Positions 1 to 64,000 of a stretch of 64,000 nt of DNA are shown here, one piece after another. The notes under the pieces are model-generated. The model saw only the letters and a list, made by a program, of their open reading frames with translations, had not been told where the DNA came from and ran no database searches. Position numbers and translations under genes: made by a program. Position 1 is the stretch's first letter. Each line of letters opens with the position of its first letter. The stretch comes from Clostridia bacterium (GTDB lineage: Bacteria > Bacillota > Clostridia > Christensenellales > UBA1242): NCBI GenBank assembly GCA_045538455.1, contig JAZSRL010000008.1, forward strand, positions 9,162 through 73,161. Direction: 5' to 3'.

Positions 1-2518
1 CCGCCCCTTTCAACACTTCTTTTTGGTCGTCGGTTTTAACTTTCAAACTGTCAATTTGGTATTTACCGAGTTCATTTTTGCCGCGCATTAAAATCACAGT
101 TGCGTTTCTTGTAACTTTACCATCTAAAACATGACACCCAGCAATTTGACCCGCAGCCGAACTCTTAAACAAAGCACGAACCTCAACTTTACCATAATGT
201 TCAATTTCGTATTGCGGAGTAAACAAACGAACCATGCGTTCTGTAACAAAATCAAACAATTCATAAACAACATTAAATGAATGGATTTTTACTTTCAAAC
301 GATCAGCATTCTTTTGAATAGACGAACTGGTTTTAATATTAAAGGCAATCACTAACGCATCTGTAACAGAAGCCAAATCCAAGTCATTATCAGTTACAGT
401 ACCTACGCCTTTTGAAATGACCGAAACATGAACTTCCTCACTTTGAATATTCGCCAAAGTTTGTTCAATTGCTTCCAAACTGCCCGATACATCCGCTTTT
501 AAAATAATATTTAATTGTTTCTTGTCGGTAATCTTCATCGCAGCAAATGGATCAAATCCTTGAATTGATTTACCCATACCAGCCTTCATGATTTTTTCTT
601 TGTTTTTGCGTTCGGCAACAACTTGTTTCGTTAGTTTTTCATCAACAACATAAACATCAACACCAGCCGTTGGAACTTCGGTGAAACCAATTACTTGAAC
701 TGGCATTCCTGGTGTGGCTTGCTTAATGGTACGCCCAAGGTCGTCTTTCATCGCGCGCACTTTGCCACTGGTGGTACCAGCAAGTAAGGTATCCCCTACT
801 TTCAAAGTACCATTTTGTACCAAAATTGTCACAACCGCACCACGCGTTGGATCCATTTTGGCTTCAATAATCGCACCACTAGCTTCCTTATCATAGTTTG
901 CGCGATAATTATTAACATCGGCTAATAACAAAATCATTTCCAATAATTGGTCAACACCTTCACCGCTAACAGCTGATACAGGCATAATCATAGTGGTGCC
1001 TCCCCATTCTTCGCCAATGATGCCGTGTTCGCTTAATTGGCTACGCACTTTTTCTAAATTAAATTCTTTTTTATCACATTTAGTTACAGCAACAATCAGT
1101 GCTAAGTTTTGATTTTGAATGTGTTGAATTGCTTCTACAGTTTGTGGCATAACGCCATCATCGCCAGCCACAATCAAAACTGCGATATCGGTAATCTTTG
1201 CACCACGCGCACGCATCTTATCAAAGGCAGCGTGTCCCGGTGTATCCATAAATGTAATTTTACGATTACCAGCCACTTCTACTTGATAGGCACCAATATG
1301 TTGAGTAATACCACCACTTTCACCAGAAGCGACAGAGCTGTGACGAATGCGGTCTAATAATGTCGTTTTACCATGGTCAACATGTCCCATAACCGTAACA
1401 ACTGGTGGACGAGGTTGCAAATTCTCATCGTTTGAATCAACTTGGTGCATCGCAGAAACTATTTCTTCCGAAGTTTTCTTGTTACTGCGCTCTAATTTGA
1501 CACCAAACTCTTCAGAGACCAATGAAGCAGTATCAAAATCAATCACACTATTAATAGTACACATTTCCCCCAAAACCATTAATTGCTTAATGATTTGGTT
1601 AACTGGTTTACCAATTTTTTCGGACAAAGTTTTAATTGTCAAATCATCGCCGTCAATAACCACAATGTTAGACTTTTCTACTTTGACCTTTGTATCATTT
1701 TCTTTACTTTTTTTCGTACGGAAAACACGCGTTAACATACGCTCTTCAATTTCTTGTTCTTCAATAATCCCACGACGCAATAATGCACGACGGTCCATAG
1801 CTCCGCGTGGTTCTTCTCCGCCAGTATAACTCTTGCCTTTGCGTTTATTGTTGTCGAAGTTGTTAGGCTTAGGCATAAACTTTTCGGTTGGGCGAGGCAA
1901 GACCCCCACACCGCCACGAATCGCACCCACAGCAGCATTCGGACGCGCAGCTGTCCCAACAGGATGCTTTGCACCATAACCATTAGCCGTTGCTTGACCC
2001 GGAGTCCAAACGCGGTGTGGCATGCGTTGCGACCCGCCATTGCTATTATTAAAGCGCCCATCACGATTAACACGATTAAATGATTTTTGAGCATTATTTG
2101 GATTATTACGGCGCATACTATTATCTGGCGTTCCAGGACGGCCAAATAATCCAGATTTTTCGCCATAAGACTTTTTAGGAGCTTCAACCGGTGTTTTTAT
2201 TGACGCAACCGGAGTTGGAACGACTTTTGGCATAACATTATTAGCAGGTGTACTTTTACCACCAGCCACTTTCGCATCATATGCCTTCTCGGCACTTAAT
2301 TTTTCGTTTTCACGCTGCTTAATTAAGTCCGCATATTTACCTTGATTAATTATTTTACGAGCTTCGTCTTCTTGCTTCTTCAAATCATCTTCAATTTTTT
2401 GACGCAGGTTGACCAAAACGACTTCCAGATTTCCACGAGTTTGGCGACATCTTTCCCTTAAATTTTGAATTTCAGGTACTAAATCACCAATCGTCTTAAT
2501 CTTTTCTAAAACTGCCAT
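1..2518 (-). CDS. infB: Translation initiation factor IF-2 (partial; C-terminus beyond left window edge)
   Basis: The minus-strand frame is open from the ATG at 2518 to position 1. It is absent from the ORF track because there is no stop in the window. Hand translation gives [13 protein letters not shown] at the start, the G1 motif [21 protein letters not shown] near 1340-1400, and [10 protein letters not shown] near 1215-1245. Confidence 0.93.
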
Positions 2519-2570
2519 AACTTAGATTATATACTTTATTTTAATTATATGCAAGTCTTACATAACCAAG

Positions 2571-3050
2571 TTAAACACCTGTATGTCCAAAGCCACCTGT
2601 ACCACGCACGGTATCACTTAATGTATCACTTAATTGAAAACAAGCTTGCACATAAGGCATAAACAACAGTTGCGCAACACGATCACCGTTACTCACTGTA
2701 CGAACTTGGTTACCATGATTATGCAGAACCACGACAACTTCACCACGATAGTCAGAGTCAATAATGCCGACTTTATTGGCCGGAGCCAAATCTTGTTTAC
2801 AACTTAAACCACTACGAGCACAAACAACACCAACCAATCCAACAGGAATTTCAAAAGCAACACCAGTCGAAATTACTTTGGTTTCATGTGGGGCGATTGT
2901 TACAGGTTCAGACAATACGGCATATAAATCTGCACCAGCTGAACAAACAGTTCCATAGGTAGGCACTTTTGCACCTTCAACCAAAAGTTTCACTTTAATA
3001 TCCGTATTTATAACGGCATTAAATTTTTGTTTGGATTGCTTCAATTTCAT
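2571..3050 (-). CDS. dut: dUTP diphosphatase (dUTPase)
   Basis: 159-aa ORF with the dUTPase motifs SAGADLYA, ARSGLS, GIIDSDYRGEV and a C-terminal RGTGGFGHTG. Confidence 0.92.
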   Translation of the reverse strand: MKLKQSKQKFNAVINTDIKVKLLVEGAKVPTYGTVCSAGADLYAVLSEPVTIAPHETKVISTGVAFEIPVGLVGVVCARSGLSCKQDLAPANKVGIIDSDYRGEVVVVLHNHGNQVRTVSNGDRVAQLLFMPYVQACFQLSDTLSDTVRGTGGFGHTGV

Positions 3051-3068
3051 TGTTAAATTCTCCTTTGT

Positions 3069-3566
3069 TTATTCATTTTGCCATAACACAACATCTTTGT
3101 TTTTAAGTGTTGCCGAAATATCAATTAGTCTTTGGTTAGACGAGCCACGGAACTTTAACATCGGATTTGCCAATGCTTTTTCAAACAACCCATCCACCAA
3201 AACATCAACATAATTAAAGATTTCGCGCTCCTTAATGTTTTCAAAAGTAAACCCCGTCCAAACCCACAAAGATTTGTCAGGATATTTTTCCTTAAAGGCA
3301 CGCGCTATTTCGGTTGTACCAGCAATGTTTTTTGGATGCAATGGCTCACCACCTAAAATAGATAAACCTTTTACATAATCGGCATCACACAACTGTAATA
3401 AATGTTCTAATACTGCCGGCGTCAATTCTTGACCGCCGTTAAAATCATGAGTTTCCGGATTAAAGCAATCTGGACAATGGAAAGTACAACCCTGCAAGAA
3501 AATTGAAACACGAACACCGGGTCCATTCGCAATATCCATCTTACGAATTTTATTGTAACGAATCAT
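3069..3566 (-). CDS. nrdG: Anaerobic ribonucleoside-triphosphate reductase activating protein (radical SAM)
   Basis: 165 aa with GPGVRVSIFLQGCTFHCPDCFN (CxxxCxxC cluster). It lies directly downstream of nrdD with a 1-nt overlap. Confidence 0.9.
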   Translation of the reverse strand: MIRYNKIRKMDIANGPGVRVSIFLQGCTFHCPDCFNPETHDFNGGQELTPAVLEHLLQLCDADYVKGLSILGGEPLHPKNIAGTTEIARAFKEKYPDKSLWVWTGFTFENIKEREIFNYVDVLVDGLFEKALANPMLKFRGSSNQRLIDISATLKNKDVVLWQNE

Positions 3567-5719
3567 TATGCGTCCTTATTATCCAAATGCAAGACGCGTT
3601 CTTTAATTTCTTGAGTACGCCCCTTGTTCCAGAAGTTAGTTCCAATATAACCACATGTGCGGCGTGCAACATTTAATTTTGAATGATCACGATTACCGCA
3701 AGCTGGACAATACCATTCAAATTTGTCATCAATCAAGATTTCGCCATTGAAACCACATTGTTGGCAATAGTCGGATTTGGTATTAATTTCGGCATACATA
3801 ATATTGTCATAAATAAAACGAATGACTTCCATAACCGCGTCTAAATTGTTAGTCAAGTTTGGTGCTTCAATATAAGAGATTGCCCCACCTGGACTTAATC
3901 GTTGGAATTCACTTTCTAATTTCAATTTAGAGAATGCATCAATTTCCTCAAAAACAGGAACATGATAAGAGTTAGTAATATAATTGCGGTCTGTAATGTC
4001 TTTAACTATACCGAAACGGCGTTTTAAGTTTTTTGCAAATTTATAAGTTGTACTTTCAATTGGCGTACCATAGACACTATAAGCAATATCTTCAGCAGCT
4101 TTCCATTCTGCACACTTATCGTTAAGGCGTTGCAAGACAGCTAGACCGAATTTCTTACCTTCTCCGTTATCTGTATGGCTGTGGTTAGTCATGTATTTTA
4201 CACATTCATATAAGCCGGCATAACCCAATGAAATTGTTGAATATCCACCATGTAACAATTCATGAATACTTTGTCCTTTTGGCAAGCGTGCCAATGCTCC
4301 ATGCTGCCACAAAATCGGCGCAACATCACTGGTTGCTTTGGCTAAACGCTCATGACGGATTTGTAACGCTTCGTGACATAGCTCCAAGCGTTCGTCCAAA
4401 ATCTTCCAGAACTTTTCCATATTCTTTTCCGAAGATAAAGCAGCATCAACCAAGTTAATCGTGACAACACCTTGGTTAAAACGACCATAGTATTGTGGTT
4501 TGCCTTTCTTATCGACATAAGGTGTCAAGAAAGAACGACAACCCATACATGGATAACATTGTCCTTCACCATTTGCGTCAATCTTTAATTGCTTCATAAT
4601 TTTTTCCGAGATGTAATCTGGAACCATGCGTTTCGCTGTACATTCGGCAGCCAACTCGGTTAGGTAATAATACTCACCCTGCGGATTCATATTGCACTCT
4701 TCCAAGACATATAACAACTTGGGGAAAGCTGGCGTAATGTAAACGCCTTTTTCGTTTTTCATACCTTGAATGCGTTGGCGTAAGAATTCTTCAATAATCA
4801 TTGCCAATTCTTTTTTGTATTCTTTGGTCTCACCTAAATACATACAAACCGATAAGAATGGAGCTTGACCATTGGTCGTTGTCATTGAATTAATTTGATA
4901 TTGGAAAGTTTGAACGCCATCGGTAATTTCGCGTTTAATATCTTCATCTGCGAACTTCTCGCATTGTTCCTTTGATAAACCGCGTGCTTTATAGCGCTCC
5001 AAATAGCGTTTGTAACTGTCACGAACAAACGGCGCCAAATGAGTTAAAGTAATTGTTGCACCGCCGTATTGACTGGAAGAAACAGCCGTAATCAATTGTG
5101 TCGCAATTGTCATTGCTGTCAAGAAACGATGTGGTCTTTCAATCATAACACCATTAATATTGGTGCCGTTATTCATCATATCTTCTAAGTTAATTAAGTC
5201 ACAATTATGTAACGCATTTTGCGCAAAATAGTCTGCATCATGGAAATGAATAATCCCATCATCATGGGCTTTCACAATTGTTGGCGGTAACAACAAACGA
5301 CGAGTAATATCCGTACTGGTAATTCCGGCGATATAGTCGCGCTGCGTAGTAACAACTCGCGCATTCTTATTGGAGTTCTCCGTGTTCCAATATTCACTTT
5401 CGCCGTTGATTAATTCCTTAATCGCAATATCCGTGGTATTGCTTTGACGCACTAGCTCACGGGTATAACGATAGATAATATATCGTTTTGCTAAATGGAA
5501 ATGTCCTAGTTTCATTAAGCGTTGTTCAATAATGTCTTGAATATCTTCAACCAACAAACGCTTCTTCTTTAAACCGGTAATATAAGCCAAAATTCCTTCA
5601 ATTTCTGCATCAGTTGCTTGCTCTTTTTCTTCAACCTCACGATTCGCTTTTTTGATTGCAATCTTGATTTTATTAGCATCAAAGTCAACAATTTTCCCAT
5701 TTCGTTTTACGATTTTCAT
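3566..5719 (-). CDS. nrdD: Anaerobic (class III) ribonucleoside-triphosphate reductase
   Basis: 717 aa with an N-terminal ATP-cone-like region (KRNGKIVDFDANKI). The C-terminus has the Zn-ribbon CQQCG...CPACG and the glycyl-radical region RTCGYIG. Confidence 0.93.
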   Translation of the reverse strand: MKIVKRNGKIVDFDANKIKIAIKKANREVEEKEQATDAEIEGILAYITGLKKKRLLVEDIQDIIEQRLMKLGHFHLAKRYIIYRYTRELVRQSNTTDIAIKELINGESEYWNTENSNKNARVVTTQRDYIAGITSTDITRRLLLPPTIVKAHDDGIIHFHDADYFAQNALHNCDLINLEDMMNNGTNINGVMIERPHRFLTAMTIATQLITAVSSSQYGGATITLTHLAPFVRDSYKRYLERYKARGLSKEQCEKFADEDIKREITDGVQTFQYQINSMTTTNGQAPFLSVCMYLGETKEYKKELAMIIEEFLRQRIQGMKNEKGVYITPAFPKLLYVLEECNMNPQGEYYYLTELAAECTAKRMVPDYISEKIMKQLKIDANGEGQCYPCMGCRSFLTPYVDKKGKPQYYGRFNQGVVTINLVDAALSSEKNMEKFWKILDERLELCHEALQIRHERLAKATSDVAPILWQHGALARLPKGQSIHELLHGGYSTISLGYAGLYECVKYMTNHSHTDNGEGKKFGLAVLQRLNDKCAEWKAAEDIAYSVYGTPIESTTYKFAKNLKRRFGIVKDITDRNYITNSYHVPVFEEIDAFSKLKLESEFQRLSPGGAISYIEAPNLTNNLDAVMEVIRFIYDNIMYAEINTKSDYCQQCGFNGEILIDDKFEWYCPACGNRDHSKLNVARRTCGYIGTNFWNKGRTQEIKERVLHLDNKDA

Positions 5720-5802
5720 GTTTTTTCCCTTTTAATGTCGCAGTACGACCGTATATTGATATGTTAGCACAACTTTTTTCAATGTCAAGAAAAATATCCC
5801 AC

Positions 5803-5837
5803 ATCTTGTGGTGTATAATGCAAACACACCACAAGAT
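5803..5837. promoter_or_regulatory. Perfect 12-bp inverted repeat in the nrdD upstream region (candidate operator or leader hairpin, NrdR-box-like)
   Basis: ATCTTGTGGTGT (5803-5814) and ACACCACAAGAT (5826-5837) are exact reverse complements separated by 11 bp. The repeat lies about 85-120 bp upstream of the nrdD ATG. The arms have ACAC...GTGT content reminiscent of NrdR boxes. Confidence 0.4.
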
Positions 5838-5892
5838 ACAAACGCGCAAAATTTTGTGCGTTGCAGCACTTTTTTATTTGTTTTCAATAATT

Positions 5893-6432
5893 TTATTTAT
5901 CAAAAATGACTACTTTGGCGTTGGGAATCTTCAAGCCGGCAAAATCATTATCTTCGGGGACACCATTAAAGTATCCCGCAATTACACGCCCGATACAGCT
6001 ATGCCCTACAACCAAAATATTTTGGTCTGGATACTTTGGCAATACTTCATCAAAAAAGCTGGCAACGCGTTGATACAATTCAGTGACAGTTTCCATACCA
6101 AAAGCTTGGATTTGTCTGTCATAGACACCAACCTTCCAACGATTAAAAGTTAATGAACTGGTGGGCTGGTTTTCTAGTTTGCCGTAAGAACGCGCTTGAA
6201 TCCGTGGGTCGTAGACTGGCACAAGTTCTGGATGATATTGTAAAATTGCCTCACAAGTTTGTTTTGCACGCAAAAACGGAGAACAATAGCACGCTGCAAA
6301 TTCTACATCCTTCAATGATAGAGCTGTTTGTTGTGCCTGTTCAAATCCATGCTCGTTTAACGATACATCAGGCGTTGGAAAAACTTTGTTTACATTCGAA
6401 TCCGTTTGCCCATGTCGCACAAAATAAATCAT
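5893..6432 (-). CDS. Histidine phosphatase family protein (phosphoglycerate mutase-like)
   Basis: N-terminal MIYFVRHGQTDSN (RHG motif). A GGAGG RBS lies 5 nt upstream of the ATG at 6432. The ORF track starts slightly earlier, at 6444. Confidence 0.8.
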   Translation of the reverse strand: MIYFVRHGQTDSNVNKVFPTPDVSLNEHGFEQAQQTALSLKDVEFAACYCSPFLRAKQTCEAILQYHPELVPVYDPRIQARSYGKLENQPTSSLTFNRWKVGVYDRQIQAFGMETVTELYQRVASFFDEVLPKYPDQNILVVGHSCIGRVIAGYFNGVPEDNDFAGLKIPNAKVVIFDK

Positions 6433-6564
6433 TACTACCTCCAAATAAACATTAACATAATTTCACAAAATTAAGCTAATAAAAATTATTAATATCATGC
6501 AGGCTTTTAAAACCATTATTATTTCTTTTTATTCATTTATAACTCAATTTGCAATTTAGGACCT

Positions 6565-6882
6565 GTGAACTTATCTTGCAAAAACAATAGTCAGCCGCAA
6601 CTAAACCTGCAAATATCTAAAACATACTCACAAAGTTTTATTTTTGATATAATGACTAGCGTTTATCCTAAAGCTTTGAACAAGTTTCAGAAAAGAATCC
6701 ATTTTATAAAAAAAATGGAAAAAGAAAGCCAAGGATTCGCGGAAGATTTCATTCGTGCCGTAAAAGCTGAAGAAGAAGAAAGCCAAGGATTAGCGGAAAG
6801 TTTAATTCGTGCCGCAAAAGCTGGAATTAAATTACCAGAATTGGAGCCTGCAAAATCTGCAGAACCAGAAAGAGAAATTTAA
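6565..6882 (+). CDS. Small hypothetical protein with an internal tandem repeat (true start possibly the ATG at 6715)
   Basis: The ORF contains two copies of ESQG(F/L)AE(D/S)(F/L)IRA(V/A)KA, encoded by ~46-nt DNA repeats at 6724-6768 and 6780-6825. An extended -10 (TGATATAAT) sits at 6644-6652. A strong terminator follows. Confidence 0.35.
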   Translation: MNLSCKNNSQPQLNLQISKTYSQSFIFDIMTSVYPKALNKFQKRIHFIKKMEKESQGFAEDFIRAVKAEEEESQGLAESLIRAAKAGIKLPELEPAKSAEPEREI

Positions 6883-6896
6883 TTAGTTTTAAATAC

Positions 6897-6931
6897 AAAA
6901 ATACGAGTGAAATCCACTCGTATTTTTTTTT
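6897..6931. terminator. Bidirectional rho-independent terminator
   Basis: Perfect 9-bp stem ATACGAGTG / CACTCGTAT (6901-6909 and 6915-6923), flanked by an A-run upstream and a T-run downstream. It lies between convergent ORFs. Confidence 0.8.
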
Positions 6932-6956
6932 GCAATTCTTAATATTGATTATTTTT

Positions 6957-7352
6957 TTACATTGTTCTATCGCTTTCGATATTTTGGTTGTTATTTGCCA
7001 CCTTTTCTTGTGACTCTATCAAGAATTTATAATTTTGCAAAAGACCTGACGCCTGCTTTAATTCCATATGTTTAACGGCATCATCAGGACCCAAACCTTT
7101 TCCACTAGTGATTTTTTCTTCTGACTTTTCTGTAAGTATAGTGAGCGCAGCAAAAACCATTTGCCTTGTATTCTCATCCATATTTTTAATCATATCTTTT
7201 AGTCCCTGAGCGATAGCATCAGCCTTAGCAGCTTCTTCCTTACTTTCTTCCGCTCTTGATGTAAATTTGGCTTGACCTAAATTCAATTCCTTAGCCCACT
7301 CAATCATCCCCTTCGCCATAGTAAAAACTTTGAATTTCTCTACATTATCCAT
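6957..7352 (-). CDS. Hypothetical protein (131 aa)
   Basis: Clean ORF with a plausible ATG and an upstream AGGAGA. No recognisable motif. Confidence 0.5.
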   Translation of the reverse strand: MDNVEKFKVFTMAKGMIEWAKELNLGQAKFTSRAEESKEEAAKADAIAQGLKDMIKNMDENTRQMVFAALTILTEKSEEKITSGKGLGPDDAVKHMELKQASGLLQNYKFLIESQEKVANNNQNIESDRTM

Positions 7353-7440
7353 ATTTTTTCTCCTTTAAATACTTATACAGTATAATATACTAACGAAAAA
7401 AAATAAATAATTTTCAAAGCTTTGTTTCTTTAATGCTATA

Positions 7441-7473
7441 AAAAAACCTAAACCGACAAGTTCGATTTAGGTT
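7441..7473 (-). terminator. Rho-independent terminator (junction element type 2, copy 1)
   Basis: Hairpin AACCTAAACCGA-CAAG-TTCGATTTAGGTT, with a T-run on the minus strand. A near-identical copy lies at 11575-11608. It is followed on the + strand by CTCTTGGCGG. Confidence 0.75.
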
Positions 7474-7522
7474 ACTCTTGGCGGTACGCAGGTAATGTAA
7501 ATTGATTATTTGTGCCGCAAAT

Positions 7523-8263
7523 TTATAATTCTATTTTTTTGTATTTTCCATGACAAATATTTAAAACAGAACAATTCTCATCATAATCAAAATCGTCATA
7601 GAATTCTGCTGGCAAGTTTAAGATATTCATCAGCATACACTTATTAACATTTTTGTGCGCAAAAATTATTACAGTTTGAATATCTTTCTGTTTGGACATT
7701 TTTTCAATGAAATCTGTCACTGTGTTTAATCTCGTTGATACATCTATTGGCGATTCCCCTAGGAATTGAGGTTTATAGTAAGATATCGTATTTTTCTGAC
7801 AATTTTGATAAATTGTTTCATATTTTCTTTTCTTGATTTCTCGATCAATCATATGAAAAGCGCCATATGCTTGTTCTCTGAGCACATTTAAAACAAAAAC
7901 ATTGTCGGAATTATTTTCAAACTGCAAAATTTCATTGGCATATTCATAAGTTGCTCTTGCCCTTTGATAAGGCGAAATCAAAACAAGGGTTTTGTCTTTA
8001 TCAATCCCATTTGCGACTAAATAATTATTCAACTTACGACCAATATCTTTTGATTGAGCAATTCCTTTTTCTGTTAAATCAATTTTAGCGTCTTCAATAA
8101 CCTGATTTTCATCTAATAGTATATTTTCACTTTTTAGTTTTGCCCTTAACGCATTCGAAACAGACTCACCATGCCTAACTAAAAAAACATTTAATTTTTT
8201 GAATAAATTATACGGAGACTGTACTCGATTTAATATTTCTAAACCTTCATATCTGTAATACAT
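7523..8263 (-). CDS. Histidine phosphatase family protein (246 aa)
   Basis: VFLVRHGESVSN (RHG motif) and SPYQRARAT. An AGGAGAG RBS lies upstream of the ATG. Confidence 0.75.
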   Translation of the reverse strand: MYYRYEGLEILNRVQSPYNLFKKLNVFLVRHGESVSNALRAKLKSENILLDENQVIEDAKIDLTEKGIAQSKDIGRKLNNYLVANGIDKDKTLVLISPYQRARATYEYANEILQFENNSDNVFVLNVLREQAYGAFHMIDREIKKRKYETIYQNCQKNTISYYKPQFLGESPIDVSTRLNTVTDFIEKMSKQKDIQTVIIFAHKNVNKCMLMNILNLPAEFYDDFDYDENCSVLNICHGKYKKIEL

Positions 8264-8293
8264 ATTTTTCTCTCCTTTTTTTGTCTTTGTAAA

Positions 8294-8965
8294 TCAAAGT
8301 TTAAAATTCAACAACTCCTTAATTGAAGCAATCGTGATATCTGGTTTGATGAGAATTTCTTTTTCTTCTTTCTTCCATTCGTTGTTAACTTTTGATTTTA
8401 ACCATGCGGTCTTTACACCTAAAATTTTTACAGAAACTAAATCCTCAACAAACTCATCACTCACAAAAAGTATTTTCGAAAAATCTTCTGGTGTTATATT
8501 TTCAAATGCCATTAAATATACTTTTAAGTTTGGCTTACGCTCTTTAATTGTTTCAGATACAATAACTTTATCAAAATATTGTGCGAGATTGTCCCGTTCC
8601 AAAATGTAATCAACATTCTTTTGTGAATTATTACTGATGATACCCAAGTAGTAACCTTGTTTTTTTAATGTCTTAATTGTTTCTACTGTGTCATCATCAA
8701 TAATATGTGATTCAAGTAGTAGCCTATCGATTTTTTGCAAATCCTCTTTTGAAATTTTTAAGAGTATTGATAAATCATGATATATCTGCTCTTCATTAAT
8801 TTTGCCAAGCGACAAAAGCAGTTGATAATTCTTCCAATATTTAAAAACATCTTTCCAATTTAAATTATATTTATCTAAAATAGTTTTAACTTCAGAATCA
8901 GTGTTCTTAAATGAACCCGCTAAAGTATATCCCCAATCAAAAAAGATGTATTTAATTTTATTCAT
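8294..8965 (-). CDS. HAD family hydrolase
   Basis: N-terminal IFFDWGYTL (DxG/DxT-type motif I), GIISNNS (motif II region) and VSDEFVED (motif IV-like). 223 aa. Confidence 0.7.
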   Translation of the reverse strand: MNKIKYIFFDWGYTLAGSFKNTDSEVKTILDKYNLNWKDVFKYWKNYQLLLSLGKINEEQIYHDLSILLKISKEDLQKIDRLLLESHIIDDDTVETIKTLKKQGYYLGIISNNSQKNVDYILERDNLAQYFDKVIVSETIKERKPNLKVYLMAFENITPEDFSKILFVSDEFVEDLVSVKILGVKTAWLKSKVNNEWKKEEKEILIKPDITIASIKELLNFKL

Positions 8966-9438
8966 TTTAAAACCCCTAGAATAGTTATAACTATTATTTA
9001 TAACACAAGTCTAAATCCTGCAACAGAAATTTATAATAGTACTAAAACGACCCCGGTGGATACCCGAGTGATAATGGCACAATAATTTATAAGCAAGATA
9101 TAGAAAAGAGTAAAAACAACATAAAAAATTGCCGCTTGACTTTTCGTTCAAACGACAATTGTCTGGCGGGGCCAAGGCAACATAAAGCGATAAAGCAAAT
9201 TAGACTTTATATTCAATCTTTGCAGCCTATTTATCATAATCGCCGTTAATGCGTTTTTCAGCTTCTGCTTTGCTTCGTAAAGCACTTCCCCGTTGCGTTT
9301 AGCAATTATATTGATTGCATCATCTAAATATCGACCAACTAAAATAAACCGATGACACAACAAATAATAGTTTCTTTACTATCTCTGCTGCGTTCCAATG
9401 CTTTTTGGAATGGCTCACTGTTGGCAATCGTTGAATAT

Positions 9439-9948
9439 TTACAAATTGGTTAAGTTGTGAAGAAAATCATTGACTTGTTCATAATCTTTTAAAATTATTA
9501 TTTTCTTTTCATTTTTATAAAGCTCTAATATTTCAAATATTCTAGGTAAAGTATCAGCCTTAAATTTAATTATAGATTCTATAAATTCATCTTCAATTTT
9601 CGAATTATCAAAACCATCAGCCATATCAGCCGTACGATCTTTTTTAGAACGGGCAATAGCGTTTTGCAAACAAATTTCCGTATCAAGGTTAAGCAATATT
9701 ACTGTATCAGCAAGTTTAACTCTTTGCTCAATTGTCGAAATATAATTGCCGTCAATAATCCAGTGATTATTGCTTTTTGCAAAGGTATCTACTTTTCTGA
9801 CAAGCTCCTCGCGAGAAATACGAGTATGATTGTCGATATGATAAATCTTGTCTAAATGAAGCACTGGGCAATTAAGGATTTCTTTCAACCTAAAAGTCAT
9901 TGTTGATTTTCCGCTTCCGGGACAGCCGATTACAATAATCTTTGCCAT
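9439..9948 (-). CDS. P-loop NTPase / topology modulation (adenylate-kinase-like) family protein
   Basis: MAKIIVIGCPGSGKST Walker A directly at the N-terminus. The ORF track begins upstream at 10002, but the ATG at 9948 fits the family better. Confidence 0.7.
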   Translation of the reverse strand: MAKIIVIGCPGSGKSTMTFRLKEILNCPVLHLDKIYHIDNHTRISREELVRKVDTFAKSNNHWIIDGNYISTIEQRVKLADTVILLNLDTEICLQNAIARSKKDRTADMADGFDNSKIEDEFIESIIKFKADTLPRIFEILELYKNEKKIIILKDYEQVNDFLHNLTNL

Positions 9949-10029
9949 AATATATCTCTTTATTTTATCTATTTCTAGATAAAATGCAAAATACTTTAAC
10001 ATTTCGCTTTTCTTAATATTTTTTTTCTT

Positions 10030-10066
10030 CGAACTACCATAGTTCGTATTATTTACTTTTGGCGGA
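10030..10066 (+). repeat. Junction repeat copy A (partial copy of the tRNA-Ser(UGA) downstream flank plus TGGCGGA)
   Basis: CGAACTACCATAGTTCGTATTATTTACTTTTGGCGGA matches 22226-22260. It contains a 7-bp hairpin, CGAACTA/TAGTTCG. Confidence 0.8.
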
Positions 10067-10131
10067 GACGATGAAAACTAAAACGACTTTGCCATCTTAG
10101 TCTACTTTAATACCTTAAAATTCTAAAAAGC

Positions 10132-10542
10132 CTAAAATTTCTTTATTTTATTCTTTACTGTTTCAAAGAATAATTTATGTGTGTCGGGGTATGTTAAATC
10201 TCGAGGGAGGTCATCAAATACACCAATTTCAGACATCTCGAAATTTGGAAGTTCTCCAAGTTCTTCAATTTCCACATAACACAATAAAGCATAAGATGAA
10301 ATCTTATACACACAAATCGGCGTTACATTAATTTTTGTAGCACCTGTTTCTTCGAACATCTCCCTTTTTGCAGCAGTTAACCAATCTTCACCTTTTTCTA
10401 TATGCCCACCAGGTATTTCCCAGCCATTTCGATTTTTATTTCTAGCAAAAACCCATTTTCCATGGTACTCAGATACACAAACAACTCGTGTATATTCTTT
10501 ATCAGAAACATACCCTAAATTAAATATTTTTACATCTAACAT
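10132..10542 (-). CDS. NUDIX hydrolase
   Basis: Nudix box GGHIEKGEDWLTAAKREMFEETG. 136 aa. Confidence 0.88.
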   Translation of the reverse strand: MLDVKIFNLGYVSDKEYTRVVCVSEYHGKWVFARNKNRNGWEIPGGHIEKGEDWLTAAKREMFEETGATKINVTPICVYKISSYALLCYVEIEELGELPNFEMSEIGVFDDLPRDLTYPDTHKLFFETVKNKIKKF

Positions 10543-10785
10543 TAAATGCCTCGATTTATTAGTTTAAGATATTTTATTGGTATAACAAATTAAAATTTTT
10601 TATTTTTAAATTTTGTTCAGCATATTCAATCTAGAAACACTAAGGTAAAAACAAACAAGGCATTGTGATTTTGCATAAAAAAGCCAGTTATTCACTGACT
10701 ATCTTATGATTAAAATACCCGTTACCCCATTCACAAAGATGTATTCAACTCTTTTGGGTTCTAACACAAACACAATTGACTGATT

Positions 10786-10839
10786 ATAAAAAATATGATT
10801 TAACAAACTGCAAAAGTTCGTATTATTTACTTTTGGCGG
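10786..10839 (+). repeat. Junction repeat copy B
   Basis: ...AACAAACTGCAAAAGTTCGTATTATTTACTTTTGGCGG aligns with copies at 18794-18846 and 22212-22259. Confidence 0.8.
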
Positions 10840-10913
10840 TACGGAGGTAATGTAAATTGATTATTTGTGCCGCAAATTTATAATTCTATTTTTTTTGTCT
10901 TTGTAAATCAAAA
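10833..10913 (+). repeat. Composite duplicate of 7478-7540 joined to 8276-8298 (an 'empty' version of the 246-aa phosphatase locus)
   Basis: TTGGCGGTACGGAGGTAATGTAAATTGATTATTTGTGCCGCAAATTTATAATTCTATTTTTTTT differs from 7478-7540 at one position. It then continues as TTTTGTCTTTGTAAATCAAA, which matches 8276-8298. Confidence 0.85.
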
Positions 10914-10927
10914 TTATTTCGCAAGTT

Positions 10928-11530
10928 TCAAAAGCTTGCGCCCGTACCGATTTTTTTTGTAATTAATTCGTAGGCTTTTTTTACATCATATTCGTCTGTA
11001 ATCTTGATTTCCAAGTTTTTTATGGTTTGCAGCATTCGTTCTTTTGCTTGAAGAATAGTTGTACCATCCTTCCCAGCGAAATCTTCCAAATGTTCATACT
11101 CAAGCAATAAACCTAAACCTTCTACATTTTGCAAAGCCAATTCAACACCATCTTTTTCGTAAACCCAGTAATCATATTTGACCTGAACAAGTTCTTGAAA
11201 ATGTAACGCCAACAGTAATAATTTTGCTTGCTGAACATCATCAATGTTAACATTAATCTTTTCTTCCGTGAGTGTTACGTCTTCTTGAAAAACTTTGTTT
11301 TTGTATGTTAATTTTTGAAAGACGTCTTCACCGGCACGGATACAACGAACCAGAACACACCGTTTCAAGAAATCCGCAATATTATTTTCTCTTAGCCCAA
11401 ATAAACTTGGGCAAAAATAAGTGTCATCTATATACCCTACTTTACGTTGCTGATATCCAAGTTTTAACAATTTTTCTTTGACTTTGTCTATGTTTTCTAA
11501 CACACGCGTAGTAATCTCTATTTGTTTCAT
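10928..11530 (-). CDS. CYTH-like domain protein (class IV adenylate cyclase / triphosphatase family, tentative)
   Basis: 200 aa. The N-terminal KQIEITTRV resembles a degenerate ExExK strand, and a later LLLEYEH strand is also CYTH-like. Size fits CYTH. This is a weak motif-level call. Confidence 0.4.
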   Translation of the reverse strand: MKQIEITTRVLENIDKVKEKLLKLGYQQRKVGYIDDTYFCPSLFGLRENNIADFLKRCVLVRCIRAGEDVFQKLTYKNKVFQEDVTLTEEKINVNIDDVQQAKLLLLALHFQELVQVKYDYWVYEKDGVELALQNVEGLGLLLEYEHLEDFAGKDGTTILQAKERMLQTIKNLEIKITDEYDVKKAYELITKKIGTGASF

Positions 11531-11574
11531 AAAATGAATGTATCAAACAAATATTGCTTTGTCTATTTCAAACT

Positions 11575-11608
11575 AAAAAAACCTAAACCGAGATGTTCGA
11601 TTTAGGTT
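11575..11608 (-). terminator. Rho-independent terminator (junction element type 2, copy 2)
   Basis: AACCTAAACCGA-GATGT-TCGATTTAGGTT with a minus-strand T-run. It is positioned to terminate the R-M-like operon and the recombinase remnant. Confidence 0.7.
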
Positions 11609-12024
11609 TCTCTTGGCGGCATGTGGTCTAAATCGTTTGAACTATTTATCAAAACTGTTTCCGCTGTTTGTTTAACAGCGTCGATATCATCAGGGATTTC
11701 TTTTGGGGATAAGTGCGTATCAGAAAAGTTGTATGTTATTATTACTTTCTCGTTATCTACAATAATTTCGCGAATTAAATATCTGACTATCGTTTTTCGA
11801 GCAGAAATAAGTTTCATATCCCCTTTCATTGCAGATGTTAAATATTGTTTAATTTTCTCTGGTGTTAAATATACATAGTTCCTTTGTTTTTCTTGTTCTA
11901 TATCAAATTCATATTGCGAGATAATTGTTTCTAATTCCTTTAAGCGAGTTTTTGTTTGTTCCGTAATTATGGCGGAGCGAAGCGACGCCACTTGTATATA
12001 GACAAGCACACGTTTAACTGCCAA
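11602..12024 (-). pseudogene. C-terminal remnant of a large serine recombinase
   Basis: The translation (LKELETIISQYEFDIEQEK...IVRYLIREIIVDNEKVIITYNF) resembles the coiled-coil and C-terminal end of large serine recombinases. No catalytic N-terminal domain is present. The frame reads through the CCGCCA junction motif. Confidence 0.5.
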
Positions 12025-12070
12025 CTAATGAGTAATTGTACTTATATATTTATTTTATATGTTTACCAAA

Positions 12071-14578
12071 TTAAACTTTTTTCATGTCACTATAAGCGAT
12101 TGTTGTGTCCCAACCACCAACAAGCGCGCCTTCATGCTTATTAATTCCAGAATATGACAAACTACTATCCTCATATCGCCTAAACTGGAAAACTGCTTGA
12201 TTCATGAGTTCTGCATTAAACAATCCTAAACTTGTTAAAAGTTCAAAATCATTAACCTCTAAACCTGTAACTCTTTTAAATAAACCAGGTTCAAGTTGAG
12301 TAATGACATCTTTTAACACTTGTTCACGATAGTCAGTTAGATACATGAAGATAGGAATACGAGTCGCAAACTTAATAAGTTTTTCTTGAATTTGTTTTCT
12401 CTTTGATTTATATTCTTTTTCTTCTTCGGATATAGTTTTCTTTTCTTGTCGCGTTAAATCACGACCTTCATTAGTAGCATCTTTTTTTATTTTTTTTATT
12501 GCGTTAGATTTATTAACTATAATTTCAATATCACTTTGTAAATTAAGATTTCTGAATCCTTCGATACTCATAAGAGCAGTTAAAGCTCTCTCATTATTTA
12601 ATAATCTTTCCAATGTAATATTATCAACATTTACAAGACAAGCACTTTCCCATCGGCGAGCAAGTAAAGTTGCCGTTGTTCCACTAGTTGCAATATCCAA
12701 AAGTTCACCCGGACTAATATTTTTCATCGTCATGCCATCGTATGACAAAACTGGCAAGAACTGAATAAACTCAGCAACTTTTCTTTCTGGATTTATGTCA
12801 TCAATGTTCAAACGACAAGAATATTCTTCAATTTGTCTTAAAGCTCTATCAGGTGCAAAATCAAATATATAACATTCTTTTTTAATAATCTCATCTTCAT
12901 TGGGATTTAATCCAGTTGGATTTTTTAACACCCACGGTGATTGAACCCTAAATGCTGCCTGAAAGTATGATTCAGGACTAGAAAGATTGCGTAACATAAA
13001 AATACCCGTCCAAGGCTTAACTGTTACTCCTGTTGTTAGTTTACCACAAGACAATGTAATTGTTTTTGTATTAAGCGGATCACTTGTCATTGCTTTTTTT
13101 ACAGGATCTAACGCTGCAAGCCCCACCCCAGCCCTAGTTCCAGCAGATACGATAATTTTATATTCTTGATAAAATAAGTTTTGTCTTTCTTGCAATAAAT
13201 TCGCCATTGCATAACAACTCGCAACATTCGGCAAAAACCAAAAAGTATGTTGTAGAACTTCTTGTAAATTTGCCTTGTTAGTTGTGAATGGTAAGTATGC
13301 TTTTTCTGCGCCTTGTTTCAAATTATCAACAGTAGTTTCCAAATAATTACCACGTATCAAGTCAAGCCATTTTTGAACTTCTTCTTTGTAAACGAATTCA
13401 GCAGATTCATATTCGCCTCTTGCCGAAAAAAATGTATTTAAATCAAATTCATTATATTCACCTTTCAAAGCAACTTCTCGAATGCTTTCAGGGAGTTGAT
13501 AAGTCATCAAAACCATTCTCGGCAGACTTGCATATGGATTATTTTCTCCTTGCCAATTTTCTTTTTCTCTCTGTTCATCAGAATATGTCCAGTTATAAAT
13601 TTGTTCTTCAACAAACTCGCCATTAGCAATAGCCCTAAAAGGTGTTCCAGACAAATAAAGATAATACGAAGTTGTTATTGGCATAATTTGCTCAATATCA
13701 CTTTCACTTTGATTGTCGTTAAAAAGTTTGTTTGAAACATCTTTATCCAAGTCTTCTTTTTCAAAAAGATCTTTTGCGTTGTCACGCCAAGCACCAAAAT
13801 GATATTCATCAAAAACAACTAGGTCCCAATTTGTCGCATGTACCCATTCGTTTTTTGGTTTTATCATTCCGTCTTTTAATCCAAGATAATCTTGGAATGA
13901 CCCAAAACAAACGATAGGTTTATTTTTATCTAAATCATCAAACTTGTTTTGCGTATGCCTTGAAATAAATTGCCATCCTTCAAAATCCAAATGAGTATTC
14001 AAATCATTTTCCCAGGAACTTTCAACGGCAGGCTTGAAAGTTAAAATCAACACTCGCTTAAAATTCATTCTTTGTGCCAATTTGTATGTCGTAAAAGTTT
14101 TACCAAACCTCATTTTGGCATTCCACAAAAAGTGCGGAATTATTTTAGAATTTTCTTGTTTTATAGAATTAAAATATTTGGTTGTTTTTTCAATAGCAAG
14201 TTCTTGCTCTGGTCTAAGTTTAAAGTTTTGAGTTCTGCGTTCTTTATTTTCAATTCTGTTTTTAAGTGTAAAAACAGCACTTTGAACATCTCGAACATCA
14301 CATCTAAACCATTCACCATTGGGGTTATCAAAACCTTGTGCTTTTAATAATCGATGCACATCATGGTCCATAAAATATGAGCCATCTTCTCTCATACTGC
14401 TTTCCGAAAAAACAATTTTATATGGGAGTTCTCCAGGTCTAAGTGTTGGATATTGGTCAGCAACTCTTTGCTCAACATTTGTTGTGGTATATCCAACTTT
14501 AAGAAGACCTTTGTATAACTTATCTTCATAAGCATAAATTTGTGGTTTAATTTGTCGCGGAAAAAATTCTTTATTCAT
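12071..14578 (-). CDS. T5orf172/GIY-YIG-superfamily-like domain fused to an SF2 (ResIII-type) helicase; putative restriction/effector subunit
   Basis: N-terminus: IYAYEDKLYKGLLKVGYTTTNVEQRV...HDVHRLL...GEWFRCDV (T5orf172-like). Helicase motifs: MRFGKTFT (I), VVFDEYHFG (II) and LSGTPF (III). The ATG at 14578 overlaps the upstream stop by 8 nt. Confidence 0.75.
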   Translation of the reverse strand: MNKEFFPRQIKPQIYAYEDKLYKGLLKVGYTTTNVEQRVADQYPTLRPGELPYKIVFSESSMREDGSYFMDHDVHRLLKAQGFDNPNGEWFRCDVRDVQSAVFTLKNRIENKERRTQNFKLRPEQELAIEKTTKYFNSIKQENSKIIPHFLWNAKMRFGKTFTTYKLAQRMNFKRVLILTFKPAVESSWENDLNTHLDFEGWQFISRHTQNKFDDLDKNKPIVCFGSFQDYLGLKDGMIKPKNEWVHATNWDLVVFDEYHFGAWRDNAKDLFEKEDLDKDVSNKLFNDNQSESDIEQIMPITTSYYLYLSGTPFRAIANGEFVEEQIYNWTYSDEQREKENWQGENNPYASLPRMVLMTYQLPESIREVALKGEYNEFDLNTFFSARGEYESAEFVYKEEVQKWLDLIRGNYLETTVDNLKQGAEKAYLPFTTNKANLQEVLQHTFWFLPNVASCYAMANLLQERQNLFYQEYKIIVSAGTRAGVGLAALDPVKKAMTSDPLNTKTITLSCGKLTTGVTVKPWTGIFMLRNLSSPESYFQAAFRVQSPWVLKNPTGLNPNEDEIIKKECYIFDFAPDRALRQIEEYSCRLNIDDINPERKVAEFIQFLPVLSYDGMTMKNISPGELLDIATSGTTATLLARRWESACLVNVDNITLERLLNNERALTALMSIEGFRNLNLQSDIEIIVNKSNAIKKIKKDATNEGRDLTRQEKKTISEEEKEYKSKRKQIQEKLIKFATRIPIFMYLTDYREQVLKDVITQLEPGLFKRVTGLEVNDFELLTSLGLFNAELMNQAVFQFRRYEDSSLSYSGINKHEGALVGGWDTTIAYSDMKKV

Positions 14579-16079
14579 TAACACCTACTTCTGGTCGAAC
14601 CATACTTTCGATAAATGCAATTTCTTCATCAGTTAAGTTGTATTTTTGATAAAGTTCTTTATCAGTCCAAGGTTTTGTAAAGTCCTGCAAAGGAACAAAA
14701 CTATATACTGATTTTGGCGCCATCATAGTATTTTTTTGTAATGTTACTAGAAAATGAAAAAACTTAGTATTTATATAGGACATTAAATTTTTACATTCAC
14801 TTTTAGAATTCATAGGACCAAACACAACATAAGTTTCAGTACAACACGAACCAGGCTCTGAAAAAATAGGTTTTATCCAATCAGTTTTACTATCTCCAGA
14901 ACCTATCGCTCTTGGGACGATAACTTTATTTAAAGTAACCCATTTTTTATTGACCTGTACATCGTCTTCCGAAACATAGCCAACTTGTTGGTTAGCATAA
15001 ACTTTTATACAATTATCAAATTTTTCATTTTTACCTTTGAAATAAGTTCTTAAGCCAAAAGGTCTTTGAGAACTAATCATAAAATCAATAGTCTTTTCTT
15101 TATGTTTTTTTATTTTTCTTAAAATTGAAATAGAATTGTTATACCTAACAAAAACCTTACATCCATCTTCTAGTAAATACCTGTTCATTGATGATATAAC
15201 TTTATCTTCTATATGAGTATTAACACTACAGATACCTTCATTGTCCCGATCCCAAAGGAAATAACAAACACCACCTTTAATTTCTACACCAGAGAAACAA
15301 TCTGAAGAATTCAAATAATCATGCAAAATTCGAATCCTAGTATCTCTAAGCATTTCATCCCTAAAAGAGTCTAGGTTTCGACCTCCAGCAAACCAACGAG
15401 ATGGAATAATCATAGTCAAATATCTTGGATTTAGTTTTTTTGCTTGTTGCACAAAATAATTATATACGGGTATTGCACTCGCTTGTGCACCACCATCGCT
15501 TAACTGATATGGTGGATTTCCTATGATTACATCAAATTTCATATTAAATATTTCCTCCGGATTATAAGTGTGTATAAATTCATAAGCATGGACTTCCATG
15601 TCTTTTCTGCCATAAGTATTTACATTTTGTGAAACCCCACAATACTCACACCGAAAATCATCATCCCAACTATGTTGTAAGTTTGTGAACTTTATATTTC
15701 CATTCTCATTGTTAAACTTCTCTACAATCGAATATTTTCCATTCGCCGTTTTGGAGCAATACAAACTACGCCTTGATAATGAAGATGTCAGTTTAGTTAT
15801 CGCAATGCCATATAGTTGATTTGTAAAAATGTGGTTAATCCTTGTTTGTAAATCAGGCATATCCTTTTCTAATCCAACTAATAGTCTTTTTGCTATTTCC
15901 CTTAAAAAGACACCACTCTTGCAACACGGGTCTAAAAACTTTGAATCTTTATTTTGGAACAAATCTTGTGGCAATAAATCCAGCATTTGATTAACAATTT
16001 TAGGTGAAGTAAAAACTTCATCAGAAGATAAATTTGCTAGACAGCTCAACACGTCTGGATTATGTGTTTCTTTAACCAT
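14571..16079 (-). CDS. Eco57I-like gamma-class N6-adenine DNA methyltransferase with a C-terminal target-recognition region
   Basis: DEVFTSPKIV (motif X), FLDPCCKSGVFL (motif I), LYGIAI, and FDVIIGNPPYQ (motif IV). About 250 aa follow the catalytic core. Confidence 0.85.
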   Translation of the reverse strand: MVKETHNPDVLSCLANLSSDEVFTSPKIVNQMLDLLPQDLFQNKDSKFLDPCCKSGVFLREIAKRLLVGLEKDMPDLQTRINHIFTNQLYGIAITKLTSSLSRRSLYCSKTANGKYSIVEKFNNENGNIKFTNLQHSWDDDFRCEYCGVSQNVNTYGRKDMEVHAYEFIHTYNPEEIFNMKFDVIIGNPPYQLSDGGAQASAIPVYNYFVQQAKKLNPRYLTMIIPSRWFAGGRNLDSFRDEMLRDTRIRILHDYLNSSDCFSGVEIKGGVCYFLWDRDNEGICSVNTHIEDKVISSMNRYLLEDGCKVFVRYNNSISILRKIKKHKEKTIDFMISSQRPFGLRTYFKGKNEKFDNCIKVYANQQVGYVSEDDVQVNKKWVTLNKVIVPRAIGSGDSKTDWIKPIFSEPGSCCTETYVVFGPMNSKSECKNLMSYINTKFFHFLVTLQKNTMMAPKSVYSFVPLQDFTKPWTDKELYQKYNLTDEEIAFIESMVRPEVGVNE

Positions 16080-16715
16080 TTACATCCTCCTCTTTTAGGT
16101 TTAAGTAATGAACTAGTGGATAAGTTTTAATTGGCTTATCAACAAAGTCCCCTAAAATTTCTGATTGGTGTTTTCTTTTTTCTTGTACGGTAACAAGTTG
16201 CTCATACATAAAATCTCGCCGCTGTACTAAATTTCCTTTCACAAACGACCACTCAGCAAAAACTAATGGGTTACCGTCAACTGCCTTCATTGATAACGCA
16301 TCACCACATAAAATGTTTTTGAATAGAATAAATCTGACAATCTCTAAATAATCTTCTTTGATATTTTTTTTAAAAATACTCTTATAGCAATCTAAAAACA
16401 TACCATATAACCGATTAATACACTCTTCAACGTTATCCTGTAAAATATCAACTCCGTAAACCGACATCACTGCTATCAAACCATTCTTCTCATATTCCCA
16501 TTGACTCTTTTTATATCTTGCTTTAACTACTTCAAGTTTTCTTCGGAGTATTTCAATTAAAAAATTTCCATTACCACAAGCAGGCTCTAAAAAACGGCTA
16601 TCAATTCTTTCAGTTTCTTGCTTTACTAGGTCAAGCATTGCATTGACTTCACGTTCATTTGTGAACACTTCGCCATGATCTACAACTCTTTTTTTTGACC
16701 TAACTTGTGCCGACA
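16072..16715 (-). CDS. Methyltransferase-like protein lacking the (D/N)PPY catalytic motif (SAM-binding N-terminal half only)
   Basis: GEVFTNEREV (motif X), FLEPACGNGNFL (motif I), VYGVDI and NILCGDAL, but no NPPY before the stop. An AAGGAGA RBS precedes the ATG at 16715. There is an 8-nt overlap with the next gene. Confidence 0.65.
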
Positions 16716-16761
16716 TTTTTCTCCTTTGTTCACACCACAAGTTTTAGAAAATTTAATTTAC

Positions 16762-16901
16762 AAAGGTGTACCTTTACGGAATTCAAAAAAAAAGAAAAAA
16801 AGATAATACAAAAAACGACAATATGTGTTACACTGTTATTATAGATAAATAAAACACTAGAATTTTTAGTTAGAATTAAAATTCTATAAAGGTACACCTT
16901 T
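16762..16901. promoter_or_regulatory. Candidate invertible DNA segment bounded by 15-bp perfect inverted repeats (hix-like sites), carrying a promoter-like element
   Basis: AAAGGTGTACCTTTA (16762-16776) and TAAAGGTACACCTTT (16887-16901) are exact reverse complements. Each site is AAAGGT-NN-ACCTTT with an asymmetric core, GT in one and AC in the other. Inside the segment is GACA, 16 bp of spacer, then TGtTATTAT (16817-16842, + strand). Confidence 0.6.
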
Positions 16902-16907
16902 ATAAAA

Positions 16908-16937
16908 GCCCCACTCTATCTTGGTGAGGCTTTTTTT
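16908..16937 (+). terminator. Rho-independent terminator between the invertible segment and the invertase promoter
   Basis: GCCCCAC...GTGAGGC stem with one mismatch, followed by T7. Confidence 0.55.
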
Positions 16938-16945
16938 GTTATAAT
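16937..16945 (+). promoter_or_regulatory. Extended -10 promoter element of the invertase gene
   Basis: TGTTATAAT (TGnTATAAT) lies 19 nt upstream of the GAGGT RBS and the ATG at 16964. Confidence 0.5.
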
Positions 16946-16963
16946 CACTCGAGGTAAAAACAA

Positions 16964-17557
16964 ATGAAATATGGATATATTAGAGTTAGTACAAAAGAAC
17001 AAAACATTGATCGCCAACTTATAGAGATGCATGACTATGGTATTAGTGATGAAAACATCTATATTGACAAACAAAGTGGAAAAGACTTTAATCGTGTTAA
17101 TTATCAACTCTTAAAAAATAAAATTCAACCTGGCGATTTAATTGTCATCAAAAGTATTGACCGTCTAGGGAGAAATTATGATATGATCATAGACGAATGG
17201 AAAGATATTGTTAATCGTTGTAACAGCGACATTCTAGTTTTAGACATGCCACTACTAGACACTCGAACCGAAGGTAAAAATTTAGTCGGTAAATTTATTA
17301 GCAATATCGTGCTTGAAATTTTATCTTTTGTTGCAGAAAATGAACGTGATAACATTAGGAAACGCCAAGCTGAAGGCATACGGATCGCAAAACTACAAGG
17401 AAAACATTTAGGACGTCCCAAATATGTTTTACCCTCAAATTATAATGAAATAATTTTACTTTATGAAAATAAATCAATTTCACTTATTGAAACATTAACA
17501 AGATTAAAAATGAATAAATCAACTTTCTATAAATATCGTAAATTACAAAAAGTTTGA
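16964..17557 (+). CDS. Small serine recombinase (Hin/Gin/Pin-type DNA invertase or resolvase)
   Basis: MKYGYIRVSTKEQNIDRQ (catalytic Ser region), SIDRLGRN, ERDNIRKRQAEGI, and a C-terminal HTH-like tail. 197 aa. Confidence 0.9.
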   Translation: MKYGYIRVSTKEQNIDRQLIEMHDYGISDENIYIDKQSGKDFNRVNYQLLKNKIQPGDLIVIKSIDRLGRNYDMIIDEWKDIVNRCNSDILVLDMPLLDTRTEGKNLVGKFISNIVLEILSFVAENERDNIRKRQAEGIRIAKLQGKHLGRPKYVLPSNYNEIILLYENKSISLIETLTRLKMNKSTFYKYRKLQKV

Positions 17558-17578
17558 TTTATACTTTATTTCAAATAA

Positions 17579-18517
17579 CTACTTAAACTTTCGCCAGCAC
17601 TTTTCTTTTAAGAATAATTTAATTGTGCTAACATCTTCATCTTCGTAATATTCTACTAAAAGTTTTTTGAATTCGGGGACTTCTTTCTCCGGAATAACAA
17701 TTAAACCTTCACCTTGTGCAATCATAAAGTGGTTTGTAAATATTATTGAAGCCCTTTTATTGCCGTCATTAAAAATTTGCGTTTTCATACAATACAAGCA
17801 CAATTCAATTGCTTTATCAATATTTGAAAGATTGCTTGAAATGATATTGATTATTTTTTCTTTAACATCAATTTCGTTTGGGATTGGTGGAACATAACTT
17901 GAACCACCGATTGCAACCGGTACACCTCTAACTCTACCGCCTTCTTCGTAGAAACCTTCATTAACAAGTTTAGCAATATACGAAAGAATATAAAAGTCTG
18001 TTTGTGCTTGAATCACATCTTTATCCAAAATGAACTCCCAAGCATGTTTAAGATTAAGAATTTTTTGAACATCGCTTGGTCGCATACCCGTAACCTTACC
18101 ATTGTCAATAATAGTTTCCGTTTGCGGGAAAGTCGTTGCAACGCCCTCTAACATTGCTTGGTCATAAATATTGGCTTTCATATTGGCTCTAGCAAAGTCT
18201 AAATTTAATTCAACTTCAGGAGAAAGATTATTTGAGACATAATTAAGTAGAGCAAGTTCTTTTTCAATTTGTCTAATTGATTTTTGCAATTCTCTTGCTT
18301 CTTTTGAGTATCTTAAAAGTGTTTGATATAACTCGTCCGAAAACTTATCCACATATTGAGATGTTAACCTACCAAGTTCTCTTTTACGAATATACAAATA
18401 TTTACCACTTTTATTTTCTTTAATTTCAGGAGTGCCTGTATAAGGGATTAAACTTAATCTTGTTTGTAAATCGGCTTTTTTTCTCAATAGTTCTTGAATA
18501 TTATTGAAATTACTCAT
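17579..18517 (-). CDS. Fic/Doc-family-like protein with a degenerate active-site motif
   Basis: The C-terminal region has QIFNDGNKRAS where Fic/Doc proteins have HxFx(D/E)(G/A)N(G/K)R. The catalytic His position is Gln. Confidence 0.55.
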   Translation of the reverse strand: MSNFNNIQELLRKKADLQTRLSLIPYTGTPEIKENKSGKYLYIRKRELGRLTSQYVDKFSDELYQTLLRYSKEARELQKSIRQIEKELALLNYVSNNLSPEVELNLDFARANMKANIYDQAMLEGVATTFPQTETIIDNGKVTGMRPSDVQKILNLKHAWEFILDKDVIQAQTDFYILSYIAKLVNEGFYEEGGRVRGVPVAIGGSSYVPPIPNEIDVKEKIINIISSNLSNIDKAIELCLYCMKTQIFNDGNKRASIIFTNHFMIAQGEGLIVIPEKEVPEFKKLLVEYYEDEDVSTIKLFLKEKCWRKFK

Positions 18518-18767
18518 TTTAACGCTCCTTTTTTTAGGGAATATTTTTATATATAAATATATATAATTGTTCCCTGAAAGTCAATATTTTACTGTCATCA
18601 ATTTTCTAGTAAACATATCAAAAACTCGAACTTAAAAATTTCAGGCTCACCAAAAACATTTCAGCGATACACAGGTGAATAACAATTAAACAAACAAAAC
18701 CCGCTAAACAGTTTAATTTTTATTCACAAAAATATTCAAAACTGAACTATTGTTTAATTTCTAAAAT

Positions 18768-18848
18768 CACTCCAAAATAGTCTTGGGTGTAAAAAATATT
18801 ATTCAACAAACTGCAGTAGTTCTTATTATTTACTTTTGGTGGGAAGAC
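18768..18848 (+). repeat. Junction repeat copy C (full-length copy of the tRNA-Ser(UGA) 3' end and flank)
   Basis: CCAAAATAGTCTTGGGTGTAAAA..TTATTCAACAAACTG...TAGTTC.TATTATTT.CTTTTGG.GG aligns with 22185-22263. By eye I count about nine substitutions and one 1-nt indel. Confidence 0.85.
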
Positions 18849-18910
18849 CGCTATCCAATCCTAACACTAAAATCTACATTGGTGCTAGGTGGATTAAACT
18901 ATTTGTTTAT

Positions 18911-21244
18911 TTATAAATATCTATCTATTAAAGAAAGCTGAAATTCATTTAAATTTTCAATGTTTTTATTAAAAACAATTTCTTGTTCATCAATTTTATC
19001 AATACATTTTATTAACCATTCAATGTCTTCAAAACTAAACCCATATTTTAATAGCCATATTTCTGTTTCGTCATCGGTTCCATATTTTACATAATTAGAC
19101 ATTGTTAAAGCCAATTCATTATTTGTTCTTAGATAATATTGATAGAAACAAGCATAAAACACATCGCTTAGTTTAAAATTAATTAACTTATCTAAAAAAT
19201 CATAAGTATCATATACAACTCTATCGTAGTCTATCATGGTTGCAAGACTTCTTCCAAATAAACTATATCGTTTAAGTTTTTTATTAGGTAAATCATTGTA
19301 TCCTGTAAAATACTCTGCTTGTAGATAACTTAAATTTTTTTCGTAAATTTTTTTTACTAAAGAATCTTTTTCAACCTTAATTTTTTTTATCAATTCATTT
19401 TTTTGTTTTTTTCTTGTCACTTGTGCATATCTAATATTGCAAATAGTTTTAAAGGTGCGATTATTAATTTGCCACAAAATAATTCTGATTGCTGATTTTA
19501 GAACATCATTTTCTGCAGGCTCTAATTTTCTATTAAGATAATGTTCATATAATTTTGTAAATCCATCATAAATCAAAGGTTGGGTTCTAGTGTCGTTATT
19601 AATATTTTCGTCAGGAATTATTTTATTTTCTATAAAAACATTTGACAAAATATTTTCTATAACATGATTTAGTTTGTCTTCATTTAATCTTGAAACTTCT
19701 TGATTTGTTAAGTTATATTCGTCAGAAAAAGTTCCTTCTTTAATGGCTTTTTTGAAATCTCTATAGTCGTCATTTAAAACATCTTTATCTAAGTTAGACA
19801 CATTATCGAGATTATTAGTTCCCAATAATACATTTCTTAATTGACTCATGTTGTTGTTTTTAACTATTACATATCCAAAATCAAATTTGTTAACTGCGGT
19901 AGAACGACCAGCCCGTCCAATTAAATTTTTAATTGCTAAGGGCTCGCTTTCTTGAAATGTATTTATATAAACTATATCAAAAGGCATGTTTATGCCTTGC
20001 TCTAGTGTTGATGTTGCAAAACATATTTTACAATAATTTAGATTTGTGAATTTTTCTAACAATTGACGAACCCTTAACGGCATTGAACCATGATGAACAA
20101 CAATACCACGATACAACATTTCAATCATTAAAGAATTATACTCATCATTTTCTTTGTTTGTTGCTCCTATATACTTTTTAATTTCTTCTATAATATTTTT
20201 TGCATTGTCATCGTCAAGCTCATTACATAATTTTATATATTTTGCAAATTCTGTGAAAACATCTTTGTTATAAATACTAGACTTTGTTGTATAAACAAGA
20301 ATCGAACCACCATTTTTTATAACATCGAAAATGATATCTTTAGAACAAGGAGTTTTTATGCCTCCCATAATTTCTTTATTAATACCAAAATAATAAAAGG
20401 AGTTTTCGACATGTGATACAAAAATTTGTCCAACGTTTCTTTGTTCGTATTTAACGGCATCATAAGATTCTTTTATTAAATTATTTTTTTCTAATTGCGC
20501 TATTGGATTATTTATAAATGGATGGGCAAAAATAATTTTTGTGTTTGGAAAATTTGAGTTTATTCGTCTCACAATACTATCAAAATAAATACCTCTTTGC
20601 GATTCTTCGTTTCCTATTTGAGCTTCATCAAATAGAACTAACTCTATGTTAAAATTGTCTTTTTGTTTAAATAAATCTTTACATCTTTCAGGCGTGACAA
20701 TAAAGATTGAACGGGTTGCTTTTTTAATATTAATTTTTTCTATAAAAGTGAGAATGTTTATTGATTTATCAGTAATCATATTACAAATTTTTTCATAATA
20801 CTCATTTATTAATGCTCTAGATGGAACAATAACTACTACATCATTGGTTGCATTGGTTAACAAATATCTAAATGTAAAAGATTTTCCAGTACTAGTTGGT
20901 GCTGAAAAACTAAAAATTTGATTGTTTTTTATTTTTTCAATAATGTCTGCCTGAAGTGGTGTGTAATTATCACCTAATTGTTGAAATATATGTGTATTAT
21001 ATAAATCAAATATTTTTGCTTTTAAAGATTTGTATTTTGGTTTTTTATAAAATATACCCATTATTTCAATTATATCTTGTTCTATTTCATTAAACTTTTC
21101 TGCTTGAAACAATTTTAAATAAGATATTATTTCCATTAAAGTGTTATCTGTTGGCCCATTTTCATATAATTGGTTAATAGTGTAATTTATAATATTATCA
21201 ACATCTTCATTATTTATTATTTTTTTAATTATTTCAGTCATCAT
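18911..21244 (-). CDS. hamB: Hachiman HamB-like SF2 (DExH-type) helicase
   Basis: 777 aa with SAPTSTGKSF (Walker A), VLFDEAQ (motif II) and IGRAGRS (motif VI). There is a 4-nt ATGA overlap with the upstream DUF1837-like gene. Confidence 0.75.
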   Translation of the reverse strand: MMTEIIKKIINNEDVDNIINYTINQLYENGPTDNTLMEIISYLKLFQAEKFNEIEQDIIEIMGIFYKKPKYKSLKAKIFDLYNTHIFQQLGDNYTPLQADIIEKIKNNQIFSFSAPTSTGKSFTFRYLLTNATNDVVVIVPSRALINEYYEKICNMITDKSINILTFIEKINIKKATRSIFIVTPERCKDLFKQKDNFNIELVLFDEAQIGNEESQRGIYFDSIVRRINSNFPNTKIIFAHPFINNPIAQLEKNNLIKESYDAVKYEQRNVGQIFVSHVENSFYYFGINKEIMGGIKTPCSKDIIFDVIKNGGSILVYTTKSSIYNKDVFTEFAKYIKLCNELDDDNAKNIIEEIKKYIGATNKENDEYNSLMIEMLYRGIVVHHGSMPLRVRQLLEKFTNLNYCKICFATSTLEQGINMPFDIVYINTFQESEPLAIKNLIGRAGRSTAVNKFDFGYVIVKNNNMSQLRNVLLGTNNLDNVSNLDKDVLNDDYRDFKKAIKEGTFSDEYNLTNQEVSRLNEDKLNHVIENILSNVFIENKIIPDENINNDTRTQPLIYDGFTKLYEHYLNRKLEPAENDVLKSAIRIILWQINNRTFKTICNIRYAQVTRKKQKNELIKKIKVEKDSLVKKIYEKNLSYLQAEYFTGYNDLPNKKLKRYSLFGRSLATMIDYDRVVYDTYDFLDKLINFKLSDVFYACFYQYYLRTNNELALTMSNYVKYGTDDETEIWLLKYGFSFEDIEWLIKCIDKIDEQEIVFNKNIENLNEFQLSLIDRYL

Positions 21245-21927
21245 ATGTTTACCGCCACAATTAAAAGTTCTTCATATTGTAATAAACTTATGAAGTTCTG
21301 ATTTCTTTTTATGTTTTTTACCAATTCTTCTGTGGGGATTTGTTTTGCAGCAAAACCTATAGCAAATCCCTTTTCGCCAAGAGTTGCTTTGTTTAAGCTT
21401 GTTTCATCGCAAAATTCATCAATTAATTTTAAATCTGCAATATCTTTTTCTTTGTTAATAAAATCTACTACTTGAGATAATGCTCTACCATAAGAATTTT
21501 GCAAGGACGAGTATTTAGCTTCTCCGAATATTATAGTATTTAAATCATTTACTGTAAAAAAATCAAATCCTGGATTGCCTGAAATTTTTCTTCCTAACAA
21601 TTCCGCAAGAGGGATATCTAAATAGTTTAGATTATTAATTATGCTTTTACGCGATATCTCAGACACCACATACTCTCCCGTATCTTCAGTAAGAGGGTCA
21701 TTTAGATTATCACGTAATTGTTTTGATAGTTTGTCTGCTGTTGGTTTTGCTCTTGCTAAAAAACTTTGTTTAGTGTAAATTTTATCAAAATTATTTATCC
21801 ATGACATATCATTTAATGTTTGAATTATATTTAGAATTGTATTATTTAAATCATCAATTTCAACTCTAATGAATGTCACCCTTATACATTCATCTACTTC
21901 GATTGGGAAATTTTCAATTATTTTCAT
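21241..21927 (-). CDS. hamA: Hachiman HamA-like (DUF1837-type) putative PD-(D/E)xK nuclease
   Basis: 228 aa with GFDFF...IIFGEAKYSS (a D...ExK pattern). Its size and its position immediately upstream of the helicase match the Hachiman architecture. Confidence 0.65.
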   Translation of the reverse strand: MKIIENFPIEVDECIRVTFIRVEIDDLNNTILNIIQTLNDMSWINNFDKIYTKQSFLARAKPTADKLSKQLRDNLNDPLTEDTGEYVVSEISRKSIINNLNYLDIPLAELLGRKISGNPGFDFFTVNDLNTIIFGEAKYSSLQNSYGRALSQVVDFINKEKDIADLKLIDEFCDETSLNKATLGEKGFAIGFAAKQIPTEELVKNIKRNQNFISLLQYEELLIVAVNI

Positions 21928-22184
21928 TTGTACCTCTGTAATGATTATATCATATTTTTTTTAAAAAATTTCTATCTTATGACAAAAAAAGAAAAACTAT
22001 TTTCATGTTTTTCTCAAAGTTGATTTTATTGATTGGTTTGCAAATCTCTATAGACTACGTTTGCGGATAGGCTTAAAAAAATTGCCATTAATCTTACCAA
22101 ACTTTTTAAGTCGGTAAAAAAATATATCTAAATCCTATTTGGCTTATTTGCCTTACTTTTTAAACAACTAAACGATAGTACAAC

Positions 22185-22263
22185 CACCCCAAAATAGTCT
22201 TGGGTGTAAAAGACGTTATTCAACAAACTGTCATAGTTCGTATTATTTGCTTTTGGCGGAAGG
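22185..22263 (+). repeat. Junction repeat copy D (native tRNA-Ser(UGA) 3' end plus downstream flank)
   Basis: Reference copy. It overlaps the last ~10 nt of the tRNA. Confidence 0.85.
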
Positions 22264-22341
22264 AGAGAGATTCGAACTCCCGGACCCTCGCAGGTCGCCT
22301 GTTTTCAAGACAGGTGCATTAGACCACTCTGCCATCCTTCC
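22254..22341 (-). tRNA. tRNA-Ser (anticodon UGA)
   Basis: The reverse complement GGAAGGATGGCAGAGTGGTC...CCTGTCTTGAAAACAGG...GGGAGTTCGAATCTCTCTCCTTCCGCCA folds as a cloverleaf with a long variable arm. CCA is encoded. Confidence 0.92.
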
Positions 22342-22409
22342 AACAATTTATTATAAATCATTCACAAATATTTTACAAGTACAAAATATCATAGTAAACT
22401 ATCCTGTTT

Positions 22410-22497
22410 GGAAGAGTCGCATAGTGGTCGAGTGCGCTCGCTTGGAAAGCGAGTTTGGTGCAAGCCAACGCAGGTTCAAATCCTGTCTCTTCCGCCA
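22410..22497 (+). tRNA. tRNA-Ser (anticodon GGA)
   Basis: GGAAGAGTCGCATAGTGGTCGAG...CTCGCTTGGAAAGCGAG...GCAGGTTCAAATCCTGTCTCTTCCGCCA, with a long variable arm and encoded CCA. Confidence 0.92.
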
Positions 22498-22542
22498 TAC
22501 CATTTATATGGTACAAAAAAAACACACAACACGAGGAGTAAA

Positions 22543-23415
22543 ATGAAGCAAGTAGCAATTGTAACAGATTCTAGTTCTGGTATTTCACAAGCCGAAGCAA
22601 AAGAGCTTGGCGTTGTCGTCATTCCAATTCCTTTTATGATTGATGGTAAAGAATATTTAGAAGATAAAACCATCAAAGCTGATCAGTTCTTTGAGATGAT
22701 TGCAAAAACGGATAATGTTAGCACTTCTCAACCGTCTCGTTTCACATTAGAAGAAACATGGAATAAGTTACTAGAAGATTATGAAAACATTATTTATATT
22801 CCAATTACCAGTGGGTTAAGTGGATCCTGTCAAAACGCGATTGAATACGCGAAGCAATATAATGGACGCGTATTTGTTGTTGATAATTTGCGCATTTCTG
22901 TGGCTTTGAAAACCTGTATTTATGAAGCCTTAAAAATGATCGAACAAGGAATTGCTACCACAGACATTGTTCAATATTTAAACGAAACTAAAAACAAGTT
23001 CTCAATTTATTTAACCTTAAATACCTTAAAATACCTACGCAAAGGCGGCCGTATTACACCTGCTGCAGCAATTATTGGTGATATGTTGAAATTAAAACCT
23101 ATTCTTTGCAGTCGTGGTCAAAACTTTGATAAGAAAGCTATTGCATTAACAATGCCACAAGCAAAGAAGAAAATGATTGCCGAAATTAGAAAAGAATTCG
23201 AAACTGAATTTAAAGAAGAATATGAACAAGGTAAAATGACTTTGTCAATTGCATATACAACTTTATCCAACGATGAAATCGAAAAATTCAAAGAGGAAGT
23301 TGCTACCGCATTTCCGAAAGTTAAAATTATGTTCACTGACCCACTTTGCTTAGCTATTGGTTGTCACACTGGTCCTGGCGCTTTAGGCTTCTGTGCTTCC
23401 GTTTGTAGTTATTAA
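22543..23415 (+). CDS. DegV family fatty-acid-binding protein
   Basis: MKQVAIVTDSSSGIS start, with a GGAG RBS before the ATG at 22543. The ORF-track start at 22408 lies inside the tRNA gene and is rejected. Confidence 0.85.
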   Translation: MKQVAIVTDSSSGISQAEAKELGVVVIPIPFMIDGKEYLEDKTIKADQFFEMIAKTDNVSTSQPSRFTLEETWNKLLEDYENIIYIPITSGLSGSCQNAIEYAKQYNGRVFVVDNLRISVALKTCIYEALKMIEQGIATTDIVQYLNETKNKFSIYLTLNTLKYLRKGGRITPAAAIIGDMLKLKPILCSRGQNFDKKAIALTMPQAKKKMIAEIRKEFETEFKEEYEQGKMTLSIAYTTLSNDEIEKFKEEVATAFPKVKIMFTDPLCLAIGCHTGPGALGFCASVCSY

Positions 23416-23423
23416 TCAAAAAG

Positions 23424-23449
23424 AAAAAGTCGGATAATCCGACTTTTTT
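23424..23449. terminator. Bidirectional rho-independent terminator
   Basis: AAAAAGTCGG-ATAAT-CCGACTTTTTT, between convergent genes. Confidence 0.8.
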
Positions 23450-23464
23450 AATTTATAAGAATAC

Positions 23465-23764
23465 TTAATTTTTATCTTTATTAAATAAAGATGCTATCCT
23501 TTCAATGTCTTCCGGAATTACACATTCACTGACCGTCAAATTATCTTTATCTTTCAGCAAATGAAAAAAACGCAATTTCATATGATTTTCTTGTTGCTGC
23601 AATACTTCCCCTGTTTCCATGTCAATTTTGGGACCATGGCCAAAAGTACGAACATAGCGTTCATTTTCATTTATATAGACCACATCGTCTATAATTTGTT
23701 TGCCGCCACCCGCTTCGCCCAAATCAATACATTTATATTTTTTCTTATTCTCAGTTGTATCCAT
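23465..23764 (-). CDS. Hypothetical protein (99 aa)
   Basis: ORF 13 nt downstream of the 322-aa ORF, so probably co-transcribed. No recognisable motif. Confidence 0.45.
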   Translation of the reverse strand: MDTTENKKKYKCIDLGEAGGGKQIIDDVVYINENERYVRTFGHGPKIDMETGEVLQQQENHMKLRFFHLLKDKDNLTVSECVIPEDIERIASLFNKDKN

Positions 23765-23776
23765 TTTTACTCCTTT

Positions 23777-24745
23777 TTATCGATTGACAGTATTTTCAGC
23801 CCTTTTATTTATGGTTCTTTCTCTTTGCATATAAATTAACTTTTCCACAAATTCTTCTGCCGTTTTATTTAATGTTGGATAATTTACTGGAAAGGTTGGA
23901 TTATTCTTTTCTGCCAAAATTTCAGATCTTGTTTTATTTCTAGCCTGATCTGGATACAATTTGCCTTTAATAAAATTATAAATTTCTCTAAAATTTTTAA
24001 GCTGCTTTCCTTCTGTAGTTAGTACTGTTTCTCCGAATTCTTTTATCACATCTGCTTGATATTTTTGATATTCATCTTCAGATATAGTGCTAATTGATGC
24101 TTCATCCCAACGATACCTGTAGCCATGCTCTTCGTCATAGAACATCTTATCTCTAAAAGACAAATCATATTTTTCATAATTGTCTTCCTTAATATCTTCA
24201 AAATTATTTTGAATAGCTTTTTTATCGATAAACTGCCAATCGGAAAGCTCTTCTGTTAATTGTTCAGAATATTTTGGAACATGAATAGTTTGTTTTATTG
24301 AATCCCACGAATATCCTTTTTCAGCTGCAAGTTGCATAAGTTTATATTGATCAGTTATAAGTTCTGGAACAAAATTATTTTCGACTCCATTTTCGAACTG
24401 ATAATCAGAAAGGGCCAAAATCATATTTTGTAATGCATATAAACACATAGAAAGTCTTTTTTTGTTTGTAGCCGAATGTTCTTTTTCACGAATAGTGTTA
24501 ATTTCTTTTTGTAGTTCGTACTCGACGCGTTCTAAAGCTGATGAATCCCTAGCTTTAGTCAAATAATCCAAAGCTTTTTTAAAAGAAGAAAATTCATGAA
24601 CAGTAACTACATCTTTACCTTCATTAAATTCTAAAAATGGAGCTTCGTGCTTATTCAGGCCACTCTTCATCATAAACACTGCAGCTTGCATGATTGTCCT
24701 TCTTCGACCAGTGATTCGCGAAACAGCTAATTGTTTTGCATCCAT
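23777..24745 (-). CDS. Hypothetical protein (~322 aa)
   Basis: Long clean ORF. The ATG at 24745 is preferred over the TTG at 24763. No recognisable motif. Confidence 0.5.
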   Translation of the reverse strand: MDAKQLAVSRITGRRRTIMQAAVFMMKSGLNKHEAPFLEFNEGKDVVTVHEFSSFKKALDYLTKARDSSALERVEYELQKEINTIREKEHSATNKKRLSMCLYALQNMILALSDYQFENGVENNFVPELITDQYKLMQLAAEKGYSWDSIKQTIHVPKYSEQLTEELSDWQFIDKKAIQNNFEDIKEDNYEKYDLSFRDKMFYDEEHGYRYRWDEASISTISEDEYQKYQADVIKEFGETVLTTEGKQLKNFREIYNFIKGKLYPDQARNKTRSEILAEKNNPTFPVNYPTLNKTAEEFVEKLIYMQRERTINKRAENTVNR

Positions 24746-24799
24746 AAAAAAAGTATACCACAAAAAGTGGTATACGCAATAAATTAATTAAATTTATTA

Positions 24800-26062
24800 T
24801 TATGGCTTCAAACGCGTTGGACCACGGAAGATAAAACAACTTTCTTTGACGGTTGGTAAATCCAACAGGCGTGCCATTAGGCGTGCTAAGCCAATCGCAA
24901 AGCCACCGTGTGATGGTGCACCATAACGGAAGAATTCTAAGTATTCTTGCATATGGTCTGGGTTAATACCTTTATCAATAATGTTTTGTTTTAATTGTTC
25001 GTATCGATGTTCGCGTTGTGCACCGCTGGTAATTTCTACGCCTTTATAAAGCAAATCAAATGAGCGGTCACCCATTGTATAAAACGCGCGCGCATTATGT
25101 GGATAATCAGTAATAAAAACAAAATCTGAATTGTACTTTTCTTTAACATATTCACTAATTAAGCGTTCGCCATCTGGGTCAATGTCACCATGTGCCGCTT
25201 TTGGCATTTCATAGTGTTTTTCATCTCGCAAAATTTGATAAACTTCTTGTAAAGTTAAGCGTGGGAACTTAACACTAGGTGCTTGAATTAAATCACCAAA
25301 TTCTTTGTTTAATTGAGTCAAAACATAGGTCAAAAGTGCCTCTTCAATATCCATTACATCATGGTGACTTTCGATATGAGAAATTTCCACATCCAATGCT
25401 GTAAATTCGGTTGCATGGCGCGAAGTAAAGCTGCTTTCGGCACGATAGCATTCGCCAATTTCAAATGTACGATCAAAACCCGCCATCATACTCATTTGCT
25501 TATAAAGTTGTGGACTTTGGGTTAAATAAGCCGGATTACCGAAGTAATTTTTAATTTCAAAAACTTCGCTACCACCTTCACTGGAAATCGCACTGATTTT
25601 AGGTGTATGAATATTGATAAACCCATGGTCAGCTAACCAGTTGACCATATGACGCTCTAGTGCAGTCTGCACTTTAAAAATCTGTGCTTTAGCTGGATCG
25701 CGTAAATCAAACCAACGATAATCCAAACGCAAATCTAAACCACTCTCTTTATCAATGGGCAATACTGCAGCAGCGACACTGTCGACCACCACACTGTCGG
25801 GAATAATCTCAATACCACCTAATTTAACATAATCATTTTTAACCGCAGTTCCAGTAATAGTTAAAACGCTTTCTACAGTTACACCATCAATAATTTGAGC
25901 TATTTCTGGTAATTTAGCTTTTTCTACCGTAACCTGCATCTTACCGCTAATGTCACGCAACACCAAAAATTGCATGGCACTCTTATTGCGCAGATTTTCT
26001 ACAAAGCCCGAAATTTTAACTTTGGATTCAGCTTTTACATCTTTAATTAATGTTCTTTTCAT
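24800..26062 (-). CDS. aspS: Aspartate--tRNA ligase, archaeal/compact type (possibly non-discriminating)
   Basis: 420 aa class IIb aaRS with an N-terminal OB fold, FRAE-like CYRAES (motif 2 region) and GGFAIGLARL (motif 3). Confidence 0.8.
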   Translation of the reverse strand: MKRTLIKDVKAESKVKISGFVENLRNKSAMQFLVLRDISGKMQVTVEKAKLPEIAQIIDGVTVESVLTITGTAVKNDYVKLGGIEIIPDSVVVDSVAAAVLPIDKESGLDLRLDYRWFDLRDPAKAQIFKVQTALERHMVNWLADHGFINIHTPKISAISSEGGSEVFEIKNYFGNPAYLTQSPQLYKQMSMMAGFDRTFEIGECYRAESSFTSRHATEFTALDVEISHIESHHDVMDIEEALLTYVLTQLNKEFGDLIQAPSVKFPRLTLQEVYQILRDEKHYEMPKAAHGDIDPDGERLISEYVKEKYNSDFVFITDYPHNARAFYTMGDRSFDLLYKGVEITSGAQREHRYEQLKQNIIDKGINPDHMQEYLEFFRYGAPSHGGFAIGLARLMARLLDLPTVKESCFIFRGPTRLKP

Positions 26063-26071
26063 TTGTACTCC

Positions 26072-27454
26072 TTAGCGTAATTCTCCAACAGCGCGCGGAT
26101 GTAATTGTGTATCACGAATGTTAGTAATTCCGGTCATATACATCAACATGCGTTCAAAACCTAAACCATACCCACTGTGTGGTACCGTACCAAATTTACG
26201 CAAATCAAGATAACTATGGTAATTATCGATATTCATATTTCTAGCCTGCATTGCTGCGACTAATTTATCATAATCAGCTTCACGCTCACTACCACCGATA
26301 ATTTCGCCCACGCCAGGCACCAACAAATCAGTTGCCGCCACGGTTTTACCATCTTCATTCTGTTTCATGTAAAAAGCTTTAACATCACGCGGATAATTGA
26401 CAACAAATACTGGTGATTTAAAATATTCATCAGTTAAATACCGTTCGTGCTCGGTTTGTAAATCAACACCCCATGTTACCGGATAATTAAAAGTCTTACC
26501 AGATTTTTGTAAAATTTCAATAGCCTCGGTATAATCAATACGCACAAAATCATTATCTGCTACTTGTTGCAATTTATTTATCAAACCTTTTTCATAGAAA
26601 TTTTCAAAAAAAGCCATTTCGTCTGGACAAGTTGCTAAAACATCACGAATAATAAATTTAATCATGTCACGCACAACATCAATAATACCATCAATGTTAG
26701 TAAACGCAGCCTCGGCTTCAACCATCCAAAATTCAGCTGCGTGACGGGTGGTATTCGAATTTTCCGCACGGAATGTTGGACCGAATGTATAAACGCGCCC
26801 CAAAGCCATTGCCGCTTCTTCGGCTTCTAATTGACCAGAGACTGTTAAACTAGCAGGCGCACCAAAAAAGTGACCTTTGAAATCAGGTGCAACAACTTGG
26901 AAAGACTCACCAGCACCCTCAGCATCACCACCAGTAATTAAAGGTGTGTGAATATAAAAATAACCTCTCTTTTGAAAGAAGTTGTGAATTGCCATAGATA
27001 ACGCATTACGCACACGCATGACAGCCATAAAAGTGTTTGTACGCACGCGCAAATGCGGAATCGTACGCAAGAATTCCATACTGGTTTTCTTTTTTTGAAT
27101 TGGATAATCCGCAGCGCAATCACCAATAATTTTAATGACTTCCGCATTTATTTCAATATTATTCGGGTTATTAAAAGCAGTCACCACGACGCCACTCACT
27201 GTTACTGCAACACCAAGATGCATTGCACGGCTCAAAGTTTCCGCATCAATTTTGGCATTTGCCTCTTTTTCAATAACAATTTGCACTGGTTTAAAAGAAC
27301 TGCCATCATTAATTTCCAAAAATGTTGTTGTTTTTGATTCGCGGCAATTTTTTACCCAACCAGAAACTTGCACAGTTTTACCAATGTAATCATTTTTTTT
27401 CGTTTTTAAATCTTGTATTTTAACATCTACCATATAAAAATAATTGTAACTCAT
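26072..27454 (-). CDS. asnS: Asparagine--tRNA ligase
   Basis: 460 aa with TFGPTFRAENSNTTRHAAEFWMVE and GYGLGFERMLMY, which are class IIb AsnRS signatures. Confidence 0.9.
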   Translation of the reverse strand: MSYNYFYMVDVKIQDLKTKKNDYIGKTVQVSGWVKNCRESKTTTFLEINDGSSFKPVQIVIEKEANAKIDAETLSRAMHLGVAVTVSGVVVTAFNNPNNIEINAEVIKIIGDCAADYPIQKKKTSMEFLRTIPHLRVRTNTFMAVMRVRNALSMAIHNFFQKRGYFYIHTPLITGGDAEGAGESFQVVAPDFKGHFFGAPASLTVSGQLEAEEAAMALGRVYTFGPTFRAENSNTTRHAAEFWMVEAEAAFTNIDGIIDVVRDMIKFIIRDVLATCPDEMAFFENFYEKGLINKLQQVADNDFVRIDYTEAIEILQKSGKTFNYPVTWGVDLQTEHERYLTDEYFKSPVFVVNYPRDVKAFYMKQNEDGKTVAATDLLVPGVGEIIGGSEREADYDKLVAAMQARNMNIDNYHSYLDLRKFGTVPHSGYGLGFERMLMYMTGITNIRDTQLHPRAVGELR

Positions 27455-27464
27455 AATTTATGAT

Positions 27465-27493
27465 TTGACAAACCCCAATCTTTCGGTTATTAT
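27465..27493 (+). promoter_or_regulatory. Sigma-A-type promoter for tRNA-Asn
   Basis: TTGACA (27465-27470), a 17-bp spacer, then TATTAT (27488-27493), about 20 nt upstream of the tRNA. Confidence 0.6.
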
Positions 27494-27512
27494 AATAAGG
27501 TTAGCGTTACCT

Positions 27513-27587
27513 GCTCTGGTAGCTCAGCGGCAGAGCAATCGGCTGTTAACCGATCGGTCGTAGGTTCGAACCCTACCCAGAGCGCCA
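27513..27587 (+). tRNA. tRNA-Asn (anticodon GUU)
   Basis: GCTCTGGTAGCTCAGCGG...CGGCTGTTAACCG...GTAGGTTCGAACCCTACCCAGAGCGCCA. Confidence 0.92.
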
Positions 27588-27595
27588 ACAAAAAA

Positions 27596-27621
27596 GTGTC
27601 GCAATCCGCGGCACTTTTTTT
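27596..27621 (+). terminator. Rho-independent terminator after tRNA-Asn
   Basis: GTGTCGC-AATCC-GCGGCAC followed by T7. Confidence 0.7.
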
Positions 27622-27664
27622 ATTAGATTCTTTTTGATTTAATAACTGCTTCACGACTATACTT

Positions 27665-28186
27665 TTAATCTTTTAAATCTTCGTCATTGTCATCATCTAA
27701 ATCATCGTCTAGGTCTTCTTCATCGTCTTCAAAATCATCATCGTTATCGTCTTCTTCATCATCAAATTTCGCACTTAATAAATCATCGTCATCATCCATG
27801 TCATCGTCTGCCCCAATGCCAACAACATCTAACAATCCAAGATCATCGTCATCTACAGGTGTCAAATCGTCATCATCCATTGTATCATCATTGACATTTT
27901 CTTCGTCATCGTCTTCTTTATCAGACGGCTTATTTTCGCCGTAGATTTCCAAGATTTCTTCGTCACTTAAATCCGTTTCTGCATAGCAGGTTGAGCAGAC
28001 CGTTTCATCGTCCGTCACATAATTGATTTTACAAATTGGACACAATCCCAATTCTGTGACATTGCCTGCATCTAACAAATTATTTGAAATTGTTTTCATT
28101 TTTTGTTTGCAGCTGGCGCAAATTTTTTCTTTTTTCGTGCAATAATTTAAATCACACTTTGGACATTTAATGTATGTTTCTCCCAT
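27665..28186 (-). CDS. Zinc-ribbon protein with an extremely acidic C-terminal tail
   Basis: CPKCDL...CASCKQ and CPICKI...CSTC pairs, followed by roughly 100 aa of D/E-rich sequence. The ATG at 28186 (MGETYIKCPKC) is preferred. Confidence 0.55.
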   Translation of the reverse strand: MGETYIKCPKCDLNYCTKKEKICASCKQKMKTISNNLLDAGNVTELGLCPICKINYVTDDETVCSTCYAETDLSDEEILEIYGENKPSDKEDDDEENVNDDTMDDDDLTPVDDDDLGLLDVVGIGADDDMDDDDDLLSAKFDDEEDDNDDDFEDDEEDLDDDLDDDNDEDLKD

Positions 28187-28349
28187 AATAGTACATATAT
28201 ATATTCCCAAATAACAAAATGTCAACAACTATTAATTAATATTTTGTATAAAAATGTATAACGACTTTGGTTGCACTATTCGTACTTATTCGACAAAATG
28301 AGACTTGAACCGCCGAAAATCGACGGTAAAAATGGGGGATTATGTTTTT

Positions 28350-28862
28350 ATGAATGAAATGAATGGAATTACACAAGTCAAAACCGCGATTGCCACGCTT
28401 TCGCGCGAAGATTTACAAAAGGTTCTACTAACTATGGTGCAATCACATGAGTTGCAATCATCGACAGTAATTAATGAATTTTTCAAAGCGACAAAGGCAC
28501 AAGAATTGCCATCACTAGATCGCCAAATCTCAAAAATTTTTGTGTCGATTGGAATACCACCACACATCAAGGGGTACCAATACTTGCGTACGGCAATTAA
28601 GATATGTGTAAAAGACACGGGGATTATTTCATCTATTACCAAACGGCTCTACCCCGATGTAGCCAAAGAATATGACACAACACCGAGCAAGGTAGAACGC
28701 GCAATTCGTCATGCGATTGAGGTGTGCTGGAATCGTGGAAAAATTGACTGCATCAATAACATTTTTGGCAGCCAAGTTTTTACACGCAACGACAAACCAA
28801 CCAACGGCGAATTTATTGCACTATTAGCAGATAAGCTTTTGTTAGATGATTGTCACGAATAA
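28350..28862 (+). CDS. Spo0A C-terminal (DNA-binding) domain protein without a receiver domain
   Basis: GIPPHIKGYQYLRTAIKICV...ITKRLYPDVAKEYDTTPSKVERAIRHAIEVCWNRG matches the Spo0A effector domain. The N-terminal ~70 aa are not receiver-like. The start is uncertain (28305, 28332 or 28350). Confidence 0.75.
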   Translation: MNEMNGITQVKTAIATLSREDLQKVLLTMVQSHELQSSTVINEFFKATKAQELPSLDRQISKIFVSIGIPPHIKGYQYLRTAIKICVKDTGIISSITKRLYPDVAKEYDTTPSKVERAIRHAIEVCWNRGKIDCINNIFGSQVFTRNDKPTNGEFIALLADKLLLDDCHE

Positions 28863-30494
28863 TTACAAATCAAATTCACTTTGTTTGGGTAAACGATTTA
28901 CAACCGCAGCAATAAATCCTTGAAACAAAGGATGTGGGCGTTGTGGACGCGAAATAAATTCTGGATGGAATTGACAACCAACAAAGAATGGATGTTGTGG
29001 TAACTCAATAATTTCAACCAAGTTAGATTGCGAATTTACACCACTAACTACCAAACCAGCTTTTTCGATTTCGGCACGATAAGCATTATTAAATTCATAA
29101 GAATGACGATGTCGTTCATTGACAGTATTTTGCTTGTATAATTTAGCAGCAACAGTACCTGCTTTAATTTGGCAATCATATAAGCCCATACGACGCGCGT
29201 CGCCTTTCTTGGTTAAGAAATCTTTTGGATATTCTGCCAAATGAATAACTGGATGTTTCGTTTTTTTGGTAAACTCTTGACTATTGGCATCTTTTAATTC
29301 ACAAACATGACGCGCAAAATCAATTACTGCGGCTTGCATGCCTAAACCAGTCCCCAAGAAAGGAATTTTGTTAATGCGCGCATATTCAGCTGTTGCGATT
29401 TTACCTTCAACACCGCGACTACCAAAGCCACCCGGAACGATAATTCCATGGACATCTTTTAGCCATGCTGCTGCGCCGTCATGTTCAATATTTTCTGCTT
29501 GTACTAATTTAACATTAATACGCACATCATTAACAATACCAGCATGTTTTAAAGCTTCGGTAACACTAATATAAGCATCAGCAACTTCAACATATTTACC
29601 AACAATTGCAATAGTTGCTTCTGGTAATTTGTCATCGCATAGTTTTTCAACAATGCGTGTCCAATCCGCCAAGTTACATTTATTTAATTTCAAATTTAAT
29701 TTTTTTAAAACAATAGTATCAAAGTTTTGTTTTGCAAACATCAATGGGACTTCGTAAATAGTACGACAGTCACGATTGTGAATAACATCTTCTTGATTAT
29801 TTAAACCACAGAACATCGCAATTTTGTCACGATGCTCTTGTGCCAAATCTACATCGGCGGTTGTACGACAAACCAAGACATCAGCAAAGACACCCAATCG
29901 TTGTAAATCTTTGACACTGTTTTGAGTTGGCTTCGTTTTAATTTCACCACTCGAAGCAATGTACGGAATTAATGTTACATGAACGGAAACACTGTTGTTC
30001 GCACCCAATTCATGTCGGAATTGACGAATTGCCTCAATGAATACTGCTTGTTCCATATCACCAACAGTACCACCGATCTCAATAATAACGATATCTTGCC
30101 CTTCTCCTACGGCACGCATAAAATCTTTAATTTCATTAGTTACATGTGGCACAATTTGCACAGTATGACCAGCATAATCACCACGGCGTTCCTTAGACAA
30201 AATACTGGAATAAATTTGCCCAGAAGTAATATCCGATTTATAGTTGCAATTAATATCTAAAAAGCGTTCATAGTGTCCGATATCCAAGTCAGTTTCTGCG
30301 CCATCGTCAGTCACAAAAACTTCACCGTGTTCGTATGGACTCATTTGACCTGGGTCGATATTCAAATATGGGTCAATCTTTTGGACCGCTACTTTATAAC
30401 CTCTTAATCTTAATAATTTTCCTAAACTTGCTGCGGTTATTCCCTTCCCTAAACCAGAAACAACACCGCCCGTTACAAAAATATATTTCGCCAT
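28863..30494 (-). CDS. pyrG: CTP synthase
   Basis: MAKYIFVTGGVVSGLGKGI N-terminus and a C-terminal glutamine amidotransferase domain (GTGLGMQ, FHPEF). Confidence 0.95.
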   Translation of the reverse strand: MAKYIFVTGGVVSGLGKGITAASLGKLLRLRGYKVAVQKIDPYLNIDPGQMSPYEHGEVFVTDDGAETDLDIGHYERFLDINCNYKSDITSGQIYSSILSKERRGDYAGHTVQIVPHVTNEIKDFMRAVGEGQDIVIIEIGGTVGDMEQAVFIEAIRQFRHELGANNSVSVHVTLIPYIASSGEIKTKPTQNSVKDLQRLGVFADVLVCRTTADVDLAQEHRDKIAMFCGLNNQEDVIHNRDCRTIYEVPLMFAKQNFDTIVLKKLNLKLNKCNLADWTRIVEKLCDDKLPEATIAIVGKYVEVADAYISVTEALKHAGIVNDVRINVKLVQAENIEHDGAAAWLKDVHGIIVPGGFGSRGVEGKIATAEYARINKIPFLGTGLGMQAAVIDFARHVCELKDANSQEFTKKTKHPVIHLAEYPKDFLTKKGDARRMGLYDCQIKAGTVAAKLYKQNTVNERHRHSYEFNNAYRAEIEKAGLVVSGVNSQSNLVEIIELPQHPFFVGCQFHPEFISRPQRPHPLFQGFIAAVVNRLPKQSEFDL

Positions 30495-30564
30495 AACGGA
30501 ATTCAGTATAACTCAGATTTTGTCGAAATGTCAAAGTCTTTTTAAATTCGCCGCTTTAATATGC

Positions 30565-32055
30565 ATGAATATGAACAAAAAATTAAATCGTAAAATTATT
30601 GCTATTGTACTTGCCTCAGTCTTTACTTTGGCAATTATCTTCACCGCTTTTGGAGTAAGTCAAATCCTTAAACGCAAAAATAATGTACCACAAGGATTAC
30701 AAGCAATGGCGCAGAACTACGGAACCATTAAACTTGATTGTAACTACAATGAAAATAATCACACCCTAGGCGTGAATCAAACAACACAGTACATCAATCG
30801 TAATCGTCAAACACTCTATGAAGTAAAGTTTCATTTATACGCTAATGCTTTTCAGGAAAAAGCCGAATACCCCGCAGTTGCACCCAGTGAGATTGAACGC
30901 GCATATCCCAATGGCTTTAATCTAGGATTCGCCAAGGTTACTACCCCGCACATACTTTTAGGTGGTAGTGATAATACGGTGATTACCGTACCCTTCAAAC
31001 AAGGCATCAAACCCGGTGAAAAAGTTAATATTGATTTGGAATATACAATTCATCTTGCCAATGTAAAGCATCGCTTGGGATATACAGATAACGCTGTCAA
31101 TTTAGGTAATTTCTATGCGATTCCTATCGTCTACGAAAATGGTTGGCAAATCTACCCTTACAGCTACAATGGCGACCCGTTCTATAATGAGCTATATAAT
31201 TTTGATGTTACAATTGATGTACCAAGCGGATACTATATTGCGGCCAGCGGTTCAAAGGTTGCAGCAAATCATTATCAAGGCGTGATGCTACGCGACTTTG
31301 CTATGGTCCTTTCGCGCGACTTTAAAACTTTGTCACGCAATGTCGGAAATACCACAGTAACATACTATTATCTAAACGATGAAATTCCAGATGTCAGTCT
31401 CTACACAGCTTGCAATGCTTTGGCCTATTTTTCTAACACCTTCATTGATTATCCATACGACAATTTAGCAGTTGTACAAACCGACTTCTTGCAAGGTGGT
31501 ATGGAGTACGGGGCTTTAGTTTATATCGGTTTAGATATTACCGACCAATTACAATATCAAACGGTTATCGTTCACGAAATAGCTCACCAATGGTGGTACG
31601 GCTTAGTTGGCAATAACCAAACGAAAACAGCATGGATTGACGAAGGATTGGCAGAATATTCCACAGCAGTATTCTTTGAAACACACCCGCAATATGGAAA
31701 AACTTTGGCCAGCATTGCTGCAGATAACCAAACAAGTATCCGCATGTTTGAAAGCATCATGGATCAATACCAAGTAAAGTACACTCGTGAAATGTACAAT
31801 GATTTAATTGCTTACAAAATGCCAACCGAATATGTAATTAACACATATGCACGCGGAATGTTATTGTTTTATGCTATTACCGAAAAAATCGGCTATGAAA
31901 ATTTAAATGCTACATTAGCTAAATTCGCAGCCAAAAATTGTTTTGGTTTTGCAACAAAAAACGACCTAATTCAGACCCTAGAAGACAATTTAGGCTATGA
32001 TTTAGTCAATTTTATTAACAATTATCTTGCGGGGAAACAAGACACCGTGCTATAA
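30565..32055 (+). CDS. M1 family metallopeptidase (membrane-anchored)
   Basis: HEIAHQWWYG...WIDEGLAEY (HExxH-18-E), with an N-terminal TM helix IIAIVLASVFTLAIIF. Confidence 0.8.
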   Translation: MNMNKKLNRKIIAIVLASVFTLAIIFTAFGVSQILKRKNNVPQGLQAMAQNYGTIKLDCNYNENNHTLGVNQTTQYINRNRQTLYEVKFHLYANAFQEKAEYPAVAPSEIERAYPNGFNLGFAKVTTPHILLGGSDNTVITVPFKQGIKPGEKVNIDLEYTIHLANVKHRLGYTDNAVNLGNFYAIPIVYENGWQIYPYSYNGDPFYNELYNFDVTIDVPSGYYIAASGSKVAANHYQGVMLRDFAMVLSRDFKTLSRNVGNTTVTYYYLNDEIPDVSLYTACNALAYFSNTFIDYPYDNLAVVQTDFLQGGMEYGALVYIGLDITDQLQYQTVIVHEIAHQWWYGLVGNNQTKTAWIDEGLAEYSTAVFFETHPQYGKTLASIAADNQTSIRMFESIMDQYQVKYTREMYNDLIAYKMPTEYVINTYARGMLLFYAITEKIGYENLNATLAKFAAKNCFGFATKNDLIQTLEDNLGYDLVNFINNYLAGKQDTVL

Positions 32056-32062
32056 TCATTTA

Positions 32063-33337
32063 ATGAATTTAAAAACTTTTGACAAAGGCACACGCCTCTT
32101 AAAACAAACGGATTTAGTAATTAACGGACAATCTTTGCAAGGAAACACAAATGCAACTGTTATTGGAATTTTGGATTGCACGCATAACAGTAATCCTGCA
32201 ATCATGCAAAATTTAATTTGCGGGATTCGTCAAGCCGGTGGCATGGCGTTGACTTTCAACTTAACTAATTATAATAGTTTGCAGCGCATGGCTCCCGCAA
32301 CAGCAAAATACGCTAGCGATTATGTAAAAGTTGTTGCTTCTAATGTAGCAGGTATTGTACGCACACAGATGCTAGATGGTATTGTTGCCATAATTGATAA
32401 CTGTGTTATGGGGCTTGGTGTTTTGGTTGGTTGTACTAACACCAATTGTCCGGTGATTTTAATGCCAACAGGCATCGCAAATAATTATGACACTAGCATT
32501 TTGGCGGCAGCAGGCAAAATCGCAACTCGTGAAATTAAAGCTGGTGATGTTGACCAAGTTGTTAATCAATATGTTCACCAACATGGAACTCCTAGTCATG
32601 ACACTTTGACTGGTGATTTTTATCGCCTCGCTGAAGCTTTTGAATTAATGTTACCAGGTACAACCACAGCTCTGGCAAATTCCGGCACCATTATTGATTT
32701 GGCTAACCAATCCGCAACAGCGATTATGCAACGCGCAGATGATATCATCACAACAAAACGCTTAATAAGTAAACGCACCATGAAAGAAAAACTGGAAGTT
32801 TACCAAAACAATGGCGGCAGCGTAGCTGGTATATTCTTGTTTAGTAAAATTTTTGATTTAGTCGATTTAAAAATTGATTTAAGCAATTATCCAGCTTTAA
32901 AAACAACATTGGCCGACCAAGCTTATGTTGTTTCGGCAAGTACTGCCCCATTAACTATGGAAGGTCAAGCTTGGGTTTATCATACACCAGTTGATGCCAT
33001 GACAGCTTTATGTTCTAACGCGATTGATAATGGTATTATTGTTTTACAAAATTGCACAGGTACTGATGTATCAATTGTGGCACACACGATTCAAGCAATG
33101 CAAAAAAACGATGCAATTGCTTTAATGACCGATGGTTTCTGTTGTGCTACCCCTGTTTTAACTATTGCGCACATTACACCTGATGCTTACGCAAACCAAG
33201 ATTTTGCCAACATTCAAAATGGTGACACCATCGAAATCGATGTTACCAAAGGTCGCATCAATATTAATGTTAACAGTCGTGACATGAAAGTTCGTGCTAA
33301 ACGAAACATTGCAAAAAAACATGAAATCTATTTCTAA
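32063..33337 (+). CDS. IlvD/Edd (dihydroxy-acid dehydratase) family-like protein, short and divergent
   Basis: Collinear similarity to IlvD around AIIDNCVMGLGVLVGCTNTNCPVILMPTG, where IlvD has ISNCDKITPGML...IPVIFVSGG. The ATG is at 32063. Confidence 0.5.
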   Translation: MNLKTFDKGTRLLKQTDLVINGQSLQGNTNATVIGILDCTHNSNPAIMQNLICGIRQAGGMALTFNLTNYNSLQRMAPATAKYASDYVKVVASNVAGIVRTQMLDGIVAIIDNCVMGLGVLVGCTNTNCPVILMPTGIANNYDTSILAAAGKIATREIKAGDVDQVVNQYVHQHGTPSHDTLTGDFYRLAEAFELMLPGTTTALANSGTIIDLANQSATAIMQRADDIITTKRLISKRTMKEKLEVYQNNGGSVAGIFLFSKIFDLVDLKIDLSNYPALKTTLADQAYVVSASTAPLTMEGQAWVYHTPVDAMTALCSNAIDNGIIVLQNCTGTDVSIVAHTIQAMQKNDAIALMTDGFCCATPVLTIAHITPDAYANQDFANIQNGDTIEIDVTKGRININVNSRDMKVRAKRNIAKKHEIYF

Positions 33338-34052
33338 AAATAAACATTTATGGCCGGCGTTTATTCGCGCAGTTGACCAGTATCACCTGATTGAAGAAGG
33401 TGACAAGATTGCTGTTTGTGTTTCCGGAGGCAAGGACAGCTTTGCATTAGCACTCTGTATGCAGGAACTATGTCGTCAAAGTCGTTTAGCCAAACGCCAA
33501 AACTTTGATGTCATTTTTCTCTGCATGGACCCTGGTTATACAAACCAAGACCGAGCAACTATTGAACAAACAGCGAATGATTTAGGCATCCCATTAGAAT
33601 TTTTTCAAGCGCCCATCTTCGAAGTGGTCACACAAGCCGGCGGTACCCCATGTTATCTTTGCGCTCGCATGCGCCGCGGTAACTTATACGCTGCCGCCCA
33701 AGAACGCGGTTGCAACAAGATTGCATTAGCACACCATATGGACGACATAGCCGAAACTATTATGATGAATTTGATGCAAAATGCACAGGTTAAAACTATG
33801 CCAGTAAAAGTTGCCAGCAAGAATTTCGCCGGCATGACACTAATTCGCCCTTTCTGCTTAGAACGCGAACGCGATATAGAAAATTGGCGTGATGCAAATG
33901 GTTTAAATTTTATTCATTGTGGTTGTCCCTTGGGACAATGTGATAAAATTGGCAAACGCCAAGAAACAAAAGAACTTTTGAAGCAAATTGAGCAAAACAA
34001 TCCCGTAGCTGTATTAAATATTTTCAAAGCATTAGACCGCTTAAATAGTTAA
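33321..34052 (+). CDS. PP-loop ATPase, TtcA-like tRNA 2-thiocytidine biosynthesis family
   Basis: VCVSGGKDS PP-loop, plus CYLCARMRRG and HCGCPLGQC cysteine motifs. Confidence 0.75.
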   Translation: MKSISKNKHLWPAFIRAVDQYHLIEEGDKIAVCVSGGKDSFALALCMQELCRQSRLAKRQNFDVIFLCMDPGYTNQDRATIEQTANDLGIPLEFFQAPIFEVVTQAGGTPCYLCARMRRGNLYAAAQERGCNKIALAHHMDDIAETIMMNLMQNAQVKTMPVKVASKNFAGMTLIRPFCLERERDIENWRDANGLNFIHCGCPLGQCDKIGKRQETKELLKQIEQNNPVAVLNIFKALDRLNS

Positions 34053-34103
34053 TTAACTCATCATGAAAATATGGTATAATCATAATATTACAAAGGAGAC
34101 ATC

Positions 34104-34826
34104 ATGGCAGTTTTAGAAACTAAACACACGCGCGCGCGAATTAATGTCATTAAAAATGACCTACTGAAAGCAGTACTCGTCTTTAACTATATCAGCATGT
34201 TTGCATTTATCGCCTACTATGTGTATTTGATTATTCAAAATATACACAATCCCTTGTATATAGTTATTTATTCACTTTTAATTGTTACAATAGCAGTTTT
34301 GTTTTTTATTGAAATTTTTATACAAGAGAATAAAAAATTACTGCGTAACGAAAAACGACAATCCACAGAAAAGAAACGCAAGTATAAATTTATTACCAAA
34401 GTTTTTAAGTTTGTAGCTAATTTTACACTCATTGGCGTTGCTATGTATGAAACCTTGTCCAACTTTAACATTACCCTTTCCAATTTAATTAACATATTGT
34501 CATTCGTACTCTTAATCGTACAAATTATTTTTGAATTTGTAATTCATAATATTATCAAACAAATTGATTACTTGCGTTTATCGATCGAATTGGATATCGA
34601 AGATAGCGGCATATTCAAATCCATTTTGTCTTTCATGTTTAAAGAAAAACGAATGGAAGAAAAAGCTATCTTGGCACAAGGCGGCAGTTTACATACCCAA
34701 ATAGAAGAAAAAATGATTAACGAAATTAAAGAAGACGCTAAAACATTTGAAGAAAAAGACAAAATAAGAAAAGACCAAATCAAAAACATTTGGAAAACTT
34801 CAAGAAAAAAGAAAAAAGAGCATTAA
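34104..34826 (+). CDS. Membrane protein, function unknown (240 aa)
   Basis: Several hydrophobic helices followed by a lysine-rich C-terminus. An AAGGAGA RBS precedes the ATG. Confidence 0.55.
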   Translation: MAVLETKHTRARINVIKNDLLKAVLVFNYISMFAFIAYYVYLIIQNIHNPLYIVIYSLLIVTIAVLFFIEIFIQENKKLLRNEKRQSTEKKRKYKFITKVFKFVANFTLIGVAMYETLSNFNITLSNLINILSFVLLIVQIIFEFVIHNIIKQIDYLRLSIELDIEDSGIFKSILSFMFKEKRMEEKAILAQGGSLHTQIEEKMINEIKEDAKTFEEKDKIRKDQIKNIWKTSRKKKKEH

Positions 34827-34854
34827 CAGCGGAAAAGGAAATTTCAATTTATAA

Positions 34855-34883
34855 TTTACAAATATAAACAACTGTGTTATAAT
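34855..34883 (+). promoter_or_regulatory. Promoter for tRNA-Thr
   Basis: TTTACA (34855-34860), a 17-bp spacer including TG (34875-34876), then TATAAT (34878-34883). Confidence 0.6.
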
Positions 34884-34899
34884 ATTTAACAGTTGACCT

Positions 34900-34975
34900 G
34901 CTGTTGTAGCACAGTCGGTAGTGCACCGCCTTGGTAAGGCGGAGGTCGACGGTTCAAGTCCGTTCAACAGCTCCA
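34900..34975 (+). tRNA. tRNA-Thr (anticodon GGU)
   Basis: GCTGTTGTAGCACAGTCGGTAGTGCACCGCCTTGGTAAGGCGGAGGTCGACGGTTCAAGTCCGTTCAACAGCTCCA. Confidence 0.92.
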
Positions 34976-35046
34976 TAATTAAAAAAAATCTAAAAATTAA
35001 GAAAACTGCGTAAAATTGCTTGCGTCTTTATTGCGTGCGGTTTATA

Positions 35047-35268
35047 ATGACGCGTATGGCACAAAGAGCTTATTTTGGACTTGGCTTCATTCCGTCCTTG
35101 TTAATCGCATTTTTACCAATCTTAGGTTGTATATTTGGTATCATTATTTGCTTTCAAAGAGAACAATATTGGTTTGGCGTTTTACGCATTTTCTTTGGTT
35201 GGAATATTCTATGGATTGTTGACATCATCAGTATGTGCGTTCATAAAGATTTAGTTTGGTTAGCTTAA
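35047..35268 (+). CDS. Small membrane protein (~73 aa)
   Basis: Two predicted TM helices (FGLGFIPSLLIAFLPILGCIFGIIICF and LRIFFGWNILWIVDIISM). The competing ORF 35016..35222 in another frame is less protein-like. Confidence 0.4.
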   Translation: MTRMAQRAYFGLGFIPSLLIAFLPILGCIFGIIICFQREQYWFGVLRIFFGWNILWIVDIISMCVHKDLVWLA

Positions 35269-35277
35269 TCTCGTAAA

Positions 35278-36459
35278 TTAAATTTTGCGTTTTTCTGTTA
35301 CGCCTAACGCAAAACCACATGGTGTTGGACATTTAAATTTTGGGAAGGTGCATTTGGCACCTTTTTGCATAGTAGCTAACTTCGCTGCCCCGTCATGCTT
35401 ACTTAATGACAATGCTTTTTGGTATTTAGTTAAAACATCATTCACCACACGGGTTGTTTCTAATAAAACCGAAGAACACTTACGCTCAATTGCCTTTAAA
35501 ATGAAGTCATCTAAATTGCCCATTTCGCTAACATCAACCAACATGGCTTGTGGATAATTACTACGCAAACTGTCTAAATCAGATAGCCATTCGGCACGCA
35601 ACTCTGGTTTATCGGCTATAATTTCCGGTATATAAAATTCTAAATTTTCGGGAGTTGTCGGTGTCTTCATATAATATTTTAAAGTGCGGTGACGATTCAA
35701 ATGCATGTAGACAGCAAAAGAACATCGGAAATTAGTAGCATAAACATCACCAAAATATTCCACCACAGGGCGTTCGCAAAACATGGAAACTTGTCGTGAC
35801 TTACCATTTTGTGTTAAAACTTCATCTACATAACCTGTTGCTTTTAATTGCTCTAAAAATTCAACAATATACGGATACAATTTTACTTCAAATGGATTTG
35901 TACTACCCTTAATTTTTTCGGCATAATCTGTAAAAAAGCCATATAAGTAATTCAATTGACGATAAGAAATCGTATGTAACATGGAAACCATAGTAAAGCA
36001 ACTAGTGAGATAGCGAGCATTTTCCATAGCTAATTTTTTAATTTTGTTGTCGGTAAAGAATTGAGGATAATCGGTTTGATATGTATTGCGAATTAAAGTT
36101 ACAAACTTTTCCAACCATTTATCATAAACAGCTTGTTCTTTTGCGGGTAAAGGATGCAAGGTATAGCGTCCACTTTTGACCGAAGACACCATATAACGCT
36201 CATTATCTAACATACCTTCCAAAACGCGAGGAATACAGTGCAAATATAAAGTAATTGTCGCATGGTCATAAACACTGTGGTGTCCGCTGTTCTTAGTTAA
36301 ATCGGCACGACGAAAAGTTTTAACTTCGTCTTCCGCACGCAATGTCGCGAAATCGTGTGCCATATAACATACACCAGCAGCCATTCCGCCAAAACGGTCA
36401 AGCTCCTTTTTTGATGTTTGATGATTTGGATGCGTTGTCGCAATTACAGATATTTCCAT
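35278..36459 (-). CDS. ThyX-like (flavin-dependent thymidylate synthase family) protein, apparently a tandem-duplicated fold
   Basis: SGHHSVYDHATITLYLHCIPRVLEGMLDNERYMVSSVKSGRY aligns with the ThyX core (GHxS..EH....F.i....f..q..RHR..S...S.RY), but RHR is replaced by NER. A second segment, FAVYMHLNRHRTLKY, carries an RHR. Confidence 0.5.
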   Translation of the reverse strand: MEISVIATTHPNHQTSKKELDRFGGMAAGVCYMAHDFATLRAEDEVKTFRRADLTKNSGHHSVYDHATITLYLHCIPRVLEGMLDNERYMVSSVKSGRYTLHPLPAKEQAVYDKWLEKFVTLIRNTYQTDYPQFFTDNKIKKLAMENARYLTSCFTMVSMLHTISYRQLNYLYGFFTDYAEKIKGSTNPFEVKLYPYIVEFLEQLKATGYVDEVLTQNGKSRQVSMFCERPVVEYFGDVYATNFRCSFAVYMHLNRHRTLKYYMKTPTTPENLEFYIPEIIADKPELRAEWLSDLDSLRSNYPQAMLVDVSEMGNLDDFILKAIERKCSSVLLETTRVVNDVLTKYQKALSLSKHDGAAKLATMQKGAKCTFPKFKCPTPCGFALGVTEKRKI

Positions 36460-36558
36460 ATTTTATATGGTATACCGAACAAAAAACAGTTGTCAAACTA
36501 ACAATTAAATTTTAAAAATATGTTGAGAAAAGAATGTGACAGTAGTATACTATAAAGT

Positions 36559-37488
36559 ATGAAAAATAAATTTAATTTAGGGCAAGATGATTATCAAATT
36601 GCAAGCGATGAACCACTTGATTTAGATGATGCAATCAGCGTATTAGAAAAGCGTTTAGATTCTGAACAAATCGAAGCCGCTAACAAACCATTAAGCGATG
36701 TTACCGCTTTGGCAGATCCATCTATTTGGCATAAGCGCGTAGTCGTCATTACAGGTGCTTCATCGGGCATTGGTTTAGCGGCTGCCCACTGCTTTTCTTT
36801 GTACGCCGATATTGTTTATAATTTATCACGCGAAAAAGGCAATGACGACAACATCAACTTTATTGAAACCGATGTATCAAATCCAGACTCAATCAAGGAA
36901 TCAATTCGCAAAGTTTACAACAAAGAAGGTCAAATTGATGTTTTAATTAACAACGCAGGAATTGGTTTATCAGGAGCCGTGGAAGAATTATTAACAACCG
37001 ACATAGTTAAAGTAATGAATACGAACTTCTTAGGCGCAGTAAGTGCTTGCCAGGCAGTAATCCCATTTATGCGTGAACACCGCAAAGGTAAAATTATTAA
37101 CATATCTTGCAGCTTAGCCAACACTGCCCCAGCATTTAACAGTATTTATAGTGCAAGCAAAAAAGCATTGGAAACTTTCACAATTGCACTACGCAAAGAA
37201 ATTGAACCATTAAAAATCGAAGTTGCATCGGTATGTTTACCAACATGTAAAACTAATTTCACAGAAAATCGCATCAAGCAAGATTCAACCAACAAAGCTT
37301 ACCGCTACCGCATTAGTAATGATATTGGTCGCTTAGAATATGCAGAACAAACCGGCTCTTTACCTGAAAATATTGCCGAAGAATTATATCGTATCAGTAA
37401 CAAGAAAACCTTTGGATCACATACTTTAACCATCAAAGGTAAAAGCCGTATCGGTGCTTTCTTTAGCAAGTTAGTTGCAAAGAAATAA
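36559..37488 (+). CDS. SDR family oxidoreductase
   Basis: VVVITGASSGIGLA (TGxxxGxG), NNAG, and YSASKKAL (YxxxK). Confidence 0.85.
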   Translation: MKNKFNLGQDDYQIASDEPLDLDDAISVLEKRLDSEQIEAANKPLSDVTALADPSIWHKRVVVITGASSGIGLAAAHCFSLYADIVYNLSREKGNDDNINFIETDVSNPDSIKESIRKVYNKEGQIDVLINNAGIGLSGAVEELLTTDIVKVMNTNFLGAVSACQAVIPFMREHRKGKIINISCSLANTAPAFNSIYSASKKALETFTIALRKEIEPLKIEVASVCLPTCKTNFTENRIKQDSTNKAYRYRISNDIGRLEYAEQTGSLPENIAEELYRISNKKTFGSHTLTIKGKSRIGAFFSKLVAKK

Positions 37489-37506
37489 TTTTATAGAAGG
37501 TATATC

Positions 37507-37806
37507 ATGGTAGATTTAAACGAATTGCAAAAACGAATTTACAAAAACAAAGTGGAAAAGAAATTCAACTTAACCAATCTCCCACAAGAGTTTTGTTACC
37601 TACATGGTGAAGTAACTGAATCCTTTGATGCATGGCTAAAAAAGAAAGGGACCGAAGCGGTTAGCTTAGAATTGGCTGATGTCGCCATCTTTACCTTGGG
37701 CATTGCTGAAATGCTCGGCATTGACTTAGAAGCTGCCTTATTGAAGAAAATTGAAATCAACGAAAAACGCGTCTATGTTGACGGCAAAAAAGTTGACAGT
37801 AATTAA
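37507..37806 (+). CDS. MazG-like nucleotide pyrophosphohydrolase domain protein
   Basis: 99 aa with HGEVTESFDAW...ELADVAIFTLGIAEMLGIDLE, the typical all-alpha MazG EExx(E/D) pattern. Confidence 0.65.
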   Translation: MVDLNELQKRIYKNKVEKKFNLTNLPQEFCYLHGEVTESFDAWLKKKGTEAVSLELADVAIFTLGIAEMLGIDLEAALLKKIEINEKRVYVDGKKVDSN

Positions 37807-37814
37807 TACACAAT

Positions 37815-37839
37815 AAAAGCCGGTGCAAGTCCGGCTTTT
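37815..37839. terminator. Bidirectional rho-independent terminator
   Basis: AAAAGCCGG-TGCAAGT-CCGGCTTTT, between the convergent MazG-like gene and rpsT. Confidence 0.8.
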
Positions 37840-37863
37840 ATTTTATGTGTCCAACAAAGTTAT

Positions 37864-38151
37864 TTACGCACTTTTTTTGGTTTTTGCATTTTGAGCTTTA
37901 CTCAACGCAGCAGCCAATTTTGCTTTTTGACGGTTTGCTTTGTTTTTGTGAATTACATTATCCAATGCAGCTGCATCTAAAACAGAGAAAACAACATTCA
38001 ATTGTGTTTCCGCGTGTTTCAATTCATTTGCAGCCAAAGCTTCTTTGAATTTTTTAATTTCACCGCTGACACGGGTTTTGATAGGACGATTTTGTGTTTG
38101 TTTAGCTTTCGTCACACTGATTCTTTTGATTGCACTCTTAATATTTGCCAT
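37864..38151 (-). CDS. rpsT: 30S ribosomal protein S20
   Basis: MANIKSAIKRISVTKAKQTQNR... is a typical S20 N-terminus. The ORF-track start at 38187 is trimmed to the ATG at 38151. Confidence 0.92.
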   Translation of the reverse strand: MANIKSAIKRISVTKAKQTQNRPIKTRVSGEIKKFKEALAANELKHAETQLNVVFSVLDAAALDNVIHKNKANRQKAKLAAALSKAQNAKTKKSA

Positions 38152-38232
38152 ATCCGTTATTATACAGGAATTATCCCAGATTTGCAAGTCTTTTCTTTGG
38201 GAAGTTTTTTTCGTAACCGCAGATAATAAATT

Positions 38233-38949
38233 ATGGAATTTATTTCGGACCTTGCTTGCGAATTGTTACGCCGTGCTCCGCACAAGACAAATGGGTTATC
38301 CGTTACTAGCACAGAACATGGTGGTATCACAGTAGATTGCACAACCATCAAAACCGCGTCGGCAGCCCATCAAATCGGCAAACCCATTGGCACTTATTAC
38401 AACATAGATGCAACTCTCGGACGCCCACGCAATATTGTAAATACCCTACGCCGCAGCTTACAAACTTTGATGTCTGCACCGAATAAAATTTTAGTCGTTG
38501 GTCTGGGTAATGATAAATTTGTAGCAGACAGTTTAGGCCCTTGCGTTTTAGAACAAATTAATGCCAATGATAAGTTGATAATTTTTGAACCAAATGTCTT
38601 TGGTGTCACTGGCATCAATTCGGTAGATGCAATCAAAGCGATTACCAAATTAACACAACCTGATACCGTCATCGTTATCGACAGTTTAGTTAGCGCAACG
38701 CCATCACGAATTGGCACAAACTACCAAATTTGTACCAGTGGGATTACCCCCGGCAGCGGTATTGGCCGTAATAACCAGACAATTAATCAAAAGCTATTAG
38801 GGGTTCCGGTTTTAGCGATAGGCGTTCCCGTTTGCACTATAATGACAACAGTCCCCGACCGCATCTATCATGTCGTTCCAAAAGATATTGATGTGGTAAT
38901 TAGGGACTGCGCCACAATGATTGCAAAAAGCATTAATACTCTGGTGTAA
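38233..38949 (+). CDS. gpr: GPR (germination protease) family endopeptidase
   Basis: [23 protein letters not shown], and [12 protein letters not shown]...[11 protein letters not shown] match GPR motifs. The divergent rpsT-gpr arrangement is the same as in Bacillus. Confidence 0.7.
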
Positions 38950-41900
38950 CAAAATTTCTACGGTGTAACCAAGCACGAACAATTTGGTGTTTACCGAAAA
39001 GATTTTTCATTTTACCAACACGCGCAACACTGGGGATTTTTTCCACGCTGCGTGCCAACATATCGCCGTTAGATGTTTGCACTACTAGGTCATCGTCCTT
39101 ACGGGCAAAGGTCGCATAAATAACTTCTTCACCTTTCGCCATACCAGCAGCAATCGTCAAACCTTTACGATAACGGACCATTTTATCAATATCACTCATC
39201 GCAACTTTCTTCGCATTACCCATATTGGTTACTAAGACTGCATAGCCGCTGTTTTCTGCGGTCGAGATACCCGCTAACCAAGCATTATCGTCCATTTGCA
39301 TACCTTTAACACCAGAAGCAATACGACCTTGTACAGGTACATCGCCAGTTGCAGCATTCAACACATTACCGACATTGGTAATCATCAAGATTGTACGATT
39401 CTTAGGTAAGCGTTGAACGCCGAGAATTTCGTCTTTACGGTCTTCACGGATTTTATAAACATCAAAGACAGATTTAATCACCGAACATGCATCATTGAAT
39501 TTAGAGCGTTTTATCATACCAGTTTTCGACAACCAAACCAGATTGTATTCTGGCAAGGCATCGGCAACAGCTGGATAAATTGCGATTGGGTATTCTTCTG
39601 GCAATGCAGTTGGGAACAATTTACGCAACGCAACACCACGGTCTTTTAAACGACATTCTGGAACATCGCCACCGAAAAGTTTATAACATTTACCCATGTT
39701 TGTGAAGATATGTAATAACTTATCCGTTTGCGTCAATACGGCAACTGTATGAACATCTTGCTCCCGCATACCGTCCACTGCTTCCGTCTTGCTCATAGTA
39801 AAATGTTTTTTCGGTAAGCGCTTAATATTACCTGTGGCAGTGATTGCCATAACAACATCTTCCACTGGAACTTCATCATCATCAGCGGTAATTAATACAT
39901 CTTCTAATTTATTCACAACGCGTGTGCGGCGGTCAACTTTGAAGCGCTTCTTAATTGCCAATAATTCGTTCTTAACAACATCAAACTGCAATTTTTTGCT
40001 GCCGATAATTGCTGTCAAGCGTTCAATTAATTCACGCAATTCTTTTAATTCTTGCTCAATTTTCAAAACTTCCAAGTTGGTCAAACGAGCCAGTCGCAAA
40101 TCCAAGATTGCTTGCGCTTGACGCTCACTTAAACTGAAACGCTTTTGCAAACGATCGCGTGCTTCACTGGTATGTTTACTGGTTTTGATAATTTTAATAA
40201 CTTCATCAATATTTTTAACCGCAACCAATAAACCTTCCAAAATATGAGCGCGTTCTTTAGCTTGATTTAATTCAAAGACCGAGCGTTTATATATAATTTG
40301 GCGTTGATAGTTAACATAGTACTCAATAATTTGCAATAAGCCCATTTGGCGTGGTTTACCATCGGCAATTGCAACCATATTATAGTTAAAGTTACAACGC
40401 AATTGAGTAAACTTATATAATTGTTCAACGATTTTGTAAGCATCTGTATCCTTACGCAACTTAATCAAAATACGCATACCGTTACGATCGGACTCATCAC
40501 GAATTTCTGTAATATTTTGCAAATCGCCTTTTTTACTTTCACGCAAATCAGCAATATTTTTTTGTAATTGAACTTTGTTCACTTGATATGGCAACTCTGT
40601 AATGACAATATTTCGTTTATCGCCCTCGACTTCAATATGAACCTTACCCGACATAACGACTTTACCGCGCCCAGTTTCGTAAGCAGTCATCATATTTTCA
40701 TCAGCAACGATCCAACCACAAGTCGGGAAATCAGGACCTTTAACAATTTTTAAAACTTGTTTCAAAGTAATCTTCGGATTATCAATGAATGCAATATGTG
40801 CATCAATCAATTCTCCCAAGTTATGTGGCGGAATATTGGTTGCTAAACCAACCGCGATACCACTACTACCGTTAGTCAATAAATTCGGATAGCGTGCCGG
40901 TAAAGTGTCTGGTTCTGTGTTGCGATCGTCATAAGTCAACGAATAAGTAACAGTGTCTTTATCCATATCACGCAACAATTCCAAGGCTAACGGAGCTAAC
41001 TTAGCTTCGGTATAACGCATCGCTGCCGGTGGGTCTCCATCATCCGAACCAAAGTTACCTTGTCCAGAAATTAATGGCATATTCATGTTAAATGGTTGCG
41101 CCATACGCACCATAGCATCATAAACAGAGACATCACCATGTGGATGGTATTTACCCAAACACTCACCAACAATCGCAGCTGACTTACGGAATGGCTTTTC
41201 CGGAGCCAATCCCAAATCATTCATCGCGTACAAAATACGGCGTTGAACTGGTTTCAATCCGTCTTCGACACGCGGCAAAGCACGATCCAAAATAACAAAT
41301 TCACTGTACGGAATCATACTTTCGTGCATGATACGCGCCACAGATTTCTCAATGATTCCGTCTTCCGATGAACCATCACCACCGTTGCCATTTTCTATAT
41401 TTGATTCAGTTTCAACCGGTTCTTCGACAGCTTTGACTTCGGTCTTACGGCTTTCTTTTTCGGCTAACAACTTTTGACGGCGTTCTTCTTTTTCAAGAAT
41501 AGGCTTCATAATTGCCGCTTGACGCGCAGCTTCAGCTTCGGCTTTCAAATCGGCTTCCGATAATTTAACTACATCGTCAATGTTAGCAATTTTACCATGG
41601 CTGGCTCTTTCTACTACTTTCGAAACTTCATCGGTTACATCGTCCGTAGTTACTGCAGTATCTTCATTCACAATTACTTCCGTATCATTCTCGATTTCCA
41701 CTTCGTCCGTAATTTCCTCCGTTTTGTTTTCTATTTCCGCGCTTGCTTCCACAACTTCTTCATCCGATTCTTGGATATCTTCATTAATTTCATCAACCGC
41801 TTCTTCTACAACTTCTTCAACTGTTGCAGATTGTTCTACGGGACGCTCAATATTTTCTGTTTCGATTACTTCTTCCAAAACATCGTCACTAGGTTTTTCC

Positions 41901-42430
41901 ACATCTGTTAATACTTCTTCAACTTCGTTCTCAACTATCGTCTCTTCACTGTCTACAACTTGTGTCTCATTAAAGTCATCTTCGATTTCAACCGAACCTT
42001 TATTTTCAATTATTTCCGCATCTTCTGATTCGGTAATTGTTTCATCACAGACAACTTCGCTTTCTTCTGCAACTACTTCTTCATCGCCACTTACTTCACT
42101 AGATTCAATATTTTCTTCTTCTATCGCTGTATCAGATACCTGCTCTGTTTCTTGGACTTCTTCACTTTCGTTAACAGGTTCATCTTCTACTATAACTTCT
42201 TCATTTCCTTCTTCATCTAATTCTTCATTAACTTCCGCACAATCTTCAGATTCAACTTCGGTATCGTCCACACTTTCGGCAATAACTGCTTCTACTTTTT
42301 CTTCTACCAATGGTGTATTTTCTATAGTATCGGCAACAATCTCGGTTGATTCTTCCACAACAGGAACATTCGGTTCATCATCAAAACCTAACGAATTTTC
42401 ATCATCAATCAAATCATCAAACTCACCCAT
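38933..42430 (-). CDS. Type IIA topoisomerase subunit A (ParC-like; no GyrA box seen) with a ~370-aa acidic N-terminal extension
   Basis: The conserved core starts at ...[28 protein letters not shown], and AAMRYTE (catalytic Tyr) is present. No QRRGGKG-like GyrA box is visible. The ATG overlaps the upstream stop by 8 nt. Confidence 0.85.
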
Positions 42431-44435
42431 TGTGACCTCCTAATTTACTTTTTACTGCTTTAATTGCAGTGTCGTCTTGTTTGTTGAAATTTGCGTGCTT
42501 GCTAATATAATTACGACGACTTTCAATATCATCACCCATCAATGTAGTAATAAGGCGTTCAGCCTCAGCAGCATCACTCATGGTAATACGGCACAATTTA
42601 CGGGTTTTCGGGTTCATAGTAGTTTCCCATAATTGATCCGCATTCATTTCACCCAAACCTTTATAGCGTTGCACACTGCAACCTTTAACCTTTTTAGTAA
42701 CTTCCTTTAATTCGTTATCATCATAACAATAACGACTGTAATCCTTTTTATAAACTTTAAACAAAGGCGGCATACCCGTATAAACATGTCCTTGAGCAAT
42801 CAAATCCTTCATGTAGCGGAAAAAGAAAGTTAAAAGAATTGAACGAATATGTCCACCATCTTGGTCCGCATCGGCCAAGATAATAACTTTATGATAACGC
42901 AAGTTATCAATGTTAAAATCTTCACCAATTCCCGTTCCTAAAGCACCAATCAAAGTTCGGAACTCGTCATTTTCTAGAACTTGGTCTATGCGTTTCTTTT
43001 CGGCATTTAATGGTTTACCGCGCAACGGCAAAATAGCTTGAATGCTGCGGTCACGGCCTTGCTTTGCAGTACCACCCGCACTATCACCCTCAACGATGAA
43101 AATTTCATTCATTTCTGGGCGACGACCACTGCAACTTGCCAATTTACCAATCAACACACTGCCATCAATACTATTCTTACTGCGAGCAATATCTTTAGCT
43201 TTACGCGCTGCTTCACGGACACGCGCAGCCGCTTTGGCTTTATTAATAATAATTTCCAACAAGCTTTTTTTCTCGGCGGACTTGTCGGCATCTTTAAAAT
43301 ATTCTAAAAGATTATTATAAGTAAATGTTTCAACCGCAATTTTAGCTTCAGGGTTACCCAACTTAGTTTTGGTTTGCCCTTCGAATTGAACTTCATGCAT
43401 TTTGATTGAAAGCACGGCGGTCATACCTTCACGATAATCTTCCCCCTGCAAAGCATTATCCTTTTCTTTAAATAATCCAAATTGTTTGCCTAATTGGTTA
43501 AAGGCACGCGTAATCGCACTTTTGAAACCCGTTTCATGAGTTCCACCTTCCGAAGTTGGAATATTGTTAACATATGAATAAATACTTTCAACAAAGCCAT
43601 CTGTATGTTGAATAGCAAAAGTAATTGGCATTTTGTCGCTTTGTCCGGAGATAATAAACGGCGCTTTATATAAAGTATTCTTACCTTCGTTAAGATAACC
43701 AACAAAATCAGCGAGCCCACCATCAAATTTAAACACACATTCACGAGAGAATTCCGCATCATCTGGCTGAATACGCTCATCAATTAAAGTGATTTCCGCA
43801 CCCTTATTCAAGAAAGCCAATTCTTCCAAGCGCTGTGAAATAATTTTGTAATCAAATTCGTTGTGATTAAACATTTCAGCATCTGGCAAGAAATGAACAC
43901 GAGTACCATTCTTATTGGTTTTACCAACCACTTTTAATGGTGCATCGGCTACACCCCAATGCATTTGTCCATCTTTTGCATCAACATGCGGAGAAAAACG
44001 AATATAATGTTCTTTGCCGTTTTTATATACGGTAACTTCACAATATTCGGAAAGCGCATTTACGACCGAAGCACCAACACCATGTAACCCACCCGAAAAG
44101 CTGTAATTCTTATTATCGAATTTACCACCAGCATGCAATTCAGTATAAACCATTTCCACACCAGAAATATTCAACTCCTTATGAATATCAACCGGAATAC
44201 CACGCCCATTATCTTCAACGGTAATTGAATTATCCTCATGAATCGTTACCATCAATTGCGTACCAAAACCATTCGCAATTTCGTCAATGCCATTGTCGAC
44301 AATTTCCCATAAAAGATGGTGCATACCTTTAGAACCCGTGGTTCCTATGTACATACCTGGTCTTTTACGCACAGCATCTAATCCCTTCAAAAGAGTAAGA
44401 TTACTTGCATCATAAGTTTGTTTTTCGTTTGCCAT
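42423..44435 (-). CDS. Type IIA topoisomerase subunit B (ParE/GyrB family)
   Basis: [36 protein letters not shown], and PLRGK(P)LN motifs. Confidence 0.92.
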
Positions 44436-44501
44436 ACGATATATTATAGCACTTTTTAAAAAACGCTCAAAATAGTTATTTTATACAATATATAGTGTTT
44501 G

Positions 44502-45182
44502 TTAAATACCTTTAACCACAATATATTCGGCGTATCGTTCCAACTGCGAAGCAATTTTTTGTACATCATCACTAGAATAAGCATTCTCACACCGACATTG
44601 TTGAATTTGCCATGTTTTTGCTCCACAAACAATCATTTTCCCAATTTCAAGTAAATCCAACTGGCTTAAATATGGACTCAATGTAGTCCGAAATTGATAT
44701 GGAATACGGTTTTGTCTTTTCAAATATTCGGCTGTTTGTAATACAGAATCAATCGCCATGCCTGTAACTAGCGGATATTTAGTTGCTGTTGCTTTGACAT
44801 CCAAAGCTACATAATCCACTAGTCCTAATTCTACGACTTCACGCACAACAGATGGGCGTGTACCATTTGTATCTAATTTTACAAGCACACCTAAGTCTTT
44901 TAAGTAACGCAAAATTTCAATAAGATTCGGATAAAGTGTGGGTTCACCTCCACTCACAACAACAGCATCAACCCAGGCACGCCTTTGCTTAATTATCTGC
45001 AAAACACGACCAAAAGGTAATCGATTTTGTCGTGCATCCAAGATATTGCGGTTATGACAATAATGACAACACATATTGCAGCCCGCTAAGAAAACAACAC
45101 TTGCAACGCGTCCAGGATAGTCAATCAAAGAAACCTTTTGCCACCCTGCTATTTTCAAAGTTGGTTTGGATTTAATTAACAC
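44502..45182 (-). CDS. nrdG: Anaerobic ribonucleotide reductase activating protein (radical SAM), second copy
   Basis: FLAGCNMCCHYCHN cluster motif. It lies directly downstream of the second nrdD-like gene. Confidence 0.8.
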   Translation of the reverse strand: MLIKSKPTLKIAGWQKVSLIDYPGRVASVVFLAGCNMCCHYCHNRNILDARQNRLPFGRVLQIIKQRRAWVDAVVVSGGEPTLYPNLIEILRYLKDLGVLVKLDTNGTRPSVVREVVELGLVDYVALDVKATATKYPLVTGMAIDSVLQTAEYLKRQNRIPYQFRTTLSPYLSQLDLLEIGKMIVCGAKTWQIQQCRCENAYSSDDVQKIASQLERYAEYIVVKGI

Positions 45183-45184
45183 AA

Positions 45185-46990
45185 TTACACCTTTTTTGTT
45201 AGCAGATGATATTTTTTCCGATCCAAATACTCTTGTCTCTTCCCTGCATGATAGTTATTCACAGGCCGCAAAAAGCCAACAACCCGACTCCAAACCTCCG
45301 TCTTAGACAGGCAGATGGGACACTGCCAATGTTCACCAGCTAAATAGCCATGTCGTTGACAAATTGAAAAAGTAGGCGTCAACGATAAATAAGGCAACTT
45401 GCATTTAAAAAATACTTTTTGCAGTAATGCTTTAACAGCCTCAATATCGTCCAGCTTTTCACCGGTATACAAATGAACAACCGTTCCGCCGGTATATAAA
45501 GATTGAAGTTCATCTTGTAACGCAATCATTGTAAATAAATCATCGGTAAAACCCACAGGTAATTGGGTACTGTTCGTATAATACGGTGCGTCAAGCGTAC
45601 CGGCCATGACAATTTGAGGATATTTTTTTTGATCAAGCTGTGCTAGACGACTGGCCGTACTTTCAGCAGGAGTGGCTTCCAAGTTGTATAAATGTCCTGT
45701 CTCTGTTTGATAGTCAGATAATTTATTACGCAGAAAATGCATCACACGCAAAGCGAAATTTTGACCAGCAAGACTTTCAATACCTACACCTTTCATATTC
45801 AACAGACATTCATGCATGCCAACAATTCCAATAGTACTAAAATGGTTATCCCAATAATTACCCGTTCGATTCTTAATCTCTCTCAAATAATAAGCACTAT
45901 AAGGATATAACCCATTTTCGGTTTGTCTTTCAATTTCCAGTCGTTTAATTTCCAAACTTTCTTTTGCTAAATCAGCTAATGCACCTAATCGATAAAAAAA
46001 ATCTTTTTCATCACGCGACAAGTACCCCAAACGCGGTAAATTCAAAGTAACAACACCAATACTTCCAGTTAAAGGATTTGAGCCAAACAAGCCGCCACCC
46101 CGCTTTTTTAACTCTCGCAAGTCCAAGCGCAGGCGACAGCACATCGAAGTTGCATCTTCTGGCTTTAAGTCCGAATTAATGTAATTTGCAAAATATGGAA
46201 TACCATATTTAGCTGCCATAGTAATAATTTGAGTCATAACTGGGCTATCCCAACAAGTATCTTCCGTAATGTTGATGGTTGGAATCGGGAAAGAAAAGAC
46301 GCGCCCTTGACTGTCACCTGCCAACATAACCTTACAAAAAGCTAAATTCAAGCGATCCATTTCTACCTGATATTCGCCATAAGTGCTCTCTTGCAAGACA
46401 CCCCCAATAATCACAGGCACATCGCGCAAGGTCGCTGGACAACAAATATCTAAAGTTATATTTGAAAACGGACATTGAAAACCGGTGCGCGTTGCTACAT
46501 TCATATTAAAAATAAATTCTTGCATTAACTGTTCTAATTCGGCATCATTCAAATTATCAATCCGCACAAAAGGAGCCAGATAAGTATCAAAAGAAGACCA
46601 TGCTTGCGCACCTGCCGCTTCACCCTGTAATGTAAATGTCGCATTCACAATTTGCCCCAAAGCACTGCTCAGGTGTTTTGCAGGTGCCGCCGAAACCTTC
46701 CCATCGACACCAGTAAATCCCAGCAACAAGAGTTGTCGCAAATCCCAGCCAGCACAATACGGTCCCAAAAAACCTAAATCATGTAAATGAAAATCACCAT
46801 CGCGGTGCGCTTGCGCAATTTTTGGCGGATAAATTTTTGTCAAACAGAACTCTTTAGTAACAGACTCCCGTAAATGCAAATTTAAACCTGCAACCGAACG
46901 CTGCATATTGGCATTATTTTTCACAGCAAAATCATCACCATTTAGGTATGACTCAAACAAATTAACCACAACATCTTGATAATCCATCAA
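45185..46990 (-). CDS. nrdD: Class III (anaerobic) ribonucleotide reductase, short NrdD-like form, second copy
   Basis: 601 aa. The C-terminal Zn-ribbon CQRHG...CPICL is followed by SRVVGFLRPV, the glycyl-radical-like position. There is no ATP-cone. Confidence 0.75.
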   Translation of the reverse strand: MMDYQDVVVNLFESYLNGDDFAVKNNANMQRSVAGLNLHLRESVTKEFCLTKIYPPKIAQAHRDGDFHLHDLGFLGPYCAGWDLRQLLLLGFTGVDGKVSAAPAKHLSSALGQIVNATFTLQGEAAGAQAWSSFDTYLAPFVRIDNLNDAELEQLMQEFIFNMNVATRTGFQCPFSNITLDICCPATLRDVPVIIGGVLQESTYGEYQVEMDRLNLAFCKVMLAGDSQGRVFSFPIPTINITEDTCWDSPVMTQIITMAAKYGIPYFANYINSDLKPEDATSMCCRLRLDLRELKKRGGGLFGSNPLTGSIGVVTLNLPRLGYLSRDEKDFFYRLGALADLAKESLEIKRLEIERQTENGLYPYSAYYLREIKNRTGNYWDNHFSTIGIVGMHECLLNMKGVGIESLAGQNFALRVMHFLRNKLSDYQTETGHLYNLEATPAESTASRLAQLDQKKYPQIVMAGTLDAPYYTNSTQLPVGFTDDLFTMIALQDELQSLYTGGTVVHLYTGEKLDDIEAVKALLQKVFFKCKLPYLSLTPTFSICQRHGYLAGEHWQCPICLSKTEVWSRVVGFLRPVNNYHAGKRQEYLDRKKYHLLTKKV

Positions 46991-47029
46991 TTCATCTTAT
47001 TGAAAGATTAACATTTTGGTGTTTATTGA

Positions 47030-47290
47030 TTACGACGCCAAAGCTTCACTTAATGCTTTCGCCAATTGATCTGGGCAACTTGTACCGCGACCATGGCAAT
47101 TAATTCCTTGCAAACGAGCAATTAAATCCTGTGCTTTTTGCCCTTCTGCCAAAGTTGCAATACCCACGGTGTTACCAGGGCAGCCACCCATAAAGCGCAC
47201 ATTATGCACAATATCTTGATCATCCAATTCAAAACTAATTTGCATACTGCATACACCTTTTGGTTTGTAATTAAACTGTCTCATGTTCAT
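47030..47290 (-). CDS. TSCPD-domain protein (TIGR03905-like)
   Basis: 86 aa with VRFMGGCPGN...INCHGRGTSCPDQLAKAL. Confidence 0.75.
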   Translation of the reverse strand: MNMRQFNYKPKGVCSMQISFELDDQDIVHNVRFMGGCPGNTVGIATLAEGQKAQDLIARLQGINCHGRGTSCPDQLAKALSEALAS

Positions 47291-47846
47291 GATCCTCCTG
47301 CTCTACCAAATGATTATATATAAATTCAAAAACTTCGGGGGCTTTATCTTTCCAACGCGCCGCCGCACGAATCGCATCAGCACGAGAAGGCACACGCAAT
47401 TTTAACTCCATGACATTTTGCGGCCCTGTATAATCTTTAATCATAAAAACCACAGTTTGTGTGCCGTCAGAATTCTTGAAGTAATCAATGCGGTACTCTT
47501 GACTACGCTTCATGCGCAACTTGTTTTCGTCGGCATATTTGATGATACTTTCACGAATTGACGCCGGAATTTTAGTCCAAAAATGAGCCAAGCAATCGCG
47601 ACCATCTTTCGCCAATTGATACATCAAATCTCCCGATACGGTTTTTGCTACCACAAATTTAACATCGACAATTTTTGCTAATGCCTCACGATAATCCATA
47701 TAAGACATTAAATCTGGGTTCGACATAATTATTTCCGATAAAGTATTTTCTGATAACGGAATTTCCATTTTTTCGAAAATAAACAGCAAAATAATCTTGC
47801 GTGTAATTTCATCGGCTACAAAGTAAGTATTGCGTTTATTGTTCAC
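47271..47846 (-). CDS. DUF4364-like protein (putative winged-helix regulator)
   Basis: 191 aa. The N-terminal pattern ITRKIILLFIFEKMEIPLSENTLSEII...Y resembles DUF4364. This is a memory-based call. Confidence 0.5.
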   Translation of the reverse strand: MNNKRNTYFVADEITRKIILLFIFEKMEIPLSENTLSEIIMSNPDLMSYMDYREALAKIVDVKFVVAKTVSGDLMYQLAKDGRDCLAHFWTKIPASIRESIIKYADENKLRMKRSQEYRIDYFKNSDGTQTVVFMIKDYTGPQNVMELKLRVPSRADAIRAAARWKDKAPEVFEFIYNHLVEQEDHEHETV

Positions 47847-49986
47847 CAGTCAAATTATATAACAGTTCCTTAAACCTGGCAAGTTTCTCTTGTTCTTCTT
47901 TTACCAAAGCGGCAGGTGCTTTCGCCATAAAACCTGGATTACCCAAAAGTTTAGTTGCTCGCGCAATTTCCGCACGATAGAAAGCAGTTTGTGCCCCGAC
48001 ATCAATTGGCTTCTCAACTTTTTCAATCTTTGGTTTAGGTTTATCTTTACACTCTTCAATAAATTTATCGCAGAAGTCCGTCCAGAACCATTGTTGTAAC
48101 TCATTAGCAGCAATACCAAATTCGTACTTCTCATAACGACGAGTAATAGTACGAATAATTTTGTTCAAGCTTACTTGCATCCAGTGCTTTTTACCTTTCA
48201 CTGGCATTGGGAACGCTTCAAACGCCAAATCAGTATCATGTCCCAATTCATGCCAAATTTGTTCAGTAATATAAGGTGCGATTGGATGCAACAATTTTAA
48301 GAAACTTTCTAAAGCGGTAACCAGCAATTCGTTATCTTTGTGCATTAACACAAACTTAGTCGCATTCCAAATTTTATTCATAAAGTAACGGGCTTTCGTA
48401 ATTTTCTCATCGCCGTAATTTGGATCACGATCCAAGCTGGAACCAAACAACAATGAATAGCGCAGCACATCGCAACCATATTGTTCAATAATATCAATCG
48501 GATCAATTCCATTACCAAATGATTTACTCATTTTAAGACCTTGGCTATCACGAACCAAACCATGAAACAAGACAGTATGGAATGGTAATTGTTTTGTGTG
48601 ATAAAGTCCGGAGAATACCATACGAATAACCCAGAAGAAAATTATTTCATAAGCGGTAACCAAGACATCGGTCGGATAGAAATAATTATAGTCTTCTTGA
48701 TTTTTATTCAAGGTCACAAATGGCCACAAAGCCGACGAAAACCAAGTATCTAAAACATCGGTCTCCCCTTCAATCGGAATACGATGCCCTGAAATTAATT
48801 GACGCGAAATACACCAATCTTTGATATTATTCAACCAGTTCAAATACATTTTTTGAAATTTCTTCGGTACAATATTTAATCCATTATTCAAAGCTTGAAT
48901 TGCAGGTTGCGCCAAATCATGCATTTTAACAAACCATTGTTTTGAAATCATTGGTTCGGCAGTTTGGTGACAACGGTAGCATTGACCAACATTAGAGATG
49001 TGCTCTTTGGTAGCTAATAACAAACCGGCAGCTTCCAAATCGGCAACAACTGCTTCACGCGCAGCAGTCACTGTCATACCAGCATATTCACCAACATCAC
49101 CACACATCAAACCATTTTCATCAATAACCTTAATATGCGATAATTTATGTCGTTCACCCACTTCATAATCATTGTGGTCATGAGCTGGCGTAATTTTAAC
49201 TGCTCCAGTTCCAAATTTCATATCAACGGATTCATCGCCAATAACTGGAATCTCACGATTAGTCAACGGCAATGGTACTGTTTTGCCAATTAAATCTTGA
49301 TAGCGCTTATCGTTTGGATTAACTGCAACAGCCACATCACCAAACAAAGTTTCAGGACGCGTAGTTGCAACGCGCAATGGACCGTATTGAATTGTCCAAA
49401 TTTTACGCTTAACCTCGCTATATTCAACCTCAATGTCGGATAATGCGGTATGACAATAAGGACACCAATTAATCATGCGCTCGCCTTGATAAATATATCC
49501 GTCATTATACAAACGATGGAATGCTTTATTAACCTCTTCTTTGCAATGGTCTTCCATGGTAAAGGTAAATCGCGACCAGTCACAAGACAAGCCTAAACGC
49601 TTAAATTGATTACAGATAACACCTTCATAATGGTCATACCAATTTTGAATACGCTCCATAAATTGTTCACGGGTTAAATCCTGTTTATTAATGCCTTCTT
49701 TTTTTAATTCTTCAACAACTTTTGCTTCAGTTGCAATGGCAGCATGGTCAGCACCAGGCAACATCAAAGCTTCGTAACCTTGCATGCGCTTAAAACGAAT
49801 TAAAGCATCAATAATCGTGCAATTAAAAGCATGTCCAATATGCAATTTACTGGTAATATTGGGTGGTGGCATAATAACAGTAAAAGGTTTTTTATCACGA
49901 TTTACATTTGCTTTAAAAGTATTATTATCAAGCCACTTTGCATTGTAATAGGCCTCACACGCCTTGAAGTCAAAATTTTTATCCAT
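47836..49986 (-). CDS. valS: Valine--tRNA ligase (short, with unusual C-terminal domain order)
   Basis: PPPNITSKLHIGHA (HIGH), the editing domain TTRPETLFGDVAVAVNP and GTGAVKITPAHDHNDYE, LKMSKSFGN (KMSKS), and a C-terminal KLLGNPGFMAKAP. Confidence 0.85.
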   Translation of the reverse strand: MDKNFDFKACEAYYNAKWLDNNTFKANVNRDKKPFTVIMPPPNITSKLHIGHAFNCTIIDALIRFKRMQGYEALMLPGADHAAIATEAKVVEELKKEGINKQDLTREQFMERIQNWYDHYEGVICNQFKRLGLSCDWSRFTFTMEDHCKEEVNKAFHRLYNDGYIYQGERMINWCPYCHTALSDIEVEYSEVKRKIWTIQYGPLRVATTRPETLFGDVAVAVNPNDKRYQDLIGKTVPLPLTNREIPVIGDESVDMKFGTGAVKITPAHDHNDYEVGERHKLSHIKVIDENGLMCGDVGEYAGMTVTAAREAVVADLEAAGLLLATKEHISNVGQCYRCHQTAEPMISKQWFVKMHDLAQPAIQALNNGLNIVPKKFQKMYLNWLNNIKDWCISRQLISGHRIPIEGETDVLDTWFSSALWPFVTLNKNQEDYNYFYPTDVLVTAYEIIFFWVIRMVFSGLYHTKQLPFHTVLFHGLVRDSQGLKMSKSFGNGIDPIDIIEQYGCDVLRYSLLFGSSLDRDPNYGDEKITKARYFMNKIWNATKFVLMHKDNELLVTALESFLKLLHPIAPYITEQIWHELGHDTDLAFEAFPMPVKGKKHWMQVSLNKIIRTITRRYEKYEFGIAANELQQWFWTDFCDKFIEECKDKPKPKIEKVEKPIDVGAQTAFYRAEIARATKLLGNPGFMAKAPAALVKEEQEKLARFKELLYNLTGEQ

Positions 49987-49998
49987 GCGTATAGTTTA

Positions 49999-52725
49999 CT
50001 ATAAACCGTAGAGTTCTGCAACCTGTTCCCGTGTCGCGATAACTTCACGCGGCTTACCGTTACCAAAATCAGCGCCCACAAAGCCCGCGCGTTCTAATTG
50101 ATCCATAATGCGACCAGCACGCCCAAAACCAACAGAGAACTTGCGTTGAATTTCCGAAATTGATAATGTACGGCGAATATTGTTTTCACGAACAGCATAA
50201 CGCAAAATTTCCACCATTTTTGGATCTTGGTCGTTAAGTTCACTACCTGCATCACCGAAACCACTGGCTGCCCCACCTTCAGGGATACCGTTTAAAATTA
50301 AATCTTCAATTTCTAAATTAAATTCCGGCGGATTCTTTTCACGAACAAAGTTTGTTACACGATGAGTTTCATCATTTGTCATGAAGCAACCTTGAACACG
50401 CTCGATACCCTTGGCCGTCATAAATAACATATCACCACGCCCCATCAAAGTTTCGGCACCAATCGTATCTAGAATTGTACGACTGTCAAAACCACTAGTA
50501 ACACGGAAAGCAATACGCGTACCAATATTTGCTTTAATAACGCCACCGATAACATCAACACTAGGTCTTTGTGTCGCAAGAATTAAATGGATACCCGCAG
50601 CACGAGCTTTTTGCGCCAAGTTTTGAATACAATCTTCAACTTCTTTTTTGTTGCGCAACATCAAGTCAGCCGTTTCATCAACAACCATAACAATGTATGG
50701 CATCGCAGGAATTTGGCCACTCTTATATGCAGGTAAAGCATGATATAAAGCAATGTTATTAACATGTTGACCTTGCAATAATTCATAACGGTGGTCCATT
50801 TCCCGAATTAACCACTTAAAGGCATTAACCGCATGCGTAGCATTAGAAATACATCTTTCGATTAACATATGAGGCAAACCGTTATACATGCCTAATTCAA
50901 CACCGCCCTTCATATCAATGAGCATCAATTTCAATTCTTCTGGACTTGACTTGTAAATCAAGCTAGTCAAAATAGTATTAATACAAACAGATTTACCAGA
51001 ACCCGTAGTACCTGCCACCAACAAGTGCGGCATTTCGGTTAAGTCGGCAACGACCAAATCATCGTTAATATTTTTTCCAAGACAAATTGCCAACGGGCTT
51101 TTGTGCATTAAGAATTCGCGCGATCCCAATAAATCCTTAATTGAAACGGTACCAATAGTACGGTTAGGAACTTCAATACCAATCGCGTTTTTACCTTCAA
51201 TTGGACTTTCCATACGCGTGTTATTGGTTTTTAAAACAAAATTCATATCGTCACGCAAATTTTCAACTTGGGAAACACGCGTACCAGCTTCCGGCACAAT
51301 TTCAAAACGGGTTACCGCTGGTGCAACACTAAAACTATGCACACGAGCACGAACATTGTATTGTTGGAATAATTCATTTAATTTGGCTTCTTTCTCACTA
51401 GCTTCCTCATTAAATTGACTTAAATCCATACTTTGCGTGTGGATTAAATCCAATGTCGGCTTAATGTAGCGCTTATTTTTGAAAGTATCGATTTTGGTTT
51501 CCTTGGTTTCGGTTGGCACATCCAACGGAAAAACTGTTTGACCGACTGGATTATTGTTTTGAATTGCAGAAAGATTTCTACGGCGCCCCATTGCCGGATT
51601 AGTTGGTGGTTGTGCATTAGGATTATTCGGCGGCGACCACATCGTGTCCGCACCTTGCCATGGCATCGAACCATTTTGCCCCCAGCCGTTTGCTTGTGGA
51701 GCTGGTTGCGACATTGTATTTGGCATACCCATTCCTGTCGGCATAGTTGGTGTTGGCATCGGCGATGAAGGCATATAAGGATAAACCGGCGCAGTTGGTG
51801 TTGGCATCTGTGGGAAAATAGGGGGTTGCGGCGGAGTTGGCATTGGATTAGCAGGAGCCGCCCACGAAGAACCGTCCATCCCCTGCCATGGAATAGCAAC
51901 ACCGTTATTATAAATCGACAAACCCATTGGCGCGGCAGCTGCAGCATTCATAGTCGCTTGATTAATACCGTCTGCCGTTAAATTATTTAAGGGAACTGGA
52001 CTATCCGCTTTAACTTTCGCAGCTTCTTTTTTCGGCAACGCCCCTAACCCAAGCAAACTTTTTTGCGATTCAAATTCCCGGCGGTTTTCACGCATAATTT
52101 CTTTACTAATGGCATGAAATTTTTCGTACAGTTCTGCGGTAGTGGTCGCATAATCACGAGTTTCCGGCATTTCGGCTTTCTTAGCCTCCATAATAATTAA
52201 ATTCTTTTCACGGTTTTTTACAATAATGCGATTAATTACCAAAGCCAAACCAATTAAAAAGAAAACGCTAAGTAACAAATAAGTACCGATAATGCCAGAA
52301 ATAATTAACAGTAAATACGATGGCAAACCAAACAAAACACCACCCGGGGTTAAAGGATTTGCTGCAAAGCAATAATTTAGGTAATAACCAAAGTCTGCGC
52401 TATTACCACCGTCAATCACGGCTTGAGTAAATCCAACATGCATCGCCGTAAAAAACGAAAAAAGAATAATAATCGCACCCCAAAGATATTGAGAATCAAC
52501 GCGAATGCGTTTTCCATTACGCAAGCACAGACCAAAGATAGCTGTCAAAAGGAAAATACAATAAGTATAAATACCAGTAACTCCGTACAAGAAATCTGCC
52601 ACTACTCCACCCATGCGAAATAACAACAAAAGCGCCGCAATTCCAGATGCCCAAATAATAACATCCCCAAACGGGAAGGGGCGTTTTTCATTCTGCAACC
52701 GAGTGCGGTGGATAGTACCGTCCAT
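49999..52725 (-). CDS. ftsK: FtsK/SpoIIIE family DNA translocase
   Basis: N-terminal TM helices, a P/M/Q-rich linker, the motor LLVAGTTGSGKS (Walker A), and a C-terminal gamma-domain-like winged helix. Confidence 0.92.
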   Translation of the reverse strand: MDGTIHRTRLQNEKRPFPFGDVIIWASGIAALLLLFRMGGVVADFLYGVTGIYTYCIFLLTAIFGLCLRNGKRIRVDSQYLWGAIIILFSFFTAMHVGFTQAVIDGGNSADFGYYLNYCFAANPLTPGGVLFGLPSYLLLIISGIIGTYLLLSVFFLIGLALVINRIIVKNREKNLIIMEAKKAEMPETRDYATTTAELYEKFHAISKEIMRENRREFESQKSLLGLGALPKKEAAKVKADSPVPLNNLTADGINQATMNAAAAAPMGLSIYNNGVAIPWQGMDGSSWAAPANPMPTPPQPPIFPQMPTPTAPVYPYMPSSPMPTPTMPTGMGMPNTMSQPAPQANGWGQNGSMPWQGADTMWSPPNNPNAQPPTNPAMGRRRNLSAIQNNNPVGQTVFPLDVPTETKETKIDTFKNKRYIKPTLDLIHTQSMDLSQFNEEASEKEAKLNELFQQYNVRARVHSFSVAPAVTRFEIVPEAGTRVSQVENLRDDMNFVLKTNNTRMESPIEGKNAIGIEVPNRTIGTVSIKDLLGSREFLMHKSPLAICLGKNINDDLVVADLTEMPHLLVAGTTGSGKSVCINTILTSLIYKSSPEELKLMLIDMKGGVELGMYNGLPHMLIERCISNATHAVNAFKWLIREMDHRYELLQGQHVNNIALYHALPAYKSGQIPAMPYIVMVVDETADLMLRNKKEVEDCIQNLAQKARAAGIHLILATQRPSVDVIGGVIKANIGTRIAFRVTSGFDSRTILDTIGAETLMGRGDMLFMTAKGIERVQGCFMTNDETHRVTNFVREKNPPEFNLEIEDLILNGIPEGGAASGFGDAGSELNDQDPKMVEILRYAVRENNIRRTLSISEIQRKFSVGFGRAGRIMDQLERAGFVGADFGNGKPREVIATREQVAELYGL

Positions 52726-52765
52726 TATCTTAAATTATATACAAAATTTTTATTTTCGTAAAATA

Positions 52766-54100
52766 TTATTTGCCAACTATAACTGTAATAAATTTTTCAG
52801 GTAACAAGTATTTTTTAATAACCTGATTAACATCCGCAACAGTTATCGCATCAATGTTTTGCAATTCCTCTTCAAAACTAACCACACGATTAAAAACAGA
52901 AACAACATCTGCACTGTGTGCGTTGACTTTGCTGGTAATTTCACTACTAAACAAGCGTTGCATATGCCATTGGTTACGATATTTATCAAGCTCTTCATTT
53001 GTAATTCCATCACGCAATAATGTTTGTAATTCACGAGTGACAACATCAATAACTTTTTGTGTGTTTTGCGGGGTACACGAAAATACAACTTTTAAATTAC
53101 CACCAATATCGCTCAGTTCTAATTCGGAGTGAATGGAATAAACCAATCCTAACTTTTCGCGAACATTTATAAATAAGCGACTACTCATATCGCCACCAAA
53201 CAATAAACTAAACAAAAACAAAGCGTGACGGTCCTCGTGATATTGATTGCAAACCGGAATTGCCAGCGCAACATGTTGTTGTTCCGTATCTTTTTTGACT
53301 TGTAACCGTGTCGGCGCAGGATTAATTGCCGGCACATTTTCGCGTTGTTTTGGAGCAACCGGAACCTCATAAAGCGGAACAAGTAGTTCCAAACCCCCAT
53401 AAACAGGTTTTCTTGAAATAAAATATTTCGCTACTAACTCTTGTGCGCGTTCTACCGTAATATCGCCGGCAAATGCAATAATTGTATTTCGCGGTTCATA
53501 ATGTTTTCGAATATATTTATGTATATCTTCTGGCTTATATTTTTTGATTGCATCGGCATAACCAGCAACCGGATGTTCATATTTTGTACCACGATAAAAG
53601 ACTTGATTCATGCGATCATACATCACCGAAGTCGGATTATCTTCGTGCATTGCAATTTCTTGCACAATGACATCACCTTCTTTATCGAAATCGTCATCTT
53701 CAAATTTAGTATTAAAATACATATCGGATAAAAGGTCGACACAACTTTCCAAATTTTCAGCAATGGCCTTAGTATAATAACAAGTTGCGCATTCACTGGT
53801 CCATGCGTTATAAGACACACCTAAGCGCGAAAATTCATCAATAATTTGTTGACCAGTTCGATTGGTCGTTCCCTTAAATAACATATGTTCACAAAAATGG
53901 GACAAACCTTGTTCATCTTTGGTTTCATCACCACTACCCGCCATTATCATCATGCTAAAAGCAACGCTTTTAAAACCTGGCATGGGCGTAACCACCAGAC
54001 GCAATCCATTATCCCAAGTATATAATTTTGTTTCCACATAGATATGATAGCCAAATTCATAAAATGAAGCAAATGATAATATGATTAAATAAGATGCCAA
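52766..54100 (-). CDS. M16 family (insulinase-like) zinc peptidase
   Basis: GLSHFCEHMLFKGT (HxxEH). The start is uncertain; a GTG at 54037 gives VETKLYTWDNGLRLVV, which is typical of the family. Confidence 0.8.
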   Translation of the reverse strand: MASYLIILSFASFYEFGYHIYVETKLYTWDNGLRLVVTPMPGFKSVAFSMMIMAGSGDETKDEQGLSHFCEHMLFKGTTNRTGQQIIDEFSRLGVSYNAWTSECATCYYTKAIAENLESCVDLLSDMYFNTKFEDDDFDKEGDVIVQEIAMHEDNPTSVMYDRMNQVFYRGTKYEHPVAGYADAIKKYKPEDIHKYIRKHYEPRNTIIAFAGDITVERAQELVAKYFISRKPVYGGLELLVPLYEVPVAPKQRENVPAINPAPTRLQVKKDTEQQHVALAIPVCNQYHEDRHALFLFSLLFGGDMSSRLFINVREKLGLVYSIHSELELSDIGGNLKVVFSCTPQNTQKVIDVVTRELQTLLRDGITNEELDKYRNQWHMQRLFSSEITSKVNAHSADVVSVFNRVVSFEEELQNIDAITVADVNQVIKKYLLPEKFITVIVGK

Positions 54101-54801
54101 ATAAGAGAATTGTAATTTCCAACGCCATCATTTGCAGTATATTATGTATCCTTGGATTTTTGGTTAGCACAGTTAATACTAACCAAACCTATCTTACCGT
54201 CACTGCCCCATTTTATAATGGCGAACGCAACAACCAAGAGCTTGGGCTGATGTTTATTATTGATGACCCTTTATTAGCTAATAACTTACCGACAATTTTG
54301 GAAACATTAGATAAAGCCGAAGCCACAGCGACTTTTTTCTTTACCGGTACAGCAGCAATTAACAACCTAGAATTACTACAAAAACTAGCCATAAAACACG
54401 AGCTAGGCAATTACGGTTTTTCAAATACTTTGCTCAATATTGCAGATAAATCCGCAATTACCGAAGAAATTCGTTTAAGCGATGCCTTAATTAACTCTTT
54501 GGTTCACAAGCAAATGAAAGTATTCACACCGCCACAATATGCTTATAACAAACACACCCTAGCAATGGCTGATAATCTTGGTTATACAACAATTTTACCA
54601 ACCAATCGCAATGCGGTTATTGATTGGGAAACATCAGACAGTAATTTGGTACTATCCTACGCCACTCATAACATACAAAATGGCGACATTGTTGCCTTAA
54701 AGCCGACCGTCGCCACTATGCAATGTTTCTCACAAATCGTTGCGGATTACACGACCCGCGGTTTAAAAATTATTTCGCTGGAGCGTCTTTTTCATTTGTA
54801 G
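54094..54801 (+). CDS. Polysaccharide deacetylase (NodB-homology) family protein
   Basis: N-terminal TM/signal segment, MFIIDDP (a variant of the TFDDG motif), and ATFFFTG...HELGNYG. The pnp / deacetylase / M16 peptidase synteny matches that of Bacilli. Confidence 0.6.
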   Translation: MPNKRIVISNAIICSILCILGFLVSTVNTNQTYLTVTAPFYNGERNNQELGLMFIIDDPLLANNLPTILETLDKAEATATFFFTGTAAINNLELLQKLAIKHELGNYGFSNTLLNIADKSAITEEIRLSDALINSLVHKQMKVFTPPQYAYNKHTLAMADNLGYTTILPTNRNAVIDWETSDSNLVLSYATHNIQNGDIVALKPTVATMQCFSQIVADYTTRGLKIISLERLFHL

Positions 54802-56887
54802 GTGGCACAATTCGTTGTAAATCGATACGACCTTTTTCGTCAATTTTAATGACTTTAACTTTGATTTTGTCACCAACTTTAACGACATCTTCCACTTTAT
54901 TAACGCGTTCTTTAGCCAACTTGGAAATATGAACCATACCTTCCAAAGCTTCGGTTAATTTAACAAAACAACCAAAATCCAAAATACGAACAACCGTACC
55001 TTCAAAAGTTTGACCGACTTCTGGCTCTAAAACAATATCGGCGATGATAGCCTTTGCTTTTTCGACCATCACAGAATCGGAACCACCGATAAAGACTTTA
55101 CCGTCGTCTTCAATGTCAATCTTGACACCGGTTTGGTCGATAATCTTGTTAATTGTTTTACCACCACTACCAATAACATCTTTAATTTTGTCAGGATTAA
55201 TTTTAAAAGTAATTACTTTCGGAGCATATTTTGAAGTTTCTTTAGCTGGTGCTTTAATTTCAGCGTTCATAATTTTTAAGATCTTCAAACGACCTTCACG
55301 CGCTTGCGCCAAAGCCGTCGTAATAATCTCTTTATCGATACCGGCAATCTTAATATCCATTTGAATCGCAGTAATACCTTTTTCAGTACCGGCAACTTTA
55401 AAGTCCATATCACCATAGAAATCTTCAACACCTTGAATATCGGTTAAGACTGCAATTTTGCGACTATTTTTGTCTTTAATCAATCCCATCGCAATACCAG
55501 CAACAGCAGCTTTAATCGGCACACCTGCATTCATCAATGACATGGAGCTGCCGCAAACCGAAGCCATTGAAGAACTACCGTTACTAGACAAGACTTCGCT
55601 AACCGTACGGATTGCGTACGGGAATTCTTCTTCACTTGGTAAAACAGGAATCAAGGCGCGTTCCGCTAAAGCACCATGCCCGATTTCACGACGACCAGGC
55701 GCACGCAATTGACGCGCTTCCCCAGTTGCATAAGGTGGCATGTTGTATTGGTGCATATAGCGTTTTGCTTCTTCATCATCAATACCGTCTAATTTTTGAG
55801 CATCACTCAACATACCCAAAGTACAAACATTCAAGACTTGTGTATTACCACGAGTAAACACAGCCGAACCATGAGTACGCGGCAATAAACCAGTTGTCAC
55901 CCAAATCGGACGAATATCTTTCGTGCCACGGCCATCGGGACGAACACCTTGATTCAAGATTTTTTCACGAACAACTTCTTTTTTAATTTTGTTCATGACT
56001 TGGATGATATCACCCTTACTTTCTTCCCAAACATCAGCAAATTGGTCCGCTACAATCGTGTCAACTTTATCTTCTTCGACACGGCGTTTAATTGTATCTG
56101 TTTCTTTTAACGCAGTTTCTATAAAGCTGGTAGCAAAAGAACGCACTTGCTCTTCTAGCTTGCTATCAATTGTATGCAATGCAACCTTGCGTTTTTCTTT
56201 ACCAATTTTTTTCGCAATACCGACTTGGAATTCACACAAATTTTTAATTTCTTCATGAGCAAACATAATTGCGTCGACCATGTCAGCTTCACTAACTTCG
56301 TTAGCTCCGGCTTCAACCATCAATACCGCTTCACTAGTACCACTAACGGTCAAATGCAAATCACTTTGACTTTGTTCCAAAGCGGTTGGGTTACAAATTA
56401 ATTTGCCATCCACGCGTGCAACTTGTACGGCACCGGTTGGACCGCCCCAAGGAATATCACTAATAGTCAAAGCCACAGAAGACGCCAACATACCCAATGG
56501 TTCCGGTGCAACATCTGGGTCAACCGACAAAGTTGTCACAACCACAGCCACATCATTGTGTAAGTTCTTATCAAACAAAGGACGCAAAGGACGATCGATC
56601 AAGCGACTGGTCAAAATTGCTTTGTCGCCACCGCGTCCTTCACGCCTTGTAAATCCGCCAGGAATTTTACCAACAGAATATAATTTTTCTTGGAAATCGA
56701 CGCCTAATGGGAAAAAATCAATTCCGTCACGCGGTTGATCTGCCATGGTAACATTGGCCATAATGACCGTTTCACCACAACTTACCAAACATGTGCCGTG
56801 CGCTAATCCACATAAAGCACCAGTTTCCACAGTTACTGTACGATTACCAATCGTTGTTGTCCATTTTTTATTATCCATAAATGTCAT
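54770..56887 (-). CDS. pnp: Polyribonucleotide nucleotidyltransferase (PNPase)
   Basis: Two RNase PH domains, then a KH domain (IGSGGKTINKI) and an S1 domain (GTVVRILDFGCFVKL). Confidence 0.95.
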   Translation of the reverse strand: MTFMDNKKWTTTIGNRTVTVETGALCGLAHGTCLVSCGETVIMANVTMADQPRDGIDFFPLGVDFQEKLYSVGKIPGGFTRREGRGGDKAILTSRLIDRPLRPLFDKNLHNDVAVVVTTLSVDPDVAPEPLGMLASSVALTISDIPWGGPTGAVQVARVDGKLICNPTALEQSQSDLHLTVSGTSEAVLMVEAGANEVSEADMVDAIMFAHEEIKNLCEFQVGIAKKIGKEKRKVALHTIDSKLEEQVRSFATSFIETALKETDTIKRRVEEDKVDTIVADQFADVWEESKGDIIQVMNKIKKEVVREKILNQGVRPDGRGTKDIRPIWVTTGLLPRTHGSAVFTRGNTQVLNVCTLGMLSDAQKLDGIDDEEAKRYMHQYNMPPYATGEARQLRAPGRREIGHGALAERALIPVLPSEEEFPYAIRTVSEVLSSNGSSSMASVCGSSMSLMNAGVPIKAAVAGIAMGLIKDKNSRKIAVLTDIQGVEDFYGDMDFKVAGTEKGITAIQMDIKIAGIDKEIITTALAQAREGRLKILKIMNAEIKAPAKETSKYAPKVITFKINPDKIKDVIGSGGKTINKIIDQTGVKIDIEDDGKVFIGGSDSVMVEKAKAIIADIVLEPEVGQTFEGTVVRILDFGCFVKLTEALEGMVHISKLAKERVNKVEDVVKVGDKIKVKVIKIDEKGRIDLQRIVPPTNEKDAPAK

Positions 56888-56918
56888 TATATCATAAGTT
56901 CATCGTATATGCAATTTT

Positions 56919-57029
56919 TTATTCGCTTTGCTCTGTTTCATCATCATGCTCTTTACAATGAAAGAAGCAGAAGATGTGCATGATGATTGCCCAAATCTTT
57001 TTAAAAAATTTGACCACACACGCTTTCAT
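56919..57029 (-). CDS. Possible small hydrophobic peptide (36 aa), not in the ORF track
   Basis: Hand translation gives MKACVVKFFKKIWAIIMHIFCFFHCKEHDDETEQSE. A GGGGG lies 9 nt upstream of the ATG at 57029. Confidence 0.2.
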   Translation of the reverse strand: MKACVVKFFKKIWAIIMHIFCFFHCKEHDDETEQSE

Positions 57030-57035
57030 TGAAGT

Positions 57036-57968
57036 TTACCCCCTTTTGCCATAAGCTACGATAGCCGACAAATCTGAAACAACAACATTATCCGTGTTTT
57101 CGTCTGGGAGCCAAAGTGCTAACTTAAATTGGTCACCGTTGATGTTAACCCGAATTTTTTGCACTTTGTTTGCAGCTTTCACTTGGATATTGCGTTGAGT
57201 ACGATTTGACGAAACCGTCAAAATTAAATTTGTATTGGTTTTCAAAAAAACTTCTCGTAGTGTTTGTGTGTCGGTTGCATAGCCGAGACTAAACCAGTCA
57301 CTGCTCCAACGACGAGCACCACTGTCTTCCAAACTAGCTTTGAGTACTTCACTGTCGTCTGCCAAGTGTTCTAATGCAAAATTGCGATTCATCGTAAACA
57401 AACCATGCTCGCAAATTAACAGCAACTTACCACGGTAAAAGCGAATATCTAAACATGCACCGTGTGATGCTGGTAAATATAAAGCGTTTTCCAAGAATGA
57501 TCCGCTAGCCCACTCTCCCATTAAATCGACAGAGTAAGTAATACGATCACGATCTAGGCCCAATAAAAACAAACGATTATTCACCACTTCTATTGCAGGG
57601 GGAAAGACTGTTTGTTCCAAGACTTGAAATTCTTTCTTGTATTTATTAGCATAAAATAAACCTTCATTGTTCGAAGCAAAAATAAATGGTCCCCATACAA
57701 CCGCATGGTCATAACCATAAGTTTGCTTTGGTTCAACCAAGGTTAATTGGCTTGTTCCTTTTAGTCCTTCTAATTGGTTAGTATAAATTGTGTTTTTCTT
57801 TTTGGATACAGCTACGGGCAAGGCGAAACTGTCCAAGTTAAAACGAACGCTACGGTAGTTAGTGAACTGGCATGATGCGGGATTTACCATGCTGTGCCCT
57901 AAATAACCCTGCGTTGTATTTTTCTTGCCATACTTTCCATTCATTGAACATGCCTGCGACAAACGCAT
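57036..57968 (-). CDS. Hypothetical protein of the phage-like module (~285-310 aa)
   Basis: Last large ORF of the module, with no recognisable motif. An internal start near 57889 would remove the overlap with the upstream ORF. Confidence 0.5.
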   Translation of the reverse strand: MRLSQACSMNGKYGKKNTTQGYLGHSMVNPASCQFTNYRSVRFNLDSFALPVAVSKKKNTIYTNQLEGLKGTSQLTLVEPKQTYGYDHAVVWGPFIFASNNEGLFYANKYKKEFQVLEQTVFPPAIEVVNNRLFLLGLDRDRITYSVDLMGEWASGSFLENALYLPASHGACLDIRFYRGKLLLICEHGLFTMNRNFALEHLADDSEVLKASLEDSGARRWSSDWFSLGYATDTQTLREVFLKTNTNLILTVSSNRTQRNIQVKAANKVQKIRVNINGDQFKLALWLPDENTDNVVVSDLSAIVAYGKRG

Positions 57969-58191
57969 ATTCTGACAAAATGCCGTAAATTACAGTCGCA
58001 TTATCCAACCCATAATCTTCTGCAACAATCCTTGTGTTGTCGGATATTTCCCAAACACCCATTAAAGAATTGAGAACTAAACGAGCACACGCAAATAATT
58101 GTTGATAGTTATCGTCCGTAGTTGTATTTTGCCAATCAATGGTCAAGCCGAGAATGTCATTGGCATTACTAATTAAATCTTTCAAAATCAT
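57859..58191 (-). CDS. Hypothetical small protein of the phage-like module (110 aa; head completion/adaptor position)
   Basis: Position-based call only. Confidence 0.4.
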   Translation of the reverse strand: MILKDLISNANDILGLTIDWQNTTTDDNYQQLFACARLVLNSLMGVWEISDNTRIVAEDYGLDNATVIYGILSEYAFVAGMFNEWKVWQEKYNAGLFRAQHGKSRIMPVH

Positions 58192-58492
58192 ATTTTACAT
58201 AATCCTTTATTTGAGCTTTTATCGCTTGCATCTTTTTGGCTTGTTCTTGAAAAATGGCTGCATTCCCTTCGTCAATTTCCCGTTCGATGTCATCAGCATT
58301 TTCACGCCGCGTACGCTGTGCATATTGCAAAGTGCGTACATCAAGAACACCAAACGGGACGACGAAAGCTAATTTACCATGCCAATGAACCTCAAACCGA
58401 TTTTGTTCGCCGTGCCAATAAATTTCATAGAACGGGTCAATTTGCAAAATCCGCTCCGAGATATGAAATAGGTCATGATAAATTTTTTGCAT
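58169..58492 (-). CDS. Hypothetical small protein of the phage-like module (107 aa)
   Basis: Position-based call only. It lies immediately downstream of the capsid-like gene. Confidence 0.4.
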   Translation of the reverse strand: MQKIYHDLFHISERILQIDPFYEIYWHGEQNRFEVHWHGKLAFVVPFGVLDVRTLQYAQRTRRENADDIEREIDEGNAAIFQEQAKKMQAIKAQIKDYVKYDFERFN

Positions 58493-58497
58493 TTACA

Positions 58498-59709
58498 TTA
58501 CTCCGCTTTCCATTTTAAAGCCGAGAAACCACTGCAACGACCTTGCAAGAACGGTTTGTCGCAGATTAAGTCAGCATATTTAACCAAGGTAGCCATATAA
58601 GTAGCCTTACCAGGTACTTGTTTCAAGATGCTGCCGTCTTCGTTAGACAACCATGTCCAATCGCAAATTTGGTGCATTGCGAATGACTTGCTGTTTAAAG
58701 CATATAAGTTACCTGCTTGACATTTTACATCACTGTAAAGAGGAATGCCGTTAAAGGTGAACCCATGGAAACCACCAGCCAATTCAGTAGTTGCAATGTT
58801 TGAACGCGTACTTTTTAACGATTCAAAAATTGATTTTTTAACGCGTGGATGAGTTAATAAAATATCCGCTGGCATACTTTGACAATGTTCTTCGTATGCA
58901 TCTAAGAAATCCAATACAGTTTCTTCGTCCATTACGCGCAATTCTTCAGATGTTTCACGATAGTTGCATGGCAAGATACCAGCAGCTTTGTTAACATTGG
59001 TTCCATAGAAATTTTGCATGAAGATACTGTCAATACCATTCATACTGGTTTTATCATCATTTACATCGTAAACATAGAAACGATCTGCTTTAACTTCCAA
59101 CAAATCATCACTCAAAGTGATAATACCGGCCGGAACATTGACTTCGGTAACCAAGTTGTCACCATCTGGATTTGTTACTGCCAAACCAGCATTGTCAAGA
59201 ACTAATAATTCCATATCGTTGGTAAAGTTTTGAATATACTTAGTACCAACCTTAATCATTTTGCGTTCACTGCCGTAGAAAGCATCTTTATCAAAAACAG
59301 CTAACAATTTCATACCATTGCCATATAACATGGTGGTTAAATTGTTTTGTGCTGCAGATACCAAGTTTTGCATTTCTCCACCAAGCAAAGAAGCAAAGGC
59401 ATTTGGATCCAAAGACGCAGCTTTTAATGCTTTGTCGCTAATTTGGAAAGTTCCATATAAGTTTTTCAAAGGAACAGATAATTCGATTGATTTTTCATTT
59501 TCACCAACTGGTAAATCACCAGTCTCTGTACCAACACCAACTGAAGCTTGGCCATAGCGGATACTGAACTTAGCATCCTTACCGCTCGCAATACGGGTGT
59601 TTTCTTCAACCATTGTCAAAAATGGGTTTGTTTTTTTATTAATGTCGTTAATGACCGTATCTAAATAGATATTTTTTAACGCATTTTCTGCTGTTGCAAT
59701 TGTAATCAT
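58498..59709 (-). CDS. Phage major capsid protein-like (403 aa)
   Basis: The size and the position after a scaffold-like gene fit a major capsid protein. The N-terminal ALKNIYLDTVINDINKKTNPFL and the general composition also resemble major capsid proteins. This is not verified by any search. Confidence 0.6.
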   Translation of the reverse strand: MITIATAENALKNIYLDTVINDINKKTNPFLTMVEENTRIASGKDAKFSIRYGQASVGVGTETGDLPVGENEKSIELSVPLKNLYGTFQISDKALKAASLDPNAFASLLGGEMQNLVSAAQNNLTTMLYGNGMKLLAVFDKDAFYGSERKMIKVGTKYIQNFTNDMELLVLDNAGLAVTNPDGDNLVTEVNVPAGIITLSDDLLEVKADRFYVYDVNDDKTSMNGIDSIFMQNFYGTNVNKAAGILPCNYRETSEELRVMDEETVLDFLDAYEEHCQSMPADILLTHPRVKKSIFESLKSTRSNIATTELAGGFHGFTFNGIPLYSDVKCQAGNLYALNSKSFAMHQICDWTWLSNEDGSILKQVPGKATYMATLVKYADLICDKPFLQGRCSGFSALKWKAE

Positions 59710-60062
59710 TTTGAGACTCCTTTTTTGAAATATTCACAAGCCAACCGATCAGCTTGTACCAAAGTAGTTGGCTTCTTTTCTTTGGCGAAGTCAAAAGCAG
59801 ACGAAGAACTGGTCAACACCGTAGGTACCGGAACGCTGTTGTTTTGTAATAAATACTCCCGAATTATATCCTCCCGGCTGGGCATGGAGTTTATTTTCTG
59901 TTCCAGTTCTTTGTATGCTTGTGCTTTTTTTGTGAATGCACTTTGCAATTCACTGTAAGATTTTTGGAGTGCATTGATGTCCACAGTGGGTTGTATCTCC
60001 GCTTGTTCCAAAGTTACAGCTTGTGTAGATTCTTCGGTTATAACTTCATTTTGAGCTTCCAT
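59706..60062 (-). CDS. Scaffold-like protein (acidic, coiled-coil)
   Basis: The protein starts MEAQNEVITEESTQ, with a GGGAG RBS before the ATG at 60062. There is a 4-nt overlap with the capsid gene. The ORF-track start at 60161 overlaps the portal gene and is rejected. Confidence 0.5.
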   Translation of the reverse strand: MEAQNEVITEESTQAVTLEQAEIQPTVDINALQKSYSELQSAFTKKAQAYKELEQKINSMPSREDIIREYLLQNNSVPVPTVLTSSSSAFDFAKEKKPTTLVQADRLACEYFKKGVSK

Positions 60063-61113
60063 TCTCAACTCCCAAGATTGCAAGAATTTTTTGTCCAACT
60101 TGTTCGTAAACATCTTCAATACTTTGAATCGGACGGCGTAATTGTCGTTTAGCCAGTTCATTATAAATATTCAAAGTACCTTCACCGACCAAGGCACGAC
60201 CAGCCATACTTGTCAACAAATCGCCACCACAGCTAACCGTGTTAAATTCGGCTAATAAACGGTCTTCTTCTTTAGTTAGCTCGTCTGGAATTGAACCCGC
60301 TTCCATAAATTTAGGCTCACGATATCCTTGTTGATAGACAATAATTTTACCTGGACATAAACCATCAATTTCCAAGCTATCAACATCAACACTACCGTCT
60401 TCAACTGCAACTACTCCACAGGCCATACGACTCATAAATTCGGCGCGGCGATTTTTAATAGCGTTATAGGCGCGTTGCACCGGAATTACACGATCCACAA
60501 CCGATTTCCCAAAGAATTGCCCTGCCACTAATTCACTAGTACCACGCACAAACGGGAACGGATAAGGCAGTTCGCCATCGTAAACCAAGGCATTTTCGCG
60601 CACGATTGTTAAATGATTACGACTCCACTTTTCAATCACTAACTCATCGTTCACTTTTTTAGCGTGAATAATGGAACCAATTTCCGCCATGTTTGAAACA
60701 TCTAATTTGTCAGGATAAATTTCAAATGGTGAACAAACGCTAATCATGGGTTGATTGTCAACTTTGGTAACTTTGTAAAAGACTGAACCTGTAACTTCCT
60801 GCCAAAAATTACCTTCCTCAATCAAACGCTTGAAGCGTAGTTTTTCAAAAACAGAACGCACAAGTTCATCTTGTACTTCGGGTTGTACTTCGGCCAAGAT
60901 TGACAAGCGGTTTTCTACCAAAGGTCCAACATGATTAAAACTTTCGGTCGATTGCCAGTAATACTGCTTGTAAATATCAACATGTTGATCTCCGTTGTAA
61001 AAATTTAAATTGTTCTTCCATTTGTTTTCTAAACTAATGCGTGCTTCTTTGCGTGTTTCGAAATCATTAATGATGCTATCAATGATTTGTTTTTTACTTT
61101 GTTTAGTTTGCAT
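60046..61113 (-). CDS. Phage portal protein-like (355 aa, short)
   Basis: It lies between the terminase and scaffold genes. The N-terminal KWKNNLNFYNGDQHV resembles the portal N-terminal motif (W..n..fY.G.Q). Confidence 0.55.
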   Translation of the reverse strand: MQTKQSKKQIIDSIINDFETRKEARISLENKWKNNLNFYNGDQHVDIYKQYYWQSTESFNHVGPLVENRLSILAEVQPEVQDELVRSVFEKLRFKRLIEEGNFWQEVTGSVFYKVTKVDNQPMISVCSPFEIYPDKLDVSNMAEIGSIIHAKKVNDELVIEKWSRNHLTIVRENALVYDGELPYPFPFVRGTSELVAGQFFGKSVVDRVIPVQRAYNAIKNRRAEFMSRMACGVVAVEDGSVDVDSLEIDGLCPGKIIVYQQGYREPKFMEAGSIPDELTKEEDRLLAEFNTVSCGGDLLTSMAGRALVGEGTLNIYNELAKRQLRRPIQSIEDVYEQVGQKILAILGVENGSSK

Positions 61114-61136
61114 GACTCCTCCCCGCCAGTATTAAA

Positions 61137-62615
61137 TCACAACTTTTTCGACAAATATCGTTTTCCTGCCATCCTTTTGATTAAATTTTTTTTGGCTTGT
61201 CCCAATGTGTTTAAGCTAACGGCTTGCTCATGAGCTGTGCGCCGCCAATCCATGACAACATACCGCAATGCATCAATTGTATGGTCATTCACCTTTTGTG
61301 GTTGTTCGCCATCTCCCCAATAATAACCTCGCAATTCGCTGATTAAATGCACGCAGTTTTTAAACACAAATAAACTCCGCTTGCCATCGGCATTACCAAA
61401 ACAAGCCTTCATTTCTAACAACCCTTGTGCCAAGTTCTTATTGACATTGGTATCCACCAGTAACCCAAAGTTACGGTACTGCATAGCGGTCGAGACTTCA
61501 CAAGCTGAAGTTTTTTGATTAGCTGCACTATCAATTAAGACGCGCACTTTTTTTAAGTCCCAGCCTAAATCCCGCGTGCGCTGTAAGATAGCACGACTGT
61601 GATCTTCCACAGTTAAACCAGCGACTTCATAATCGCTTATCACATATAAATTTTCACCTACGCCAACCACCCACAATACGCCAGTCGGATTGCGATAACC
61701 AGGGTCAATCGCGATATAATACGCATCAGGTTCAGGCAGCGCAACAGGCTCTAAAATATTCGCAACATCAAAATTAGGAAAGACTAAACCTTCTGCCGCA
61801 ACAAAGTGTCCATGCTGTCGACTTTCTAAAACATCAGGTGGTAAGTTTGCAATCAAGAATTGTTTTTCTTCTTGCGTTAAATAAGGATTATCGTCCCAAC
61901 TCATCCAAAAGCAAGCAAGCTCGGGCAACCGCTCTTGCCGCAGATAAATGCGGTCATAAACCCAACTTCGTCCTTTCAATGGTGTCATTGTCACCCAGTG
62001 AATTCCACATCGGTCCAACAAACGCAATAGGCATTCGTCATAAATATCAGCGGGCGGCTCTTCATCAAACCACACATAATCCAAAGAAACGCCTTGAAAT
62101 CGTTCACGCCCTTGCTCACAATTACGAAATCCAATTTTACTAACGGTTCCAAAAATGTTACGAACTAAAATAAAATCAATAACACCATGTGCTGGTGAGA
62201 ATGAGCTCCCCGAAACCATCACGGTTTTAACAATCCATTCCGGTGGCAAGTATTGTAAAATTTTGGCTTGTGCAACATCACGCTGCACTTGACGAGTTAA
62301 GCTAACCACCCAGCCATCACATGCATGTTCGACTTTAACAAAGGGATGTAAGCCTGTCGCATACCAAATTGTTTCAATCGCACCACACACGCTTTTTCCA
62401 GTACGATTACCACCAAAGACAAAACGACATTTCGCAAGTGATTGATGGAATGCCAATTGCTTTTTATGTTGCCGCGGTGCTGCTTTAATGTTCTTATCAG
62501 ACATTTGTTTCGCGGTACGCACCTGCTGTTTAATTGATAAATTTGTCCAGTCATTGTATTGAATGAAAGGAGCATCTGACGACAAACTTTTTAGATTAAT
62601 GACATCATTTTCCAT
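61137..62615 (-). CDS. Phage terminase large subunit
   Basis: FGGNRTGKSV (Walker A), LDYVWFDEEP (Walker B), and the nuclease-domain motif IAIDPGY. A GGAGG RBS precedes the ATG at 62615. Confidence 0.82.
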   Translation of the reverse strand: MENDVINLKSLSSDAPFIQYNDWTNLSIKQQVRTAKQMSDKNIKAAPRQHKKQLAFHQSLAKCRFVFGGNRTGKSVCGAIETIWYATGLHPFVKVEHACDGWVVSLTRQVQRDVAQAKILQYLPPEWIVKTVMVSGSSFSPAHGVIDFILVRNIFGTVSKIGFRNCEQGRERFQGVSLDYVWFDEEPPADIYDECLLRLLDRCGIHWVTMTPLKGRSWVYDRIYLRQERLPELACFWMSWDDNPYLTQEEKQFLIANLPPDVLESRQHGHFVAAEGLVFPNFDVANILEPVALPEPDAYYIAIDPGYRNPTGVLWVVGVGENLYVISDYEVAGLTVEDHSRAILQRTRDLGWDLKKVRVLIDSAANQKTSACEVSTAMQYRNFGLLVDTNVNKNLAQGLLEMKACFGNADGKRSLFVFKNCVHLISELRGYYWGDGEQPQKVNDHTIDALRYVVMDWRRTAHEQAVSLNTLGQAKKNLIKRMAGKRYLSKKL

Positions 62616-62880
62616 AATTCCCTCCACTTAATCCGTTATCATAATGCCATGTATCCCATGTACTTTTATGTTTGCTTGCTTGCATCTCTAGCCAGTATGA
62701 CTATCTTGATTTTGTTGGCAATCTTTCCATTAAAACTACCTCTGGTACCCAAAGCGCACCACCAACTGCCATCAACACAAAGAAATGGCAAAGCACGCAG
62801 TCCAACTCACCCAAAGTCAACTTTTCCAGCATGGGATGCTTGGAACGATGATAACGAAGATCTTTAAACCATAACACACA

Positions 62881-62906
62881 AAAAAGCAGTTACGCGGAGT
62901 AACTGC
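62881..62906 (-). terminator. Rho-independent terminator of sigK
   Basis: GCAGTTAC-GCGGA-GTAACTGC with a T-run on the minus strand. Confidence 0.75.
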
Positions 62907-62933
62907 CACACAAATTAGGGGAATACTTTTGAC

Positions 62934-63644
62934 TTACCGAAAATCACGAAAAGCCGGCTGCCGCACCACTTCTTGTGCAAGTTCCAGCGCATGTTTTTCG
63001 ATACGAGAAATGTAACTGCGGCTAATGTTTAAATGTTTAGCAACTTCACGCTGAGGTAAAGCAACATGATCATTCAATCCATAACGAAGTGCAATAATTT
63101 TAAATTCACGCTCGCTTAATCGTTCGCGTAACGCCGCTACAAGTTTACGCATTAAATGTTTTTGCATTGCTTCATCAACTGCGGATTGTTCACGGTCTTC
63201 AGTGATAATGTCAACCAAAGATATTTCATTACCATCATGGTCATCGCCCAAGCTTTCGTTCAAAGAACCAACTTGTTGATGTTTTTTTGATACACGCAAG
63301 AACATCAAAACTTCGTTTTCAATACAGCGCGAAGCATAAGTTGAAATTTGCGTCCCCTTGTCAGCTTTAAAAGAATTAATGGCTTTAATTAAGCCAATGG
63401 TTCCGCACGAAATCAAATCATCGGCTTCGGCAGCTCCATTATATTTTTTCACAACATGAGCAACCAACCGCAAATTATGGCGGATTAAAATATCTTTTGC
63501 TTGCATATCGCCCTGCCAAAATTTTTGGAAGTAAGCTAATTCATCTTGCTTTGAAAGCGGTTTCGGAAAAGAATTTTTATCGTTAACTAACCCAGAGAAA
63601 AACAGTACTTTGCTTAAAAAAGTGATGAAATTTTCAAAAATCAT
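62934..63644 (-). CDS. sigK: Sporulation sigma factor SigK (with pro-sequence), uninterrupted
   Basis: NSFPKPLSKQDE after a hydrophobic pro-peptide, NLRLVAHVVKKY, RCIENEVLMFLR, and ISRSYISRIEKHAL. These closely parallel B. subtilis pro-SigK. Confidence 0.85.
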   Translation of the reverse strand: MIFENFITFLSKVLFFSGLVNDKNSFPKPLSKQDELAYFQKFWQGDMQAKDILIRHNLRLVAHVVKKYNGAAEADDLISCGTIGLIKAINSFKADKGTQISTYASRCIENEVLMFLRVSKKHQQVGSLNESLGDDHDGNEISLVDIITEDREQSAVDEAMQKHLMRKLVAALRERLSEREFKIIALRYGLNDHVALPQREVAKHLNISRSYISRIEKHALELAQEVVRQPAFRDFR

Positions 63645-63680
63645 ATCACACTCTATATGCAGAGCAAAGCAAATGTGTGA

Positions 63681-64000
63681 CTAAAGCAAGATACAAATAA
63701 TGCCACCCTTACCGTTGTTGACCACTTTGCCAATGGTTCGTTTCATTTGTCGCATTGCATTAGCCGGCATATTAGCAATTTTTGCGCCAACACCTTCTTG
63801 CATGATTTCATCTAAGGACTTACCAAAGATAGGCGTTTGCCATACAGCTTCTTTGTTTGTCTGATATTCACGCTCTAAAAACGCCAACATTTCTTTGGAT
63901 TGTTCTTGCGTGCCAATTGTTGGGGTAACTTCTGTACCAACATCGACTTTAATAATATGCAAACTGGGAGCAGTAGCGCGTAATTTCAAGCCATAATTGC
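63681..64000 (-). CDS. spoIVA: Stage IV sporulation protein A (partial; N-terminus beyond right window edge)
   Basis: The C-terminal ...MQEGVGAKIANMPANAMRQMKRTIGKVVNNGKGGIICILL matches the SpoIVA C-terminus. The frame stays open to the window end. Confidence 0.8.
   Translation of the reverse strand, partial: NYGLKLRATAPSLHIIKVDVGTEVTPTIGTQEQSKEMLAFLEREYQTNKEAVWQTPIFGKSLDEIMQEGVGAKIANMPANAMRQMKRTIGKVVNNGKGGIICILL

Follow-up and report, generated by a model that had tools for sequence, protein, structure and literature searches.

The window, by which we mean the whole 64-kb stretch of DNA that was analysed, comes from an uncultured gut/rumen Clostridia bacterium and carries a series of gene units arranged head to tail downstream of a tRNA-Ser(UGA) gene. 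Six minus-strand units (0.77–7.2 kb) occupy positions 7479–22259 and are separated by seven junctions, all in the same orientation. The cargo consists of phage-defence systems and single nucleotide/phosphate enzymes. The GC content is 26–34% in the array and 36–42% in the flanks, which hold tRNA genes and DegV on one side and orf131, a histidine phosphatase (HisPhos) and NrdD on the other; beyond the distal end of the array lie orf131 and then NrdD. All junctions have in common the hexamer TGGCGG (CCGCCA on the tRNA strand, the 3′ end of tRNA-Ser), with the variant TGGTGG at one of them. In the following list, this hexamer is called the core and the sequences that flank it are called arms; LSR stands for large serine recombinase.

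22254–22341, minus strand: tRNA-Ser(UGA), putative integration target (ARAGORN; Rfam tRNA)
22254–22259, minus strand: core J1, the last 6 nt of tRNA-Ser(UGA)
18843–22253, minus strand: unit 1, Hachiman, 3.4 kb, 26% GC; 3′ arm x2 at 18843–~18870
22040–22253, minus strand: arm A copy 1, the P′ (5′) end of unit 1; repeated part 22179–22253
18837–18842, minus strand: core J2, TGGTGG on the plus strand
11620–18836, minus strand: unit 2, 7.2 kb (Pfam, PADLOC, tblastn)
18762–18836, minus strand: arm A copy 2, the P′ end of unit 2
17579–18517: Fic, unit 2 (Pfam/PADLOC)
16964–17557, plus strand: small serine invertase (resolvase), unit 2
16072–16740, 14571–16079 and 12071–14584: split type IIG-like R-M system, unit 2
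11602–12024: orf140 (140 aa), LSR C-terminal remnant, unit 2; reads through core J3
11614–11619, minus strand: core J3, joining the LSR-tail P arm x3 (GTTC-N19-CCGCCA) to arm C
10840–11613, minus strand: unit 3, 0.78 kb; CYTH-domain gene 10928–11530 (Pfam); 3′ arm B 10840–10895
11574–11613, minus strand: arm C copy 2, terminator hairpin and U-run, 5′ arm of the CYTH unit; fold z −5.1
10834–10839, minus strand: core J4, joining arm B of the CYTH unit to arm A copy 3
10786–10839, minus strand: core J4 with arm A copy 3, 5′ arm of the NUDIX unit
10066–10833, minus strand: unit 4, 0.77 kb; NUDIX hydrolase gene 10132–10542 (Pfam); 3′ arm x5
10060–10065, minus strand: core J5, adjoining the short A arm of the kinase unit
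10030–10065, minus strand: core J5 with the short A arm, hairpin GAACTA..TAGTTC, 5′ arm of the kinase unit
9170–10059, minus strand: unit 5, 0.9 kb; P-loop kinase gene 9439–10002 (Pfam)
9164–9169, minus strand: core J6, adjoining arm D; orf71 reads through
9113–9169, minus strand: core J6 with arm D, terminator hairpin and U-run (terminator scan), 5′ arm of the HAD/HisPhos unit; fold z −3.3
7485–9163, minus strand: unit 6, 1.7 kb; HAD hydrolase 8294–8965 and histidine phosphatase 7523–8263 (Pfam); 3′ arm B 7485–7540
7479–7484, minus strand: core J7, at arm C copy 1; distal end of the array
7439–7484, minus strand: core J7 with arm C copy 1, terminator hairpin; fold z −4.5

Read along the tRNA strand, each unit runs from a 5′ arm (A, C or D) through its gene or genes to a 3′ arm (B, x2, x3, x5 or x6). 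Each junction is composed of the 3′ arm of one unit, CCGCCA and the 5′ arm of the next, and the hexamer at the end of every unit is the same as the one that precedes it. Pfam and PADLOC recovered the gene content that an earlier note on this DNA had listed, except that the resolvase gene lies on the plus strand; the recombinase remnant named there is present and is, more exactly, the C-terminal part of a large serine recombinase. HamB (18911–21244) was matched by PADLOC at E 2.9e-54. The 228-aa ORF that overlaps it (21241–21927) matched neither the HamA model nor a Pfam family, so that it is designated a putative HamA by position only. The 3′ segment of unit 5, x6 (9170–9445), contains orf71, the frame that reads through J6.

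Blastn and alignment within the window recovered every repeat described in the earlier note, all in one orientation. For arm A, 22179–22264 and 18762–18847 were 84% identical over 86 nt without gaps (88% over 68 nt by blastn, E 2e-15), and partial copies were found at 10759/10786–10839 (E 9e-12 against the 18.8-kb copy) and at 10032–10065 (E 8e-9). The second junction type, 7439–7484 and 11574–11619, was 93% identical over 46 nt (E 2e-14). We additionally detected arm B, in which 7472–7540 and 10827–10895 were 97% identical over 69 nt (E 3e-30); arm B of unit 3 is 97% identical to 7485–7540. Arms A and B showed no significant structure (z −0.15 and −0.40 for A, −0.04 for B). The arms re-assort around the core, in the combinations B.core.A, B.core.C, x3.core.C, x6.core.D and tRNA.core.A, and the two arms flanking one core are unrelated in sequence. 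As had been proposed, most of the repeated sequence lies outside the tRNA: most junctions repeat just 6 nt of it. Arm x2 has at most a weak tRNA resemblance over ~13 nt, and no displaced tRNA fragment of tens of nt was found.

We then asked where else these sequences occur. No arm copy was found by blastn in the window outside 7.4–22.3 kb. The repeat matched one of 185,579 species representatives of the genome collection, there too directly 3′ of tRNA-Ser, and 14 metagenome loci, each of them at the end of a tRNA-Ser or at a junction with cargo, which argues against a generic element scattered through genomes. In other gut Clostridia, the same system of core and arms surrounds defence cargo beside tRNA-Ser(GCU), tRNA-Ser(GGA) and a tRNA-Ser(CGA)-like gene; in one of these loci (L001), ~220 nt of arm A copy 1 are conserved 3′ of tRNA-Ser(GCU).

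Comparison with metagenome contigs from related strains (92–96% DNA identity) showed that the 15-kb block is not an invariant unit. In ten contigs (L016–L025), tRNA-Ser(UGA) is followed directly by arm C and CYTH, with Hachiman, Fic/R-M and NUDIX all missing, and in L026–L031 a different block follows the tRNA. The Hachiman unit was not found in L016–L031, the Fic/R-M unit was absent from all relatives compared, and no block homologous to the NUDIX unit occurred in L016–L032, while the CYTH unit (10834–11619) is conserved in L016–L024. Since the tRNA is followed directly by arm C and CYTH in relatives, the Hachiman and Fic/R-M units, 10.6 kb together, represent insertions. The presence of arm C at this place in all relatives also means that the repeated stretch next to the tRNA, real as a repeat, is not the ancestral downstream flank that the earlier note had taken it for. 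Arm A is instead the recombinase-distal end (P′) that each element brings with it.

The breakpoints of these differences coincide with the junctions. Blastn blocks shared by the window and L016 end at 7479, 9169, ~10053, 10834, 11619 and 22254, which are the cores. The unit order is CYTH, NUDIX, kinase, HAD-HisPhos in the window and CYTH, HAD-HisPhos, kinase in L016, where the kinase block (9446–10053) has been relocated; the kinase unit occupies a different array position in both L016 and L018, preceded there by the same short A arm. In L022, HisPhos is followed by B.core.C and no kinase is seen, on a 4-kb contig that ends 126 nt past that junction. The 5′ and 3′ arms of each unit were constant in every genome compared, whereas the partners across the core were exchanged. 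Arm C is joined to the tRNA, x3 or B, exchanged exactly at the 6-nt hexamer, and arm D is joined to B in L016, to x6 in the window and to an LSR tail in L051, with homology switching exactly at the hexamer. The weak 'GTCTGGCGGGG' occurrence near 9164 thus proved to be a real junction. Two changes lay elsewhere: HAD was deleted in L018 between 31-nt repeats (8271–8301 and 10885–10915) away from the core, and arm C was truncated in L016 at a non-core breakpoint. Taken as a whole, the comparisons (window against L016, L018, L022 and L026) indicate that each unit varies between strains on its own and that the breakpoints lie in the att sites, and they support the serial site-specific integration at tRNA-Ser that had been suggested.

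The sites themselves have a regular geometry. A GTTC motif lies 14–16 nt from the core in at least six unrelated left-arm families and 14 nt from it in all tRNAs, including the T-loop GTTC of tRNA-Ser(UGA) at J1, and every element 3′ arm has GTTC/RWTC at a distance of 19 nt; the background frequencies of the spaced motif are 0.01, 0.003 and 0.015. Other TGGCGG/CCGCCA hexamers in the 64-kb window have no flanking GTTC, except at the two tRNA-Ser genes. In serine integrases, the zinc-ribbon motif is located 5 bp further inward in attB than in attP (PMC3783163). The sites here are dyad-symmetric with a 5-bp offset of this attB/attP type, on one side of the site only, and arm A, the element's other arm, shows attB-like spacing. 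All junctions have only the hexamer TGGCGG/TGGTGG in common, which agrees with the very short crossover identity and the lack of a long target duplication in serine integrases.

Tblastn searches with LSR tails pointed to an enzyme family for these sites. Residues 47–175 of the L041 tail matched window positions 11991–11614 with 53% identity (E 3e-37), and orf140 matched the L026 LSR at E 1e-4. The orf140 frame reads through CCG CCA and has its stop codon inside arm C; in an alignment of 11 LSR tails, homology stops at the Pro codon of the core. The order LSR 3′ end, P arm, CCGCCA and terminator hairpin recurred in L034, L048/49, L050 and L051. The L050 locus has 367- and 125-aa ORFs with Resolvase, Recombinase and Zn_ribbon_recom domains, and in L051 homology to the window begins exactly at the core and runs on into arm D. 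An intact element was found in L052, in the order tRNA, core, A-type arm, cargo, full LSR, core and terminator. It starts at tRNA-Leu(CAG)...CCGCACCA, followed by an A′-type arm, AATAATACGAAC..GTTCGTATTATT; its LSR (534 aa) ends in GTTC-N20-CACCA, and a terminator hairpin follows. This closest intact element targets tRNA-Leu, not tRNA-Ser, and its tail is ~45–50% identical to orf140. Within the array and the 64-kb window, tblastn and Pfam detected no functional or intact LSR, only the 140-aa C-terminal remnant, so for five of the six units the link to the enzyme is drawn entirely from site anatomy. The intact LSR beside the same tRNA in L026–L028 showed no link to the sites of the array.

Based on these results, we consider it probable (about 0.7) that site-specific recombination at the tRNA-Ser(UGA) 3′ terminus, most probably by an LSR, gave rise to 7439–22259 as an accretion array of six tandem units. 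The orf140 remnant at J3, the dyad sites with the 14/19 offset and the intact L052 element together point to such an enzyme, and not to the tyrosine integrase of a classical tRNA island. The LSR family would recognise a dyad-symmetric site of ~45–50 bp, one half-site of which would be the tRNA acceptor/T-arm end (GTTC-N14-CCGCCA) and the other the start of the hairpin after the tRNA (core-N14/15-GAAC). The element-borne site would overlap or closely follow the 3′ end of the recombinase gene, with the motif placed 5 bp further out (N19) as in attP. Integration would then put the element between the tRNA and its previous downstream neighbour. The spacing at the junction next to the tRNA (tRNA, core, arm A) is attB-like once more, so the next element could land there. 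Since no unit has a working recombinase, the units can be regarded as att-flanked cassettes that have no recombinase of their own, the equivalent of CIMEs or pseudo-SCC elements: units 1 and 3–6 have both arms and no recombinase, and unit 2 has the remnant only. They could move only with a cognate LSR supplied from elsewhere in the genome or by an incoming element. The exact position of the crossover, and a present-day mobility of the units in trans as suggested in the earlier note, are inferred.

Other origins of the array were weighed against the same evidence. Tyrosine-integrase islands have the 3′ ends of tRNAs as their standard target (Islander, PMC4383910), and tandem remnants with partial tRNAs at their flanks are known, for instance in tycheposons. 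The array could therefore consist of such islands, serially integrated at tRNA-Ser and then decayed, with the LSR remnant as incidental cargo. A tyrosine recombinase does lie in the variable block beside the same tRNA in L026, but its neighbour there is a type I MTase, neither an arm nor a core lies close by, and neither Pfam nor tblastn with this enzyme detected a tyrosine recombinase or a remnant of one in the array or the window. The piece of tRNA that is displaced measures just 6 nt, whereas tyrosine islands normally restore a longer tRNA segment; the inverted motifs 14–19 nt either side of the core are too distant for core sites with 6–8-bp overlaps, and the remnant that reads through the core is that of an LSR. 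We regard this origin as unlikely. A system guided by single-stranded hairpins, either an integron-type integrase or an HUH transposase of the IS200/IS605 type, might instead insert cassettes 3′ of CCGCCA. It would suit cassettes that are of single-gene size, co-oriented and mostly without a recombinase, the hairpin that several units have at their 5′ end beside a hexamer resembling a cleavage site, and the recurrence of the preceding hexamer at the end of every unit. No IntI or Y1 transposase was found in the array or window, however, and arms A and B have no significant structure. The hairpins are wholly different between arm types, yet the duplex-type GTTC stands at fixed spacing on both sides, and in L050, L051, L052 and the window a physical fusion joins the site to an LSR gene. 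This explanation appears the least probable of those weighed here.

Scarcely more probable, in our view, is that the junctions are ordinary terminators or REP/MITE-like repeats, with the strain differences produced by homologous recombination and deletion. Arms C and D are indeed strong terminator-like hairpins after genes or the tRNA, and both the loss of HAD in L018 and the arm C truncation in L016 took place away from the core. Partners are nevertheless exchanged exactly at the hexamer between sequences that are unrelated on either side of it, and unrelated arms with only six shared bases exclude homologous recombination. The absence of arm copies elsewhere in the window and the confinement of public matches to tRNA-Ser ends and cargo junctions also speak against it, as does the fact that it is gene units that move; a MITE would come and go between genes that stay collinear, and whole junction modules do not do so. 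Returning to LSR-mediated accretion, a stronger version would make the array, at tRNA-Ser here and at tRNA-Leu in relatives, the equivalent of an integron run by a serine integrase: a chromosomal platform on which an LSR acting in trans would capture, excise and re-order single-gene cassettes of 0.8–1.7 kb, each with its own P and P′ half-sites, and the attB-like site regenerated at the tRNA-proximal junction would let the array keep growing. We find this version doubtful.

Among known systems, the array is a variant of SCC-like/CIME-type accretion, a known type of structure that is here miniaturised to single-gene cassettes and placed at a new target. As in SCCmec composite islands and tandem SCC-like cassettes at rlmH of staphylococci, the 3′ end of a single conserved gene carries a head-to-tail stack of units with short att sites, many units have no recombinase, and the cargo is rich in phage-defence systems. 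Staphylococcal SCC-like units are mobilised by Ccr large serine recombinases from a neighbouring cassette (PMC11470126), whereas mobilisation is only inferred here, the array has no recombinase, and the host belongs to an uncultured low-GC lineage of Clostridia. Further differences are that the target is a tRNA 3′ end with its downstream hairpin instead of a protein-coding gene, that a single LSR, whose site, where one was seen, falls within its final codons or directly behind them, takes the place of a CcrA/CcrB pair, none of which was observed, and that four of the six units are only 0.77–1.7 kb with one or two genes. In the ssrA islands of Dehalococcoides, insertion by DsiB, a CcrB-family serine recombinase, was mapped in the T-loop region, and tandem islands downstream are bounded by direct repeats, several of the islands being without an integration module and interpreted as cis-mobilisable (PMC3146451). 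The resemblance extends to an LSR-family integrase, here a probable one, acting at the 3′ end of a tRNA-like gene, to tandem stacking and conservation beyond the repeat (PMC3146451). In contrast, 20 bp of ssrA are repeated there and 6 bp of tRNA here, the islands are 10–30 kb with a 6-gene integration module by attL, whereas the recombinase here, where present, is distal, and cargo and phylum differ.

CIMEs of the ICESt1/ICESt3 family have lost integration and transfer genes and kept attL and attR, and they accrete when a new element integrates into a resident element's att site (PMC5704250). Their definition fits the units of the array, although the described cases involve tyrosine integrases and conjugative helpers and range in size from kilobases up to tens of kilobases; genes for conjugation or for a relaxase were not seen in the array. 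In the tycheposons of Prochlorococcus, elements integrate one after another at tRNA genes, tRNA-Ser(UGA) among them, and the older ones are displaced outward; 910 of 937 have tyrosine recombinases and leave ~40-nt partial tRNAs, and a minority have large serine recombinases. Degenerate elements, scattered partial att repeats and a small adaptive gene cargo are shared with the array, but tycheposons often carry replication modules and reside in a cyanobacterium, whereas the array has no replication genes and no partial tRNA longer than 6–15 nt. With integron arrays, it shares co-oriented, mostly promoter-proximal single-gene cassettes, intervening recombination sites and a strain-variable order. 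It differs in having no IntI, attI or Pc, in being anchored on a tRNA, and in sites that are duplex-type dyads with unrelated arms instead of folded attC hairpins.

The array would extend the SCC/CIME principle, in which a serine recombinase moves tandem cassettes that lack a recombinase, to uncultured gut/rumen Clostridia, to tRNA targets and to cassettes of single-gene size. It suggests how, in concrete terms, strains of otherwise ~93–96% DNA identity exchange defence systems (Hachiman, R-M, Fic, TIR, STAND, HEPN) and small nucleotide/phosphate enzymes. The tRNA-Ser/Leu ends with their hairpins form a natural set of att sites with a readable 14/19-nt half-site code, which could help to find the cognate integrases and could serve integrase engineering. 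If cassettes are shuffled in trans, the array would answer the same problem as integrons do, by a second and independent mechanism.

In the integron-like version, the recurrent stand-alone tail ORFs, which comprise the coiled coil and C-terminus without a catalytic domain, might be kept as modulators of recombination directionality and not be dead remnants. Some features of the sites speak against an LSR. Because of the attB-like spacing of arm A, the reconstructed attP is asymmetric, unlike the textbook picture of an LSR. Arm A is conserved over ~80–220 nt, far beyond the needs of an LSR half-site.

Repeat finding and sensitive self-BLAST bore out each of the repeats listed in the earlier note, and all copies had the same orientation, as it had stated. 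The last bases of tRNASer (UGA) and its downstream flank (22179-22264) matched 18762-18847 at 84% over 86 nt ungapped (by self-BLAST, 88% over 68 nt, E 2e-15), with partial copies at 10759/10786-10839 and 10032-10065, while the hairpin junction at 7439-7484 matched 11574-11619 at 93%. An additional 69-nt repeat, absent from that list, was detected between 7472-7540 and 10827-10895 (97%), and self-BLAST found no copies outside the array in the remainder of the 64-kb window. Read base by base, the junctions were modular. Each contained the plus-strand hexamer TGGCGG (TGGTGG at J2), which on the tRNA strand reads CCGCCA and corresponds to the last two acceptor bases, the discriminator G, and the CCA of the tRNA. 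The hexamer was preceded on its left by arm A (four junctions), C (two), or D (one), with C and D each consisting of a hairpin and a U-run, and followed on its right by the tRNA, arm B (two junctions), or the unique sequences x2, x3, x5, and x6. The tRNAs predicted by ARAGORN, the hexamer cores, and the six units into which the cores split the array were as follows.

tRNA genes, cores, and units of the array
22410-22497, plus strand: tRNASer (GGA)
22254-22341, minus strand: tRNASer (UGA)
22254-22259: core J1
18837-18842: core J2
11614-11619: core J3
10834-10839: core J4
10060-10065: core J5
9164-9169: core J6
7479-7484: core J7
Unit 1, tRNA-proximal, 3417 bp: Hachiman, with HamB (E 2.9e-54) and a putative HamA assigned by position only
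Unit 2, 7223 bp: Fic, small serine invertase, split type IIG-like R-M, orf140
Unit 3, 780 bp: CYTH
Unit 4, 774 bp: NUDIX
Unit 5, 896 bp: P-loop kinase
Unit 6, distal-most, 1685 bp: HAD and histidine phosphatase

The array was flanked by core genes, NrdD on one side and tRNASer (GGA), DegV, and AsnRS on the other, and its GC content was 26-34% versus 36-42% in the flanks. Searches for identical copies of the NrdD, AsnRS, NUDIX, and putative HamA proteins returned no record, which places the source genome outside the collection searched. The small units (7523-11530) all encoded phosphate- or nucleotide-handling enzymes, namely a histidine phosphatase, a HAD hydrolase, a KTI12/AAA_18-like P-loop kinase, a NUDIX hydrolase, and a CYTH protein. 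They may share a function, for example in nucleotide-signal or anti-phage metabolism; PADLOC returned a single weak match among them, NUDIX to PDC-S07. Another histidine phosphatase homologue was located just beyond the array (5893-6444). Within unit 2, 44-nt inverted repeats with 75% complementarity surrounded a 62-nt segment (16757-16906) between the start of a methyltransferase ORF (16072-16740, minus strand) and the small serine invertase gene (16964-17557, plus strand), an arrangement that looks like an invertible promoter switch for the split type IIG-like R-M system.

We then compared the array with those of close relatives, whose contigs were reached via homologues of the adjacent DegV gene; all comparators were metagenome contigs, falling into the groups L016-L025 (~92-96% DNA identity to the window) and L026-L032 (~93.6%). 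In every relative whose contig reached tRNASer (UGA), arm C followed the tRNA directly, indicating that window units 1 and 2, which span 10.6 kb, were inserted between the two. In L016-L025, the CYTH gene came after this tRNA–C junction, and the L016-type arrangement was present on ten contigs, which came from at least nine sample records. The homology blocks between the window and L016 stopped at 7479, 9169, ~10053, 10834, 11619, and 22254, that is, at the cores. The earlier note had considered that related genomes might carry the entire block as one invariant unit; this was not the case, as both content and order differed between genomes.

Gene order from the tRNA
Window: Ham, Fic-RM, CYTH, NUDIX, kinase, HAD-HisPhos, orf131
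L016: CYTH, HAD-HisPhos, kinase, orf131
L018: as L016 without HAD, which was lost by deletion between 31-nt repeats
L022: CYTH, HAD-HisPhos, then arm C, with the contig ending 126 nt later

Each unit retained the same 5′ and 3′ arms in every genome compared, so that a junction consists of the 3′ arm of one unit, the core, and the 5′ arm of the next.

Arms of each unit
Hachiman: 5′ arm A, 3′ arm x2
Fic-RM: 5′ arm A, 3′ arm x3
CYTH: 5′ arm C, 3′ arm B
NUDIX: 5′ arm A, 3′ arm x5
Kinase: 5′ arm A-short, 3′ arm x6 (in L016, lost together with part of the arm that follows)
HAD-HisPhos: 5′ arm D, 3′ arm B

The two arms around one core were unrelated in sequence and exchanged partners exactly at the hexamer, which rules out homologous recombination as the source of the junction pattern. 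Site-specific recombination at the hexamer can account for it. Arm A was itself conserved over ~220 nt between two species (window 22040-22253 and L001 2690-2921) despite a different tRNA (UGA vs GCU) and different cargo. This stretch is far longer than a recombinase half-site and may contain promoter, regulatory, or accessory-factor sites.

Two further differences from the relatives were observed. In the group of relatives to which L026 belongs (L026 1-7370; 93.6% DNA identity, DegV 99% identical), the tRNA–C junction was followed by a different block that contained a 211/261-aa ORF, an intact 497-aa large serine recombinase (LSR), a 193-aa ORF, a tyrosine recombinase adjoining a type I-like N6 methyltransferase, and what may be a fragment of a specificity subunit, with neither A nor B arms in the block. 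Having no association with arms or core, the LSR and tyrosine recombinase that lie beside this tRNA in L026-L028 were left out of the evidence. In addition, a 259-nt segment (6632-6890) inside a plus-strand ORF (6565-6882) was missing from L016; it includes a 54-nt tandem duplication with 88% identity (6718-6823).

The possibility raised in the earlier note that the repeat is a generic element dispersed over genomes was not borne out by scans of species representatives and metagenomes. Rfam searches at gathering and E-value thresholds returned only tRNAs, the repeats matching no known RNA family. Among 185,579 species, each represented by one genome, a scan for the A-arm/core motif identified a single locus (L001), in which ~220 nt similar to arm A lie directly 3′ of tRNASer (GCU), with core glycolysis genes upstream and accessory genes downstream. 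The metagenome scan yielded 14 loci, all from human gut, in which the 24-nt core region was the same but the left arm (A′) different; the core was followed on the right by a tRNASer 3′ end, a B-like arm, or a third arm type (c). The tRNA ends at these cores belonged to tRNASer (GGA) or a tRNASer (CGA)-like gene, and the neighbouring genes were of defence type (TIR, STAND NTPase, HEPN+DUF5343, trypsin-like protease, Fic, and Hachiman-like helicase). No match to the A-arm/core pattern was found in viral contigs. Since all loci from the species and metagenome scans were of this kind, the element is confined to tRNASer ends and cargo boundaries.

We next examined the recombinase sequences associated with the sites. 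The product of orf140 (11602-12024) in unit 2 matched the C-terminal part of LSRs, with 53% identity to the tail of an LSR in L041 (E 3e-37) and an alignment to residues 374-463 of the L026 LSR (E 1e-4). Its reading frame crosses the J3 core (CCG CCA, Pro-Pro) and ends at a stop codon in arm C. In an alignment of 11 tail homologues, similarity stopped at the core Pro, which places the crossover site within the final codons of the gene. The 64-kb window contained neither a full LSR nor a tyrosine recombinase, and searches with both recombinase tails recovered no full-length close homologues, the products (70-206 aa) being remnants or genes cut by contig ends, as in L034; sequenced phages searched in the same way gave nothing usable. 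Two different LSRs of the tail family (L041 8597-10528 and L050 8834-10378) carried a single in-frame stop that parts the catalytic/zinc-ribbon body from the coiled-coil/C-terminal tail, and in the window (11602-12024) and L051 (2376-2957) the tail alone formed an open ORF beside R-M genes, the two being 50% identical over the aligned 115 residues. The explanation could be decay that recurs at one point, recoding, or tails that function on their own.

The order of LSR 3′ end, P arm (the element-borne half-site), CCGCCA, and terminator hairpin was also found in L034, L048/49, L050, and L051. The sites of L048/49 and L050 lay at the end of a prophage-like block, and the homology of L051 to the window started exactly at the core and continued into arm D. 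In L034, from another lineage of gut Clostridia, three cores within 1.3 kb form a miniature array.

Cores of L034 (8494-9900)
Core 1: A″.TGGTGG.B′
Core 2: hairpin.TGGCGG and a 15-nt tRNASer 3′-end fragment
Core 3: hairpin.TGGCGG.type-c arm, adjoining the LSR 3′ end

An intact example was provided by L052, in which a tRNALeu (CAG) ending in CCGCACCA was followed by an A′-type arm, small cargo, and, at the distal end, a complete 534-aa LSR whose last codons contain GTTC-N20-CACCA, and then a terminator hairpin. This order fixes the polarity of the element, with the A-type arm as the recombinase-distal (P′) end and the recombinase tail as the P end, and unit 2 of the window has the same polarity.

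Several other recombinase candidates were set aside. In six metagenome loci, an ORF of ~540 aa recurred 245 nt from the site; it encodes a membrane protein whose peptidase-MA-like match was weak and fell below the threshold, and it was counted as cargo, as was its 526-aa homologue in L033. The window ORF at 35278-36459 beside tRNAThr is ThyX-like rather than an integrase; orf71 at J6 showed no similarity to LSR tails, its sole match being the arm-D portion of P0134; and the distant tail homologues in L036-L046 had other att sequences and no downstream CCGCCA core, and hence say nothing about which target is chosen. The right end of the window (57036-63644) was phage-like, with a large terminase (61137-62627), a weak portal match (60046-61113), several ORFs without Pfam matches, and a sigma-70-like gene (62934-63644). 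This region may belong to a prophage or phage-derived element that extends past the window edge, and is a candidate location of a helper recombinase.

The spacing of motifs around the hexamer was then analyzed. At least six unrelated families of left arms had GTTC at a distance of 14-16 nt from the hexamer. On the right side, GTTC (the T-loop) was located 14 nt from the hexamer in every tRNA, and GTTC or RWTC 19 nt from it in every element-borne 3′ arm; the background frequencies of the spaced motifs are ~0.01 (left), 0.003, and 0.015. Serine integrases characteristically use a dyad site of ~45-50 bp in which the outer motif of attB is 5 bp nearer the centre than that of attP (PMC3783163). Here, the 5-bp offset was visible on one side of the site only, and the left and right half-site spacings gave no single consistent centre; we therefore claim no crossover dinucleotide or position. 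The tRNASer (GGA) gene 68 nt from the occupied tRNASer (UGA) has the same CCGCCA end and is unoccupied; the sequence following it has no GTTC half-site, and tRNASer (GGA) is the target in another species (L004/L007).

The observed junction anatomy, unit-level polymorphism with breakpoints at cores, LSR remnant, and intact relative point to the following as the most likely route. An element with its own LSR, or a cassette served by one in trans, would recombine its P.core.P′ site with the tRNA, the core, and the arm that follows. The product, tRNA.core.A, would again have attB-like spacing on both halves, so that the next element could land there and displace older units outward. Order differences between strains could arise from different acquisition orders or from excision and re-integration, either of which would suffice. 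We infer that an LSR most probably catalysed formation of the window junctions and that the units may be mobile today. The window units, all now without the enzyme, are most likely fossil or trans-dependent cassettes.

Among known systems, the closest are the tandem cassettes of SCC and SCC-like elements, which are mobilised by Ccr serine recombinases and rich in defences (PMC11470126), followed by the Dehalococcoides ssrA islands with a CcrB-family recombinase and tandem units, some without an integration module (PMC3146451). The CIME/accretion concept is applicable to the array (PMC5704250), and tycheposons are also comparable. Unlike these systems, the array targets a tRNASer/Leu end and the hairpin after it, shares only 6 bp of the target, has a recombinase gene that, where present, overlaps its own site, and includes four units reduced in size to one or two genes; its host also belongs to a different lineage. 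Literature searches found no description of this cassette arrangement, and we therefore rate the array as new within an already known kind of structure.

Two observations concerned genes elsewhere in the window. In a GyrA/ParC-like ORF of 1165 aa (38933-42430), the topoisomerase IV/gyrase A domain started only at residue 383, and the ~380-aa N-terminal stretch might represent an intein, a fusion, or a start called too far upstream. The window also contained two NrdD (anaerobic ribonucleotide reductase) paralogues (3566-5719 and 44502-46990), one with an ATP-cone and the other adjoining its radical-SAM activase.

Follow-up and report, generated by a model that had tools for sequence, protein, structure and literature searches.

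The window analysed here is a 64,000-nucleotide stretch of a contig from a Clostridia bacterium (GenBank JAZSRL010000008.1). The ORF list for its minus strand contained three ORFs encoding proteins of 214, 502 and 835 aa, which are referred to as M1, M2 and R. The M1 ORF spans 16740..16072, and an ATG at 16716..16714 with a Shine-Dalgarno sequence (AAAGGAGaaaaATG) sets the gene at 16072..16716. The initial annotation of this DNA had found the gene but gave 16715 for its start, which is off by one base. M2 occupies 14571..16079 on the same strand. The R ORF spans 14584..12071, and its ATG at 14578 gives a gene at 12071..14578; a GTG lies in frame two codons 5ʹ of this ATG. Direct reading of the sequence showed that M1 and M2 overlap by 8 nt (ATGGTTAA, 16079-16072), with AGGAGG just before the overlap, and that M2 and R also overlap by 8 nt (ATGAATAA, 14578-14571). 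The three ORFs and both overlaps had been reported in the initial annotation, and all motifs that it quoted were present in the translations (DEVFTSP, DPCCKSGVF and GNPPYQ in M2; IYAYED, GLLKVGYTT, NVEQRV, HDVHRLL, GEWFRC, GKT, DEYH and SGTPF in R). The trio sits in a low-GC defence islet and adjoins a Hachiman-like pair. A functional link between the trio and its Fic and Hachiman-like neighbours was considered and rejected, as these neighbours were absent from the other loci.

R consists of a T5orf172/GIY-YIG nuclease domain, an SF2 translocase and a C-terminal domain. The T5orf172 domain (GIY-YIG clan; 14267..14533, minus strand, aa 16-104) was matched by PF10544 (E 2.4e-10, 41 bits against a cutoff of 20) and by PF13455 (MUG113, E 5e-7), which bore out the T5orf172-like module proposed earlier for this N-terminus. 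The nuclease residues Y15, Y17, K27, G29, T31, R38, H75 and E89 were invariant in 35 sequences. In the AF2 model of R, pLDDT was about 85 over the nuclease domain, with a moderate mean of 62.8 for the whole protein. T5orf172 domains are described as demonstrated nucleases in the account of phage ICP1 Odn (PMC8263062). The nuclease domain is followed by an SF2 ATPase/translocase core of the ResIII type (12899..14233, minus strand, aa 116-560), as the initial annotation had expected, and its motifs LRPEQ, GKT, DEYH, SGTPF, TTG and QxxFR were all invariant in the family alignment. NCBIfam has no model for R. Foldseek matched the AF2 model of R, itself of moderate quality, to SNF2/ISWI/Chd1, XPB and LlaBIII (4xqk, E 1e-5) with TM-scores of only 0.2-0.3; judged from this predicted model, these matches are generic SF2 translocases. 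The C-terminal domain (12074..12898, minus strand, aa 561-835) includes a coiled-coil-like stretch at about 690-745, and its 275 aa gave no Pfam or PDB match and no nuclease match. In fused single-chain relatives this region is kept to about aa 800-812 and is followed directly by an M2-like N-terminus, suggesting that it probably contacts the methylase.

M2 is a gamma-class N6-adenine methylase with GNPPY at nt 15507-15521 and a C-terminal specificity region. Profile search gave Eco57I (PF07669) at E 2.3e-36, in agreement with the class first assigned to the 502-aa protein, and PADLOC gave MTase_II at 6e-61 and a match to positions 863-1356 of REase_MTase_IIG. The order of motifs (X, I ... IV, then the TRD), together with the Eco57I domain, indicated the gamma class and not a beta-class Mod. 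NPPY and its flanking residues were invariant in the family alignment. Motif I, however, is non-canonical (K-S-G) and motif II has no acidic residue, and both were counted against the interpretation given below. PF20473 scored 20.5 bits against a cutoff of 27 and the best domain was Eco57I, so M2 was not placed in the MmeI family. The C-terminal region had been suggested as a possible TRD, and a putative TRD was indeed delimited at aa 276-425 (14805..15254, minus strand): identity to 13 close relatives was 0.32-0.48 in this block and 0.7-0.86 in the catalytic part, while R of the same loci was 82-88% identical. This was the sole hypervariable block, as in the single-TRD arrangement of Type IIG in the REBASE sense. 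No S-like ORF (HsdS, two TRDs) was found in or beside the operon, which sets it apart from Type I.

M1 (16072..16716, minus strand) is methylase-like. It carries motifs X (GEVFT), I (EPACGNGNF, nt 16561-16587), II (YGVDI..DN) and III (CGDAL), without NPPY. Its profile matches were weak and covered only the N-terminal part of MmeI_Mtase, N6_Mtase and MTase_II. The AF2 model of M1 was poor (pLDDT 62.7, with helices at the expected Rossmann strands), and Foldseek returned no match for it at E <= 0.001.

Searches showed the family to be very common: every one of the three proteins gave at least 8,000 scored candidates, none of them above E 0.001; for R, the matches listed included 1,035 cluster representatives (50% identity) at E <= 1e-30. 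Gut, soil and marine bacteria carry members on plasmids and within defence islands. The trio was present in the same order in all 17 related loci with enough upstream DNA, and likewise in distant relatives. The order was kept in Clostridia, Bacilli, Faecalibacterium, Treponema, Bacteroidales, Prevotella and one actinobacterium, and also in relatives at 31-37% helicase identity. Wherever a related locus had sufficient flanking sequence, M1 adjoined the methylase gene, in at least six phyla; its identity ranged from 39 to 87% across all related loci, and its length and motifs were constant throughout. The M1/M2 junction was tight everywhere, the M1 stop overlapping or abutting the M2 start and the Shine-Dalgarno sequence lying within M1. 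The M2/R overlap, on the other hand, was specific to the window analysed here; many close relatives had unrelated small ORFs, spanning 0.35-1.3 kb, between the two genes. Some relatives were fused T5orf172-ResIII-Eco57I chains of 1,300-1,460 aa, matching R (about 1-812) and then M2 (about 9-495) end to end, and even there M1 was a gene of its own: in locus L029 it was a separate, overlapping gene upstream of the fusion, and in L030 a gene more distantly similar to M1 lay next to the fusion.

By tblastn against plasmids, we found that all three proteins match the DrdVI locus of plasmid pDrdVI (Deinococcus wulumuqiensis NEB 479) end to end. M1 was 45% identical over 201 aa (E 3e-55) to the 212-aa 'DNA methyltransferase' M1.DrdVI, M2 was 46.5% identical over 529 aa to M2.DrdVI (E 7e-177), and R was 55.9% identical over 843 aa to the DrdVI protein. 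Homology of each of the three subunits and the adjacent M1-M2-R order were thus all found, and we consider it very likely that the trio belongs to the DrdVI family and functions in restriction-modification. Its R-M function is predicted from the intact catalytic motifs, the conserved synteny, the fused relatives and the homology to DrdVI. As a whole, a DrdVI-type split-methylase restriction system is the best explanation of the locus, with a probability of roughly 0.78. The initial annotation had left open whether the architecture was already catalogued. It is: the trio is homologous throughout to the REBASE system DrdVI (PMC6430315), and its kind is the DrdVI/MaeIV type, a two-piece adenine methylase with a GIY-YIG nuclease-motor fusion, filed in REBASE as 'Type IIG' or 'Type IIG-like'. 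DrdVI was recorded as 'M1-2.DrdVI, GCAGCC, 6mA, IIG' after cloning in ER2796 (PMC6430315), and M1 and M2 of MaeIV methylate GCACY (m6A) when cloned in E. coli (PMC10113651). Read as sequence, GCAGCC has adenine on one strand only, so marking by DrdVI is one-stranded. A match to a named family with a characterised mechanism would have counted against the initial reading, and such a match was found in part: the family has a name and a determined methylation specificity, but no published cleavage data or restriction mechanism for any DrdVI-family member was found in the literature searched, where the family appears only in methylome notes giving two recognition motifs and a one-line description. 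Literature on T5orf172 with helicase and methyltransferase, on GIY-YIG with Type ISP and on T5orf172 in defence yielded only the analogous YeeABC cluster and phage homing nucleases; this architecture is not described in Dunin-Horkawicz 2006.

From these results, a mechanism can be proposed for the trio. M1 and M2 would be made in a coupled fashion and together form the methylase, in which M2 would supply the catalytic NPPY and the only TRD, and M1 would contribute motifs I-III in their canonical AdoMet-binding form. The example of DrdVI and MaeIV suggests that the pair may mark a short asymmetric site with m6A on a single strand. R would dock onto the methylase via its C-terminal domain and, at an unmethylated site, would use ATP to move along double-stranded DNA and cut it with its N-terminal T5orf172/GIY-YIG nuclease. 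Because only one strand can be marked, a two-site rule is expected, and self-DNA would probably be spared as in Type III and ISP systems; cleavage would then need communication between two unmethylated sites, for example by converging enzymes. We give the details of translocation and collision about an even chance of being right.

M1 may possibly be the true AdoMet-binding half of an N6-adenine methylase complemented between two polypeptides, although we regard this as a tentative reading that is rather more likely to be wrong. It is based on the retention in M1 of the canonical E-P-A-C-G-x-G-N-F, Y-G-x-(D/E) and G-D-A-L, on the state of every M2, that of the experimentally active DrdVI pair included, in which Lys replaces the first Gly of motif I, and motifs II and III lack an acidic residue, and on M1 staying separate when R and M2 are fused.

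Four other explanations were weighed against a DrdVI-type restriction system. The one that survived best, though improbable, is that the locus is a relic in which M1 and M2 still methylate, with an epigenetic role or none, and R no longer restricts. Precedents exist: DnmA-YeeB-YeeC, an analogous cluster of MTase, helicase and T5orf172, gave no phage or transformation phenotype and is restriction-inactive in B. subtilis (PMC9973331), and Bibersteinia trehalosi carries a DrdVI-like locus in fragmented, inactive form (PMC4996451). All three ORFs of the window, however, are intact and tightly coupled, with every family-invariant nuclease, ATPase and NPPY residue in place; R is 82-95% identical to many relatives, indicating purifying selection, and the locus lies in a defence islet.

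Exclusion without cutting, as in BREX, was considered still less probable. Here the motor and methylase would block replication of unmodified DNA while T5orf172 only bound DNA, in line with the first description of T5orf172 as a DNA-binding domain (quoted in PMC9973331) and with weak NCBIfam and PADLOC matches of M2 to PglX. These matches were far under the cutoffs (17.7 bits against 400), and no PglZ, BrxC or BrxL gene was found near the trio. Moreover, the GIY-YIG catalytic residues (two Tyr, Arg, His and Glu) are invariant and the REBASE authors term DrdVI an REase, both of which argue for cleavage.

A classical Type III or Type ISP system mis-split by annotation is very improbable as an explanation of the trio. 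The ResIII Pfam match in R, LlaBIII among the Foldseek matches, and the methylase and TRD in one chain would fit such a system, but the Eco57I-type methylase belongs to the gamma class, unlike a beta-class Mod, a GIY-YIG nuclease at the N-terminus takes the place of a C-terminal or Mrr-type PD-(D/E)xK, and each gene has its own start codon, with Shine-Dalgarno sequences. When all three proteins were searched against the PDB by sequence and by profile, nothing relevant and no LlaBIII or EcoP15I chain was matched; with no solved relative at the sequence level, close kinship with either was ruled out. Membership in Type III or ISP was rejected, since the defining features tested were not found.

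The remaining explanation, in which the 214-aa gene would be what is left of a second methylase, a truncated pseudogene beside a two-gene M and R pair, has next to no likelihood: the alignment of M1 to full-length methylase profiles does end after their first ~150 positions (PDLC03313 positions 13-152 of 563), and M1 has no NPPY, but its conservation across at least six phyla and beside fused R-M2 genes rules out a pseudogene or stub, and the name M1 is used for a subunit in two experimentally cloned systems, DrdVI (PMC6430315) and MaeIV (PMC10113651). The 'MTase-like stub' of the initial annotation is instead the conserved M1 of what NEB terms a split methylase (PMC10113651).

The DrdVI-type system of the window was then set beside known systems. 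DrdVI itself has three genes in the same order, tight M1/M2 and M2/R junctions and a small serine recombinase nearby, and differs in host phylum and GC content. The TRD region of the window has diverged from that of DrdVI, so the recognition sequence is probably not GCAGCC. MaeIV is archaeal (Methanococcus aeolicus) and was compared here through its published description; its authors place it in a 'split methylase/RM' family with DrdVI (PMC10113651). OspHL35III and DnmA(YeeA)-YeeB-YeeC ('Type IIG-like', Blow et al. 2016; Morgan et al. 2009) share a methylase-TRD, an SF2 translocase and a GIY-YIG/T5orf172 nuclease, as well as the logic of one-strand m6A at an asymmetric site. Their methylase, however, is a single MmeI-family polypeptide without M1, and their translocase and nuclease are separate, whereas they are fused in the 835-aa R. 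With Type ISP (LlaGI/LlaBIII) the trio shares an SF2 dsDNA translocase, a gamma-class methylase-TRD and the LlaBIII match to R, and the order of nuclease, SF2 motor, linker, gamma methylase and TRD is exact in the fused relatives. The ISP nuclease, in contrast, is Mrr-type PD-(D/E)xK and not T5orf172/GIY-YIG, and ISP enzymes are always single chains without an M1-like partner, whereas the window has three genes with their own starts and even the fused relatives keep a separate M1 or M1-like gene. The initial proposal of a split, ISP-like system with a GIY-YIG nuclease was essentially right, and the single-chain T5orf172-ResIII-Eco57I relatives back it. Type III (EcoP15I) also keeps the Mod-like and Res-like genes apart, has an ATP-dependent SF2 Res and methylates asymmetric sites on one strand, but its Mod is a beta-class homodimer and its Res nuclease a C-terminal PD-(D/E)xK, neither of which was found here.

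Upstream of the operon, a candidate control region at 16757..16906 is bounded by 28-nt inverted repeats (16757-16784 and 16879-16906), which are complementary at 24 of 28 positions, share the core AAAGGTGTACCTTT and bracket about 95 bp. Two copies of the repeat were present in the window, a number reached in none of 100 shuffles. Promoter-like hexamers occurred on both strands inside the bounded segment, though not above shuffle expectation. Divergent from the operon lies a gene for a small, invertase-like serine recombinase of 197 aa (16964..17557, plus strand; Resolvase E 1e-24), which matched phrog_125 'DNA invertase' at E 2.8e-46. A small serine recombinase was also found beside the system on pDrdVI and in L029, but was absent from loci L001-L028; the recombinase of the window is context and not a conserved part of the system. 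No exact match to this recombinase or to M1 was found in other assemblies, and one metagenome scan for the repeat core gave one unrelated single site adjoining an IS element. Whether the repeat region is part of the R-M system is uncertain. That an invertible promoter may lie upstream of the operon is put forward only as a hypothesis.

For annotation, these results mean that the small 'DNA methyltransferase' gene should be treated as a subunit, not a fragment, and that the trio should be annotated together, as a single R-M system. A working model of the family would fill a gap between Type I/ISP/III and MmeI-like systems; such a model must explain the split methylase, the assembly of M1, M2 and R, and double-strand breaks by a single-site GIY-YIG nuclease on a motor. 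If M1 binding sets the choice of the M2-R machine between methylation and restriction, this would be a new kind of R/M switch, and in this window it might act on top of phase-variable expression driven by an invertible promoter.

Three consecutive minus-strand ORFs of the window encode a small protein, M1 (ORF 16740..16072; 214 aa from the likeliest start, ATG 16716-16714, which follows AAAGGAG), a methylase, M2 (16079..14571; 502 aa), and a nuclease-motor protein, R (14584..12071; likeliest start ATG 14578, giving 835 aa). Reading of the sequence showed 8-nt overlaps at the M1/M2 junction (ATGGTTAA, 16079-16072, with AGGAGG upstream) and at the M2/R junction (ATGAATAA, 14578-14571). The ORF listing and the sequence read confirmed the three coupled ORFs described in the initial annotation. 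The ORF coordinates stood and all the quoted motifs were found in the translations; only the M1 end, placed at 16715, was one base off.

The domains proposed for the two larger proteins were supported by Pfam. R matched T5orf172 (aa 16-104, E 2.4e-10, exceeding the curated cutoff), the related model MUG113, and the ResIII helicase (aa 121-273), and the match of M2 to Eco57I (E 2.3e-36) supported its assignment as an N6-adenine MTase. No model matched R in the NCBIfam search. Across 35 aligned family members, both the GIY-YIG-type residues of R (Y15, Y17, K27, G29, T31, R38, H75, and E89) and its SF2 motifs (LRPEQ, GKT, DEYH, SGTPF, TTG, and QxxFR) were invariant. Foldseek matches of the R model, weak and obtained with a model of only moderate confidence, were to SNF2/ISWI/Chd1, XPB, and LlaBIII, and would fit a dsDNA translocase.

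In M2, DEVFT and GNPPYQ were invariant together with much else among 32 methylase homologues. When M2 was compared with 13 close relatives, identity was 0.7-0.86 in the catalytic part and 0.32-0.48 in residues 276-425, forming a mosaic, and R was 82-88% identical in the loci where these residues diverged. Such a contrast would be expected of a target-recognition domain (TRD), and it fits the earlier suggestion that the long C-terminal region could be one. M2 also carries an H...C-x2-C...H insertion between motifs III and IV (aa 136-170, at approximately 15620-15660 of the window), in which H136, C144, C147, and H170 are all invariant. The insertion may be zinc-binding; no description of it was found in the literature searched.

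A tblastn search of plasmids with R returned 81 records, the best of which was pDrdVI of Deinococcus wulumuqiensis NEB 479. Three consecutive genes of pDrdVI code for a 212-aa 'DNA methyltransferase', a 539-aa Eco57I-domain protein, and an 851-aa DEAD/DEAH helicase, which resemble M1 (45% identity, E 3e-55), M2 (46.5%, E 7e-177), and R (55.9% over 843 aa), respectively. The entry published for this plasmid reads 'M1-2.DrdVI, GCAGCC, 6mA, IIG' (Fomenkov et al. 2019, PMC6430315), and the term 'Type IIG R-M system' is used by Anton et al. (2016, PMC4996451). The wider 'Type IIG-like' class described by Blow et al. (2016, PMC4752239) permutes endonuclease, methylase, and translocase around one recognition module. 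In one member, OspHL35III, an MmeI-like methylase is accompanied by a translocase and a GIY-YIG nuclease, the YeeA/B/C type of combination (Morgan et al. 2009; PMC9973331). We concluded that REBASE already has a name for this architecture and that the trio adds one more member. The structural reading of the initial annotation, a split ISP-like system with a GIY-YIG nuclease, was largely right. Its question whether this exact architecture is catalogued was answered by the match of all three proteins to the pDrdVI locus.

M1 matched Pfam methylase models below threshold only, and only in their N-terminal part; it had been taken for an MTase-like stub. Scanning the genome collection with R as query yielded 28 loci, from Clostridia/Christensenella, Bacilli, Faecalibacterium, Treponema, Bacteroidales, Prevotella, and one actinobacterium. 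The same three genes were found in the same order in all 17 loci having enough upstream DNA, with M1 39-78% identical across them, and the M1 stop overlapped or abutted the M2 start in all loci compared. The M1 alignment conserved GEVFT (motif X), LEPACGxGNF (I), YG(V/I)(D/E)..DN (II), NIL.G(D/N)AL (III), and a C-terminal F.EWS...RRDF; NPPY was absent from every homologue in it. The M1-M2 pair was also kept in distant relatives (R identity 31-37%). The conserved order, motifs, and pairing refute the stub and, at the level of sequence, identify M1 as a bona fide subunit.

Profile-profile comparison of M1 and M2 showed a shared stretch of 57 columns, from motif X to helix A only. Motif I of M2 is D-P-x-x-K-S-G and motif II is Y-G-I-A-I-T, with no acidic residue, and these non-canonical forms are common to all members, including the fused chains and the active DrdVI M2. 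M1 retains the canonical cofactor-binding residues in the alignments and in the pDrdVI comparison. These features agree with the name 'split methylase' and suggest that AdoMet would be bound in trans by M1.

The first sign of single-chain relatives was that R (aa 116-764) and M2 (aa 14-494) mapped along one PADLOC profile, 'REase_MTase_IIG' (1,359 positions), at positions 151-800 and 863-1356, respectively. When cluster representatives were searched exhaustively, 3,928 relatives of R passed E <= 0.001 and 1,035 passed E <= 1e-30; chains of 1,319-1,464 aa were among them. Three long chains held T5orf172, ResIII, and Eco57I, and two further ones ResIII and Eco57I only, the N-terminus of one being cut by the contig end. 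The fused chains aligned end to end with R residues about 8-812, then M2 residues about 9-495. Immediately upstream of one fused gene, and overlapping it, was an M1 homologue (198 aa, 37% identity, E 1e-29), and a second fused-gene contig held a more distant version of 312 aa. Therefore, the unit is M1 plus a nuclease-motor and methylase-TRD part that is either split or fused. The fused DrdVI-type genes of L030 (5701-9692) and L031 (4305-5441) have Abi_2-like, GmrSD, Fic, and AbiH genes as neighbours in defence clusters.

In twelve related loci (L001, L002, L004, L006, L007, L009-L011, L013, L015, L018, and L022), M2 and R are separated by 0.35-1.3 kb of small ORFs unrelated to one another, including a putative membrane protein and, in L022, a possible toxin-antitoxin pair with one ORF HTH/antitoxin-like by eye. 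The M2-R junction resembles an accessory-cargo hotspot; that of the window holds no small intervening ORFs. Small ORFs at the same position were reported in Bibersteinia (Anton et al. 2016, PMC4996451).

Between the M1 start and a divergent, invertase-like serine recombinase (16964-17557, plus strand; best PHROG match 'DNA invertase', E 2.8e-46) lie 28-nt inverted repeats (16757-16906; 24/28 complementary; core AAAGGTGTACCTTT, central GT/AC), a pair that occurs nowhere else in the window and brackets about 95 bp. The bracketed segment may be a promoter whose inversion would make R-M expression phase-variable; neither of its orientation variants was found elsewhere. A small serine recombinase adjoins the system at two other DrdVI-type loci, L029 (836-1521) and pDrdVI (7474-8058), and in L029, 19-nt inverted repeats (95% complementary, 69 nt apart) lie between a recombinase fragment and the operon.

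The trio is located in a low-GC stretch (GC 0.26-0.34 across 7439-22276). Direct repeats at 7439-7484, 10032-10082, 10759-10856, 11574-11619, 18762-18859, and tRNA-Ser(tga) itself (22179-22276) end in TGGCGG, which is the tRNA-Ser 3' CCGCCA in reverse complement, and include 45-86 nt of flank beyond the tRNA. The stretch resembles a row of small islets, integrated in tandem at tRNA-Ser and delimited by these repeats. The unit with the trio (about 11619-18847) also holds a large serine recombinase C-terminal fragment, the invertase-like recombinase, and a Fic protein. The only similarity of a 140-aa ORF directly downstream of R (11602-12024, minus strand) is to the C-terminal part of large serine integrases (phrog_95 positions 484-567, E 0.002); the ORF is probably what remains of a truncated integrase at the boundary of the islet. 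The 312-aa Fic/DOC-domain protein (17579-18517, minus strand; Pfam E 4e-7; weak PADLOC candidate PDC-S04) is encoded between the invertase and a Hachiman-like unit; a Fic gene is also near the fused system of L030. The next islet unit holds this Hachiman-like pair (18911-21927, minus strand), with a 777-aa DEAD-box helicase matching PADLOC HamB (E 2.9e-54) and, overlapping upstream in the HamA position, a 228-aa ORF without Pfam, PADLOC, or PHROG match.

Sequence and literature support a two-piece methylase that would mark one strand of a short asymmetric site, partnered by an ATP-driven motor with a GIY-YIG nuclease. As GCAGCC has adenine on one strand only, marking by DrdVI is one-stranded. 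From what is established for Type III and Type ISP enzymes, marking of a single strand is compatible with replication only where two unmethylated sites must communicate for cleavage, a requirement that gives the motor a role. We therefore favour a model in which site-bound M1-M2 would recruit or activate R, which would then translocate and cleave on meeting a second complex. No cleavage data for any DrdVI-family member were found in the literature searched. The remaining interest of the trio lies in the restriction mechanism of the family and the role of M1, both of which are unpublished in the literature searched.

What the first reader, a model, noticed from the sequence alone, without database searches (positions are those of the whole stretch)
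16741..16963. Candidate invertible promoter switch between a Hin-type serine invertase and an R-M-like operon
Seen directly: AAAGGTGTACCTTTA (16762-16776) and TAAAGGTACACCTTT (16887-16901) are exact inverted repeats. Each site is itself a near-palindrome, AAAGGT-NN-ACCTTT, with an asymmetric central dinucleotide (GT in one, AC in the other). That is the layout of hix/gix crossover sites used by small serine invertases. The adjacent gene (16964-17557) encodes such an enzyme (YIRVSTKEQ catalytic region, C-terminal HTH). The ~110-bp enclosed segment contains GACA, 16 bp, then TGtTATTAT on the + strand (16817-16842). In the assembled orientation this fires away from the R-M-like operon and straight into a terminator hairpin (16908-16937). 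That hairpin precedes the invertase's own TGTTATAAT promoter. After inversion the same element would sit roughly 100 nt upstream of the operon ATG at 16715. I see no convincing promoter in the 46 bp between that ATG and the left repeat. Inference: an ON/OFF phase switch for a defence/methylation operon, captured here in the OFF orientation.
Basis: partly seen in the sequence, partly recalled or inferred. Interest (0 to 1): 0.8.

Follow-up and report, generated by a model that had tools for sequence, protein, structure and literature searches.

The report
Invertible promoter switch for restriction-modification operon
A roughly 125-bp DNA segment carrying a promoter sits between two inverted recombination sites next to its own small serine recombinase, and most likely flips to turn a restriction-modification (anti-phage/methylation) operon on or off; this is a well-supported new example of a known kind of switch.

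Summary
AAAGGTGTACCTTTA (16762-16776) and its exact reverse complement (16887-16901) are the only such pair in the 64-kb window. They lie between a divergent R-M-like operon and a small serine recombinase gene.

Recombinases 71-77% identical keep the same layout: target gene, site, 110-185-bp segment with an extended -10 promoter, site, terminator, own promoter, recombinase. In four independent homologue groups, contigs with identical flanks carry the segment in both orientations. One group is the orthologous operon. A half-site mismatch that moves with the segment places the crossover at or next to the central dinucleotide. That dinucleotide covaries between partner sites (GT/AC, TT/AA, CT/AG).

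The window's promoter faces the recombinase and a terminator, so the operon is probably OFF.

Corrections:
- The enzyme is closer to Sin/Tn3 resolvases than to Gin, the only Hin/Gin-group invertase among the PDB matches.
- The operon ATG is at 16716.
- A weaker opposite-strand promoter-like match exists.

In this clade the cassette is attached to at least five different R-M architectures. Verdict: new member of a known kind (inverton).

The parts
12071..14584 (-). Third operon gene, 837 aa. It has a T5orf172 domain (putative nuclease) plus a ResIII-type SF2 helicase and is the putative restriction/translocase subunit.
   Evidence: Pfam T5orf172 2.4e-10 and ResIII 7.7e-07. Matches positions 151-800 of PADLOC REase_MTase_IIG PDLC03626 at 1.8e-35. 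94.7% identical to the 835-aa protein of the orthologous cassette L199.
14571..16079 (-). Second operon gene, 502 aa. It is an Eco57I-type N6-adenine DNA methyltransferase (IIGNPPYQ) with a C-terminal region that is probably the target-recognition part.
   Evidence: Pfam Eco57I 2.3e-36. PADLOC MTase_II PDLC03375 6.1e-61 and PDLC03626 positions 863-1356. 67.5% identical to L199's 499-aa protein.
16072..16716 (-). First operon gene, 214 aa. It is a small protein resembling an AdoMet-binding methyltransferase N-domain (EPACGNGNFL motif, no NPPY). Its stop overlaps the start of the next gene by 8 nt. A Shine-Dalgarno AAGGAG lies at 16721-16726.
   Evidence: Weak MmeI_Mtase and MTase_II matches. 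Hundreds of stand-alone homologues of 209-222 aa at 74-87% identity, so it is a real gene and not a fragment. 85% identical to L199's 215-aa protein. ATG position.
16756..16781 (.). Left recombination site (IRL). The 14-bp core AAAGGT-GT-ACCTTT is at 16762-16775 and the central dinucleotide GT at 16768-16769. The 26-bp extent (12-bp half-sites) is inferred.
   Evidence: Sequence. Conserved core in homologous loci. The crossover lies inside the core in homologues.
16770..16893 (.). Invertible segment between the two central dinucleotides, about 124 bp. It is A-rich upstream of the promoter.
   Evidence: Bounded by the two sites. Homologous segments of 110-185 bp are found in both orientations.
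16815..16842 (+). Switch promoter: ACGACA, 16 nt, TGtTATTAT (-10 at 16837-16842). A second extended -10-like TGtTACACT at 16826-16834 occupies the position homologous to the orthologues' TGtTATAAT. Both face the recombinase in the assembled state.
   Evidence: Promoter scan. Best-scoring promoter per strand. MAFFT alignment A1 with orthologous switches.
16803..16831 (-). Weaker opposite-strand promoter-like match, GTAACA-17-TATTAT, with no TG extension. It points at the operon in the assembled orientation.
   Evidence: 9/12. It scores lower than the plus-strand element. Its function is unknown.
16882..16907 (.). Right recombination site (IRR). The core AAAGGT-AC-ACCTTT is at 16888-16901 and the central dinucleotide AC at 16894-16895.
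   Evidence: The conserved position, about 60-90 nt upstream of the recombinase start, is seen in most homologues of this clade.
16904..16937 (+). Insulating intrinsic terminator: an AAAGCCCCAC...GTGAGGCTTT hairpin plus a T7 run.
   Evidence: RNA fold -11.7 kcal/mol, z = -2.65. A hairpin plus T-run occupies the same place in L001, L002, L004, L082, L092, L179, L189 and L199.
16937..16945 (+). The recombinase's own extended -10 promoter, TGtTATAAT, followed by the ribosome-binding site GAGG at 16951-16954.
   Evidence: Sequence. TGgTATAAT or TGATATAAT is conserved at this position in homologues.
16964..17557 (+). Small serine recombinase, 197 aa (YIRVSTKEQ nucleophile motif, DRLGR), the presumed invertase.
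   Evidence: PF00239 1.1e-24 and HTH_7 8.9e-04. Nearest solved structures are Sin/Bin3, Tn3 and gamma-delta resolvases, then Gin.

Best explanation
This is an inverton: a promoter-carrying segment of about 124 bp (16770-16893) bounded by two inverted recombination sites with the core AAAGGT-NN-ACCTTT.

Proposed mechanism:
- The adjacent small serine recombinase (16964-17557) binds both sites, cuts at the central dinucleotide (GT/AC) and inverts the segment.
- In the assembled orientation the segment's extended -10 promoter (TGtTATTAT, plus strand) fires toward the recombinase gene and is stopped by a terminator hairpin. The divergent operon has no promoter of its own and is OFF. The operon encodes a 214-aa MTase-N-like protein, an Eco57I-type methyltransferase and a T5orf172/helicase restriction subunit.
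- After inversion the same promoter sits about 100 nt upstream of the operon ATG (16716) and turns restriction-modification ON.
- The recombinase is expressed from its own constitutive-looking TGtTATAAT promoter outside the segment, so switching can go both ways.

Shown here: the sites, the recombinase, the layout, and actual inversion of homologous and orthologous cassettes in nature.

Inferred: that this copy inverts, which promoter is used, that the assembled state is OFF, and that the operon restricts and modifies DNA.
For: 1. Exact 15-nt inverted repeats, unique in the window, lie directly upstream of a serine recombinase.

2. The same architecture is kept by recombinases 71-77% identical from other genomes.

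3. Both orientations occur between identical flanks in four independent groups:
- P0031: L082/84/85/87/88 versus L083/86/91.
- P0012: L092/95/96 versus L093.
- P0106: L179/184 versus L180/182/183/185.
- P0132, the orthologous operon: seven loci (L199, L200, L202-L205, L207) versus L206.

4. In the P0012 group a mismatch in the inner half-site (ACATTT) moves from the left site to the right site on inversion. This places the crossover between the outer half-site and that position, that is, at or next to the central dinucleotide.

5. The central dinucleotide covaries between partner sites across loci (GT/AC, TT/AA, CT/AG).

6. Many metagenome contigs end exactly where the two orientations diverge (L090, L094/97/98, L186-188, L195/196/198, L201/208). 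This is expected if both orientations were present in a sample.

7. Most segments in the clade carry one dominant TGnTATAAT-like promoter. The window's is on the plus strand and aligns with the orthologues' promoter.

8. No promoter-like site lies in the 45 bp between the ATG and the left site.

9. Orthology of the whole cassette to L199: recombinase 71%, 214-aa protein 85%, MTase 67.5%, helicase 94.7% identity.
Against: - No read-level or second-assembly evidence shows that this particular copy inverts. The only near-identical sequence (L081, recombinase 99% identical, 745 bp) has the same orientation at the right junction.
- A minus-strand promoter-like match in the segment points at the operon in the assembled orientation, so 'OFF' is not proven.
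- The window's counterpart of the orthologues' -10 is degenerate (TACACT), and the proposed TATTAT is a neighbouring element.
- Promoters and terminator are consensus or energy predictions only.
- Restriction and methylation activity of the operon is inferred from domains.
Confidence: 0.8

Rival explanations
1. The segment is a real inverton, but the assembled orientation is ON, or the segment carries promoters in both directions. The minus-strand GTAACA-17-TATTAT would drive the operon as assembled. The other orientation would be OFF, or would change expression level rather than switch it off.
For: The minus-strand match scores 9/12, the same as the plus-strand one, in the simple scan. The window's equivalent of the orthologues' -10 is degenerate.
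Against: The plus-strand element has the TG extension typical of the family and scores higher. An A-rich tract lies upstream of it, as an UP element would. Orthologous segments carry a single strong TGtTATAAT on the corresponding strand, and the window aligns in the state that faces the recombinase.
Confidence: 0.1
2. The two palindromic sites are recombinase-binding subsites of a res-type resolution site (as for Sin or Tn3 resolvase) or autoregulatory operators. The enzyme would resolve multimers or cointegrates or repress its own gene, and nothing would invert.
For: By sequence the protein is nearest Sin/Bin3 and Tn3/gamma-delta resolvases. Res sites lie upstream of resolvase genes and contain several dimer-binding sites (general knowledge of Tn3 and Sin res sites).
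Against: In four homologue groups the DNA between the two sites is found precisely reverse-complemented between identical flanks. The central dinucleotides of the two sites are in inverted orientation and covary. No transposase or plasmid context was seen here. The neighbours called are the R-M-like operon, a Fic-domain gene and a Hachiman-like helicase.
Confidence: 0.03
3. This copy is a frozen relic. The family is invertible, but here the switch no longer flips, for example because an accessory factor was lost or the shortened 112-bp spacer prevents synapsis.
For: The window's segment is the shortest of the close relatives (112 bp between cores against 143-185 bp). Only one orientation is seen in the two available sequences.
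Against: Both 15-nt sites are perfect. The recombinase ORF is intact with catalytic motifs and its own promoter. More distant family members have spacings of 114-127 nt between site starts.
Confidence: 0.06
4. The inverted repeat is a chance feature of AT-rich intergenic DNA.
For: 5% of Markov shuffles of the window contain an exact 15-nt inverted repeat within 400 nt.
Against: The same core sequence flanks the switch in dozens of homologous loci, and it recombines there.
Confidence: 0.01

Closest known systems
Hin/hix flagellar phase switch of Salmonella, and the Gin/Cin/Pin invertases
   Same: A small serine recombinase is encoded next to the switch. The sites have two inverted half-sites around an asymmetric 2-bp crossover core. 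Inversion of a promoter-bearing segment gives ON/OFF expression of an adjacent operon.
   Different: The recombinase gene lies outside the invertible segment, whereas hin lies inside. The segment is about 125 bp rather than about 1 kb. The site sequence (AAAGGT-NN-ACCTTT) is unrelated to hix/gix. By sequence the protein is much closer to Sin and Tn3 resolvases than to Gin. Fis/enhancer dependence is unknown and was not tested. The target is an R-M operon rather than flagellin.
Mpi and the invertible polysaccharide promoters of Bacteroides fragilis (invertons as catalogued by PhaseFinder and PhaVa)
   Same: A serine recombinase flips short promoter segments flanked by inverted repeats in gut bacteria. 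Both orientations can be found in metagenomes.
   Different: Mpi acts globally on many distant promoters. Here each recombinase sits beside one switch. The protein scores 54 bits against the Mpi family model, whose cut-off is 272. The sites, the host group (contig titles name Mollicutes-like, Christensenellales and other Clostridia MAGs) and the target class differ.
Sin, Bin3, Tn3 and gamma-delta resolvases
   Same: These are the best sequence matches among solved structures (E=4.9e-27 to 1e-17). They share the catalytic domain and C-terminal HTH layout.
   Different: Those enzymes resolve directly repeated res sites with accessory subsites. Here two single sites in inverted orientation recombine with each other to invert DNA.
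Phase-variable R-M systems: simple-sequence-repeat switching of mod and Type IIG genes, hsdS shufflons ('epigenetic invertons'), and gene-altering inversions in BREX/DISARM
   Same: Stochastic, reversible variation of restriction-modification within a clonal population. A recombinase is often encoded nearby (PMC7672463, PMC9881135, PMC7641763).
   Different: The known inversion systems rearrange coding sequence and change specificity. Here the coding sequences stay intact and a promoter flips, giving whole-operon ON/OFF. Ni et al. (PMC11741434) counted PhaseFinder invertons within 2 kb of R-M systems or orphan MTases as putative epigenetic phase variation. I found no description of this cassette or its site motif in the papers searched.

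Membership tests
Small serine recombinases (resolvase/invertase, PF00239) | N-terminal catalytic domain with a serine nucleophile in a YxRVS motif and a conserved DRLGR | tested here: met
   PF00239 E=1.1e-24 over residues 3-147. YIRVSTKEQ and IDRLGRN are read directly in the translation.
Small serine recombinases (resolvase/invertase, PF00239) | C-terminal helix-turn-helix DNA-binding domain | tested here: inconclusive
   HTH_7 E=8.9e-04 at 19.8 bits, below the 23.8-bit gathering score. The alignment to Tn3 resolvase runs through the HTH to residue 192.
Hin/Gin/Cin/Pin DNA invertase subfamily | Closest sequence relationship is to Hin/Gin-type invertases | tested here: not met
   Gin (4m6f, 3uj3) gives E=6e-10 to 1e-09. 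Sin/Bin3 gives 4.9e-27 and Tn3/gamma-delta gives 2e-20 to 1e-17. No full-length Hin sequence was among the matches.
Hin/Gin/Cin/Pin DNA invertase subfamily | Crossover sites made of two inverted half-sites around a 2-bp asymmetric core, with the two sites in inverted orientation | tested here: met
   AAAGGT-GT-ACCTTT and AAAGGT-AC-ACCTTT. The core covaries between partners. The crossover maps to the core region in homologues. The site sequence itself is unlike hix/gix (comparison from memory).
Hin/Gin/Cin/Pin DNA invertase subfamily | Dependence on a Fis-bound recombinational enhancer | not testable with these tools
No enhancer was identified, and I did not search the window for fis.
Inverton (invertible promoter, in the PhaseFinder sense) | Inverted repeats flank a short intergenic segment next to an invertase gene | tested here: met
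Inverton (invertible promoter, in the PhaseFinder sense) | Both orientations of the segment observed | tested here: inconclusive
   Met for homologous cassettes, including the orthologous operon. Not observable for this locus: only the window and a 745-bp contig exist, both in the same orientation.
Inverton (invertible promoter, in the PhaseFinder sense) | The segment carries a promoter that drives the flanking gene in one orientation only | tested here: inconclusive
   Consensus promoter on the plus strand with a TG extension, aligned to the orthologues' TGtTATAAT. A weaker opposite-strand match exists. No transcript data.
Mpi family master invertases (NCBIfam NF009949) | Score at or above the curated cut-off of the family model | tested here: not met
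   54.2 bits against a cut-off of 272.
Res-site resolution systems (Tn3, Sin) | Recombination between directly repeated res sites, each with accessory subsites, giving deletion or resolution | tested here: not met
   The two sites are inverted relative to each other and exchange to invert the intervening DNA in homologues.
Restriction-modification system (split, Type IIG/ISP-like helicase-MTase) | N6-adenine methyltransferase with AdoMet-binding and NPPY motifs | tested here: met
   Eco57I domain E=2.3e-36. DPCCKSGVFL and IIGNPPYQ are present in the 502-aa protein.
Restriction-modification system (split, Type IIG/ISP-like helicase-MTase) | Associated nuclease/translocase subunit | tested here: met
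   T5orf172 plus ResIII in the 837-aa protein. Together with the MTase it covers PADLOC REase_MTase_IIG PDLC03626.
Restriction-modification system (split, Type IIG/ISP-like helicase-MTase) | Sequence-specific methylation and restriction of unmodified DNA | not testable with these tools
   Needs a methylome and phage or plasmid restriction assays.

The most novel reading that the evidence does not exclude
The window's switch belongs to a portable 'phase-switch cassette'. The cassette consists of a Sin-like serine invertase, sites inferred to span about 26 bp with the core AAAGGT-NN-ACCTTT, an extended -10 promoter and an insulating terminator. It has been coupled repeatedly to unrelated restriction-modification architectures:
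- the split Eco57I-MTase/T5orf172-helicase system;
- Type III Mod;
- HKD-SNF2 helicase systems;
- the classical Type II DpnII cassette;
- EcoRI-like MTase with a Type II REase-like or GmrSD_N/HNH protein.

A sister clade that uses the same kind of site controls cell-envelope genes. Whole-operon ON/OFF switching of Type II R-M would require a way to survive OFF-to-ON transitions on an unmethylated genome. One possibility is the methyltransferase-first gene order seen in most of the operons examined. This would make recombinases in defence islands regulators rather than mobility relics. To my knowledge this has not been described as a family.
Probability: 0.4. Interest if true: 0.7.

Novelty: new member of a known kind. 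Interest (0 to 1): 0.5.

Why it matters
It gives a concrete, testable mechanism for heterogeneous expression of an anti-phage and methylation system in an uncultured, low-GC bacterium whose nearest relatives come from gut and rumen MAGs.

If the operon phase-varies, the population would hold both restricting/methylating and non-restricting/unmethylated cells. That affects phage susceptibility, uptake of foreign DNA and possibly gene expression through methylation (a phasevarion).

At family level it offers one answer to why small recombinases sit in defence islands, a question raised explicitly for PinQ (PMC12529663). It also provides a compact set of natural parts (recombinase, short sites, promoter, insulator) whose site specificity appears to be tuned by the central dinucleotide.

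The comparative data also show that metagenome contigs often break exactly at these sites, which is a practical warning for assembly and annotation.

Tried and rejected
- An exact-sequence look-up of the window's recombinase found nothing. The 99% relative gave only a 745-bp contig in the same orientation.
- The genome-contig scan gave no relative above 77% identity and the metagenome-contig scan none above 63%. Orientation polymorphism at this exact locus could therefore not be tested.
- The first Python script for repeat statistics timed out and was rewritten.
- The simple terminator scan found nothing. Folding showed the hairpin has one stem mismatch.
- I suspected the 214-aa first gene was a pseudogene fragment. 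This was rejected: it is a conserved stand-alone family.
- I guessed that ORF 11602-12024 was a remnant of a large serine recombinase. There is no Pfam support even at E=5, so I dropped it.
- The GC profile shows no sharp island boundary at the switch.
- A literature search for the site motif returned only unrelated primer sequences.
- Jiang et al. 2019 (PMC6543533) is not held. I could not check whether their catalogue lists this family.
- The extended 44-nt, 75% inverted repeat reported by the repeat finder is not conserved in homologues. It is probably A/T-rich coincidence beyond the inferred ~26-bp site.

Full report
**1. Observation**

The sequence is as described. AAAGGTGTACCTTTA lies at 16762-16776 and its exact reverse complement TAAAGGTACACCTTT at 16887-16901. 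Each contains a 6+2+6 near-palindrome whose central dinucleotide is asymmetric: GT on the left, AC on the right. AAAGGTNNACCTTT has only these two exact matches in the 64-kb window.

This is the only exact 15-nt inverted repeat with arms no more than 400 nt apart in the window. First-order Markov shuffles give a mean of 0.07 per window, and 5% of shuffles have at least one. Taken alone the repeat is only borderline significant. Its context and conservation settle the question.

**2. Anatomy**

To the right lies a 197-aa small serine recombinase (16964-17557). It matches PF00239 at E=1.1e-24 and HTH_7 weakly, and it carries YIRVSTKEQ and DRLGR.

Between the right repeat and this gene there are three elements:
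- a hairpin followed by T7 (16904-16937; -11.7 kcal/mol, z = -2.65);
- an extended -10 promoter, TGtTATAAT (16937-16945);
- a ribosome-binding site.

To the left, on the minus strand, an operon starts at ATG 16716 behind a good AAGGAG. The operon has three genes:
- a 214-aa protein resembling a methyltransferase N-domain;
- a 502-aa Eco57I-type N6-adenine methyltransferase with NPPY;
- an 837-aa protein with T5orf172 and ResIII helicase domains.

The last two together cover a PADLOC 'Type IIG REase-MTase' model. The 214-aa protein is not a fragment. It has hundreds of stand-alone homologues of 209-222 aa at 74-87% identity.

The 45 bp between the ATG and the left repeat contain no promoter-like site. 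Inside the segment the best promoter is on the plus strand: ACGACA-16-TGtTATTAT at 16815-16842, preceded by an A-rich tract. A weaker minus-strand match without a TG extension also exists, GTAACA-17-TATTAT at 16831-16803.

**3. Comparative evidence that the element inverts**

The window's own species is almost absent from the collections:
- The exact protein could not be retrieved.
- A 99% relative sits on a 745-bp contig with the same right junction.
- The genome scan gave nothing above 77% identity and the metagenome scan nothing above 63%.

Recombinases 71-77% identical keep the same layout: target gene, site, a 110-185-bp segment with a TGnTATAAT promoter, site, terminator hairpin, own TGgTATAAT-type promoter, recombinase.

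In four independent groups, contigs from different samples have identical flanks but exactly reverse-complemented segments:

| Group | One orientation | Other orientation |
|---|---|---|
| P0031 | L082, L084, L085, L087, L088 | L083, L086, L091 |
| P0012 | L092, L095, L096 | L093 |
| P0106 (core AA/TT) | L179, L184 | L180, L182, L183, L185 |
| P0132 | L199, L200, L202-L205, L207 | L206 |

The P0132 group is the orthologous cassette. Identities to the window are 71% for the recombinase, 85% for the 214-aa protein, 67.5% for the methyltransferase and 94.7% for the helicase.

Three further observations support site-specific crossover at the core:
- In the P0012 group a mismatch in the inner half-site (ACATTT) sits in the left site in one orientation. 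It appears as AAATGT in the right site in the other orientation. This confines the crossover to the central dinucleotide region.
- Across 81 loci where a site pair was called, the central dinucleotides of the two partners match as reverse complements, whether GT/AC, TT/AA or CT/AG. A few weaker AT-rich calls in that list are probably spurious.
- Many contigs end exactly at the base where the two orientations diverge (L090, L094/097/098, L186-188, L195/196/198, L201/208). This is expected when both forms were present in a sample.

**4. Which state is the window in?**

Most segments in the clade have one dominant extended -10 promoter. It is found facing either way in different assemblies.

In the MAFFT alignment, the window's TGTGTTACACT (16824-16834) aligns with the orthologues' TGTGTTATAAT. 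A second TGtTATTAT follows immediately. Both are on the plus strand.

The window therefore corresponds to the state in which the promoter faces the recombinase. Transcription then runs into the terminator and the operon is left without a promoter. After inversion the -10 would lie at about 16821-16826 on the minus strand. The transcription start would be near 16814, giving a leader of about 98 nt. That is similar to the roughly 95-nt leader estimated for the ON-state homologue L083 (my arithmetic).

'OFF' is thus the best reading, but it rests on consensus and homology.

**5. The enzyme**

'Hin-type' is right as a functional analogy and wrong as a family assignment. Matches to solved structures:
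- Sin/Bin3: E=4.9e-27.
- Tn3 and gamma-delta resolvases: E=2e-20 to 1e-17.
- Gin: only E=6e-10.

The protein is far below the NCBIfam cut-off for Mpi, at 54 bits against 272. The res-site alternative that this similarity suggests is excluded by the observed inversions.

**6. Family context**

In the window's clade (recombinases at least about 58% identical, with the switch upstream and divergent), every target I examined is a DNA-modification or restriction operon, but of different kinds:
- Eco57I MTase plus T5orf172/ResIII helicase: window, L001, L093, L189, L199.
- Type III Mod: L002.
- HKD+SNF2 helicase, with DUF4391 recorded in L082: L007, L009, L082.
- The DpnII cassette (DpnM-like and DpnA-like MTases plus DpnII endonuclease): L010.
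- EcoRI-like MTase plus a Type II REase-like protein: L099.
- EcoRI-like MTase plus a GmrSD_N/HNH protein: L179.

A more distant clade (50-57% identity) has the same kind of sites, AAA[GAT]GT-NN-AC[CTA]TTT, downstream of the recombinase. There the sites face cell-envelope genes: a DltA-like ligase, MBOAT, glycosyltransferases, an acyltransferase and secreted proteins.

**7. Literature**

Promoter inversion by serine or tyrosine recombinases is classical, and thousands of invertons have been catalogued (PMC11868660). Inversions that rewrite R-M, BREX or DISARM genes are known (PMC7672463, PMC9881135).

Ni et al. (PMC11741434) counted PhaseFinder invertons within 2 kb of R-M systems as putative epigenetic phase variation. 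They report enrichment in Clostridiales.

I found no paper that describes this recombinase clade, its site motif, or promoter-inversion control of whole Type II or Type III R-M operons. The library is incomplete, and Jiang et al. 2019 could not be read.

**8. Verdict**

The element is a new member of a known kind.

The most interesting part is at family level. It is a compact, apparently portable switch cassette attached to many R-M types. Natural inversion is documented, and the central dinucleotide appears to set which sites can pair.

What is missing is direct evidence for this copy: read-level orientation, the transcription start and the methylome.

Noticed in passing
L016-L178 (for example L078 6608-6781, L017 6614-6765, L051 6640-6792): Recombinases 50-57% identical to the window's carry a pair of related sites (AAARGTGTACYTTT) 114-223 nt apart (start to start), typically 25-60 nt downstream of their stop codon. 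The sites face cell-envelope genes: DltA-like AMP-binding protein, MBOAT, GT1/GT2/GT4 glycosyltransferases, Acyl_transf_3 and secreted proteins. The same type of switch therefore serves surface variation in a sister clade.
   Followed up: partly
L209-L218, for example L213 2072-2436 (inverted repeat 2200-2226 / 2355-2381): A 76%-identical homologue of the 214-aa first gene, followed in L213, L215 and L217 by the same Eco57I-MTase and T5orf172-helicase genes, sits next to a divergent tyrosine recombinase (312 aa) instead of the serine invertase. There is an imperfect 27-nt inverted repeat (78%) in the 363-nt spacer, and several contigs end in this spacer. This may be an analogous switch run by a different recombinase family.
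   Followed up: partly
L199 7139-7909; L213 4645-5205; window 14571-14584: Orthologous cassettes carry an extra, highly variable small gene (140-256 aa; the L199 product's N-terminus looks hydrophobic by eye; no significant Pfam match) between the methyltransferase and the helicase genes. The window lacks it, and the two genes overlap by 14 nt.
   Followed up: partly
window 12071-17557 compared with L199: Divergence within the cassette is mosaic. The helicase/nuclease subunit is 94.7% identical to L199's, the 214-aa protein 85%, the recombinase 71% and the methyltransferase 67.5%. This suggests recombination between cassettes or fast evolution of the specificity-bearing MTase.
   Followed up: no
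window 17579-21927 and 22254-22497: The switch lies in a defence island. A Fic-domain gene (17579-18517) and a Hachiman-like pair follow: a HamB helicase at 18911-21244 (PADLOC E=2.9e-54) and an upstream 228-aa ORF at 21241-21927 with no family match, possibly HamA. The island ends at two divergent tRNA-Ser genes.
   Followed up: partly
L007 5781-6003: In this 63%-identical relative there is no terminator or separate promoter between the right site and the recombinase start. The segment's TGgTATAAT faces the recombinase. Recombinase expression might therefore depend on switch orientation.
   Followed up: no
L128 3617-3769: Both sites of this pair have a symmetric central dinucleotide (AAAAGT-AT-ACTTTT). 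With a palindromic core the sites have no intrinsic polarity, which would be unusual for an inversion-only system.
   Followed up: no
L081 1-51 compared with window 16836-16886: The strain whose recombinase is 99% identical differs from the window at several positions inside the promoter region of the segment (TAATTATAAATATATAAAGC against TTATTATAGATAAATAAAAC). Its contig ends there.
   Followed up: no
L091 compared with L082-L088: The identical recombinase (P0031) and switch are joined to different target genes in different contigs: an SNF2-type helicase in L082-L088, and a gene starting MSGQPDIDI, like the Eco57I-type MTases, in L091. This is consistent with the recombinase-switch unit moving between R-M operons.
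   Followed up: no
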